From Tubiluchus corallicola (lineage: Eukaryota > Animalia > Priapulida), in NCBI GenBank assembly GCA_030141605.1, contig JAQGDQ010000769.1, positions 34,823-98,822 of the forward strand: a DNA stretch of 64,000 bases. The letters run 5' to 3'. The notes beneath the pieces are model-generated. The model did no database searches, had not been told where the DNA came from, and saw nothing but the letters and a program-made list of their open reading frames with translations. Shown one piece after another: positions 1-64,000 of this stretch; positions within the stretch are counted from its first letter, which is position 1, and each line of letters opens with the position of its first letter. Position numbers and translations under genes: made by a program.

Positions 1-235
1 AAACTGACGTGTAGAAGTTAGATTCTATACTTGTAGACCAGTTACATGATTTAAAAGCTATTTACGCTTGCTTAATTTCAGTTAATAAAGTTAACAGCGT
101 GTTAAAACCTTCTGTTATGTAAACGCTTTCATCTTATCAATATCTTTGCTGCTAAACACTAAGTCTGTAACAAACCTAATTCTGCTGTATTCTTCCTAAG
201 ATTATGTGCTCGTCCTTTCAGAAAACCGTAAGTCT

Positions 236-1279
236 CTAACCGTGGTCTTTTACTGTATCCCATCCAAGCTTAATTGGATTTTCTGGTAAATTCGCTAAAG
301 AGACATTCCACACTAACAGAGGTTCAAAATCACATTCACCAACAGCTTCTTTAGCACCTCTTTGGTAATTCATTCCCACTTCTCTTTTGTTACAAGCTAA
401 TGTTTTGTTATCAGGTAAATTAGCGTACAGTGTATACAAGTTGTTTACTGCAAAATAATACATTATATAGGATGAAGGCATCGAACCCATCTTTAAATGA
501 CGTTTTCGTATCCAGGCATTCGTGATTAATCTTTGTCCTGGAATTATCGGAATAAAATTTTCATCTTTCATCACATCAAACACCCAATTGCGAAACTGAT
601 GCCATATTTCTGGAATTGGTGCAAATCCCCAAGTGCCTATCTGATGATATAGAAACACGCCTGCACTATAGCATTCTTCACACAGAGGATTTCTGTGTTT
701 TCCTGTTGTTGAAATCAAAGTTCCTCTCTGCAGTGTTATGCCTCCAATCTCAGATTTTTGATAATATTTTAACAATGCAGCTTTAAGCCATGTATAATAG
801 TGAGGAGAAACTTCCAGATCATCTTCCAAAATCAGCCCGAAGTCTCCCTTTCTTGCAGATGGTTTCCAACAATCATACCATTGCAAGTATGGTCCATAAT
901 GTACAGGGTGGACAATAACTTCCTTTCTACCGAAAACCCATATAAATGAGTTTATGACGTCAAGTGTAGTCGCTGATATTGAACTGTCATTAGCACTTCT
1001 GTCTACACAAATCTTTAGCCCAACTTCATCCTCATTATAGTGACTTGAATTAAGTGACTTTAGAAGCCTCAATAATGACTTTGGCCTTTTGTAAGTCAAT
1101 ACAACGATTTCCAACTTAAATGGATCATTTTCTTTCTTCCCCTTATTAAGCTTAGATGATCTCAAATTCAAAATTCCGCAATGAAACAATGCAAACATAC
1201 AAAAGCACACAAATGTGGCTAATCTTTGCTTCTTATTGCAAACTGATGCTTTTCTGCGCATTATTATTTTGTAAGTCAT
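236..1279 (-). CDS. Uncharacterised GT-A fold (GT2-like) glycosyltransferase, type II membrane protein, single coding exon
   Basis: The ORF is 236..1312 from a TTG; the first in-frame ATG is at 1279. It has a basic N-terminus, a hydrophobic anchor (LATFVCFCMFALFHCGIL), an N-terminal GT-A strand/helix IVVLTYKRPKSLLRLLKSL and a DxD-like motif ILEDDLEVSPHYYTWL. Confidence 0.8.
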   Translation of the reverse strand: MTYKIIMRRKASVCNKKQRLATFVCFCMFALFHCGILNLRSSKLNKGKKENDPFKLEIVVLTYKRPKSLLRLLKSLNSSHYNEDEVGLKICVDRSANDSSISATTLDVINSFIWVFGRKEVIVHPVHYGPYLQWYDCWKPSARKGDFGLILEDDLEVSPHYYTWLKAALLKYYQKSEIGGITLQRGTLISTTGKHRNPLCEECYSAGVFLYHQIGTWGFAPIPEIWHQFRNWVFDVMKDENFIPIIPGQRLITNAWIRKRHLKMGSMPSSYIMYYFAVNNLYTLYANLPDNKTLACNKREVGMNYQRGAKEAVGECDFEPLLVWNVSLANLPENPIKLGWDTVKDHG

Positions 1280-1727
1280 TCTAGATGTTAAAAAAAAACT
1301 TGCTCTTCGCAAGTTCTAAAATTGGGTGTGCTTTTCGGAATATGCTTACTAAATAAATCCTTCGCTTTAAGGTTTCCGCAACTAATGTGCTACTAGACGT
1401 ATCGCACTGGAGTAGAGAAAGAGTATTCTGCATCGAGTAGAGAAATATCGTACTGTGTTAAGTAGTTTTTGTCTTTGTTATTAGTTAAAATCCCTGAAAT
1501 AATCATAATTTTGTAGATAACAAAGTTGCATTGTGAGATCATTGAGTTGATGATTATGATGATGGTACTGATGATGAAGTGACACAGAAGCTCACATTTA
1601 ATATGATTTTTTACGAAGTAAAACTTTAGCAGATATGTGTGCACATTTGACTGTTTTCATGTTGGCCATAATACCTTACGTCACATTTTAAGCTTGAAAG
1701 TTACGTCAGATATTTGACATTGTGAAA

Positions 1728-3750
1728 TGTAAAGTGGTGTCTTTTTCCTTTTTTTCTTGCTTACTCAGTTTGTTTGTCAGTAGAATAAAAGCATTAAAAT
1801 GTTAATTGATCTTTCAGTAAGCTTTGTATTCAGAAACAGGTACACATAAACCACAAGGAAAACTCCGCATTTCAAAAGCATTAGTATCAGTCTCGCAACG
1901 TTACCAAAGTTAAGTGCGCTTCATACTCATATTGCATAAGTTACTAATTACTATCACCCACAAGGAACGCCGTCATTACAAAGATGACGTCACAGCTGCT
2001 CCTGGCCTTCAACCTAAACCCGAAATTCTTGTACAAATGGCCAGTTTCTTATTAGTACATAATACATTTTATGGCTTGCAAGATATATATAATTATTTGA
2101 TTTTGTGAAATGGATTGAGGCGTACATATGTCACAACTTAATTGGTCACTTACAACACACTTCTAATCGCAACACCAAATGAAAGCCCACATATAAGTTC
2201 CTATTCGTCCGTAGCAGTAGCCTTAAATTATTTATCTGTGAACGTTTTCGAGTCATAAGCCTCTAGAGTGCAGGATCACCTCTTGAGCTTTTTGTGATCC
2301 GGGACAGAGAAATTTACAAGATTTTGTAAAAATGTCCAAAACGCAGCCAAGATGGCCTAAAGAATCATGCCTGAAAGTTTGCCAGCTGTATCAAAATTAA
2401 GCCTTAGATTCAGATTTAATAATTATAGTTAACACTTCAACTATACTGTGAAGGCATTTCACAATATAGTTGAAGTGTTAGTAATTAAACATTCCTGCCC
2501 GTCAATCTCCAATATCCAAATTCCAACTTTACAAAGTCCAAAGTCTACTTTAGCCAAAATTTTTTGCTCATTTTTGAATACGTGTTGGAATACCTGATGT
2601 GGATTATGTAAAGACGATAAGTATTACTCATTAAATAAACTGGGGAATATTTAAGCTAACAAAACAAAAAAGATATATTAAAATGTCGGATGCTGGCATA
2701 TTTTTGGCCAAGATCAAATGGGATGAGTCACATTCTACCAACAGTGGGCTACAGTTGTCCAACTAGAATGATGCAATAGATACTATTTTGATAATCACTA
2801 TGGTTATTTAAGCTGTACTACAGTAAGCTGTGTGATGCGGTAATGTGGTGGAACTTGTTTAATCAGGTTTTTGGGTGTGGTTTGACAAGAGTAGTAGGCC
2901 TACACTGTAATAGACAAAAACTTACAGCAAGAAAAGAAACTAGCCTGGCAGAAATAAACTTGGTCAAAGTAATCATGTTTAGGGACTATCCATTGGATAC
3001 TTTTCAGAGTACTACGCCATGATGTGCCATTTTGAATTTTTGTACTACTATGCAGCGGACAACAATTGTCTGAAATGGAATTCTGGATATTATTAATCAT
3101 TTAACTATTACTGTTTGTTAAAATGTATTGCCAATGTGATATACTTGAATAAAATAAAGTCGTGTAAAATAACTGGTTTTCGTGGTAGACTTAACGATAC
3201 AAGCCTTTAACTTTTCAATTAGTCTTGAGGTAGTTGTTAAATTATTGTTACACCGTTTTACCAAGAATGGGTATATATACGCTTGCTCAAGGAATTTCAT
3301 GTGATACAGTATTTATACCTGTTCTCCGACTAAATGAATGAATAACAGTAACATATAAAAATTCACATATTCGTGTATGAAAAAATGAAATACTTGTTTT
3401 ACTATTGTAATAAAGATTGTTTTAACACTGTTTAACGGTGCTGCTGTAACGACCCAGTACAAAAAATTAGTTGACATTCCTGGGTCTGCTGGTTAGTTTG
3501 TTTATATTTCTTTCAATATTGCCTTGGTGAGACTTAACTTACTTTATTATTATTCCTATTTGTAATGCTTTGAATTATGATGTAACATTTAGCTGTTTCT
3601 CTTCTGCTAGTTTAAGCACATTTAAATTAGGTACCTGGGATGGGCCTGACCTTCACATCATTGTTTGAACTTCAGTCACAGCCTAGTTTTACCTATGCGT
3701 GTTTTACCTGTGTGACTATATAGTTGTCGACCTAGTTTTACTGCTGGATG
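1728..3750. repeat. Left arm of a ~2.0 kb near-perfect inverted duplication
   Basis: Reverse complement of 7856..9898. Spurious ORFs are mirrored: 1914..2108(+)/9521..9715(-), 2900..3100(-)/8521..8721(+) and 3118..3300(-)/8321..8503(+), each pair differing by only 1-2 aa. Confidence 0.97.
2430..2480. repeat. ~51 bp near-perfect palindrome (hairpin); second copy at ~9141..9191
   Basis: taacacttcaactatactgtgaa-ggcat-ttcacaatatagttgaagtgtta: 23 bp stem with one mismatch. Confidence 0.85.
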
Positions 3751-3769
3751 AATGATTAGCCATTTGCTG

Positions 3770-4680
3770 CTAAAATACTTGAAAAAATCGCATTTAATCA
3801 ACTGTCCTCTTTTCATATACAAAACAAAGTTTTATAAGACTATCAATTCGGTTTTCGAAAGTCGCATTCAACAGCATTAGCATTAATTGAAATAACTAAT
3901 AAAGTGAAAGGTATATATGACATGTATCGTCTTCATTTCATGTATCAATATCATAATTCACTATTTCCACCAGCTTTTCAGTCATACTTTAGCCCAGGTT
4001 CAAATCAACATGATCATTACACAAGGTATCCAGTCTGAAACTATGTACTGCCTCTTCCAAAACAAATTTAAAGAAACGTCATCAAAACAAAATGCTATTA
4101 AAATATGGTCATCAATTCCGCGTGAAATGGAATCTCTTAATCTTTATCAATTTCAAAAAGCATCAAAGAATTACTTACTACAAAGGTATAATTAGCTAAA
4201 AATTTTACTAATCCTGATCTTTAATTACTGACAAAAATTATTTTTTTCTAATGTACGCTATAACTGATGAAAATACTACGTGTAACAGATTTTTGCTTAC
4301 AAATTCGTGCACGTGTCGCCATCTGTGGCGGGAATGTAAAGCTTATAGTTTTGGCCAGTTTTTCTGTTTTTTACCTGTTAGTCACCTGTGCTCTGAACAG
4401 TCGGGTTAATCCACTTTAGAGTATATTTGGGACATTTATGTGCTTATTTTGTTACAATGAAGCTTTCAGTGGTATTAACCTCTGTTGAAAAGTTTCTGTA
4501 ATTACACGAGGGATATGTTAATTGATAATTGCTTCACTTATCTGGTGGAGGACTCCAAAGGTTAATGCTACTTCCTCCTCCTCACAGTGACTCGTTTATT
4601 TATATTTTATAATGTAACAATTATTTGTATGTATGTTATATGTACGATTTGCTGTGAAATAAATTCATAATTCATAAAAT
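3770..4680 (+). mobile_element. Degenerate 3' fragment of a CR1/L2-type LINE
   Basis: Translates to YQFGFRKSHSTALALIEITNKV (RT domain) and AIKIWSSIPREM...FQKASKNYLL (typical ORF2 C-terminus). Ends with aataaattcataattcataa. Confidence 0.7.
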
Positions 4681-5787
4681 CCAATATTTTAATCAAAATC
4701 ATACAAACTTTGTCCAGCTTGCTGATTACACTCAAGCAATATTGCTGCACTCCGTTTTACTCGGTTTCCTAAGAATAGTTGCCAAGATGTATTTAAAACT
4801 ATGTAAAATAGTTATAGTCCGGTTTGTTAGCCAAAAAAGAAGACTGGGTACAGCTTCCAAGCTCTCGTGAATTATTCTTCACGCCTTTCACACAGCGTTT
4901 TGGATATTTTTATAAAAATCTGCGTTTTAGGCCGCTGTCCCTGGACACAAAAAGGCCAAGAAGTGGCTCTGCTTTTTGGAAGCTTATAATTCCAAAACGT
5001 ACACACAATTGACACACATGTGTACTATTAGGGACCAATAGGAAGTTATGTGTATGCTTTAATTTGACGGTGTGATTAGTGACTTTGGAACAAACGAAGT
5101 GACCAAATTACGTCATCAGTACCACTAAATCCATTTCACAACCTCTAAGATCCAAAATCTATTATTAGTCCATAACTTGCAAACAAAGTCATAAAATGTG
5201 ACGAAATGTATTATGTATTTCAATACTCAATAATGTGTACACCCATTTTTGACCACTAGCGAAAACTTCTCATAATTCTGTCATATTGTTATGAATATTT
5301 ATTTTATATTTCGTGTAGTAGCCAAACAAGTCTTTCAAATCTGGTCTCGTCTCTTCTTTTTTACCAGGACACCCAGACCGTTTCAAAAAACGTTTTTATT
5401 ACATTTTTTCCAAAATTTGTGGGAAGTAGTTGCGGAAAGTAGTATTCTTCGTGGAAACAAGGTATGCCTTTATATGCCACTGCCGAATACTCTTTCCACT
5501 GATATAACAGATCTACGTTCACACTGTCTCGTTCTTATAACACCTCAGCTTAAATTTTGCAAAAAAGTGCGACAAAATCCAGCCCATGTCTATTGATACA
5601 ATTAAAACTGTAACTATTACACAACATGGCAGTTCAGTGCTCACACATTGAAAACTGTAACTTGTGATAACAAGGCTTAATATGCAATTTGATTGGATAA
5701 CAAGGAAGTGGTACTAATGGCTGGAATAATAAAGTGGCAGAAATAGTGTTTTTTAGCTCGCAAAGGCAAGGAGTGGGCTAAAATAAA

Positions 5788-6915
5788 ATGTCAAGAAAAT
5801 ATGGATTTGTTTGTACATACAGGAAACTGTTTTTTATTTGTTTCATATATCCTTGCTTAAAAAACATTTACATGGCGACTCAGCAAAAAACGATTTCAGT
5901 CAGCTCAGAAAGATTTCCGGTTGTTCCAGAATGTACAGAAAACGACACCAAACTGCGAAGAAAAGTAGATGTAGATAGCGTACTCGTCAATGTGACCAAA
6001 AATGAAAAAGTTGTCAGTATTTTTCCAAAATACTTGAATAAACTTCTCCATTCGCTGAATGACACCACGTTTTACATAACCATGGGCATGTTTCCAGGTC
6101 GGCTGGGCAATCACATGTTTCAATATGCCTCACTGTATGGAATAGCAAAAGCAAATCAGCTAACGCCAATACTGCCTGATCGGTTTCCTTTATACAGGAT
6201 ATATCCCAAACTATCTATTCCAGTAATGTCATCGTGGAATTATATCACCTACAGAAAAGTATTTCGTCGAGTTCGATTTAAGTGTAACTATAAATTTTGC
6301 CCACAATCTAGCAACCTGAGAAAGTACGTTGGAAGCAGCAAAAATATTAGTTTAAAGGGGTATTTCCATTCCTACAAATATTTTAATAAATGGAAAGATG
6401 ATATTAAAGAGCAGTTTAGATTTCGTCAAGAAACAGTTGCAAAAGCCAGAAATATTCTGTATTCTCAATTAGACATGAAGTTTAATTTTCGTAAAGGCAC
6501 TCAGTTTAATATCACGTTGATTGGAGTTCACGTTCGAAGGGGTGACATTAAGAAAACGAATTTGCACGTTCCCACAAAAGAATATTTGACAAGATCTATA
6601 TTATACATGAGAGAAAGGTATGTGAACTCCGTGTTTGTAATTATCGGTGACAATACAGCTTGGAATAAGAGAAACATGGAAGACTTTGACGTTGTTGTCA
6701 TGCCAAACACTTGTGATCCTGTAGTTGACATGTGCATTGTATCTCACTTGTGTGATCACGTGATTACAACGGTGGGAACTTACAGTTTTTGGTGTGGATA
6801 TTTATCAAAGGGAAGTGTACTATATTTTCGAGATACGTTTTTTGATAGTCATAAAGATAAAACTAGCCAAACCACTGCAGACGATTATTTCCCACCAGAA
6901 TGGATTGGCTTATAA
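5788..6915 (+). CDS. GT11 alpha-1,2-fucosyltransferase-like protein (FUT1/FUT2-like), copy A, single coding exon, 375 aa
   Basis: N-terminal anchor KLFFICFIYPCL; GT11 motifs GRLGNHMFQYASLYGIA, GYFHSYKYF, IGVHVRRGD and CDHVITTVGTYSFWCGYL; C-terminal DYFPPEWIGL. Confidence 0.95.
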   Translation: MSRKYGFVCTYRKLFFICFIYPCLKNIYMATQQKTISVSSERFPVVPECTENDTKLRRKVDVDSVLVNVTKNEKVVSIFPKYLNKLLHSLNDTTFYITMGMFPGRLGNHMFQYASLYGIAKANQLTPILPDRFPLYRIYPKLSIPVMSSWNYITYRKVFRRVRFKCNYKFCPQSSNLRKYVGSSKNISLKGYFHSYKYFNKWKDDIKEQFRFRQETVAKARNILYSQLDMKFNFRKGTQFNITLIGVHVRRGDIKKTNLHVPTKEYLTRSILYMRERYVNSVFVIIGDNTAWNKRNMEDFDVVVMPNTCDPVVDMCIVSHLCDHVITTVGTYSFWCGYLSKGSVLYFRDTFFDSHKDKTSQTTADDYFPPEWIGL

Positions 6916-7855
6916 TGACAAAAGTAGCAGCCGTAAGGGACGCAGACTGAACTAGTCGTTGGTAGGCGCTGAGTGCACTGGTTACAGTTGGTTATATTCC
7001 AGAGCCGAGCTGAATCAGTATTTAAATGTAACCAGCTGTCCTGCCTCAGACAACAGAGGCGAGGGTCTAAGTAGTCGACTCAACAGTATGATATTGTTCG
7101 TGGTGTGATCAAGAATTTAGAACAGCTCAACACAACATAAATGTTTTAACAGTAATTATTAAACAAAATGAAACAGTAAATCTTATTAATAATTGGCTCA
7201 ATAATTAAATAGTTCAGCTTGTTTTTACTATAGTAATACTCAAAGCAAAGTGACACACAAAAACAACATATTGTACTACTACGTTCTGCTATATAAAAAA
7301 GGTAGCACGCAAATACTCAAAGTCTAAGTTTGGTATATAACCTAAACATCTGAACTGGGGGCATGTTTTTAGCACTGGCAATAATATTACCAACTGATTA
7401 TGAGAGGTATCTAAAAGCCTAACTTTCGGGCCATCCCGTACATGCTAGCATTCAAAACCGAATCCTCTACTTGTGCCGTAAGTAGTCACGTGACTAGCGG
7501 AACGAATATTGCAATTTGCGTGTTGCAGTGTAGAAGTCCAGTGCTGTAAGGAGACTAATGCTTCTATCTCCAATCAGTTTATTGTCAGGCCCGTTATAAG
7601 TAGCTACAAACGAAATGAACAAGTTCAGAGTCTTACCGGTGCTGCATTGCTGGATACTTTCCCAGACACAACCACGTCTCTCCCAGAAAGCACTGTCAGC
7701 TTGCAAATGTCACGTCGTATCTAATCCGTGAATCTGCGCATGATTTTAACTCTTTTGATCACTGCCGACGAAGAGAATATTGTGAACGTTTCACCAGAAA
7801 ACTTCACTCTAGTTAAACATTGCAGGTTACCTTGGCGCTGGCCTTCCTTCTCGAC

Positions 7856-9898
7856 CATCCAGCAGTAAAACTAGGTCGACAACTATCTAGTCACACAGGT
7901 AAAGCACGCATAGGTAAAACACGCATAGGTAAAACTAGGCTGTGACTGAAGTTCAAACAATGATGTGAAGGTCAGGCCCATCCCAGGTACCTAATTTAAA
8001 TGTGCTTAAACTAGCAGAAGAGAAACAGCTAAATGTTACATCATAATTCAAAGCATTGCAAATAGGAATAATAATAAAGTAAGTTAAGTCTCACCAAGGC
8101 AATATTGAAAGAAATATAAACAAACTAACCAGCAGACCCAGGAATGTCAACTAATTTTTTGTACTGGGTCGTTACAGCAGCACCGTTAAACAGTGTTAAA
8201 ACAATCTTTATTACAATAGTAAAACAAGTATTTCATTTTTTCATACACGAATATGTGAATTTTTATATGTTACTGTTATTCATTCATTTAGTCGGAGAAC
8301 AGGTATAAATACTGTATCACATGAAATTCCTTGAGCAAGCGTATATAAACCCATTCTTGGTAAAACGGTGTAACAATAATTTAACAACTACCTCAAGACT
8401 AATTGAAAAGTTAAAGGCTTGTATCGTTAAGTCTACCACGAAAACCAGTTATTTTACACGACTTTATTTTATTCAAGTATATCACATTGGCAATACATTT
8501 TAACAAACAGTAATAGTTAAATGATTAATAATATCCAGAATTCCATTTCAGACAATTGTTGTCCGCTGCATAGTAGTAAAAAAATTCAAAATGGCACATC
8601 ATGGCGTAGTACTCTGAAAAGTATCCAATGGATAGTCCCTAAACATGATTACTTTGACCAAGTTTATTTCTGCCAGGCTAGTTTCTTTTCTTGCTGTAAG
8701 TTTTTGTTTATTACAGTGTAGGCCTACTACTCTTGTCAAACCACACCCAAAAACCTGATTAAACAAGTTCCACCACATTTCCGCATCACACAGCTTACTG
8801 TAGTACAGCTTAAATAACCATAGTGATTATCAAAATAGTATCTATTGCATCATTCTAGTTGGACAACTGTAGCCCACTGTTGGTAGAATGTGATTCATCC
8901 CATTTGATCTTGGCCAAAAATATGCCAGCATCCGACATTTTAATATATCTTTTTTGTTTTGTTAGCTTAAATATTCCCCAGTTTATTTAATGAGTAATAC
9001 TTATCGTCTTTACATAATCCACATCAGGTATTCCAACACGTATTCAAAAATGAGCAAAAAATTTTGGCTAAAGTAGACTTTGGACTTTGTAAAGTTGGAC
9101 TTTGGATATTGGAGATTGACGGGCAGGAATGTTTAATTACTAACACTTCAACTATATTGTGAAATGCCTTCACAGTATAGTTGAAGTGTTAACTATAATT
9201 ATTAAATCTGAATCTAAGGCTTAATTTTGATGATTGGATACAGCTGGCGAACTTTCAGGCATGATTCTTTAGGCCATCTTGGCTGCGTTTTGGACATTTT
9301 TACAAAATCTTGTAAATTTCTCTGTCCCGGATCACAAAAAGCTCAAGAGGTGATCCTGCACTCTAGAGGCTTATGACTCGAAAACGTTCACAGATAAATA
9401 ATTTAAGGCTACTGCTACGGACGAATAGGAACTTATATGTGGGCTTTCATTTGGTGTTGCGATTAGAAGTGTGTTGTAAGTGACCAATTAAGTTGTGACA
9501 TATGTACTCCTCAATCCATTTCACAAAATCAAATAATTATATATATCTTGCAAGCCATAAAATGTATTATGTACTAATAAGAAACTGGCCATTTGTACAA
9601 GAATTTCGGATTTAGGTTGAAGGCCAGGAGCAGCTGTGACGTCATCTTTGTAATGACGGCGTTCCTTGTGGGTGATAGTAATTAGTAACTTATGCAATAC
9701 GAGTATGAAGCGCACTTAACCTTGGTAACGTTGCGAGACTGATACTAATGCTTTTGAAATGCGGAGTTTTCCTTGTGGTTTATGTGTACCTGTTTCTGAA
9801 TACAAAGCTTACAGAAAGATCAATTAACATTTTAATGCTTTTATTCTACTAACAGACAATCTGAGTAAGCAAGAAAAAAAGAAAAAAGATACTTTACA
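7856..9898. repeat. Right arm of the ~2.0 kb inverted duplication
   Basis: Begins catccagcagtaaaactaggtcgac (reverse complement of the left arm end at 3750) and ends ...gaaaaaagatactttaca. Small indels relative to the left arm at ~7900-7915 and ~9231-9238. Confidence 0.97.
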
Positions 9899-10859
9899 AT
9901 AATTAAAGATGGCCATTCAAATAATTACAGCATGAGTTCTTGGTACCAAACAGTAACCTAATCGTAACTGCAGCTTTCACTGTCCATAAGAGTTTGTGCA
10001 CAAGATATCACCAAGTTGAGTATTCACAATTGAGCTCAAAAGTAAACTGTTACTTATCTGTGGAGTGAGCGCTCATTCCATTGGCAATCACTGCGGTACA
10101 CTCCATGGAAGGGATACCATCTCCAAAACATCGCATACCACGCTCGACAGTACTAGGCGCCTGTCCGTCCACACCATGACAACAAGTGCAGGATTGCTTA
10201 TACTGTGTAGAAGGCTTTCTCCACTCAATTGCATCACAACACATTGTCCATTAGGATAGTATTACCCAACTGTCCAGGACTTTTTCAAAATAAAACATCA
10301 GTTCAGCCAATTTCAACAGATAATTCTTAGGTTTGTCCTCAAAATTATAAACCCAACACTTTCCAGCTTATCCCCCCCACACTTCTCAATATCACAAATA
10401 ATGTTCCTGTTACTGGAACAGTTCACTACATTTCAAGCTAGTTTGATACTTTAGACATGTAACTATAGCACTATATAGGCTGAATGAGAAAGTGACACAC
10501 TCCTGCAATAAAGTAATAGTGCCCAAGTGAGGAACACACTTTCAAAATGGCCTTCATAACATGGCCATTTAGGTTACTTGTGTGGCAGGTGTAGTTCATG
10601 GGTGCCGAGACTACATTATTAAAACAACGGCAGCAAAAATTAAAGTAAAATATGCAGGTAGTTTCCATATACAAAACCATACACAACAGAGTTAGGCCCC
10701 TTCAATTGAACAAAACATTTATCATTGAACCAAGTTGCATACTATAACGTACAGATGTGGTTGCTTTAACTAAGGGGCGGACCTAGTCTGGTCCATCACA
10801 ATCTGCACTTCAGTTTCAAGAACCAAATTGAGATAATCAATCATTCGACTGGCATTTTC

Positions 10860-11120
10860 CTGGACTCAACTCCGGATTTTTTCGAAATTTTCGAAACTGC
10901 CTGTGGAAAAAACGTGTTATGGGACTCTTGGAAGGAGGGTATAGAAGAACTGGGCCACACGATGGAAACATCCACCATGAGGGGCTGTGATTTGTTGATT
11001 GGAGGTTCCATTTCGGGAGATTTTCGCTTGGAAAACAGCTGATGCGAAGCCAGTGATCTGACGTCTCTGCTTATAACCTAGTGTTGACGAAGCCTTTGTA
11101 GCTTTTACTAAAGAACTGAC
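10860..11120 (+). repeat. Diverged internal fragment of the Helitron-like family seen at 50664..51527
   Basis: ttttttcgaaatttt...ttttcgcttggaaaacagctgatgc...tgacgtc...gcttttactaaag parallels ~51115..51390. Confidence 0.55.
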
Positions 11121-11212
11121 TCACATTTCTGAGCTAATGATTAATACGTGATTTCATTCCATGCCTGCTGACGTTTAATTGTATGGCGGTCTTAGCAGCC
11201 TAGAAATGTATA

Positions 11213-12126
11213 GGGAAAAACGGGCTAATGTCTGACAAAATTTCTGTTTATGTTTTACAGTTTCGTGTTATGTTAATGGCTGATAAACTAAATAAATGAA
11301 TCAGGAAGTACAGGAAAGAGAGTTAGCTGCACAAGATGTAAAATGCTGTAATAATTAAAGCTTTGCTACCTCATTTCAAAGGCAGTGTATGGCAGTGTTG
11401 GACAGTTATCGAGGTAATGTCACACCTAATTCAGAACTTTGTGGTTATGTCGTTTAAATTCTTGAAAATAATTTGCAATGCCGAGACTGATCAGTGACGA
11501 CATGAGAGAAATGTTATTGAACAGAGTAGGCAAGCACCAATACTCCTACAGTCATTTTCTCCCTATTGTTCATCTGAGAATATTATGCACAGATTGCATT
11601 TACTCATAGCTCCACAGCTAAAGTTTCTCTTTCTCACTCTTTACATTTTTACATTTGCAGCATTTTCGCGAGCCGTTTCGATAATGGTTTCTCCCCATAT
11701 TTCTAAACGATTAAGGTCATAATATTATTATATTTCGGCAAAAACGGCCAGAACAGTCAACGTTATTTACAACACAAACGTTAATTCTGGTGAAAAGTCG
11801 GACACTGCTTCAGGGAGTTGTATAATAAACAGACAAATATTTTGACTTACAAAGTGTGGTATAAAAGTATTAGAGAAGAAGTAACTCACAAGACAGTCAT
11901 TCCTGTAGAGGCTGCAGCAAATAATTATCGCGTTAGGTCTGTTTATCAACGAATTAAAAAAAGTTAATACAGTTAAGAAAAACTTGTATTTTGGGACCAT
12001 ACAAGAAGACGAACTGTTAGGCCATGGTGAAAATGCTATTATAAAGACGTGATGTGGGTAAAAAACGTAATTTAATGATTATTAGGAAAACATAAAATCA
12101 TTGTCCGACATTAGCCCATTTTACCC
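11213..12126. mobile_element. Non-autonomous TIR DNA transposon (pogo/Tc1-mariner-like deletion derivative)
   Basis: 26 bp TIRs gggaaaaacgggctaatgtctgacaa / ttgtccgacattagcccattttaccc with 3 mismatches; TA on the left flank only; decayed HTH-start-like sequence near 11300. Confidence 0.7.
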
Positions 12127-12459
12127 AGTTAAACAAAATGTAATCTAAAATACTTATCAATTTTATAATGTAATCCAGTACTGTAAAAAACAATTCCACA
12201 CAACTGGACTAGCACAAGAAGTTGACTTGTTAACAATCTGCTTGTGCAAACAGTAATGAAACTTCCTTGACCCAAGCATGTGGAAAATGGAAAATAATTT
12301 CTGCGCAGGATTCCGGAAAAACAGAAATATGAGCCACGTCTTCCTTATACACAATTTCGAGTAATTATCAGCATGCTACTTGACTCAGATAGCGTAAAAA
12401 TGTGATAAATAGTTTAGTGTTATTTCGAAAATTGATCATTGTCTTTTTCTTCGTAGAAA

Positions 12460-15444
12460 ATGCGATTAAGGTTATATAATACGAAGTTTGTGTCAAATAA
12501 AATCTTACTTGCTCCGGTTTGTGGTGTAGTTTGCAGTGTTATTGTTTTAGTTGCTAATTATGCGAATTTGCCAAGTGACAACCCATGCTACATGCAAGGT
12601 AATTATAATAACTTGTTCATTTTCAGTGATTAGTAACATCGAGATGAAATTGATGAAAAGTAGTGAACAGTCGCAGTTCTGTGAAATGGATATTTTAAAT
12701 ATCATTAATTAAGATTCTGCATTTAGTACAATGAATTTAGCAGAATCTCATTGGAAATCAACCGTTTACAATTATTTCTCCACCACCATGGTGAATGAAT
12801 CTAGAGTCATGGAACTTTGTGGCTGAACACCTGAAGGTGAAAAGGCAGTGAAATGGTGACGAGTGACTTTGGGACAAAACACAGTGCAATGTTGGTGTTG
12901 CACGAGCTCAAGGGCATTTCAGCAGTATAGAGTGCGCATACTCGTCTTTGCAGATAAAACCTAGGCTCAATACTTTTAATGTTTAACGCTTCCAGCATCT
13001 GTATATGAAAATACAGAAGAGTATTTAGAAAGGTTAGTCTCACAGCTACCCGAAACTCAAACGCAAACACATCCTCAGTCGAACCAACCAAAGCTACTTG
13101 AACGTCTGGGCAATGATACACCCATTTCCTGGTATCCCTAGTCACAAATGTACAAGTGACAGGACAAAATTACCGTGATATGTCAATACAAAAAGCCTTA
13201 CACATTAAACGTATTTGGCCTAAGTCAAACAGCAAAGATAAGTTTGTGCACTCTTTACCACTGAAGTGCAGTTGACCTTGTACAACACCCACAGTTCACT
13301 GTGTTTTGTGGAATTCAGTAACAAAATGGCAGTTCCCTAATATTGACAGTTCTGTTACTACTTACATATTTGTTTGTCTCTTTGTGGAGAGTAGCATAGT
13401 TTCGTGCCTATCAAGATATGTAATCTGTATCGTAAATTGCTAAATTATCTATATAATGCTGTCTTTTGGCTATCTAACTTCTGAATTGTATCTCGCTGTT
13501 GTTTCTAAATTCTGGTAAATTTCTTTGTTTTAGGTGCCTTGATAATGAACAGTTTGTTTCAAACAGGTCGGCAATGAATTTCATTTTGATATAGTTACAT
13601 CTACTTGCCAAATATGCATAATTCAGCTAACACATTGTTTTACATTTCTTTCTGTCAGATGCCAAATTATGTCACCACAGCTCATTGCTCACACTTAGTG
13701 ATGCCTAGGTGACCGAAATGAATTTTTATCAGAAGTTCCTGCCTCATTAATTAATTATGACTGTGATCGCCAGAACTTCGTAAACCGTTAATTAATTTTA
13801 CCAGTTATTACCCATTACCGGTGGAGAAAATAGATACTGAAAAATTTTGGACTAGTTGGGATTTGAACCCAAGTCTGGAATTAGTATTCCATGCAGTACT
13901 ATATAAGCTACCTACAGTGTACACTTTAGAGCTCACAAGTAGCTAAAAAACCAACGACACCCCCTGTACTATTATGGCATTATAGGGATACTTTAGGTAT
14001 CAATATTTTCCCCGTTAAGCTAGCAACTAATGATAACATTAGTTAATTATGACTGTGACTTCCAGAATTATTTAATTACCGATTAATTACTATCGACAAG
14101 AGGTGTACAGACAAGAACAGCAGATACAGATCTGAGGATTATCACAGTACTTCACAAAACATCTTCAAAATTGAAAAAATCTCAGTGACATTTCGAAATG
14201 GGTCAATTTTCCGTTTCATAGTTGTTCACGAAATTTCTCAAGCATTTCCGTGTTGTGCTAACCTTGTTTCAAGCATTCGTAGGTTGTGATACAATATCTG
14301 CATTTTGTGGAATTGGGAAAAAGTAGGCATGTGACACCTATTGCGCCTATCCCAAGGTTACTGGATCTTTGAGTAGTCTTTGACTGAGAGATTTTTCATT
14401 CTCGTATATGGGAAGGTCAAGAATAAACAGATATGTCAGTTTTTTAGACCTAATTATTCCAAATTATACTTAATAATTTTCTTTTCAGAAGATGTGCAAA
14501 AGAAAGCTTGTAACGATGATTTGAACTCACGCAACTTTATTCGTGGGCCATTTCTAGGCCAAAATTGTTCATTCCGGGCTGAGAAAGTTGCTTATCGAAG
14601 AAAAGTGGTAGCAAAAACAGCATGTGAGAGACAATATTCAACTACAGTTTTTGGTGGAAAATTTAACATGTGGACACAAACATACATTGATGACATTCAT
14701 CGTCTGGCTTATTGTTCAATACCAAAAGCAGCAACCACAAATTGGAAAAGAATTTTAATTAGTTTAATGGCTGCTGATGCAAGTCTTGCTAATGATTCGT
14801 TAGTTCAGCCACGTGATTTAGATGAATTACCAGGATACACACCTCATCAACGTGCCCTGAAAGGTGATCTAATAAAACAAATATCAAGATATTCTGTCTA
14901 CTTGCAGTCATTTGTACTAAAAAAATATAAAAAGTTTATGTTTGTTCGACACCCATTTGAACGTCTTCTAAGTGCTTTCAAAAATAAAATTGAAAGTAAG
15001 AGCTTCTCTTATGAAATTTCACGCATGACTCAAGTTCTCCGAAAACAAAACATAACAATTTCAGATCATATTGTAAGTTTTACAGATTTTGTCAGGTACT
15101 TGGTCGTTACAAATCCAAAACTGTATAACGAACACTGGGCTAGAATGACTGACCTATGTGATCCTTGTACTGTTAAGTATGACTTTATTGGAAAGTACGA
15201 GCATATTGAACAAGAAAGCAAAGATTTTTTGAAAATGTTGAATGTTTATCACAGACTACAGTTAACCAAAAAATATGAATTTCACAACACTAACCACACA
15301 ATCAGGTTAATGAAACATTATTACAGCATGTTGCCTAAAAAACTCTTGAGAAAACTGTATAAGATTTACAAAGCTGATTTTGTCATTTTTGGATATCAGT
15401 TTCCTGCATTTATGCATCGATTTGTAAAACCGGGAATCATTTGA
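12460..15444 (+). CDS. Carbohydrate sulfotransferase (Sulfotransfer_2; CHST8-14/HNK-1ST family), join(12460..12598,14489..15444), 364 aa
   Basis: Exon 1 MRLRLYNTKFVSNKILLAPVCGVVCSVIVLVANY...YMQ-g|gtaatt (phase 1) supplies the membrane anchor, and the acceptor ttttcttttcag|aa at 14488 restores the frame. Contains 5'PSB CSIPKAATTNWKR, 3'PB FMFVRHPFERLLSAF, HW...LCDPC...YDFIGKYE and LYKIYKADFVIFGY. Confidence 0.9.
12800..13580. mobile_element. Penelope-like (GIY-YIG end) retroelement relics in the sulfotransferase intron
   Basis: Minus strand IQMLEALNIKSIEP and plus strand ALHIKRIWPKSNSKD resemble the LEAL.I....P.LN terminus of Penelope GIY-YIG domains. Confidence 0.4.
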
Positions 15445-17584
15445 TAACATTTTTTATTGCAATGAATTCACTCACATTTAGTTAATATTTTTGATTCATG
15501 TTTATAGTTAGTTTGAAAGCTCTGTGGGTTCAGTCATGCTTATTGATTACATTTATGAAAAAAATTATTACGCATTGTTAAAAATAAATTTTAAAAAAGA
15601 CTCTTACAACTCTTTGGTATGCAACTCTTTGGTAAACAACTAATTACACTAAAATATTAGCTGATTGATTTATATTGAAACTTGAGTACGATAGATTATA
15701 GATGGCAAGAACTGAAAAGGCTAGCTAGATAAATAGGAATTTATCATTATTATATAAAGCACAATTTAATATGAAAATACTATTTTTGACTCGCTTCAAA
15801 ATTCTTTGTAAGTGTGTCTCGGATGCCATATAGAAAGATATAGAGATTATCGAGTCAACTGCTACTGTTGGGCATACTCATAATATAATGATAACACAAG
15901 TAGATGGAGAATGTAGTTTGCCTTAAAGTGATAAATTTTAGCATTAGTGCACACAAACCCATTTTTGAGTTCAGAAGTGAGTAACACTTAAATACAGGTT
16001 AAAAATATTCAAAAATATAGAAAAATAATTGCATGTACGTGCGAGCATTAAGCTTTATTTCACATCACATTGGCACTCACCGAAAACTTTTATCTAATAA
16101 ACGGAAAAAATTACAAATTTCTATCCAGTTAATCATTTATTCAAATCAAATTTTCAAGACCCAAATTCCTGTCTACATGCACTGCCTATTGTCATTCTTG
16201 AGAAACACGATTCTGACTAAATGTTCTCAGATTGAACTTTTGCAATTTTTTTACAGTATGGTAAGGTTTTGTTGTTTTCTCATAATACAGGCTTTCTTGA
16301 CTTATGAATAATGTCATTTTGAACATTTGTTATATTTTTAAAAATAGTTTTGACAAAAATCAGAATTAATCTACACAAAAGGTTTCTACATAAATGTGTA
16401 CTTTTGCAGCCACTGCTACTAACATCCATATGTTCCGACTCGAGCTTTTCAAGAATGACATTAGACAGCAGCTGTAGGTGGGAACAGTCAGCTGACAAAA
16501 ATGTTGTAAAACTTTCCTGCTTTAGAAGAAATTGTATATAGCACCATACATAATAACAGGCTACAAATGAAAATTCTGTTGGACGTCACAAACCACCTCT
16601 ATCTACTGAGGAAAAAAGGGGATCCATAACAGGAACTGTAGTTAAGTCAAATAGATCCTCATCATATTAGAGGTTGTTGAGATTAAATAAAACTAATGCA
16701 GTCATTACGTTTCGAGGCACTTGCTGCAACTTTAGCTGCATAACCACTTTCAAAATAAATCAACTTTAAAAACTTTTATGATATCTGAAACTATGAGAAT
16801 TCCACAGTTATCATTGATACTTGTGTTACAAGCACTGAATCGTTTTGATATCTCAGATATTTTTAAATCATTAAATTTTACAAGTGAAGATATCTTAATG
16901 CTCTTTTCAGATGGCAAAAGCTGCCGAACAGATATAAAATGATTTCCGCCATCTACCTATACCAGCCAAAGCATCTCTCTATAGGATCACTCTGCAAGTT
17001 ACCAGTTAACAAATACTCAAAGTCTGGAATATTGCAGAAGATATAGTTTGACAAAGCATGTTTGAGTCACAGCAGTTAATGTTTCACGTGATAAAACTGG
17101 GTCCCACAATTTGCAAGATTCTGCAAAATCTTCAATGTATTTTAGCTTTGCATTTTGAGCAGTTGTAACATGTTCGATGTAACCGTTTGATTTTTTAATC
17201 CATCTGTACGTTTCTTTAACATTTAAGTTGTACTAATAATTTCTTGCACGTTGAAAAAACTCTGCAGTCTGTCTCCAATCTGGTTTATCTAGTGAATCAA
17301 CAGACTTTGTTACAAAGTCGTCCTCAACAAAGTAGAGTAAACAAATTCTGGGTGAGTGTTCGGTGGTCGAGCAGTATGCGCGTGCTTGGCTTAGCTCTGT
17401 AAACATGTTATTTTGCAGACTGTACCTTTCTACTGGCTTCGCTAAATTATGAGCTAACCGCCGAATCAACGAGTGGCAATGTAAAGTTATCGGAATTGTT
17501 TTAGCATAAAATTATTAATTATTTCATTACTATAACGTTGGCAGTATTGGAAATTATACACAGTATACCACAGAATACGATTGA

Positions 17585-18300
17585 ATGATGTCTACCACAG
17601 GATACGATACACATCTCCCTGATGAACTAATTATTAGTGAGATTTGTAACTTGGACGTCAGCAAAGAAATTAAGCAGATGCTTCAGACTCCTGAAATTTT
17701 ACAAGCATTTTCAACGGTTGTGAGTTCATTGGTTCCTAAAATTACTATGAAGCAGATCGAGGAGGAGTTGGTATAAATGCGTAAAGAGATTAAATACCTT
17801 CGTCAAAAGACCAATAACTTGGAGCACTACAGGAGAAGATGCAGTGTTAGATTTTTTGAGATGCCTGAAAGAGAAGATGAAAACGTTACTGAAATGGTGA
17901 TGAACTTTTGAAACGAAGTTCTTCAATTAGATCATATAAAGACGGAATCTATTGAGAGGAGCCATCGCACTGGGAAAGCAAGAGATGGTAAGCACAGAGC
18001 GATATTAAGCAATTTCATTCGTTATGATTATAAGCGGGGCGTGATTCTTGCAGTTAGAAATCTTATAAAGGAATGCCTTATCTAAAAGTGTACGAGGACT
18101 TAACCAGATCAAACATGGAAGTGGTTCGAAAAGCCCTAAAGTTACGCGACAAAAAGAAAGTCCATAGTGATTGGACGGCCTGACGGAAAAGTAATGATTA
18201 AGAACAATAGCAATAGAATCGTCTCTATAAATAATTTGTCCGAGCTGCGTGAAGCATTTAGAGACGATGCGTTTGAATCATGTATTGTAGAACAAAGCGC
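17585..18300 (+). pseudogene. Frameshifted LINE ORF1 (coiled-coil/RRM-type) remnant
   Basis: Fragments EKEDENVTEMVM, IERSHRTGK, VYEDLTRSN and DGKVMIK, typical of CR1/L1-like ORF1; lies upstream of the ORF2 relic. Confidence 0.6.
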
Positions 18301-19249
18301 CCTCAACTGCTTCAAATAAGCTGCCACGAAGTGACATGAGGTGTATTGGGATGTCCGCCAGTGAGTCATTAAGTCTACCACACCATGGATAGCTGCTGGG
18401 GTTCGTCAACGTCAATCTTGCGGAAACCACCGACTTCTTAGAAGCCTCTACAATCTACTCGTCACTGTTCAGTTGGAGTACCAGTAAAGTACTTTTTCGG
18501 ACTTTGCCTACTTTTAGTGAATTGTCTCTCTTGGGTAAGCCATATAAAAGCAGCATATTATTATTTTTCCTTTCTTACTTAAGTAATAACCTTATGTTGC
18601 GCTTGACATTATTTTGAATTTGATACCGTATAGATACGTGTAATTTGTTGGTGTATGGTTAGTAGTCATAATATTCAGTGTTTAGAATGATTATATTCAG
18701 AATTTGATGACTGCAAAATTTGCTGTAGAAATCGACGCATTAATTTAAAAACATAGACAGTACTTTTGTAGTTTACTGTAATTTACTAATATTACTGGAG
18801 ATTGGCCCGCTTAAAAATTATATCCCTATAGGCATCACTATCAGCTGGTATGTATTAATATAAGCATGCAAGATTATAGTGATATAAAACTACCTGCAAA
18901 CCTCTGTATATAGATTTAAAGTTAACCTTGGAAGTATTGTACTAGTTGTCTGGTATACAATAATTCTGACCTTGCACGCGTTAAACGATGTGTGAAATCT
19001 TTAACTTCGGTAATTTGTTGTGTCTGTGTAACACACACACATATATATATATACATTTGTAGAAATGTAATCTGTTTACACGATGTATATATAAATATAT
19101 AGATATTTAGTTATATATATTGTAACTCAATTAACCCAATTAGGCATTCAAGCATGTAAAGCAATCCCTGTATCACCATATGGACATGGCTAGGAACAGG
19201 AACCTCAGTCACAACCAGTAGAAAAATCTGATGTTCGTAATAATTTTGA

Positions 19250-21990
19250 TACTGTTTCATTTTATTATTGTAATTCTCATAGTCTTGTTAATAAGAAATC
19301 TCAGTTTTACTAATTGTTAACTGGTGAGGTGGATATTGCATTAATAACTAAAACTTGGTTTACAGATACTGTTACTAATGGAATGTTTAATGACTATGGG
19401 AATTATAATGTTTTCTAAAAAGACAGGGGCTCAAGGTGTGCTGGCACTGCAGCTTTTATGAAAAAAGGTTTACATGCAAACTTAGTTTCTTGTTAAGACT
19501 GCTATAAGCACCTTGAAACTCTAACTATTGACATTACTGGTGAATTTCGTATGATTATTAATTTATCGTCCACCCAGTATGAGCATAGAAACGTCAAAAC
19601 TGCCGTGGAATTATTTATCAGAAATGTGTGACATTGTTAAACCTGTCATTATTACAGGGGAATTTAACTTCCCTTTCATAACTTGGTTAGAAAATCTTTC
19701 ATCACCAGACACTGCGCAATGCAATTTATTTATTCACACTGTAACTAATTTACGGCTTTAACAATTTGTTACTGAACCAACTCGTGCTGATTCAACGACT
19801 GGAACTTGTTCTTTCTTAGATTTATTGTTCTGCACAGATGAGGCATTTGTTTTTGATGTTAATGTTGCAGAACCTGTGATTACGGCTGACTATTCAGCAG
19901 TTGTTTTTTGAATACCAAAGCTTATTGTACACTAATGTGATTACATTGTTACGATACTTTCGATTCCTGTGTTTCTACACAAAGTTTGTGGGACAGGTTC
20001 TACAACATAATCCATGAAGCCATTGACAACAACGTCCTCTGCATGGCCTAGCATGCATAAAGGTAAAAAGAAACATAATACTAATTACCCTCCTAATCTG
20101 AAACTCATAATCGGTAAGAAGCGCTAGCTTTATTCAAAACGTAATAATTCTGCTGAAAATAAGAGAGCGACTCTGTATAGAAAATTTAAAAAAGGAAACT
20201 TAAAAAAATTTAAAATAGGCGAGTTACTATTCGTGAACACAGAGTTTTAGCTAGTATTAATCGTAATAAATTATTTAAGTGCGTTCATAAAACAAGATGT
20301 AATGATAAAGGTGTAGCGCCTTTAAAAGATAAGCAAGGTAACATTGTTGTCGCTGATCTAGAAAGAGCTAAAATGACTATTTTAGTAAATTTTTCACTAT
20401 TGATGATGGCAAGAAACCGTCGATTTCACAAAAAAACACCTTCTGCAATTTAATTACATTAATTGAATTTTTGTTGTACGATATGTTGTACAATTTAATT
20501 AGTATCCTTGAGCGGTTGTGTCCGTAAAGCCATTCAAAAAAGTAAATCTAAAAAAAGTCGTACGCCTGGCTGTTTAAGCAGGCCATTGTTTTCAAGCAGT
20601 TGATTGATGTAATCTGTTTATCTTTATCCATGCTTTTTAATGTCTCTTTTAGTCAAGACAGCCTCCCATATGAATGGAAAATAGCAGAGGTATTACTCAT
20701 GTACAAAAGAGGGGAAAGTTCAGACCCGAGCAACTGTAGACCTATTTCTGTTACTTCGATATAAAATCATTGAAATTTGTATTTGTGCTGAGATGCTAGC
20801 ACTTCTTATTAGGCATAATGTAGTAAGTAAGCACCAGCCTGGGTTTTTATCAAAACATTCATCATGCATACATTTATTAGGATCAATTTATAATTGGACT
20901 GTTGCTTTAGATAAAAAAATCTGTTTATATTGTATATATTGATTTCAAAAAAGGTTTTAATTCAGTCAGCCAACATAAATTACTAATTAAGTTGGAACTT
21001 GTGGCATATGTGGCCTACTGTTTGATTGGATTACACGTTTCTTAACAGGGCGTTTACAAAAAGTTGTTAGGGCAAAAGTTCTTCTATTTATGTACAAGTA
21101 ACTTTAGGATTAGCTCAGAACAGCGTTCTGGGCCCCCTACTGTTTATATTGTTTGTAAATGATCTGCCTGATGTCATTGGTAGTTCTTATTGTAAACAAT
21201 ATGCAGCTGATGTGAAATTATATCACCGTGCTGACACTGGAAGTAATAATATTCGGAATGTAAAAATGTATTTCCTAGTAGTCTAAATAACTGCCAAATT
21301 CAGTAAATAAATGCTCTGTTCTACATATAGGATGCAAAAACACTATCCATAACTATAAAATGGAAAGTACTAATCTTACACTAAAGGACAAAGTGTTAGA
21401 TCTCGAACTCACAGTTAGCAAAAATCGAAAATTTTCAACTCATTGTCTTGATATCTGTGCTATGGCAGATCGTGTAAGCTTTTCAATGCTTTGTTGCGCT
21501 GATAAGCTGCATGCTTACAGTCTACAAAACAATAATCCTGGAGTCCCTACCTTCTGAAGGATATAGATCTTGTGGAAAATGTATAATATTCACGTGCAGA
21601 CTTTTTGCTAGATGTAAGTTAAACTCCACGTCATGCCCAAGTAAATTATAAATACTCAAAATGGAACGCCTAGAATTAAAACGCATTTATAATGATCTAA
21701 ATATGTGCAATAGCATAATTCATGATGATATATCAATCTCGAGTAAATATTTTTTAACTTTGCACCACTTGCAAATACTACAAGAATTGCTTTTAACATT
21801 TCTTCGGCAACAGAGTTGTAAGTTTATGAAATAAACTACCACCTTATGTGAACGGTGCTCCAACTGTAAATGTTGGCAACGGAAAAGTATTTAGAAAACG
21901 GCTATGTCACTTTGATTTTAGCAAAATTTTACTTTTTTATATCTTTAGACGCATTAACCAACATTAAAATGAAAATGAACAACCAACATA
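19250..21990 (+). mobile_element. Degenerate CR1-type LINE ORF2 (AP endonuclease + reverse transcriptase)
   Basis: Recognisable broken motifs: IITGEFNFPFITW, QFVTEPTR...LDLLF, EWKIAEV...KRGESSDPSNCRPISVTS, Q.SVLGPLLFILFVNDLPD, YAADVKLY and LERLELKRI..DL-like. Many stops and frameshifts. Confidence 0.88.
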
Positions 21991-22647
21991 AATTTTATAC
22001 TTTTTATTGCATGTAAGTTACTTGTGTGTCAAAGTACGTCTAATCTTAGTTAAGTGAAATATTGGTCTCATATGGCTCAAGGCTGAGCTTCAATTAGATG
22101 TAGTTGCGTTATTTCCGCCTGAATATCTTATTAATGAAACGAAAATAAGGTTTATCCATATTTACTATAACATTGTTACTTTTAAATGTAGCATAAGCTG
22201 AGAACAGGCTAAAACATTAAATTGGGACCAAGCATAAGTAGACCTTGTACAAATTTACATTCAATTTCACTTTTAATCTAAAATTTGAGTTTTGTTTTCA
22301 CGGAATGCAACACTAGATAAAGTCTAAATGCGTGTTTATGTTTATTCATCCGAAACTTTTCATTATTATTTGGCGTTACTAGTATAACTGAAAACCCTCC
22401 TACAACAATATTCTTCAGACAACAGCACACAATATATATATATAGGTGTTCTACGCACGACCATAATCATTCCTTTCACAAAATAGCTGCAAAGACTGTG
22501 TAAAGAATGCGCATTTCAAAAATAGACTAATACATAGCAATATATTTGTTGAATTTTGTGAATAGATGCGTATACGATCAGAACTATTCAGAACACAATA
22601 GCTGCTAACTGAGTTTTTTAAGAGCTACTGAACTATCTAAAAGACTG

Positions 22648-23682
22648 ATGAAGCTATCTAAACATTACATGAATGTGTTGACACGGCGTGCTTTACAATT
22701 CTTAGGACACGGTTGCTGGTTCTCTTGTTGCTGGTTTCTTATCTGGATGTCTTGGCATGAAAACAACAAATTTAGAGATCAAGTGAACATTAGCAATAAC
22801 AGATTACACTACACTAACCAAACTGAACGAAAGAGTTTGAAAGCAATACATGTGTTTGTATTAGGAAAGATTTCTCAACGAGTTGGATTAGGAAATAAAA
22901 TGTTTAACTATGCTTCAATGTATGGTATTGCCCGTACAAATAACATGAAACAAAGTGTTATGCAAGATGATGAAATAGTGTCTGTGTTTCCCAAACTCAA
23001 CGCTACGCACCTCAGTGATACAGACTTTAAAGAGGGTAATTTTCTTAAGGTGACAGCTAGAAGCTGCTGCTCGTATGATCCCATCATGAAACAATTACCG
23101 CAGCATCGTAATACATCCATTGGAGAGCGAATGCTCATCTCTTATCGTTATTTCCATCATGTTAAAGAAGAAATTCGCGCTCAATTTCAATTCCCAGTCC
23201 AAACAATTTTGCGTGCTCGAACTTTGGTAGCAAATCTGTGCACAGTCAAAGAAATTCCTAATTGTCACGAAATGACAACAGTGGGAGTGCACGTTCGAAG
23301 GGGAGACTTCAATTCTCCCAGGTCAAGTAAATATGGACGGCGTACATCAAGTGTTGATTATATTAAGCGCGCAATGAGCTTTTTCAAAAGCAGGTATCAT
23401 GATGTTGTATTCATAGTGGCTGGTGACGACCCAAGGTGGTGTGTGGAGAACCTTAATTTCCCAGATACAGTCGTTGTTGAAAGCAATGAACCAAAGATTG
23501 ACTTGTGCATTTTATCTCATTGTGATCACGTGATAATGACTGTTGGAACATTTGGTTGGTGGGCTGGTTATCTTTGCAAAGGAACCGTTGTTTATGACAG
23601 GGATTCAGCAGAACCCGGATCTCGTTTTGACTCTTTACTGCGCGTTGACGATCGCTACCCTGAAGAATGGATTACTATGTAG
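22648..23682 (+). CDS. GT11 alpha-1,2-fucosyltransferase-like protein, copy B, single coding exon, 344 aa
   Basis: Anchor FLGHGCWFSCCWFLIWMSW; motifs GLGNKMFNYASMYGIA, VGVHVRRGDF, FIVAGDD and CDHVIMTVGTFGWWAGYL; C-terminal YPEEWITM. Confidence 0.95.
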   Translation: MKLSKHYMNVLTRRALQFLGHGCWFSCCWFLIWMSWHENNKFRDQVNISNNRLHYTNQTERKSLKAIHVFVLGKISQRVGLGNKMFNYASMYGIARTNNMKQSVMQDDEIVSVFPKLNATHLSDTDFKEGNFLKVTARSCCSYDPIMKQLPQHRNTSIGERMLISYRYFHHVKEEIRAQFQFPVQTILRARTLVANLCTVKEIPNCHEMTTVGVHVRRGDFNSPRSSKYGRRTSSVDYIKRAMSFFKSRYHDVVFIVAGDDPRWCVENLNFPDTVVVESNEPKIDLCILSHCDHVIMTVGTFGWWAGYLCKGTVVYDRDSAEPGSRFDSLLRVDDRYPEEWITM

Positions 23683-23707
23683 AATTGTAGTTGCCTTGGA
23701 AAATGAA

Positions 23708-23740
23708 CTAGAGTAGCAAAGGCTGGATATAAGCAGCCTT
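23708..23740 (-). mobile_element. Helitron-like 3' terminus (hairpin + CTAG|T)
   Basis: Minus strand reads aaggctg-cttatatc-cagcctt tgctactCTAG|t. Confidence 0.45.
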
Positions 23741-24374
23741 TACCTCAACTCGGAAACTTTATTAAAATTCAAGGCTTCTTCCTAATTGAATTGCTCCTCC
23801 AGGTTGCATATTCCCAAAAATGATTTGTTCCGTTTCGCTCGTGAAACTTTGCAGGCTAAACAACTGTTATACCAACGACATTCTTGTATATGTAAACTTG
23901 TGCTACAGCGAATTGTGACACGTGATAACCAAACTTAAAGGCAACGGACTGAATTTCGCTGGCGCCATCTAACGAGCAAAACAAGAGAGATCAACTTTCT
24001 TCCAAAACGCCAACACCTTCGCACCAGATTTCTTGTTGTGTAAACTGCTAAGAAAGAGTTAAAAACATCAGAGAGCATTTTATTTCTATTTTATGTGAAA
24101 CTGTAGCTTCGCCGAGCATGCTGTATTTAATCTTTAAATCCTTTAGCACCGTATGTTTGCTTTTCATATGGATTCATTTAAAAAAATGCTCTCAGGAAAA
24201 TAAATAGTGCCTCATGTGTTTTTTGGTAGTTTTTTGTTTTTGATCTTCATACAATGAACTTTGTTCCAAAATTCAACCCGGAACGCATTTCGTTACTTTA
24301 GAATAATTAAACATCAAATTTTGACGAAAGATTGAAAAACTTGTGCCAATTTTATTTAAAACAATAGTAAGGAA

Positions 24375-25001
24375 CTAGCAAAGACCTCGCAAAAAAATTT
24401 GCGTATAAATACAATTATAATCAATAATGCTCGAACATCCTACCTAGTGCTCGTTTATTTTCTTAACGCAAAGCCAGCAGCTTTTACTGAACTAAAGTTA
24501 TAAGGTTATACACAGAGTATAATGGATGACGTCAGAACAATTTGCGTCAGCAGTTTTCCAAGCAAAAATTGCCAAAAATAGAACACCTAATTAATTCGTC
24601 GGCACTCCTCTTGGTAGATGTGTCCTACAATACAGCCCACATCATCGTATAGCCCTGTTCTTCGTCTTTCTAAAGAGTCATATATCTCCTTCCTAGAGTT
24701 ACACCAAGCGCCGCTTGACGTTTTTTCTACAGGCTGTTTGGCCAAAATTTGGAAAAAAATCGGGATTTGCATCCAGTTAAATGTCCATTACTTAAGCTCT
24801 GGTGAATTTTAGATATGCCTACTACACCCACCGTTGAATGGGCTATCTAACCGTTACTGACACTGCCCCTGGCACGTTCCCGTTCTCTAGAAATAACAGA
24901 TACAAGTTTTGCAATTTTTTGCACAAAATGGCCAAAAAATCTGCATTTTGGAGGTTTTTCGCCCTCCATTCATCCCGGTGGGCCCGATTCAAAAAATAAA
25001 C
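24375..25001 (-). mobile_element. 5'-truncated non-autonomous Helitron-like element (same family as 50664..51527)
   Basis: Minus strand ends cgcaaatttttttgcg aggtctttgCTAG|t. Internal homology (gtttattt..gaatcgggcccacc; aattaggtgttctatttt; tgacgtcatccatt) to ~50806..51527. Confidence 0.75.
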
Positions 25002-25182
25002 ATTGTTGATTTTAAGTTACATACCTAAACCCCAGAGAATTTTTATATTTGACTTCTCTTATGCGATGACCACACCTCAAACTAACTGCTTTTGTCCTGT
25101 GTGTAATAAATCACCGTGGTTTGTGTTGTGACTGCAGAAATAGATGGCTTCATCTGAAATGTACTTACTTAACTGTAAATGA

Positions 25183-27392
25183 TTGGCCGCAAAAACCGAT
25201 GAATGGTTTGGCCACCTTTGTCTTCAGAAAATTTTCCTATTCAATCATTTACCTGAAGATGACGATTTTAATCATGTTATAAGAAATTCGCTACTTGATT
25301 CTATAATTTGTAAGGATCCTTATTATTTAGATCTTTTCCAAACAACACTATTGTGTTGTATATATATGTTATATATTGATTCTATACATTTTTCAATCAA
25401 AAAGATTCTTTTCCAAAAAGTAAATACTACGACAATGAGCAATTTTTGTCTATGCTTTCAAACATAAATTTCAACAACATATTATCAATGATCCATCTGA
25501 ATATAAGAAGTATATCTGCTAATTATGACCACTTAACTGTACTGCTGCAAATGTTACAAACTCAATTCTCACTGATTGCGTTAACCGAAACGTGGTTAAA
25601 TATACAGAAAAAAATGTTTAAGTTACCCGGATATATTCTGTTGAATAGAAATAGGAAGAATAAAAGGGGGGTGTAGGGTTGTTCATTAAATCAGACATAC
25701 CACTTGTAATGAGAAACGACTTAACATCAAGCAACTCTGCCCTTGAAATATTTTTTTTCGAAATTCACAAAGTAAGAGGCAAAAACATAGTAGTCGGCTT
25801 GATCTACAGACATTTATTGAACAGTTGACTGCTAAACTATCAATAATAAATAATAAAATAAGCAGTTGTTTTTGTTGTTGAAACTACAATTTGAACTTAT
25901 TAAATCACTCTTCAAATCAAGACACGGCAGAGTTTCTTGAAACTATTATTACTATGTCTTTCCAGTTGTTACTTGTCCTACTCGAATTACAGCATACAGC
26001 TCTACATTAATTGTTAATATTCTGACAAATGTTATACAGCATCAGTATAGAGCTGGCATTCTTTTAGTAGATGTCACCGATCACATACCAATCTTCTTAA
26101 TCATTGACTTAAACATAGCAAAATCTCAAACTAATAATATCGACAAAGTAATATACAATAACCATGTAAAAAATAAATTAATAAGTTGTATAGAATCAGT
26201 CAACTGGGAGGAATTATATAGTATTTCAGATCCTGAAGCAGCTTACAATCTATCTCTGGATAAATTTAACGAAGCCTACTTTAAAAATATAAAAAACTAC
26301 TGATGCTTCCAAGAAAACTAATGTCATTAAAAATGCATGGATAACTACAGCCATATTAACCAGTATCAGTCACAAAAATAAAATGTATAATTCATTAAAC
26401 AAACAAATCTCAGAGGCAGCTGGGACCGATACAAACAATATTGCAATAAATTAGATAATGTTGTTAAAAATGCTAAATCGACTAATTATCAAAATCAGTT
26501 GTTAAACCAATTTAAAAAAAACATGGGGAATTATGAAAGAAATAATGCATTCCAGGTGCGAACAGCCCTTAATTCGTTTAAAAATTAATAATAAATTAAT
26601 CGCAGTTCCTAAATCTACAGTAAATCATTTTAATGACCATTTTTCGCAGAATTAAAACGATTAATTGTTATCCCTATCTTCAAATACAAGGATTCTCTAG
26701 ACATAAATAATTATAGACCTATCTCGCTGTTACTGTTTTTCTCAAAAATATTGGAAAAAGTTGTTAACAATAAAATATTATCATACTTCTACCATCAAAA
26801 CATAATAAACAATAAGCAGTTTGGTTTTCAGAAAAACAATTCAACTGAATTGGCTTTGATAAACATAGTAGAGAGTATAACTAAATACATTGAACAAATT
26901 GAATTTATGAATTAGAAACTGTTCAGCCAATTCAAAAATTTAAGAAGAAATACAGAGCAATGATTCTCAACAAGTACAACACTTCCTAATTTTGTACACC
27001 TACTGCAGCAGTCTTACCACAATCCTGTGGTACATGATACAAAACAAGACATCATTGATAAATCTTTAGAGTTGATGTCAACATAGCACAATCTTGTTAT
27101 CTTTCTTCCTACCATTTCCACTAACACATCGTTCTGCCCTTCCTGTGTGACCTAACCTTTCCCCCAGATCTTTTTTTGTTCACTCATCCATTCTTTTTTT
27201 TTATCGTGTTCACATGACAGAGGGCTTATACAAGCCTTTGCTTCTCTAGCCCACTGCAGTACAATTATTCTTTTAAGATAACGATAGTGTATGAAACATA
27301 ACAATTTAATACAGTATGATGTTCTAATTTTGATGTCACTGTGTACTTTATATTGTACTGAATGTGATAATAATAAAATAAACTAAACTAAA
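25183..27392 (+). mobile_element. Internally deleted CR1/L2-type LINE (endonuclease, start of RT, 3' end)
   Basis: IHLNIRSI, IALTETWL, RNRKNKRG, PTRIT..SSTLI, DVTDHIPIF, NNYRPISLL.FFSKILEK and KQFGFQKNNSTELAL; 3' tail aataaaataaactaaactaaa. Confidence 0.85.
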
Positions 27393-27453
27393 CCTTTCAT
27401 TTCATGTATAGATTGTCGCAGATGGTGCCGTCGTCAGAGTAGTAGCCTCGAAT

Positions 27454-27455
<2 letters not shown>

Positions 27456-27517
<62 letters not shown>
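27456..27517. repeat. (TA)n microsatellite
   Basis: About 30 consecutive TA units. Confidence 0.97.
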
Positions 27518-27520
<3 letters not shown>

Positions 27521-29340
27521 AAACGATTGCAATACTTAATAATGCTTGAAGCATAATAGTTCTGTAGCTTAGTTTGAGAGATTATATTATTTAGTATAGA
27601 GTTTATAGTGTATTATTTAGAGATATTTGGTATGTACTGTGTACACCTGAGTAAGCTAGTCTATAGGCTAATTTGGGTGGGTGAAGTGGTGTGGATCTCG
27701 GTTTTATCCAAATGAAATGCTTATAAGTATTTTAGCAAATAGCATGATTGGATAGTCAGTTTCTCCCGAATCGAATAATACATAATTTATGATCATTTAG
27801 TTATGTCTGTACTCTTTCAGTAGCATGAAAGTCACTGGTCTTATAAGGCCTATTTTGAGTGGCGATCTCTGATAGGAGTCAAAGCTTCTCTGCTTTTTAA
27901 TTAAAACCTCGGATTCCCATCTCCCCAGTAGAGACAAAATATTTGTGCAAAAAAATGAAAAACTGTAAACCCTTGGAGGAATAATAATCGTAAAATTGAC
28001 CAACTACCACTGTCATTCACCATTCGTAAGAGTCAGAGGTAAGAGTCAACAAACTGCTGTCTACCGCCAGCTCAGGGCTAACCACCCTGTGAGTTTTGTG
28101 ACTGTAGCTTGCAAGCCTATCTGGTTATAAACTAACAGAGAATAAATAATAATTATGACTAATTCATATTACGATTCTGCAGTACGACCGGAACTGAAAG
28201 TGATGACTATGGAAAATCTGTGCTGATTTGATCATTGTTTCAAGATCATAATTTTTAATATTGCAGATTGGCCGTGCTTATCACCTAGGAAATTCATTTC
28301 TTTTCAAGTTGGAACTTGTCACTTTAGGACATGCAGCTATATTGACCCAGTATCTGAAGTTGTCAATATTGCCTTCAGTAATTTTGCCATGCTTAATCAC
28401 ATAAGAATGAAACAGCAACTTGTGAAATTTGGATCCCTTAGGCCAGAGGTCAACCAATCTTGAGTCAACCTATACCGTTCAATTTGTCACGTCGGGTCCT
28501 TTGATTTGATGTACTACAAGCCACTATTCACCAACACAGGAAAAACATTTATGACTTTTGAGTAAATTATATAAATGTCAAGTCTTGCAAACTTATTACT
28601 GAGATTAACTACATATAAGCGTACAGTATTTTGCAACAACTTTTATTCCTTTTGCACACTATAATAAATTGTCTAACTGCGTGCAAGAGCAACTACTGTT
28701 ATACCAGGTTCAATTAACTTCAATATTCAATTGTTCATTGTCTAACTTCTGTAGATCCTTTTCAAAGTCTGGACTCTAATTGTCAATCTCCTCATGCAGT
28801 CATACAGATAATTTTTGTGCTTTAACAATCTGCCTATTTATTTTACCTCAGATCATCAAAAATCGCTGTGTAATTTTTTACATTATTATGATATACTATG
28901 ACTCCATTATACATTCACTTGCTTATGTCTAAGAATTATACTTGTGTTATAAAGTATATTTCAGTTGCCATTGTTATTATGTTTCTGTTGTCAGATTTTT
29001 ATTTCAGTTCTTGTTTCAGTTCTTATTTCAGTTCAGTTTTATTTCAGTTATTTTCAGTTCGATATTTTTTATTATGCACTTATTGTTACTGTGTATGAAT
29101 TATACTGACACGCTATAAGCATATCAATTTAATGTCATTCGTAACAATTAAATTTTTATTATAAGCAGTACTAACATTAATACACTTTAGCATAGCGCTT
29201 ATAAAAATGTTTATCACTAACCAAAAGGAAGCTGACTAGATGACCAATTGGTCTTTTGCTGACCGCTGACCTTTCTTGACATTTTTGTTTCCAAATTAAT
29301 TGTATTATAACTGTGCATGTGCTACAAGGCAAATAAAAAG

Positions 29341-29372
<32 letters not shown>
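29341..29372. repeat. (ATT)n microsatellite, probably a LINE 3' tail
   Basis: Follows aataaaaag. Confidence 0.85.
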
Positions 29373-29759
29373 GACAACCGCCCCCCCCCCCCGATTTTTA
29401 GTTTTTGGTCCCTAGCGGGAAAACATTTCACTATCCAAATGACCCATATGTAGTCACACAAAAAAACTATGATACATACCAAAAATTGTGCCCTTACTCC
29501 AAAATTGTAGGAGTAGAAACTGAAAAACTGATATATGTCTACTGTCCTTGACCGTTTGGTCATAATACAGTGTTCAGTTTATGAGGCATTACCCCAGTTC
29601 TGTACTCCAGGTGCCATTCATGAAGATTCGTAACTTAAACTTCTTTATTTTTCCAGTTATTCAAAAAAATTAACACCTTTGAGCATATCAAGTGTTCTGA
29701 AATTTATGTGGTTTTAAATACAAATAAATTGACACAAGATAATGACACAAATAATTTAA

Positions 29760-30130
29760 TCAGTTGTACAGTGACATACAGAATTAATATTGCAGATTTA
29801 CTGAAATTTACTGTTAATGGTGCAAATTGCAACGGGATAGAAAGAATTTAAAGTTCTTTTGTTTTAACGTTAATTACCTACGACCAGAGGAGAGAATTTC
29901 ATAGTATTAAATTTTATTACGTGGATGAAATTCATCTTTCATGATAACTTTGCGACTCTAGTCTCATAAAAATATGCCTTAGATTTCTGTTGAATTCCCA
30001 CAATTTTTGAGGCGGATTTAGCAATTCGGAGAAGAGCATTGGGATCTCCCTGCGTGACAGGGCTATACGAAACAGTAAGGGATGCCATTAAGACACTCTC
30101 AATTATTGCACAACAAAAACTTTCCATCAC
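29760..30130 (-). mobile_element. Rex1/Babar- or L2-like LINE 3' fragment
   Basis: FCCAIIESVLMASLTVSY...LLRIAKSASKIVG resembles the FY.A.IES.L...ITVWY...L.R....A.KI.G region after the RT domain. Confidence 0.6.
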
Positions 30131-32283
30131 GGGGCAACATTATGTGATTTCAGTTGATTGAATGATTAAATGATTGAAATGAAAAGTCGTGGTGACACAA
30201 ATTGAATGGTATAATTATCATGACCCCAGATGGTGTGACCCCTGACAAAAGGTCAAGGGTCCAAATGACACCTGCTATGATTTTATTAAAATGAAATACA
30301 ATTCCTAGGTAATCAAGCATGAAGGTTGAAGACAATATTGAGACAATCAGACCAAACACCCATGGGGACAATCAGACCAAACAGCAATGTTACTTTTAAG
30401 TATAACACTGTATTACGTAACATATTGCAGAATCTTCGGTTTCTGACTTTATCACAAACAGTTTTCTAATTTGTCACAAAGATTCTGCAACGGTTGCAGA
30501 ATGCTTTTGTTCATGGAAGTCAACCATTGATTATTTATTAAGGTTCCATACTTAAAAGAACTCAAATGTCTTTTGATACGACAATGAATAATTTCATAAC
30601 ATAGTAACTGAAGCTAGTGTCATCAAACTTGCTGGGCAGACATCTGGGGCAGGGGGTAATTTGAATCTCAGTTAAAACTTTATGACTCGCATTTTTTATG
30701 TCTTTTTCAAGTTCACACTGTTTGGACATTATGCAAAATGCTTCTGTCGGGTTCCACTAGTTGCTACAAAATAATATTAATTCGTATTTTGTACTAGCAT
30801 AATGTAGTACAAAACTATGTTAATAATTCATTGTTAGCAATAGAGTTGTTAAAATTTCTGCCAGAAAAACTCTTGCACCGTTTTTGAATCTGCAGATACA
30901 CTAACTGAGCATAAAATTAATTACCAAAGAGATATAAATGTTGTTCAGTCGAATTTGTCGAAAGATTCTGGGGTTTCGTCACTGTCAATAATTTACTTCA
31001 ATAATATGCCAGCAAAGCACAGAAATTATTAGCAACAGCTTATCAAGAATTTATTAAATTTGAAGACACATCCCAATATAAATGACATAAGAATGTGGCT
31101 GTCAATACCAATAACGAAAAACAGGTCTGACATGTAGTACTCTTTAAACCAAGCTGATATCACCGAGTACCTATGTCATCCTCGTGTATTTATAACTTTC
31201 AGCATGAATTGACAATTAAATTCTAGAAACAAGGTGTGGAATAACTGTTGAAAATAGAATACATACGTAAATATATTTATTTTCTTATTGCATATTAAAC
31301 ATTGAACAAGAAAATTCTGCAAGCAGAATCTTAATGTAAACAAACATTTCAGTTCTCAGAGCTGTCGATTTGCTGTTGGTTATAAAATGGTTTGTGGGCT
31401 ATATGAGCGGCCCTGTAAGCAAACATAGATAGAAACAACAAGCACAAAAATCAACAAAATCAGCAGTGTTACAACTTTACATATATATGTATGCTTGCAT
31501 ATGTTATATATAAAATATAAATAATATATATATATATATGTATGTCCTGGTATATATATGGTTGGGCATACCTAGTTTTGCTGTAACGTTTTGCTATTTG
31601 ACCTGTATATATAGATCAGAACACTTTTTATAATCAACGACGTATGTATAAATATATTTAAAAACAACAGTGTTAATTACAGAATTATTTATTTCTCAGC
31701 TGATACCAACAACTAAAACTAAAATAATGGCAGAGAAATTTTTCACACTAATATTGGCTTGCCTAAAAGCGAAATACAATACAAACATTTACGACACGAA
31801 GTTTTCTACTTTATATTGTGTTTCGTAGACTTAGGTATAGATAACCACCTCAAACTTTAACTATTCACGCTAACAAACTACACACAAACATTCGGCATGT
31901 TTGCCCGGCATTTGGCGAGGTAGAATTGAGCTTAAGTCTGCAGTACGCTACTGGCATAGATGATGAAGGTTTAAGTAAGACGACGTCCTAACAGCGTTTG
32001 AAGAAGATAATGTAGAAAGATTTGAAGAAAGGTATTATAACAGCGCAAACAACGTAAAAATCAACAATAGTAACGCGGAAGAGAGACGAGCACCAGGGTT
32101 CCTGGGCTTTTCATATTATACCATATTTTGTTGAAAAAGATAAAGTGACGATTAAAGACATAGAAAGACAACAGCTTGATAGCGTGGGAGTGAGTTAAAT
32201 GAGATGATCATTTTAACTATTTTGCTGTTATTGATATTCTATCCTAAATATCTAAAGCGTTGATCCCGTTCATTCTTGAAGAG

Positions 32284-33705
32284 ATGGTAAGTTTCCTAAA
32301 AAAGCTGAAAAGCTGTGGTGCTTTTATTTTATGCATACCATATTTACTGGCATATTACAGGATATTTAATACAGATGTCTCGATAAAAGAAAATGTTCAC
32401 AGCATGGACTGCAATGAAGGATTAATGCATGACGCTAAATGGCTGCTGGTTACTGGAACTGACAGCGCAACGTATTCAGCTTTTTATGATGACCGTTTGG
32501 AGGTGCCTGTCATTCGTATTACAGGTTTGACTCTAAAAGAACGTAAAAAACACATAAAATTCTTCTGTCATTTCTTCTACGAGAATAGCTCTTACATCAG
32601 TGAAGCTTTTGTCTACGTAATACCAGATGACAAACGAGGAAGACTTTACAGTGCTGCACTGTTTAATTGTCCCCTGAAAACTGATTCAGTGCCTTTAGCT
32701 GTAAGTTTGAGTATCTCAAAAGAGTTTCCTTCAGATAATTGGATGAAAGTCAATGTTGGCAACTCTGTAGGCAAAACACAGAGAAATATTGGGATTTGCT
32801 TGCCAATAATCCACGACCATGGAACAATTGACTCTCCCAATGCATTGCAGTTGATTGAATTCTTTGAAATGAACAGGATCTTGGGTGTTGATCGGATCGT
32901 TCTTTATATCGGTGTAATTATTGATGTTAATGTTAAACGAGTTATCGATTGGTATGTTAAAAGTGGTTTTGTTATTGCTTTTGATTTTGCTTTATATTCT
33001 GATATCATTGATAAAGGTCTCAAGACGCCTGATGGCGGCATGTGGGATGTTCACTATGGTGCACAATTTACAAGTATCAATGACTGTTTATATAGATACA
33101 TGTATAAATTTAAGTACACTGCGTTTCAAGACATTGATGAATTTATTATACCTAAATTACATTCGACTTTATTAGAAATGGTGCATTATATCTTACAAGA
33201 GTCAATCAATGAAGGTGATGTTTTGCTCGACAATGTGGCAGCGTTGGTATTTAGAAATAACTATGCTTTCTACGTCATTCAGGATATGTTTAATAGAAGT
33301 GAGAATACATACGAACAGTGCCAAAATATTTGTCATCGATTATTGCTGGGCAATACTAATTTTACCATTAAAGGTCATTACTGGAAATGGCAAAAAAGGT
33401 CTAAACTGATTGTCATACCAGAAAAGATTGCGTCGTTGAGTATTCATGTTGTTGACTGTACGATTAAAGAAGAGTTTATAGAGTATGATGTGCCAATTGG
33501 TATTGGATTATTGTATCATCTGAAAAATTCTGCAAAGTTTCTTAGGTATAGAAACTTTATCTCAAAGCCCTACTCAGCAAAGTATCAAGAAACAATTGAG
33601 ACATACGTACTTAAACCAACTCATCCAAAATACAGTGCGAAATGGATGTCAGAACTGAAAAGGGCAACGCAGATGACTTTTAATAATATTTACTGTGAGG
33701 CATAA
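32284..33705 (+). CDS. GT92 (DUF23) glycosyltransferase, galactan/beta-1,4-galactosyltransferase-like, single coding exon
   Basis: ATG at 32284 (the ORF track starts at a TTG at 32260). Anchor GAFILCIPYLLAYY; YSAFYDDR, LIEFFEMNRILGVDRIVLY, Q..SINDCLYRYMYKFKYTAFQDIDEFIIP (DxD), RSKLIVIPEKI..LSIH and LLYH. Confidence 0.93.
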   Translation: MVSFLKKLKSCGAFILCIPYLLAYYRIFNTDVSIKENVHSMDCNEGLMHDAKWLLVTGTDSATYSAFYDDRLEVPVIRITGLTLKERKKHIKFFCHFFYENSSYISEAFVYVIPDDKRGRLYSAALFNCPLKTDSVPLAVSLSISKEFPSDNWMKVNVGNSVGKTQRNIGICLPIIHDHGTIDSPNALQLIEFFEMNRILGVDRIVLYIGVIIDVNVKRVIDWYVKSGFVIAFDFALYSDIIDKGLKTPDGGMWDVHYGAQFTSINDCLYRYMYKFKYTAFQDIDEFIIPKLHSTLLEMVHYILQESINEGDVLLDNVAALVFRNNYAFYVIQDMFNRSENTYEQCQNICHRLLLGNTNFTIKGHYWKWQKRSKLIVIPEKIASLSIHVVDCTIKEEFIEYDVPIGIGLLYHLKNSAKFLRYRNFISKPYSAKYQETIETYVLKPTHPKYSAKWMSELKRATQMTFNNIYCEA

Positions 33706-36700
33706 CACATGACCTTATACATTAGTATCATATGAATAGGTCTAGCTTGCGAAAATTTTGTTTCCTCAAAAACTGCATAGACTTGATAGAGATAGACATC
33801 AGAGATAACATATTATTCTGAGAGACATGGAGAGAAAGGAAATACGCATTCTCTTTGACAAAGAGATTTATTATAAGTGTTTAAGCCTCGTGTTCAAAGA
33901 ACCTGGCAGCGAATGCACATGTGTCAATTCAAATGAATACTAAACAGTATTTATAGTCACCTGTTGGAAATGCTTGGCTTGCCTCTAAGAATTACTGACA
34001 GGCCTACAAATTTCTAGTAAATGTTTCGTAACTTAATGATTTTTGTTGCTACAAAACACAAGCAATTCCTCGTTTTGAGTAGTGGCCTAAAATGTAGATT
34101 TTGTTAGCTAGTACAATTAGCAAAGATTTGTTGTTTTGTCATATAGGTAAATGAAATGACTAACTTGATTTTTTAAAAAATATAATACAGCTACACATAA
34201 AAAGCATAAAACATTTCATATTAGAATGTGTTCCAGCATGCACACTTCTGGTAATTTCTTTTCAAAATTCACAAGTCTGTTGAAATTGAAACTTCTACGT
34301 GGTTATTTTCAGATTAATTGGCACATATAAAAGGATTTACCTCGTCTTATTTGTCTTATTTTAAAAATAACTTTGTAAAGCAATAATATATCTACAATAA
34401 TGAACGAGACAGGATAAAATGGATATGAGACACACACAAAGACCAAAATTACTACCCACATTTAAACTGGAAAAATACTAGTGCATCGAAAAGTCAATTT
34501 TCGTTAATCTTTAGCTAAATAATTTACTGTAGGCACAATTTAACTGCAGTATATTTATCTTTCTTTGTATTTCTGTTGGTATAAAATGCCCAGTCTGTTG
34601 CGAAAGTATGTAAAACATACGGTCATAGGGATATTTGAGGAAAAAAAACGTAACCCCCAATGGTCAAATTTCATTGGTGTGCCAGGTTTTCAGTTTGTAC
34701 ATATATGACTACCTCCAAGCGTGGTGTACATATGTATATGTGTATGTATATGTCCAAATTGGGAGAGTTACCTGTTCTATAGGACAAAAATAAAATCATA
34801 GCAATAATCCTTTTTGAAACAAATACCGCAAATAATAAAATTTAAATGACCAGCTTGAAAGACAGAAAACGTGAAAAAGTTTGGATACAACCTGGATTTG
34901 ATCCAAGGGACTTTTGCTTAGCCTCAAATAACAAGTTCACAGTAATCAGGTGAAGAGAGATCCTACAAAATCAGCAGGTAAAAATTGGTTTGAGACTCAT
35001 GGCTTTACTTGAGTCCTGCAAGAAAGCATTACATCCCCTAATGAAAGCTACTATGGGGACTGATCGCGGTTATGCTACATTATACAACGAGCTCTGCCGC
35101 AACAGAAAACGTCAGATGAGATTATTGGCAATAATCAAGTGTAAAATGAATGCACATAGTTTGTTAAGCTAATAAATGGGTTGACTGCTGTTATACTACA
35201 TTCAATTGAAAACCCCAGATGAAATGTTTTAGTTACTTTTCAGTTATCGAGTGTAAAATGCAGCATACTGCAAAAAACAGTAACTGTGTACCTACTAGAA
35301 AAGACAGAATGTCAGTCATCTACAGTCATCTACAATGTAAATTTTAAAGATTTATTTGTTTAAGCTGACGTTTGCTTGCTAAGCACTAAACAACCAACTC
35401 ACATCAATAATTAGCTCAATTTCAATTGTAATGTAATTCCACTGACGGCTAGACGATCAACTTCACTTTTCATTCCTAAAACAAAATCTCATTCTGGTAT
35501 AAGACAATTTACAGTCAGGACAAGCAAGCAAATCACTATGCAATCAAAACCGCATTAAGTAAATCACAAATTTTAAAACGTTTAAACTATTCGGGGAAGT
35601 ATTTATATATAGTCTCTTTATAAAGTATTTTTTGTTTATTTCTAATCAACCCTTTAAAATGTATTTATCTAACATTAATTACGTTATTGCTTTATTTCCA
35701 TATTGATTATTTAATAACTTTTACTTTTTAATATTAAAGTAAAATGTGCAAGCAACTCATGTATTGGAACAGTCCATTTGTTGGACCACCTCTAAAAGCT
35801 AGGACAAATTTGTGCATGGAAAGCAAGAGGCAGTTGAAATCTGCTCGGGCCAGTTTTACGCTAATTAGACAGATTTGTTAAGGGATCCTCGCCTGTAATA
35901 AATTAATGAGTGTCTAGCAAGCACGACGTCTTTGGAAGGGCTATGCACACACATAAGGGCTATGAAGCTATTCAGGGATTACACACAGCCACTTACAACA
36001 CAAACAGTGTATCAGTAATTTTCATGACTTGTGTCTTGTTTTGTGACTGAAACTTTAAAATTTTCATGTGGGCTTTTAATATTGGAGCATACGGCCCTCA
36101 GCGGTATTTTGGGTGAGACTGGCATGCCACACCAGGCATAAACACTAAGTGTTATACAATGGGCCCTTGTGGTCCACTGCCTCTTAATTAAAACAGCTTT
36201 AAACTGTTACCCGAAACTGTATGTGTTCGTTGAGACCCTGTTTATTTTACATAGCTAATAAAAAAATTTTATTGTATTTTTATATATACAGTATACTACT
36301 GACGACATTATTATAAAATTCCCATATCAATGTTAATTCACAGTGGTGCATTATTGGGGCAGAGGCACATTGTGAATCGACGCCCAAAGATTAATTGTTA
36401 AGACGCTACACCTGGAACACAAGGAAAGATTTATTTTGTGTATTTCCTAATTTACTTTAAGACGAAATAAATCTATTTTTAATACTCTGCCTGTTTTTGA
36501 TGATAAAAATGGGAAAGATTAATAAACGTTGAAACCACAAAAAGTGTTTACTCAATAATTGAAGACTGTCATTTAAAAATTTGCCACAATATTGTTAGTA
36601 AATACAAATTGCCACACCAGAGCTTCCTTAACAAATATTCGTTAACTTTCTGCAACAAAAAATCCTTTCTAAGACGTTTTCAAATTCTCTTATTGATTTT

Positions 36701-38050
36701 AAGCTTGCATGAAAATTTTCATGGGCAACTAGCAGTGAAGAAACATATTTTCACCCATTCTCCACACCTGGGAACACCTTGGAATAGACGTCAGGATATT
36801 CGAATAAAGCAAGGCAAATGTAGGCAAGATATATACATTGAATGCAAAGTGAATGAATTGCTCTATCTATGTTGATTTATCAAGTTACGTTGATTTATGT
36901 GGCCAAGAGAAAACGCGGATATGCAATTAAAAGAAAAAGCGGCCTTTGTCCACATATCACTGAAATTAATATCTATTATATATTACTAGCCAAACCCAAC
37001 GTAAATAATTTTACACATAAACGAACACACATCTCACACCATCAATACCACACAACGCCACGCCACCACTCCTCTCACATCACACCACCCACACCACTCA
37101 CAGCACTGTACTAATATCACCCACAACACACCCAGAGGTAGCGGAGATGATTATAATTGAACAGCCATACACAAGTACTGATGGATGCATTCGTGCAGCT
37201 AAGATTAAATGCCCCGCAGGAAAAATTCTAACTAGGGCTTTAAAAAGCGATGGTCATTATTTTTCCATTATTACTGAATTGTAGACGAGATTGCTGAAGA
37301 CTATAATCTTTCATTGTGCGCAGGCCGTAAACTGCGCACTCATCTCAAACACTTCAGAGGAGACCCAAAATCATTTCAAATTGTTCTTTTAAGAGCAGAG
37401 AGTTGCTCAGGTGGTCAGTAATTTGTCCTAACTTATTTTTGTAAACATGGCAACTTTGAGAGGCAAAGACGAAGTAAACTAATCATATGCCGCACCCTCT
37501 GTCATGATTTTGAAAACATTAATAAAAAAGTCGTTTTTTGCAGAGTGAATGAAAAGATGGCAATATTCTACCAAAAAATGATCACTGCTAATGTACGTGA
37601 GTATACAAAGCGAAAATTCAAAGTCCAACTTTGACTTCATATTTGACTAATAAGTGACTCCGTAAATAGGCTAAATAGCAGATTTTACGTCCTTTATTAA
37701 AAGTCGTCGCAATAACAGAATTTAAGTAATGCAGGTGTAATTATTTTTAAGGTATAGGTGGACCTAGATTTTCAAAAAATAAATACGTCAAACAAGTGGA
37801 ATTACACAGGAAAATTATGGAATATACTTGGAGTGAGTAATTTCCCCAAATCTTTATGCGACTTCATTATTAGAAAAACTTTTATTTTCTGATCAAAATT
37901 TGACAACTGCATATACTAAAGTTATCCATCCTATCTCTAGTAATTTCCTGGTCATGCGTTGTTTGCCTGTAGTAAGATTGCTAACTAAGATGTAAAACTG
38001 AACGCAAATGTCTATGGTACTGAGTAACGTTAGAAACAAAATTACACGAA

Positions 38051-41000
38051 AATCACCTGAAGACACACGTAACATCTGCACTACTTGCAAGCAAACAACT
38101 TTAGCTGATTTCTAAAGCAAACCCGAACCTAATCTTAAACTATAAATCAAAACAACCTATTCTTAAAATATTGAAAGGAAACATGCTATTTTTTAAAGAA
38201 TGAATTACGTGAAAGAATTATTAGCACACAAACACAATTTCGCATTCGCGCCACTGGTTCTAATTACACGGCTACCAGCACATGCATTTTGGAAAGAGTA
38301 GCAAAAAACAGGTGCTGTATCTCTTGGTTTAGATGTTTTAACTTGTGACGAACTACACACGTTCTATAGCACAGCCGTAAATGTGAAACATGGATTTTTA
38401 CCTTAGAAAGTTGTGTTCCTTTAACAATTGTGTTACATGCTTTCATGGATTTTATTTATTTAACACATTTAAAAAATTTTAGTTCAGCAACTGAAAATTG
38501 CGTGCTAGCGCAGGGCGTCAGAGATTTTAATAATTGAAGTAGTAGTCGTTTTCTTGTGCGCTCCTTTTTTGGTAGATTATTCCACCCCAAATTTTCACTC
38601 TATAAAAGCTACTTGTCATTAAAGTCCAGTTTGTACCTGAGATGTTATTAGAGTTTTTTAAATCCTGACGGGAAATGATGCGTATGTCTAGTTTACTTCG
38701 TCTTTGCTATCAAAGCTGCCACGATTAGAATAAAACAAATTACAGACCACCTGAGATGCTTTCTCCACTCAAAAAGCAGCTTATAATGTAAATCCCGTAA
38801 AGTATTTGAGTTCACGCCCTGCACACAAAGAAAGATTGTAATCTGCAACAATTTCCTCTATAATGGTCGAAAAAATGCCGAAAAAATAATGAGCCCCGCT
38901 TTTGACCACTTAAGACCTGCTCTCTCTCAACACAAAAGAGGGGCTAAATTATAATCCTTGTGAAATATTTACCTGAGCTACGGGTAGCACCTGTTAGCAA
39001 ATAATGATTATAATACTCTTCCTTTCTGAAGAGGTTAAGCAGACACAGCTGCAATTTTAGCAGCGTGAGAACTTCTGGGTAATGACCAACCTTGAATATG
39101 TTTGCTCTGCTAAATAAACACTAGCGTCCCTTTTTAACAACTTTTCTTGCACCAGTATTGACCCTTGTTGCTTGGTGCTGCTTTGTTTTTTGTAAATCTT
39201 TTCACGATAACTGCTTGTCGTGAACTCATGCAGTGTTTAACATGGTCTAAAGAAAACACTTAGAATTTAACTAAAGTATTTTTAAACGCTTCTGTAAACC
39301 CAAAATAGTCAAGGTAGAAAGTACTTTACTGCTTAGAACTTAGCGCAATGTATTTATCAGAAATGGAATTTTAGCCTTTTGGCTAGAAGCACTATATACT
39401 TTAACGTCTTGTTGTAGACAATTATTTTTCATACTGAACTCGAGTCTTCCGTTGCTACAATCTCTACCTTAAAAAACGTTTTACTTTAAGTCATAAATGT
39501 CAGCTAGCTTTCAAAATGCAACAGATTTTTAAGGGGCGGATCCAGCATTTTTAATAAGATTTAATTCTGCGATTCAATCTCTCTTTTAAGATTGACGATT
39601 TCGTGTTTCATTAATGCAAAATAGAGGCTATAACCGTGAATAAGACAAAATAACGTACACATAAGTTATATATATGTATATTTTCAGATTTTTATGTGGT
39701 TAGTAGAACTTCACAAAGAAATACAAGCAGATCCAGCTTCACATTACTAACATTGTTAATTGCATTTTGTATATGAGAAGTACAGTAAGTATAACTTACT
39801 TTAGACATGATTATACAGTATAAAAGTCTATACTATACTACAAAAAATGTAGCTGCAGCTAATTGGACGCGCGAAAAAATACCGAGTGGTTTCACTGTGA
39901 AATTAACTTTCTTGCTGTAATGGAATTTCGGGAAAATCGGAAATTCTCAGAAAATTTTCTGATTTTTGACACATATCTTTGTGTATTCACTGTGAAATGG
40001 GCCCAATGTAACAGGACAATGCCAGTGGCTCAATCAAATACGCAGGATTCCTGATTTCTCCTCCGGGTCCGTTTCTGTTTTAATTAAGCTGATTATCTGA
40101 TTTGCAACTAAAGATGTAACCGGGTTAACCTTTTCAAGACCAATAAAAAGTTTACGTCTTAACACCAATAATACTGTAAAAGCATTTCAGGTAATTAAGT
40201 AATAGATGAAAATCTTAAATAAGGACTTAATTAATCTTAATTGCGAACGCGAAAAATGAAGTACAGTGCTACTTTAAGATAGTCAGTGTGTCGTATTAGA
40301 ACTAGGCAAGTTTTAGGGTAAAAATGTTTCAAAATTTCAAATACACCGCTGTGTCCACGCCTGAGTTGTTGATAGAACGCAATGAAAAAAACAGACTTTT
40401 TACAAAAAATTTCAAAGTTTTGAGGGCCCCACTAGCTTGGGAGGCCCTATGTTGCAGCCTACACTAGCCATATTGAATAATTTGGATCTGCCGAAAATTC
40501 GCAGCAAAAATTCCCTGTAAAATGGTACCGGAAAATGGCACAAACGGAAAAGCAACTAAAAATAGCACAAATCGAAAAGCAGGAAAAATGCCACCTATGT
40601 TAATTGGATGTAATTGATTTCTATAATAAAACTATAATAATAAAACTATAATAAAACAGTAGAAGGCAGATCTCTGCCAAAACCGAACAATCCTAATTTT
40701 ATTCGTATGATTCTTTTGATTCAAAAAATTAACACAAAGAAAGATAAACAAGCAAACATACAAAATTATACATGTACTGGTATCACATTGACTAGCAAAA
40801 GACTCGCAAAATATTTGTTCATTAAATGGATATATAATCAATAATCCACGATTGTTCCACGTAGCGTTTATATAACTTTTTCACAATTATTTTTGGCGGT
40901 GTTCACAGACAGCGTTACACCGTTTTACAAGTTTTCTCGAAATAGAACCTGGAAATAACTCGTACTTGTGTGTTCTTGTGGAGATAATAAAAGAAGAAGT

Positions 41001-42338
41001 ACTAAACACCCCCCCAGGCCTTCTTGAAGTGCTTCCTGGATGTTTTGTTTTTTGTGAACGTAATGTTCAGTTAAGTTTCAAGGGAAAACATTCCCATTTT
41101 GTGTAGCTACACCCGCCTTTCTTCACACAGTTTCTTGGAAATTTGTATAGATACTTTTTGCGCAATAGGCTTACTGCCATAACAGGCAAAAAACAACCAA
41201 ACAAACAAACAACAGTCAAACAAACAAACAGGCTGTGTTGAAGCATAACATCTTTGGCACAGGTAAAAATAATTAAAATATTTATACCCCACTGCAATCC
41301 TAACCACATGTATTACTAAGTGCGCCATATTTTCCTATGACATTTTTACCTAGTTTTCCATCTGTGCCATTTTTTCCTGTGCTATTTTCCCTGTGTCATT
41401 CTTACCATGCTATATTTCCCGGAAACATTTTACCTGTGCCACTTTTTCCTGTGGCATTTTATCTGTACTATTTTTACCTACATTCGAAAATTCATGTTAT
41501 GACAAATGTGCAAAGATTGTTGACTTTGTATGAAAAATGAAGGTTATTGACGTTTGCTAGTTTTCCCTGCGTCTAAAATAATTCAAAAGACCCACAAGTG
41601 AGGTTTATGCATAAACATTTAATGTTATAATGAAAAAACCTATAGCAAGTTAGAATATGTTTAGAATATGTAGAATAAATTTATTTTAAGGAAGACAGGA
41701 TGATTTTTCATACGTTACCCCATTTTCATTTCCAGTGAAAAGTAACATTTTAACATCAATAATACTGAAAAATCATTTTTGATAATTAAATGATAGATGA
41801 AAATCTTAATTTATGGCAGGTGAGCCAAACTATTAATGACGTCATAAACTAACACAGTTTTCAACATTAAACGCGTTCCATGAGTGTGTTGCTCGTGTTT
41901 GTGAAAGTGAAGATTGAAGTACAGTGCTACTGTAAGATATTCAGTGTTTTGTACTAAAACTCGACAAGTTCCAAGGTAAAAATGCATGTTTCAAATTTAC
42001 CGCTGTGCTCACGCATGAGCTATAGAAAGTGTGTAGTTTGTCACAAACTAAAACATCTAAACCAAGAAATATAGCACCTGTTTTTTGTGCTACGCTTTCC
42101 AAAATGCACGTGGCTGGTAGCCGTGTAATTAGAACTAGTGGCGCGAAATTCTGTTTGTGTGCTAATAATTCTTTCACGTAATTCATTCTTTAAAAAATAG
42201 CATGTCTCCTTTCAATATTTTAAGAATAGGTTGTTTTGATTTATAGTTTAAGATTGGGTTCGGGTTTGCTTTAGAAATCAGCTAAAAGTTGTTTGCTTGC
42301 AAGTAGTGCAGATGTTACGTGTGTCTTCAGGTGATTTA
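38051..42338. repeat. Inverted pair of a dispersed repeat: ~38051..38400 and ~42000..42338; further family fragments at ~40180..40370, ~43445..43590 and ~53090..53630
   Basis: aaatcacctgaagacacacgtaacatctgcactacttgcaagcaaacaac... at 38051 is the reverse complement of ~42288..42338. Paralogous spurious ORFs at 38264..38446 and 41941..42186. Confidence 0.85.
40500..41485. mobile_element. ~1 kb foldback/MITE-like element with modular subterminal repeats (GGAAAAATGGCACA / TGTGCCATTTTTCC)
   Basis: Left end ggaaaatggcacaaacggaaaag..., right end repeated gtgccatttttcctgt; interior shared with 55780..56765. Confidence 0.7.
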
Positions 42339-43822
42339 ATTACCATTAATTGTGCAATTAAGACCCCTGCACCGTGAAATGCAGTGGTCCGAAGGAGAGG
42401 TATTTCCTTTGTTCTTTGGTAATTGAGGGTAATTTGGGGATTATAGTGAACCTATCAATCGTGTTGTAGGGTTGGCACGAATTAGGGACCCTGGCCGGGT
42501 GTTCTGGGGGATTAGGGACCCCGAATTGGGTAGTAATCACCCCTCGCAGCTAGAATGTAATGCTCCATTGATAGCTAATTGTGGGGATTAGTAGTCACTC
42601 AGGTGACTGCCAGAACGAACTGGTTACTGTTTGCACACACACAATGAGTCTATTGAAATGATAATACCATAATTACCCCCACGCTATTGTCATCCAGAGA
42701 GGATTAGCTAAATAAATGATTACTTACCTGGCACAGGTTTCTCTAGAAAGTCTTTATACTGTGCGTAACTAGTGTACTGGGATGGGCTAGCCAAGGGCAC
42801 CTGTTTGTGATTTTTAAGAGTGGAAGTTAAATGCTGTAGGCGCGAGTGTAACCAGTTTGAATGAATAGTAGATACCACGAATTGTATTTACGCAAATTTT
42901 ATTGAATGATCTACAATTTTTTAATTTTTTTTCTTTTATCCAGACTAGATTAGAAAAAAGAAAGGTTGCAATTACACAAATACTTTTTTCAGAATTAATT
43001 AGATTAAATCTACATTTATCTATATTTTTTTTAATTTTATCAGTTCAAAAAATTGCATTTGCATTTGTTTTTTCAAATTATGCACATTTAAACTATTAGA
43101 AACGCATTACTATCAGACTAGAATAATGAGACAGGAATGACGTTACTTTTGGAAATTTCGGAAATTTTATTTTTTATCTTTCCATCATGGGAGCTTCCGG
43201 CGTGGTGGATGGTGGAAGGATGGTCGTTGCTGCTGCTGCTACTGTAGAAGGTATGATCTATATATCATCATCATAATCATCATAATCCTCCTGAATTAGC
43301 ACGTCAAAATAAAAATCATCAAGATCATCTTCATCGCCAACGCCATCAGTGCGATTATCATCATCATCATCACTGCTGCGGCTGTCATCATTTACAAAAT
43401 TTACAAGATTGCAAAAGTATTCATTAGCAAAAGTATTCAACGAGTGTGTTGCTGTAAGATACTCAGTGTGTCGTACTAAAACTAGGCAAGTTTTAAAACA
43501 AAAATTCAAATTTAAAATTTACCGCTGCACTGACGTATGCGCTGCCGAACGTGTGCAGTTCGTCACAAACTAATACATCTCAACATGCCAGGTACAGAAT
43601 GTGTTTTATGCAAAGCATGCTCATGTCTAAGTGTGCTTGCATTGAAAAACTATCCATAAGTCGGCAGTTAGGTTTTTAGTGATCCATTTGCCTTGAATCT
43701 CCGTTTCGTGAGTGTCATTTTGGTACCAATTTCATTGCTCTACGATATTTCTAAGCTGAGATAATCTACGTTGAAGTTGAGGTGCAGGCTAGGCATTGAA
43801 GAACATAATCTTGAGATGATCA

Positions 43823-45545
<1,723 letters not shown>

Positions 45546-45641
45546 GCGTGAATCCTGAGCTTACAGTATGGAAAAGTGAAAATGTTTTCTAAAAGCAAGT
45601 TTATGTACATCAAGTTAGTTAAACACAGTAATCCGGATAAA

Positions 45642-54475
<8,834 letters not shown>

Positions 54476-55419
54476 TCTTGTATTTATGAAGGAAAAACAA
54501 TTTTGATAAAATGTGAGATCTCATAGTGAAAGTTGAACGTCATTGTTGCAACTTTGTGAATGATAATAATGTTATTCTTTGGCATTACATTGTTGGTGTT
54601 TAAATTAACCCATTTATTTACAACAACCAGACAATCCACATGTTGACATCTACCATTTCCTAATTCTAACTGTGGTGTGGTACTTGTTGTATCCCTTTTG
54701 ATCCATCCTATCTCTGCCATGCTCCCATTCCATGATCCCATTCACGAATAGCTGATTGCTAATAATTCCATAAGCAGCTGACCATCTGTCTCCTTATTTT
54801 AGTCGTTTAAATCCAATTCTGTTAGATGCTAAAATGACATGCTATTATCGCGTGTTTTCCTGTTTGTAGTTAAAAATGACTTAGACTTGCAAATGGAAGT
54901 TCCTATTGTTTTTGCTCTTATTTGCTCATTTGTTCATATCTTCAAGACTCTTCAAAAGAGTCAGTGAAATGAACAGGTTATCAAAATATAATTTGTAATA
55001 AAGTTGCGGAGTTCAAGAAATAAATCCACAACTGTTAAACCGCCCATACCAAGATGAGCATCATATTATGTCTGAGCAGCTGACTGATAAGATTCGCAGG
55101 TATCAAATATTCTAAAGTCTTGGAACCGAATCTTGTTGGTTTGCCATGCAGTAAACTGTTTAGCAGAATTTCACCATAACTAGATTGATGCTTTCGTTGA
55201 CCTTAATTGCTTGCTCCACTGGCCAGTGCATTAAGAATTGTCTATTCAACATAGCGAAGTGCATTATAGCTACAGACATTCTGCTTACAGCATCTAATGT
55301 CAAATTATGTGAACGTACCATTGAATATGTTCAATCAATATGCATTGTTGTAAGTAGATTGTAACCAGAAATTAATAAAATAACCAGTTCAAGTTTTACT
55401 TTGTCTCGCTTTGGGTTAT

Positions 55420-55500
55420 AGTTACTGTTAATTTGACAGACCTGGTATTTAGTGAAGCACAGAAGGATATTCTGGCATTGGGGCTCAAATTTGTGTTTGG
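55420..55500 (+). mobile_element. Penelope-like element N-terminal relic
   Basis: TVNLTDLVFSEAQKDILALGLKFV matches the V.NLS...L...E..L..GL.F motif that precedes Penelope RT. Confidence 0.5.
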
Positions 55501-55779
55501 ACTTTTGTGCTTCCCTGTTTTGGAGTTTTTTCGAATATTAGACATGGCATTTTTATTTTTTATTTCTATTTATTCATTAACATTTATACATATATTAAAA
55601 GTAAGAAACAGCAGGTGTAAGAGGACTTGCGCTGATTGTTTCTTGTATAAACTGCCGTAAATAAAAACTTCAGACAAATTCAATATGTAGTTTACATTGA
55701 CTTTTAACGTTTAAAATGCGGTTTCTCTCTGACAAATATTTTACACATCCATCTTTGCCAAACATCAGTTATTAAATGC

Positions 55780-56765
55780 TCACATGGCACTGGAGAAAAA
55801 GACATTAGAAAAAAGACACAAATAGGAAAGTAGTGGCATTTGATGGCATATGTTATTTTCATGCAGTTTATTTCTATAATAAAAATAGAATGCACTCAGT
55901 AGGAAGCAGATTTCTACCAATGCCGAGCAATCCTGGACTTATTCGTCTGATTGTTTTGACTAAAAAAGACAAAATTAAGATAAACAAGCAGACATAAAAA
56001 TGTACCTGTATTGGTATTATGTAGGCTATTTTGTTCATTAAGTAGAATTATAATCAATCGTTCACGTGTGTTTATCTATTTTTGTTTAACAATTAAGTTT
56101 AGGGATGGTAACTGACTGACATTTTCCAAGCGAGAATTTTTAGATGTGAAAGCTGGAACTAACTCATAGTGGTTTATCCTGGTGGAGATAATGAACAACA
56201 AGTACTAACACTCCATATGGAGACTTCCACGAAGCGCTTGACGAATATTTTACGTATGTCATGGCAGATTACACTAAGAACAATCTATATATGTATGCTG
56301 TGTTTGGTTAAGTTTTGCAAGTAAGAACGGGTGAAAAAATGCCTATTTTGGCAGCCTATACCTCCTTTTTCCACAAATTTTCGTGGGAATCTGTAAGGTG
56401 TTTTTGGGTAATAAAAAAAGAACCAAACAAACTGTGTTGAAGCATAACTTCCTTGGCAGAGGTAAAAATATAAAATAATTATCCCCTACAGTAACCTTGA
56501 CCCTAACTGTGCTGTTTTTCCTGTACCATATTTACCGTGCTATTTTCCCCATGCCACTTTTTCCTCTGCCATTTTTTCCTACTTTTTCGTTTGTGCCATT
56601 TTATCCACAATTCCATTTGTGCGATTTTTCCTGTGCCATTTTGTCTCCTTTCCATTTGTGCAATTTCTTCCTGTACCATTTTATCTCCTTTCCATTTGTG
56701 CCATTTTTTTCCTGTGCCACTTTACTTCCTTTCCATTTGCGCTATTTCTTCCTGTGCTCTACCGA
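55780..56765. mobile_element. Second copy of the foldback/MITE-like element, with expanded right subterminal repeats
   Basis: Shares gcagat.tct.ccaa..ccga.caatcct and ctgtgttgaagcataac..c.ttggca.aggtaaaaata with 40660..41270. Tandem ~42 bp units of cctttccatttgtg...cctgtgcca at 56590..56760. Confidence 0.7.
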
Positions 56766-57989
56766 AATGGTGAAATGACAATAATAATCCATTGTTCTGC
56801 TGTACAAGTACTTCAACGCAGCGGACTTATTACACAGCTAGCTGAAGGTTGGACGAGGAAGACGAATGTCAAATCTACTAGCCGCTGCAGTGGCGCCTAC
56901 TACTGCATCCGTGGATGAAGCAGAAATATTATATCAACGATGTAAATTAGTAGAGCAAATAAACAGAAAAATTGTGCATTTTTGAGAAAATTATGTAATT
57001 TCTAGCACAGGTACATAGCGTTTCGTCTTAGGTGTGGAGGGAAAACAGATTTGTCCTTTGAGAGCTGCTAGAGATCAAATTCAAAATGGCTGCCATCGAC
57101 AAAGGCAAACTTTCTCAATTGTCATATTTTGCCAACTTCTGATGCAGCACTACGAGTAAAGTATCTATATTTGCCAAAATTTAATATGGAATAATTTAAA
57201 GTAAATATAGGAGCAAAATTTCAAATCACATTTGAATATTTGAGTTTGCATTTGACAGAAATCCAAGATGGCGTCTATAAGTAGGATTATCAAGCACCCA
57301 GCGTTTCGAGTGTATCGTTTTGTGAGACACTGTAATTGATATAATTTTCAGCTAAAATAAGTTTTCCATCCTTTTCAAAATAGTTTTGAAATTTACAATA
57401 ACATGTTATTATAAGGATTTAGATAAATTAACATTAGAGTTTATCTTTCACAGTAACATGACTGTTTGGGCTTTACGGTGACAAACAAAGTCATCATTTT
57501 GCTCAGAATAACTGTTTATTGTTTGTGTACCATTTTCACGTCACATGCACCTTTACTTCATCATATCTGACACTGTGACGCCATTACCCAAAATATTACA
57601 TTTTATCTGAAACAAGATATATAAATTCCTTTAATAAACTAATTCGTTTCTATCAAAAGATCGATTACGATTACGTGAAATTAATGAGAGACTTACAGTA
57701 AATAAAATAAATAACTAAATAAAATTTACATACATCGTTGGCATTAAATCGTGAGTTCACAGAAACACGTCATCACTTGAACACATTGAAACTTAAATAA
57801 ACGGAAATTGACTAGGATGCAAAAATTGAGGCCAGATGTTGCCACTTGTAACTGTAAAACGCTATATTAAATTTAACAAACAAAAATCCTTGACACCGTC
57901 TACTTAAAGGTATGTTAGACATTTACTATTTACTACAAAGAGTTTAACAGAGCAAACATCTTTATGAACTGTCAATCTAATTTTTACAG

Positions 57990-58740
57990 TGCTTCTCAAC
58001 CAAGTACTTTCAAGTGTGCTTTCAACCAAGCATAATCTGTGAATGGGGCGCTGCAGCTGCCCATCCTTTGTTTTTAGTGTTACGCTTCTCACTAGGCCGT
58101 CTCTTCCAACATGTTTTTCCGTTATTCGAGCAAGAAGCCAACAACTTCTGGGGGTTTCATCCATTATCAGTACAACGTCGCCTATTTCGACATCCTTCTT
58201 CTAGCGATTCGATTTTGAGCGGATCTGGAGAAGCGGCAAGTACTCTGTCTGCCAACGTCGCCAAAAGACATCAGCAGAGACAGGCACAGATGCCAAGACC
58301 TCACGTCTGTTGCTCATCCACTTAGTTATGTGGAATCCACCAAGAGACAATAAGGCAGTCAGTTGAGAAACTAGCTGTATGGCTTCATTCACGGTGTTTA
58401 GCGATTTTAAAAGGTCGTCCACATAGAAGTTTCGTAAAACGGTAACGACGGGTAATTTGCGGGAAACAGATCTGCATTGTCTTTTGCAGTCCTTTGCAAA
58501 GCAAATGATGCAACCCTCGGGGACCACACCCCGCCAAACAAGTGTACACACATTCTAAAAGTACGTGGTTGACTGTTAAGATTACCATCTTTCCACCAAA
58601 GGAAACGCAACATATCTCTGTGTTTTGGAGACACGATCACCTGGTGGAGCATCTCCCGGATATCCACCATTACTGCAATAGGATTCTCTCTAAACCGAAG
58701 CAAAACTCCAATGCACGTGTTTGTAAGATCTGGCATGTTG
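57990..58740 (-). mobile_element. Bel-Pao LTR retrotransposon remnant (RT fused by deletion to the post-integrase C-terminus)
   Basis: GVLLRFRENPIAVMVDIREMLHQV, FYVDDLL, GGFHITKWMSN, then directly FWRRWQTEYLPLLQ and PRSCW.LARI....GRDGLVRSVTLKT....QRPIHRLC. Confidence 0.92.
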
Positions 58741-59199
58741 TTTTAACGAAGTATTTTACGATGTAAAACTTTTTCACAAATTATCTTGTAAATGTGGACA
58801 GATTACGCTAAACGTTTTCCACACTGGAAGCGTAATAATGATGGGGGATTTCTCCCACGCATTTGATAAATATAATGATTTCGCATACGAGAAGATGATG
58901 TTCGCTTGCCTGCTTAATGATTGCCATATGTAGCTGAAGAATAAACTGTTTTGTATCGCATAAACGAATATATAATTGTATAATGAAATTTGTAGAATTT
59001 TTAATAATTATTTTGTATTACATAAGTGAATGGAGAAATGTATAATCAAACGTGTAGAATTTTAATAATCAAAGAAACATGTAATCAGTTGTAGAAACAA
59101 TCACTTGTAGAAATCATTTGTACATAAACGATAAATATTTATGAAAATTTGATTTTTGATGCTTGGAGAAGTATTTCAATCACTTTCACCTTAAATGCG

Positions 59200-59608
59200 A
59201 AATTTTCTCTGCAAATCTTAATTAAATAACACATGTTGATGAATAAACAACACACTCTAACGTGCACGTATTACACAATAATAAAAGCAAGTACATAAGA
59301 TCATGACTCATCCTTAGAGCAACTGTACATGTGCAAACCTACAACAAGTTAGTCCAACCGCGCATGTGCAAACGTACACGTCATTTCAGACACTCTCTCT
59401 CTAAAGCAAAATTTTCACTGCAAAGCTTAATTAAATAGCACATGTTGATGATAAATTGATGTGCTCTAACGTGTATGACTTCACATATTACGCAATTGTA
59501 AAAACAATTGCTTAAGATCATTATACATTCTTAGAGCAACCATGCATGCACAAACCACAATCTCATTTCACAACAAGATAGACCAACCGCGCATGCGCAC
59601 ACCTACAT
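59200..59608. repeat. Diverged tandem duplication, period ~210 bp
   Basis: aaatttt...ctgcaaa.cttaattaaata.cacatgttgatga ... ccaaccgcgcatg occurs twice (from ~59200 and ~59408). Confidence 0.8.
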
Positions 59609-60089
59609 TTAATACATGTAAAGTAATACGTGTCGCTGTGGCCTGAGTGGTGCCTGATTGGTTGATGTCTATATTATCACTTAGCTAGATCATTACAGAG
59701 AAATAGACCAAGTGTTTATTACATTTTACAAAGGATGTAGCTTTGTCACATAAATGCACAGAGCTTGAGTCATTTTACAGGTGATTATAGAAATCATAAC
59801 TGTTTGTTAAATACAATATTTATGATTACTGACAGCAAAATGTTAGTAGGGTAGCTCTGCTACAAATACCTTAAACATTCTCTAGAACAAACAGTGCAGA
59901 TACTTGTCCCCTACGAGATCTGACTTTTCAACTGCTATATAAATATCAATGACTATAAAATTACTCTAATGAAATAACACACCTTGAAGTAAATCCTTAA
60001 CAGTTGGCAAATAAAAAAATCAAAGGACTTGATAGCATGAATGATGGAAAAATTTAAATTTTTTTAGCAACACAAAGTTTTTACTTTGT

Positions 60090-61190
60090 TTAATTTAGTC
60101 CTATCCATTTAGGTGGCCAATAATCACTAGCAATGAACAAGTGTGTTTTGTCTCTGTACCTATCAGGAAGCATATCACGAAAATATACTACAGTTCCATT
60201 TGATAAATATCCACACCAGAAACTGAATGTTCCTACTGTTATGATCACGTGATTGCATAGTTGACTTACTATGCACATGTCAACAGCAGGCTCACTGTTG
60301 TTAGGCATGAAAACGACAACTGATCCATTAATGTTTTCTTTGTTCCAGGTTGTATCCTTGCCAAGAACAACAAACACTACGTTTGTAAATTTGCTTTTCA
60401 TAAATTCCATGGACCTTTTGATATATTCAGCTGAAGGGACTTTAAAAATTGTTGACAAGATATCGCCTCTTCGCACGTGAATTCCCACTAATGTTACTGT
60501 AGCAGCAAAAATACCTCTCTGCTGTAATTCATAATTTAACAACATTCTCGCTTTTGTGATGGTTTTACTGTTAAAACTAAATTGACTTTTAATTTCGTCT
60601 TTCAAGTCTTTAAAATATTTATATGAGTGGAGATACCCTTTCAAACTTATGTTTGTTGGGTGTCCAATGTAATCTATTAAATGTTGCGAATGAGGATAAA
60701 ACTTTGTGCCATATCTTAATCTAACACGCCGAAACTGTTTTCTAAAGTACAAATATTTAACTGAAGACATTGTTGGTATCTTTAGATGTGAAAAGACATT
60801 GTACAAGGAAAAATCTTCTGGCAATACTGGTGTAAAGCGATTTGCACGTGCTATTCCGTACAAGGAAGCATAGCTAAACATGTTATTTCCAAGTCTTCCT
60901 GGCAGCATTCCCATAGTTATGTAAGACACTCTGTTTTTCAGTGAGTGTAGAGTAACTCTTGCATTCTGACGTCTTGAGTACAAACGGTTTTCTTGCTCTT
61001 CAGTTTTCATAATGAAATGATATTTAGTACCGAGGCTTCTAGGCCTAGGTCTTTCTATGTCTACCATGCGTAACTTTTGTTTCACGACAACCCAAACGTA
61101 AACAAAACCACAAAAAGTCATCAGTAAGAAAAATGTGAACACAGCCTGTTGTCTATTGGTATGTTTTCTTATGGTGTCATGATGTTCCAT
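60090..61190 (-). CDS. GT11 alpha-1,2-fucosyltransferase-like protein, copy C, single coding exon, 366 aa
   Basis: Anchor AVFTFFLLMTFCGFVYVWVVV; GRLGNNMFSYASLYGIA, GYLHSYKYF, VGIHVRRGD, CNHVIITVGTFSFWCGYL and DYWPPKWIGL. Confidence 0.95.
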   Translation of the reverse strand: MEHHDTIRKHTNRQQAVFTFFLLMTFCGFVYVWVVVKQKLRMVDIERPRPRSLGTKYHFIMKTEEQENRLYSRRQNARVTLHSLKNRVSYITMGMLPGRLGNNMFSYASLYGIARANRFTPVLPEDFSLYNVFSHLKIPTMSSVKYLYFRKQFRRVRLRYGTKFYPHSQHLIDYIGHPTNISLKGYLHSYKYFKDLKDEIKSQFSFNSKTITKARMLLNYELQQRGIFAATVTLVGIHVRRGDILSTIFKVPSAEYIKRSMEFMKSKFTNVVFVVLGKDTTWNKENINGSVVVFMPNNSEPAVDMCIVSQLCNHVIITVGTFSFWCGYLSNGTVVYFRDMLPDRYRDKTHLFIASDYWPPKWIGLN

Positions 61191-62039
61191 GATTAAACTT
61201 ACAACTAAAAATACACCTAGGCTCTGGCTGTTTTATGTGAGACAGATGATACAGTTTTATCAGCGTTTTTCCGCTAAGTGAAACTGAAGGCTACAGCACA
61301 AAGGTCTATAGAAATCAGTTTATTCCAATTTTAACCAAGACTACAATACCAACTACAATCTCTGAATCACAATAGGCATCAACATCCACACACACGTGTG
61401 CTCACGCACACACGCATGCACGTAGGCACAAAACTTTTGAGTGCTTCAAACAACCAATTGTTTGGATATAATAAGAGATCATCTACTAACTTTTGCAACA
61501 ATCAAATCCTCCTATAAATAATTCTGCAGCAAAAATTAATGTTAAGTACCCTAAGATGTTCGATGCTTTCTTCGATGGACACTTTTTTTACGTGAGCAGC
61601 ATACCTGTTACTCGAAAAATTAAACATGACAGAAGACTTATTTTGCGTGTCAGTAGGAAATCAGTATCGGTGCATGTGTGTGGATTTTTCTAAAAACTCG
61701 GAGCCAGTAGTTGGAGACTTGGCAGAAATTAATCGTTTTTATGAAAGGTAAAATCATTTACACCAGCCGAATGTCATTAACGAACTTGATATAATTGACA
61801 ACTGAATCACTCTAATAAATATAAAACATAATATAAAATCTCATTACCATTATAAGTGCACACAAGCATGAAGATGATCAAAGCAGCAACTGACCATGCC
61901 GTGAAACAAATTAAGATTGGTCTGATTTTAAGACATAATTTTAAACTCTTGCTGAGACTTGGTTAATTAAACACTTGATTCTAAATCATTTGAATTACCA
62001 AACTAGGCCCAAGTGTAGTTAAGAAAAGTAGAAGTAGAA

Positions 62040-62830
62040 AAAGAAAAGGTGGCATTGCGTTTGTATGTGCCAAATAATTTCCAAATTCACTTAATCAACG
62101 TCCATACCCATCATATTGCGTGGCGGATTTCAAAATTCAGTGGCTGAACTAATAAAACATTGAGTTTATGAGTTAATTGTTCTTCGTGGCTCATTTCAAG
62201 AATCCGGTGGCTATATGTAAAGCTGAAATAAAAGCAAAGACAGCATTACACTTAACATAACCATTATGACAAATGAGCCCAAGATACATAATGAAATTTA
62301 TTAAGCTCTGTAAACACTACTTTGGTTATTTTACCTCTGTCCCAGAAATAATTAGTTCATAACAAGGACTTTTCACAATCAAAACCTAATTAATAATCAA
62401 ATCTGACTAACAAACTTAATTTTTTTTTCAACAAAACTACATTACGACATTTCACGAATGGTTTCGCAGTAGCTTATAAAGATCGTCATGTATATTAATC
62501 ATGTGCAATTGCCGTCACATGGTTTGAAATAAATTGCTCTGTTATTGGCGTAACATACAAAAGATCTAACAAATGATAATCCTTTTTTAAATGTACTTCC
62601 TCGTTCAGTTAGAACACATATCGAACGAAAGCAACAAAATAACTATGATGGCGGACTTCAACATTGACCTGAGTAAGCCAAACAATCCAGCTTACAAAGT
62701 GTATTCTAAATTCCTAAATAGATATAATTTTGAAATTGTTAATGACAAAAATCAATCAAAAAGAATTTTAAAAACCACAACAACCACAACTGGCCTTATT
62801 ATAACACAGGAGAACTCACATATGTCATTT
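62040..62830 (+). mobile_element. LINE AP-endonuclease relic
   Basis: RKGGIAFV and ITMMADFNIDLSKP motifs, interrupted. Confidence 0.5.
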
Positions 62831-63468
62831 GATAAAGTTCAATGTAATCAGTGCAGTATCAAGAATCTGCCAACAGTAAATTTTTTAATAATTGCACTTG
62901 CAAAACGGTTAGGCCATTAGGGATTACAGTTGTCTCAATGAAAGTGATTTTCTTCAAACTTTTAGAAATAGTACTCGGAACAAAATATATAGACACCACA
63001 TCAGTTGACAAACAAACGCATGTCCTAACTAATACAGTATAGTTTCATTTGCTTAAAAAACAATAAAAATCGATAACCAAAACCAAACGTGGAACATAAA
63101 TGGAGAAATAAAGAACTCGGGACGAAAAGTGAGACAAAAAACAGACTGTATAATAAATATACGTAACATAAAATTATTGAAAATTTCAACGAAAACAAAG
63201 GATCATGTATAACTGTTATACTGCTAAGCTATAACCATAAGAATAAAGACTGTGTTTAATTTGACTGTGGTTGATAATGCAACCGCACATTCTATATTAT
63301 AGTAGACTTTGAATCATTAGAAAGAAAATAGTTGGCTCAAAACACCAAGAGATTGTAAGCTGGTCAAACGAGTATGGGTAAATGTATTACCAATAACTGG
63401 AACAAAAAAATCAACTTTACCTAACATAATAAAATTAAAACGATCTTACAGTTACATCAGGTTACATC

Positions 63469-64000
63469 TCAGTTAGTCGCATTAGAGCAGTCTGTTTCCA
63501 AATGTGTAGTGTAACGCTTCAGATCTTCCAAACTAGAAATCTCAGTTATGTCAGTCCCTCCGGTCAGTTTTATGAAAACTCGGCCATCACGGGTCCAGGT
63601 GGCGCACTTTTTCATTTTTGCCATCTCCCTTGTATGTTTATAGATGCGAGCACTCAAACTCGACAAGTGTTCGTTAATGTAAATTCTGTTGTTGTTCTTG
63701 CTCGCATCAAAGTCACCGAAATTGTGCGCTCTGCACGTCTTTAATTTAGTTTTATTACGAAGCAGCTCACGTTTCTTCCTTTTACTATTAAATCTAACGA
63801 TGATAGGAAAACACAGTTCCGGTCTGCTACTAGGTACTCGGTGAGCAGTATTAATTTCGTACAGCTCCACTTTAACACCAATATGGTTAGCTACATCTAA
63901 AACTATCTTGACTGCATCCTCGGCGTTTGTTTCTGGTATACCAATAATTTCAAGGCAGTCATTTCTCTGGTACCTCTCTAACTTGTTGATTTTTTTCTAT
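63469..64000 (-). mobile_element. LINE ORF1-like (baculovirus FP-like/L1 ORF1 type) coding fragment, open at the window edge
   Basis: LERYQRNDCLEIIGIP, INTAHRVP, PIIVRF, RIYINEHLS, WTRDGRVFIK and ISSLEDL. Confidence 0.8.

Follow-up and report, generated by a model that had tools for sequence, protein, structure and literature searches.

Eight intact glycan-modifying enzyme genes of six families within 61 kb of a probable marine invertebrate genome

Eight intact genes for sugar- or sulfate-adding enzymes, representing six families, lie within 61 kb (236..61190, all gene models) of a 64,000 nucleotide stretch of DNA, here termed the window. They comprise three GT11 genes, one GT92, one GT31, a CHST-type and a Gal3ST-type sulfotransferase and one GT-A enzyme. 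An earlier note had placed eight glycan-modifying genes in this interval, and a scan of open reading frames with Pfam confirms them; they are also intact, as the note held, since all eight models are full length and stop-free save one terminal stop each. Both strands are used, the spacing is one gene per 8 kb and coding sequence makes up 14% of the window. The GT11 trio groups as one clade (tree support 95/89), so that six independent lineages remain once it is counted once, and the observation that different enzyme families stand side by side is upheld. With six families in 61 kb, the locus contains the at least three adjacent non-homologous enzyme genes that are one mark of a eukaryotic biosynthetic gene cluster. 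We regard it as a nearly even call that the eight genes work as one linked toolkit that caps secreted or surface glycans with terminal GlcNAc-Gal-Fuc/sulfate; such a pathway-like animal cluster would be rare.

The source genome is likely that of an animal, a marine invertebrate. The best named matches are from a priapulid for the GT-A enzyme (42/38%), octocorals for GT31, echinoderms/hemichordates for Gal3ST and molluscs/tardigrades for GT11. Sugar and linkage specificities are unreadable from identities of 30-45%. GT-AG introns are present in three genes. Of the type II membrane layout proposed for all proteins, the N-terminal hydrophobic segment is clear in five of the eight (mean hydropathy 1.8-2.5) but weak in GT92, GT11a and GT11b (1.2-1.5, not clearly greater than internal windows).

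The family assignments made earlier survive with one exception, the gene at the left end. This gene (236..1279, minus strand, 347 aa, single coding exon, EDD motif) encodes a GT-A glycosyltransferase of an uncharacterised family and had been called GT-A/GT2-like. Glycos_transf_2 (PF00535) falls below cut-off (15.4 vs 23.3 bits) and the predicted fold is nearer to GT13; the GT2 identity was therefore dropped. The fold is closest to POMGNT1 (Z 19.5, rmsd 2.8, 211 aligned) and next to GnT-I (Z 19.1, rmsd 2.7, 208 aligned), at 13% identity to these best GT13 matches, and the profile comparison with GT13 gives E 0.023. The model from the alignment has pLDDT 92, that from the single sequence only 30. 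An enzyme with this GT13-like fold could plausibly supply a GlcNAc step before galactose, fucose and sulfate are added. A Rosetta-stone fusion test found a Nucleotid_trans domain in 29 of 34 long homologues and a GT11, GT92, GT31 or sulfotransferase domain in none of the 34, and thus offers no fusion support for the enzyme set.

Pfam hits above cut-off bear out most of the other calls. The three members of the GT11 (alpha-1,2-fucosyltransferase) family, GT11a (5788..6915, plus, 375 aa), GT11b (22648..23682, plus, 344 aa) and GT11c (60090..61190, minus, 366 aa), score 78-113 bits with PF01531 (cut-off 23.9) and carry the conserved HVRRGD motif. GT11c is 55% identical to GT11a and lies in opposite orientation. 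A structure search for GT11 found no solved relative. The GT92 gene (32284..33705, plus, 473 aa), of the galt-1-like beta-1,4-galactosyltransferase family, scores 102 bits with Glyco_transf_92 (PF01697) and falls in a galt-1-like cluster (0.98). The CHST-type sulfotransferase consists of a coding exon with a predicted membrane anchor (12460..12598, plus), whose join appears to be to a Pfam-detected Sulfotransfer_2 exon (14489..15444, plus; PF03567, 161 bits); the 5' exon is 1.9 kb upstream of the domain exon, and the intervening phase-1 GT-AG intron measures 1,890 bp.

The remaining two genes are nested. GT31 has two exons on the plus strand, the first (45582..46215, DDD motif, start possibly 45582, 45603 or 45642) separated by a 7,796 bp intron from the second (54012..54475), which is supported by homology (E 1e-8) and the gene model. 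Galactosyl_T on exon 1 alone is just below cut-off (21.3 vs 23 bits), but all 16 GT31 homologues carry PF01762, the two-exon model aligns with the homologue P0063 over 310 columns, and the profile is closest to B3GALT6 (E 1.8e-15), with B3GNT2 matched too; the Galactosyl_T domain, DDD motif and full length together place the gene in GT31. Within its intron, in antisense, lies the whole Gal3ST-type gene including its own 5' exon: coding exon 1, with a predicted membrane anchor, at 48200..48282 and exon 2 at 46675..47710 (both minus; Gal-3-O-sulfotransferase, PF06990, 200 bits). The join is backed by P0082, a contiguous protein 75% identical to Gal3ST.

What lies between the genes? The claim that repeat debris is the sole spacer holds in part. 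Of the 348 other stop-to-stop open reading frames (at least 48 aa), 336 were scanned with Pfam, 12 microsatellite frames being left out; two pass, RVT_1 and DUF5641, both transposon-type, and no non-glyco host gene was found among the 336. The scan, however, missed the real 154-codon exon 2 of GT31, so that other genes with short or diverged exons may stay hidden. A codon model for hidden exons proved powerless (two of eight held-out genes scored negative). Queries with 258 homologues disclosed no further glycosyltransferase or sulfotransferase fragments in the window; lectins, receptors and pseudogenes were not found there by the frame scan and homologue queries, and no nucleotide-sugar, PAPS or transporter/export genes were recognised within it. 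Decayed LINE fragments (25941..26912, plus) carry the RVT_1 match above cut-off, and decayed LTR-retrotransposon fragments (57907..58742, minus), presumably BEL/Pao, carry DUF5641. A decayed LINE-like element occupies roughly 17600..21900 (plus; bounds drawn by eye, endonuclease fragment below the Pfam cut-off), and the 16-22 kb gap as a whole reads as transposon debris. Several kb of low-copy unannotated DNA are also present, e.g. at 30.4-32.1 and 34.9-37.7 kb.

Duplications are prominent. Self-comparison reveals an inverted pair of 2.0 kb and 97.8% identity (1728..3750 and 7856..9898) that brackets GT11a, and a direct pair of 1.7 kb and 90.5% identity, largely high-copy repeat, with one copy directly 5' of GT31 exon 1 (43875..45545) and the other inside the GT31 intron (48966..50658). 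Between 27.6 and 44.4 kb, 17 of 30 bins have a summed depth above 1,000, where single-version contigs show about 85, which marks this stretch as repeat-rich. The coding parts of GT92, GT31 and Gal3ST exist in a second version, about 2% different, in the same sample, together with an 88% relative of Gal3ST. Codon changes between versions of the three genes are 19 synonymous and 15 non-synonymous (34 codons), against a background of about 20% synonymous sites (binomial p 4e-6 to 1.5e-3 at an expected share of 0.2-0.3). The differences being mostly synonymous, these three genes are under purifying selection and look functional. One possible RNA run gave repeat pieces only, among the matches listed for two stretches, and is uninformative on expression.

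Do the genes share a control signal? Upstream 7-9-mers held in common are not above random non-coding windows (p 0.68-1.0), a comparison of low power with start sites unplaced. TGACGTCA sites are enriched in the window (7 vs 0.62 expected), but two represent the duplicated segment, repeat copies account for three or more and a coding region for one, and a promoter reading was rejected on these grounds.

If the toolkit reading is correct, the GT13-like enzyme would add GlcNAc, judging by its fold alone, family chemistry would have GT31 and GT92 attach beta-1,3- and beta-1,4-galactose, and the three GT11 enzymes and two sulfotransferases would end chains with alpha-1,2-fucose or sulfate. The output would be a set of related epitopes, H-like and sulfated, and not one polymer. 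How might the locus have arisen? The GT11 clade in both orientations, the two local duplications and the nested gene make it likely that it was put together piecemeal in a repeat-rich setting, through local duplications, inversions and insertions. The specificities, a shared substrate and a shared cell type for the eight genes are what we infer. The toolkit is supported by the intact models, the six lineages, the purifying selection in three genes, the nesting of GT31 and Gal3ST, the GT13-like fold, the B3GALT6-like GT31 profile, the low chance expectation that holds if these families are 5% of genes, and the fact that neither another host gene among the 336 frames scanned nor a further enzyme fragment was recognised; against it count the mixed strands and the lack of a shared upstream motif and of precursor-supply genes in the window. 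On a single terminal galactose, fucosylation also tends to compete with 3-O-sulfation, and the GT31 and GT92 families each span several specificities, both of which count against it. So does the Pristionchus sulfatase/NAGLU cluster, where the cited passages describe linked carbohydrate-active genes expressed in different neurons (PMC8869759). An unlikely, stronger form is a 'glycotype locus', in which a single secretory cell type would express all six unrelated families, the genes would be passed on or duplicated as one unit, and haplotypes would specify a sulfated, fucosylated epitope; if true, it would be an animal counterpart of a serotype locus for a surface or mucus epitope.

A possible though somewhat doubtful alternative is that compact, lineage-expanded glycogenes gather in repeat-rich, fast-turning DNA through duplication and moves aided by transposons, each serving its own glycan, with adjacency non-random but no product in common. 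The repeat-rich 27.6-44.4 kb stretch, the recent inverted and direct duplications, the second versions with the 88% Gal3ST relative and the lack of a shared upstream motif are as this predicts, and such families are co-expanded elsewhere according to the part of PMC12403961 cited. It leaves the gathering of Golgi enzymes alone unexplained, and the expected lectins, receptors and pseudogenes were not found in the window. Such accumulation zones usually contain all three. Rather improbable is the proposal that the cluster is an artefact of visibility, the families being very abundant, their one-long-exon domains easily seen and interleaved short-exon genes unseen. The missed GT31 exon, the powerless codon model and the remaining low-copy DNA fit this, but it demands a very high family share. 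A simple chance model, which assumes that share in place of this genome's own count, expects 5e-4 such runs per 30,000 genes if the families make up 5% of genes, 0.03-0.3 per genome at 10-15% and 0.09-0.5 among 8,000 compact genes at 15-20%; on this model these families would have to reach about 10-20% of genes for chance to suffice. The cited part of PMC12403961 describes an invertebrate genome in which this set of families is over-represented, so that the background may be high. Against the artefact, the 16-22 kb gap reads as transposon debris, and hidden genes cannot account for the nested GT31/Gal3ST pair. Wholesale uptake of a capsule locus from a bacterium, or of a glycosylation cassette from a giant virus, is largely refuted and very remote: the GT-A family does have viral and cyanobacterial look-alike clusters, but the named best matches are all animal, three genes have GT-AG introns, the position and phase of the GT31 intron are common to octocoral relatives, and a scan of viral and prokaryotic genome contigs yielded no GT31 relative and no linked locus. 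A metagenome scan gave five loci, short at 1.0-4.3 kb each; a second family is present in none of them.

Animal glycan pathways are normally scattered across the genome, which makes invertebrate Golgi enzymes hard to tie to products. Were the multi-family toolkit real, the pathway could be read from gene order, the uncharacterised GT13-like family would gain a ready test set, and animal biosynthetic clusters would reach beyond small molecules to glycans. The gathering of Golgi enzymes alone needs explaining even under a rival reading.

Bacterial capsule and O-antigen loci likewise combine several transferase families of complementary chemistry, linked and intact. The likeness to a capsule locus drawn in the earlier note fails nonetheless, as the genes here occupy mixed strands at 8 kb per gene, form no operon, have introns and animal Golgi-type anchors, and are accompanied by no precursor-supply or export genes within the window. 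The GT11 trio resembles the vertebrate FUT1/FUT2/Sec1 tandem in having paralogues near each other, and the type 1/type 2 chain capping of the H-antigen and 3'-sulfo-galactose pathways matches the chemistry proposed here; in vertebrates, however, the galactosyl- and sulfotransferases that serve as partners are not linked, and the present proteins share only about 30-40% identity with named relatives. Clusters of non-homologous pathway genes exist in animals, rarely, according to the cited parts of PMC11869996 and PMC12685057. The mollusc bur-ox NRPS cluster (PMC11869996) and the octocoral briarane terpene clusters (cited in PMC12685057) also place non-homologous enzyme genes side by side, but as there described they make small molecules, include an enzyme that forms the scaffold, keep their gene order across species and are backed by biochemistry, whereas the present locus has Golgi-type tailoring enzymes only. 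In Alvinella pompejana, a marine invertebrate, sulfotransferase, GT31 and GT92 families, the same kinds as here, are co-expanded; the cited section reports over-representation, not physical mixing at one locus (PMC12403961). The Pristionchus eud-1/sul-2.2.1/nag-1/nag-2 locus, as the cited passages present it, is similarly of mixed families, with an inverted duplication and enzymes of sulfated carbohydrates whose substrate is unassigned; it joins two hydrolase families, the present locus six transferase families (PMC8869759).

The window carries eight glycan-modifying enzymes of six families, as the earlier note had claimed and the domain scan confirms, all eight gene models being full length. 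They make up 8 of the 28 stop-to-stop open reading frames of at least 100 amino acids, and their coding total of 9,042 bp represents 14% of the window, whose GC content stays at 30-39% along its entire length. Three are GT11 (alpha-1,2-fucosyltransferase family) genes by Pfam: GT11a (5788-6915, +), GT11b (22648-23682, +) and GT11c (60090-61190, -). ORF and domain scans give a Sulfotransfer_2-type sulfotransferase (CHST, exon 2 at 14489-15444, +), GT92 (32284-33705, +), GT31 (exon 1 at 45582-46215, +) and Gal3ST (exon 2 at 46675-47710, -), and the eighth gene encodes a GT-A protein (236-1279, -). Predicted N-terminal anchors are clear in five genes and weak in three. The locus is real and intact. 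The best named matches are, depending on the gene, priapulid, octocoral, echinoderm/hemichordate or mollusc/tardigrade, and the family distribution is patchy.

Could such a grouping arise by chance? In a tree with 27 homologues (two weak ones excluded) the three GT11s group together in a single clade (support 95/89), with GT11b on a long branch, and therefore six lineages have to be accounted for. Under an assumed share of such genes, the expected number of six-family runs per 30,000 genes is 2e-5 at 3%, 5e-4 at 5%, 0.03 at 10% and 0.3 at 15%. The locus is apparently non-random. The background can be high: Alvinella shows a joint over-representation of GT92, carbohydrate sulfotransferases and a family of beta-1,3-galactosyltransferases (PMC12403961).

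The GT-A protein had been called GT2-like. The GT-A part of that label stands, but its GT2 score falls under the cut-off, and its predicted structure (pLDDT 92) is nearest in fold to POMGNT1 (Z 19.5), GnT-I (Z 19.1) and MGAT2 (Z 17.6), the next match being at 14.3. The modelled fold suggests a GlcNAc transferase and not a GT2 enzyme, a shared fold alone being no proof of activity. Relatives number 2,149 at E 0.001, the closest being from Priapulus caudatus (42% and 38%), far ahead of the rest; among 34 long homologues, 29 are fused to Nucleotid_trans and some to methyltransferase domains. The family is large, with a GT13-like fold and no Pfam model of its own.

Absent from the earlier note is a nested transferase-sulfotransferase pair. 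The GT31 ORF ends prematurely, and a second exon (54012-54475) was located with an octocoral homologue (E 1e-8), giving a 365-amino-acid model whose 7,796-bp intron is in phase 1 and has GT-AG ends; a GT31 relative (P0063) matches this model at 34% over 310 aligned columns. The intron is common to octocoral genes, since the relatives' genomic ORFs are interrupted at the same place. Other GT31 relatives (L001-L003) align unbroken across the site, as intronless or spliced forms. Gal3ST sits antisense within this intron, and its 5' exon (48200-48282) is backed by a 373-amino-acid relative (P0082), 75% identical across the join. In CHST the predicted anchor lies in a 5' exon (12460-12598), whose join to exon 2 is suggested by splice signals and frame.

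How was the locus built? A 2.0-kb inverted duplication (97.8%; 1728-3750, 7856-9898) flanks GT11a on both sides. It starts 449 bp upstream of the GT-A start, its second copy is oriented likewise toward CHST, and an acceptor-like site lies right before each ATG. From the sequence, it is possible that the duplication provides GT-A and CHST alike with a promoter or a 5' exon. A 1.7-kb direct duplication (90.5%) flanks GT31 exon 1 and Gal3ST; in a comparison of 43875-46584 with 48966-50735, its second copy runs on into a match at 46506-46584, without the 960 bp holding GT31 exon 1. This layout may represent either a duplicated GT31 5' unit whose exon was lost or the scar of an insertion around Gal3ST. 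GT11a and GT11c are 55% identical in opposite orientation, and of the 30 bins spanning 27.6-44.4 kb, 17 are high-copy. We infer that the locus turns over fast through local duplication, inversion and insertion.

GT92, GT31 and Gal3ST each recur in a second version, differing by about 2%, in contigs from DNA runs of one sample that may be the source of the window itself. Among the best-supported 40 differences listed per comparison, 37 coding sites fall in 34 codons, with 19 codon changes synonymous and 15 not; approximate pN/pS among these is 0.35, 0.18 and 0.11 (p at most 0.0015). The three genes are under purifying, not diversifying, selection, which is evidence against a fast-evolving recognition marker. 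GT92 is surrounded by long zero-difference contigs (depth 81-90), the coding parts (32284-33705, 45582-48924) reach a summed depth of about 300-400, some 3-4 times the depth of the single-version DNA alongside, and a Gal3ST relative at 88% occurs in the same sample. There are hints that each of the three families is present in three or four nearly identical copies, via block duplication or ploidy, although summed depth is not copy number. A second sample under the same label yields 85-90% pieces of all three genes, and linkage is absent from those pieces.

By established family chemistry and the nearest characterised relatives, the enzymes would form a set adding GlcNAc, beta-1,3/beta-1,4-Gal and alpha-1,2-Fuc with two sulfation steps, and together would cap the ends of type 1/type 2-like chains. 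A shared toolkit, serving one glycan class in one secretory cell type and producing several epitopes, is our tentative reading, with the pathway claim plausible and resting on family labels. Against the toolkit count the mixed strands, the lack of shared upstream motifs and of supply genes in the window, and the lack of fusions between the GT-A domain and the cluster's other families in the 34 long homologues. A nematode precedent also weighs against it, with linked carbohydrate-active genes expressed in different cells (PMC8869759). An accumulation zone without a shared product is a possibility to be taken seriously, if a doubtful one. Uptake of a microbial cassette is highly improbable.

The grouping might also be an artefact of visibility, which is unlikely. 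Separation of the genes 'only by repeat debris', as previously described, holds in that 336 of the 348 remaining ORFs of at least 48 amino acids were searched and only two passed the cut-off, both transposon-type, but the real GT31 exon 2 escaped this same Pfam scan. A tblastn search with 258 homologues of the GT-A family, GT11, GT31 and Gal3ST recovered no further fragments; for CHST and GT92 the only queries were the proteins encoded in the window. Between 16 and 22 kb the sequence looks like a decayed LINE, low-copy unannotated DNA persists, and a codon model for hidden exons is powerless here. A few hidden genes are possible, and many are unlikely. A 175-amino-acid ORF (63469-63996) with a weak baculovirus FP-domain match is likely a transposon ORF1-type fragment, and 36015-36575, with no gene recognised, has low depth in the own-sample run and is covered in the diverged sample.

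Animal biosynthetic clusters have been described as very rare (PMC11869996), and the examples known make NRPS and terpene products (PMC11869996, PMC12685057). No report of a mixed-family Golgi glycosyltransferase/sulfotransferase cluster in an animal was found in the full-text literature, which leaves most subscription papers outside. The Tubiluchus locus shows the adjacency that is one of the defining properties of such clusters, and it stands beside the known systems as a candidate biosynthetic cluster rather than an established member.

What the first reader, a model, noticed from the sequence alone, without database searches (positions are those of the whole stretch)
1728..9898. Fucosyltransferase A sits in the spacer of an 8.2 kb palindrome with 2 kb near-identical arms
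Seen: 1728..3750 and 7856..9898 are reverse complements with only scattered substitutions and two small indels. The 4.1 kb spacer holds the entire GT11 gene plus about 2 kb upstream. I see no target-site duplication and no transposase, and the arms look like mosaics of older repeats. Established: recombination between inverted repeats inverts the spacer, and palindrome arms can be homogenised by gene conversion. Inference: this is a recent template-switch insertion that brought the gene into the cluster, a giant foldback-type element carrying a glycosyltransferase as cargo, or an invertible cassette that changes the regulatory context of FUT A.
Basis: partly seen in the sequence, partly recalled or inferred. 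Interest (0 to 1): 0.75.

Follow-up and report, generated by a model that had tools for sequence, protein, structure and literature searches.

The report
Mirror-copied flank around a fucosyltransferase gene
Two 2-kb mirror-image stretches flank an intact sugar-transferring gene in an invertebrate genome, most likely because a copying accident pasted the DNA downstream of the gene backwards in front of it, probably on one chromosome copy only; this is an ordinary kind of rearrangement, likely neither a gene-carrying jumping element nor a gene switch.

Summary
The palindrome is real: 1728-3750 and 7856-9898 differ by 19 substitutions and 3 indels, around an intact GT11 ORF. Public contigs of the same species show that the arm core is low-copy. 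One contig covers it at about 2.6 times single-copy depth and mixes left- and right-arm alleles, which fits three copies. Two repeat families run on across both ends of the right arm and are cut off at the left arm, so the right arm is likely the donor and the spacer keeps its old orientation. The gene is a long-standing cluster member (sister to the GT11 at 60 kb), not cargo. There is no target-site duplication. The arms differ more in the outer 89 bp, and a two-copy contig leaves the window at 1839: this points to a switch inside a shared repeat, probably on one haplotype. This is the known deletion / normal / inverted-duplication (1-4-3-2 template-switch) pattern. The left inner junction was not seen in a listed contig, and spacer flipping could not be tested. 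The scan noted similar structures in other genomes (unchecked). Low interest.

The parts
236..1315 (-). Intact 359-codon ORF (first ATG 1279, 449 nt from the left arm), head-to-head with the GT11 gene; no Pfam or PDB family; GT-A-like by eye only (recalled)
1637..1735 (.). Weak fragment of old repeat 'E' in the left flank
   Evidence: local score 30.0 vs shuffle max 28.2 against 5125-5242; 24.4 vs 20.0 against 2011-2123; weak
1728..3750 (+). Left arm; likely the derived copy
   Evidence: it cuts repeat F at its outer end and repeat G at its inner end
1728..1838 (+). Outer tip: likely an older, separate fragment of repeat F that guided the first switch (switch inferred at 1817-1838)
   Evidence: 6 substitutions + 1 indel in 1728-1816 vs 13 in the other 1934 nt; X1 contig at depth 168 lies on 1291-1838 and its last 27 nt do not fit
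1768..1989 (.). Moderately repeated family 'F' inside the left arm
   Evidence: summed depth about 7600-7900 in 1768-1959; loose ends at 1980-1989
2023..2390 (.). Old repeat 'E' inside the arm
   Evidence: 66% to 4849-5148 inverted, E 2e-31; score 106 vs shuffle max 24
2430..2480 (.). 51-nt hairpin (23-nt arms, 5-nt loop), copied in both arms (9141-9191)
   Evidence: Rfam only 26.8 bits vs gathering 84
2440..3303 (.). Low-copy arm core
   Evidence: flat depth 229.5 from a single contig at >=90% likeness; 8659-9067 also 229.5 at >=85%
3704..3750 (.). Head of low-copy repeat 'G', cut at the left inner junction
   Evidence: 3 contigs run on past 3750 with a consensus matching the right-arm flank at 21 of 30 letters, ungapped; 1 contig differs before 3704
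3770..4680 (+). High-copy repeat fragment, cut at its 5' side next to the left arm; LINE/RT-like by its translation (label recalled, no Pfam hit); 3' end approximate
   Evidence: summed depth 110,756 in 3751-4159; loose end before 3770
4849..5248 (.). Old repeat 'E' copy in the spacer
   Evidence: X1 contig 4642-5312 at depth 162
5788..6915 (+). GT11 alpha-1,2-fucosyltransferase-like gene A, intact single coding exon, 375 aa
   Evidence: PF01531 E 9e-22; three GT11 motifs present (patterns recalled); best outside hits 37%
7432..7855 (.). Body of repeat 'G', continuous with the right arm (left end approximate)
   Evidence: X2 contig 7439-7819 with 48 differences; depth 564 and 574 on either side of 7841; loose ends
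7856..9898 (-). Right arm; likely the donor copy in its original place
9899..10700 (.). Repeat 'F' continuing beyond the right arm (right end approximate)
   Evidence: X4 contigs 9770-10075 and 9770-9990 and X3 contig 9774-10041 bridge 9898; depth 4602 inside vs 5921 outside

Best explanation
The two arms are a real 99%-identical inverted pair around an intact GT11 gene, and the left arm is most likely a recent backwards copy of the 1.9 kb downstream of the gene, likely made by two template switches and probably present on one haplotype only. Inferred steps: (1) synthesis or repair left its template at 1817-1838 inside a short fragment of repeat F; (2) it resumed in the oppositely oriented F copy near 9790-9810; (3) it copied 1.9 kb backwards to 7856; (4) it returned at 3751 with no visible homology, dropping whatever lay between. 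The gene, its 2 kb of upstream DNA and the right arm stayed in place. The arms are now a passive substrate for ordinary inversion or conversion; no function is needed.
For: Shown: arm identity and uniform inner divergence of 0.67% (13/1934; KS p=0.89). No TSD. The core is covered by one contig at depth 229.5 against 82-96 for five window-identical contigs; the model gives 147-173 for two copies, 229-269 for three, 294-365 for four; X2 gives a ratio of 2.7. A 2+1 split is seen directly: 3324-3488 at depth 167 beside a joint 3350>3459 at depth 105. The core contig carries right-arm alleles at 4 sites and left-arm alleles at 4 (1 listed, 3 by subtraction), plus a left allele at 3563 in the next contig, so alleles of both arms exist in the reads. 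Repeat F bridges the right outer end in 3 listed contigs of two samples; repeat G runs on past the inner end in 3 contigs. Divergence drops after 1816 and a two-copy contig leaves the window at 1839. GT11-A is sister to the window's GT11 at 60 kb. The end pattern equals '1-4-3-2' (PMC5453318, passages) and deletion-normal-inverted duplication with one homologous and one non-homologous junction (PMC10766186, section 6 and passages).
Against: No listed contig bridges the left inner junction 3750|3751 (16 of 176 pieces shown), and the contig over the left outer end does not continue into the arm past 1838, so the place of the left arm rests on the assembly. No empty-site joint was seen (6 of 6 joints; 15 of 97 shown). 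The letters of the 27-nt unfitted tail were not shown. Both arms share a base at 1796 that the 7 family contigs lack, which fits one common F source at least as well as two. Where the third copy lies is unknown: the two-copy depth over 1728 would also fit a second haplotype that has the left arm and lacks the right, and the GT11 gene itself sits at about 2.5 times single depth, so a paralogous segment may exist. The tool warns that depth is no copy number. X1-X3 are one sample, possibly the assembled one. The lost segment was not observed.
Confidence: 0.72

Rival explanations
1. Assembly error: the left arm is a real sequence from another haplotype or locus that was misjoined here at repeat F and at the high-copy repeat.
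For: The contig over 1728 leaves the window at 1839; no listed contig bridges 3750|3751. The region has several near-identical paralogous copies (1000-1120, GT11).
Against: Both arm alleles are in the reads and depth exceeds two copies, so a fold-back of one sequence or a simple hap1+hap2 false duplication does not fit. Two misjoins would be needed. Window alleles shared by both arms also drop out of the contigs inside repeats (1880/9749), so missing junction contigs next to high-copy repeats are expected. The window holds no N.
Confidence: 0.1
2. Older inverted duplication, later homogenised by a 1.9-kb arm-to-arm conversion tract ending near 1817, or present on both haplotypes with one arm since lost from the other.
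For: A more diverged outer tip is also what a conversion boundary leaves; two-copy depth across 1728; window-specific single-depth contigs right of 10.7 kb show that the other haplotype differs strongly there.
Against: No diverged fourth arm at >=85-90% likeness. Inner differences are uniform, longest identical run 289 nt. The third copy sides with neither arm (5:4), as expected for an outgroup allele; this assumes that contigs keep the majority allele (recalled, not tested).
Confidence: 0.1
3. A giant foldback or Pack-type DNA transposon with 2-kb terminal inverted repeats that carries GT11-A as cargo.
For: Inverted arms enclose a whole gene; the aligned ends read TG...CA; GT11-A-like sequence has about three copies in the sample.
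Against: No TSD. The right end lies inside repeat F. Arm copies (~3) are about equal to gene copies (~3), not twice as many. The core has no family members. The gene is an old local paralog.
Confidence: 0.03
4. A regulated or selected invertible cassette that changes the context of GT11-A.
For: 99%-identical 2-kb inverted repeats 4.1 kb apart can recombine (established knowledge); the left arm lies between two head-to-head genes.
Against: F and G continuity both sit on the right arm, so the spacer is in the ancestral orientation (or flipped an even number of times). No recombinase gene or site was seen. The spacer carries 2 kb upstream and 0.9 kb downstream of the ORF with it, so flipping would change little unless the promoter lies outside. 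About three arm copies suggest that it is not fixed.
Confidence: 0.03
5. Two independent insertions of one high-copy transposon in opposite orientation.
For: Parts of the arm are repeated.
Against: The core is low-copy; no TSD on either arm; the arm ends cut through, or continue into, other repeats.
Confidence: 0.02

Closest known systems
Deletion / copy-neutral / inverted-duplication rearrangement (1-0-1-2-1), e.g. at human F8 (PMC10766186; section 6 and passages seen)
   Same: An inverted duplication separated from an inferred deletion by copy-neutral DNA; one junction at an inverted repeat, the other with little or no homology.
   Different: Here the scale is 2 kb / 4 kb, the homology is about 110 nt of a ~93-97% identical repeat and not a long LCR, and the deletion is inferred, not seen. 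That paper derives the pattern from a trimmed inverted triplication; my data cannot tell this route from a direct double switch.
Four-point template switch, type 1-4-3-2 (PMC5453318; passages seen)
   Same: Order of switch points along the sequence (about 1838, 3751, 7856, about 9790); creates an inverted repeat without inverting the spacer; 31% of the high-confidence human-chimp events in that paper.
   Different: That model covers short events within one fork and states that it does not address long-range switches; here the copied piece is 1.9 kb, the range of FoSTeS/MMBIR.
Pack-MULE / foldback-type TIR elements with captured genes (PMC6431247; passages seen)
   Same: Host sequence enclosed between inverted repeats.
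   Different: No TSD, no multi-copy TIR family, ends not at an element boundary, gene not foreign to the locus.

Membership tests
Template-switch inverted duplication (1-4-3-2 / DEL-NML-INVDUP) | Copy is the reverse complement of nearby sequence, with a donor in intact context and a recipient with new junctions | tested here: met
   F and G continue at the right arm and are cut at the left
Template-switch inverted duplication (1-4-3-2 / DEL-NML-INVDUP) | Spacer not inverted | tested here: met
   inner (G) and outer (F) continuity lie on the same arm; an even number of flips is not excluded
Template-switch inverted duplication (1-4-3-2 / DEL-NML-INVDUP) | Homology or microhomology at one junction, little at the other | tested here: inconclusive
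   diverged outer tip and contig exit at 1839 suggest F homology; ancestral sequence at the inner junction unknown
Template-switch inverted duplication (1-4-3-2 / DEL-NML-INVDUP) | Ancestral allele without the copy, showing the deletion | tested here: inconclusive
   three-copy depth fits; no empty-site joint among those shown
Foldback / Pack-MULE-type TIR transposon | Target-site duplication flanking the element | tested here: not met
Foldback / Pack-MULE-type TIR transposon | TIRs form a multi-copy family | tested here: not met
   core covered by one contig at ~2.6x single depth
Foldback / Pack-MULE-type TIR transposon | Element ends are new junctions on both sides | tested here: not met
   repeat F bridges 9898
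Foldback / Pack-MULE-type TIR transposon | Other paired copies with different cargo, and an autonomous partner | not testable with these tools
   no whole genome held
Invertible cassette (site-specific or NAHR-driven) | Both spacer orientations present | not testable with these tools
   only contigs were served; none spans a 2-kb arm
Conversion-maintained palindrome | Patches of arm identity beyond a single-time duplication, conserved between lineages | tested here: not met
   inner substitutions uniform, KS p=0.89; no orthologous locus available, so conservation is untested
GT11 alpha-1,2-fucosyltransferase | PF01531 domain with intact motifs | tested here: met
   78 bits vs cut-off 23.9; motif patterns (recalled) found; activity untested

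The most novel reading that the evidence does not exclude
A segregating inverted duplication has turned one fucosyltransferase of a copy-variable glycan-enzyme cluster into a flippable cassette between two head-to-head genes, so that carriers hold both orientations and differ in surface fucosylation.
Probability: 0.05. Interest if true: 0.65.

Novelty: new member of a known kind. Interest (0 to 1): 0.24.

Why it matters
As it stands, it is a clean small example of repeat-guided inverted duplication in an invertebrate, with donor, recipient and a likely switch point readable from the sequence, and a reminder that a gene between long inverted repeats need not be cargo. It would matter more if long reads showed both orientations, or if the copy in the head-to-head upstream region changed expression of either gene; nothing here shows that.

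Tried and rejected
No whole genome is held, so the genome-wide search for paired arms could not be run. No RNA holder was listed; this says nothing on expression. Rfam on 1-16000 gave 3 matches, all far below gathering. Pfam on 16 short ORFs and NCBIfam on 4 named no transposase and left repeats E, F and G unnamed. The protein-atlas search gave no answer. A first idea, that the left arm was the donor because repeat E extends left of 1728, was dropped: that match is barely above shuffles and is a separate E fragment, while F and G continuity point to the right arm. An old TIR element spanning about 1640-5250 was considered on the same weak match and left unproven. TG...CA ends were rejected as element termini because F continues past 9898. 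The careful tree did not finish; the quick tree is cited. A paper search for invertebrate glycosyltransferase/sulfotransferase clusters with structural variation gave 3 unrelated listings; the foldback-cargo search gave 1 review. The place look-up in earlier findings was empty. No supplements were read.
Full report
Observation. A self-blastn finds the pair 1728-3750 / 9898-7856 as the best repeat of the window: 97.8% over 2046 columns, 19 mismatches, 3 gaps. The alignment places indels of 3, 8 and 15 nt and shows that 6 of the 19 substitutions fall in the outer 89 nt, against 13 in the remaining 1934 nt (Fisher p=1e-4; simulation 2e-4 for a terminal window and 0.013 for any window). The inner 13 are spread evenly (0.67%, KS p=0.89). 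The 4105-nt spacer holds an intact GT11 ORF. There is no target-site duplication for the whole unit, for either arm or for the spacer.

Setting. The window is a cluster of mostly single-coding-exon glycan enzymes: three GT11, two sulfotransferases, a GT92 and a GT31-like fragment (13 of 16 long ORFs scanned). The named GT11 hits are invertebrate, mostly molluscan, at 37% or less. GT11-A is 55% identical to the GT11 at 60 kb, and the two are sisters among 41 proteins (SH-aLRT 99, quick tree). The gene's lineage therefore has a long history in this cluster, which argues against recent import.

Read evidence. No genome is held. Six runs were listed, all as contigs; three are one sample, possibly the one assembled. 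Four were laid on 3751-16000 and two on 1000-3860. The tool warns that depth is not copy number, so I used only single-contig depths as rough ratios. Five contigs identical to the window have depth 82-96 in X1. The arm core is covered by one 1181-nt contig at 229.5, and no other contig lies on 2440-3303 at 90% likeness or on 8659-9067 at 85%. A simple word-count model gives 147-173 for two copies, 229-269 for three and 294-365 for four. At 3351-3458 the split is visible: depth 167 with the window's sequence and a joint at depth 105 that skips it. The contig carries right-arm alleles at four sites and left-arm alleles at four. So both arms' alleles are in the reads, the core is not a high-copy element, and about one further copy exists. 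GT11-A-like sequence is also at about 2.5 times single depth, so that further copy could lie on the other haplotype or in a paralogous segment.

Donor and recipient. The outer part of the arm belongs to a repeat family (F) whose depth continues beyond the right arm, and three listed contigs from two samples bridge 9898. At the inner end three contigs run on past 3750 with a consensus that resembles the right arm's flank (21 of 30 letters): a second family (G) is continuous at 7855|7856 and cut at 3750|3751, where it abuts a high-copy fragment that starts near 3770 (LINE-like by recalled similarity, no Pfam hit). Both ends of the right arm thus lie inside older elements, and both ends of the left arm cut them. 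I infer that the right arm is the original. Because both continuities are on the same arm, the spacer is in its ancestral orientation or has flipped an even number of times.

Switch point. An X1 contig at depth 168 spans the left outer end from 1291 to 1838, and its last 27 nt fit nowhere in the stretch (letters not shown, 12 of 50 loose ends listed). Taken with the drop in divergence after 1816, the simplest reading is that both haplotypes hold a short F fragment at 1728-1838 and that only the assembled one switched from it into the inverted F copy on the right. This sub-claim is weaker, about 55%: both arms share a base at 1796 that seven family contigs lack, and a second haplotype with the left arm and an insertion at 1839 would look the same.

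Mechanism. Inferred: departure at 1817-1838, landing near 9790-9810, backwards copy to 7856, return at 3751 with loss of the sequence in between. The order is 1-4-3-2 in the four-point model, which makes an inverted repeat without flipping the spacer (PMC5453318, passages; that model is restricted to short events). [quoted passage not shown] My data cannot separate these routes.

Against, and open. No listed contig bridges 3750|3751 (16 of 176 pieces shown). No empty-site joint was seen (6 of 6 joints; 15 of 97). Contigs drop low-copy paths beside high-copy repeats (the window's base at 1880/9749, shared by both arms, is missing too), so these gaps prove nothing, but a misplacement of the left arm keeps about 10%. 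Flipping cannot be tested with contigs, and expression was not testable.

Transposon reading. Cargo-carrying TIR elements such as Pack-MULEs exist (PMC6431247, passages), but three defining features failed here: TSD, multi-copy TIRs and element-like ends. A cargo element would also give two arms per gene copy, while both are at about three copies.

Verdict. A real, recent, probably polymorphic local inverted duplication of a known kind; the gene is a bystander. Earlier notes of this scan describe similar structures in other genomes (e1-9203596, e1-7271538, unchecked, not support). Interest 0.24.

Noticed in passing
window 236-63996 (ORFs 236-1315, 5782-6915, 14377-15444, 22609-23682, 32248-33705, 45552-46283, 46675-47727, 60090-61232): Dense cluster of unrelated glycan-modifying enzymes with mostly single coding exons (3 GT11, 2 sulfotransferases, GT92, GT31-like) in an animal genome; looks like a pathway-type cluster.
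   Followed up: partly
window 236-1315 (-): Intact 347-aa protein with no Pfam, NCBIfam or PDB match, GT-A-like by eye. X1 contigs show several close variants over 1000-1120 (depths 94, 166, 286-339), so it seems recently multiplied.
   Followed up: partly
window 6049-6707: GT11-A contig at about 2.5 times single depth with 8 differences (X2: 17 in 749 nt): at least three near-identical copies in the sample.
   Followed up: partly
window 5788-5860: GT11-A's N-terminal anchor is weaker (best 19-residue hydropathy 1.36) than that of the 60-kb paralog (2.26); the 22-kb paralog gives 1.19.
   Followed up: no
window 43823-45545 and 48867-50658: A second local duplication, direct, about 1.7 kb, 90.5% by blastn, bracketing the GT31-like and Gal-3-O-sulfotransferase genes.
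   Followed up: no
window 38050-38408 and 41969-42337: A 360-nt inverted pair at 90% identity, 3.6 kb apart.
   Followed up: no
window 5283-5948 and 10712-15977: Long contigs identical to the window at single depth, so the other haplotype is absent or strongly diverged there.
   Followed up: no
window 2430-2480 and 9141-9191: 51-nt hairpin with 23-nt arms in the low-copy core; only a sub-threshold miRNA-family match.
   Followed up: partly
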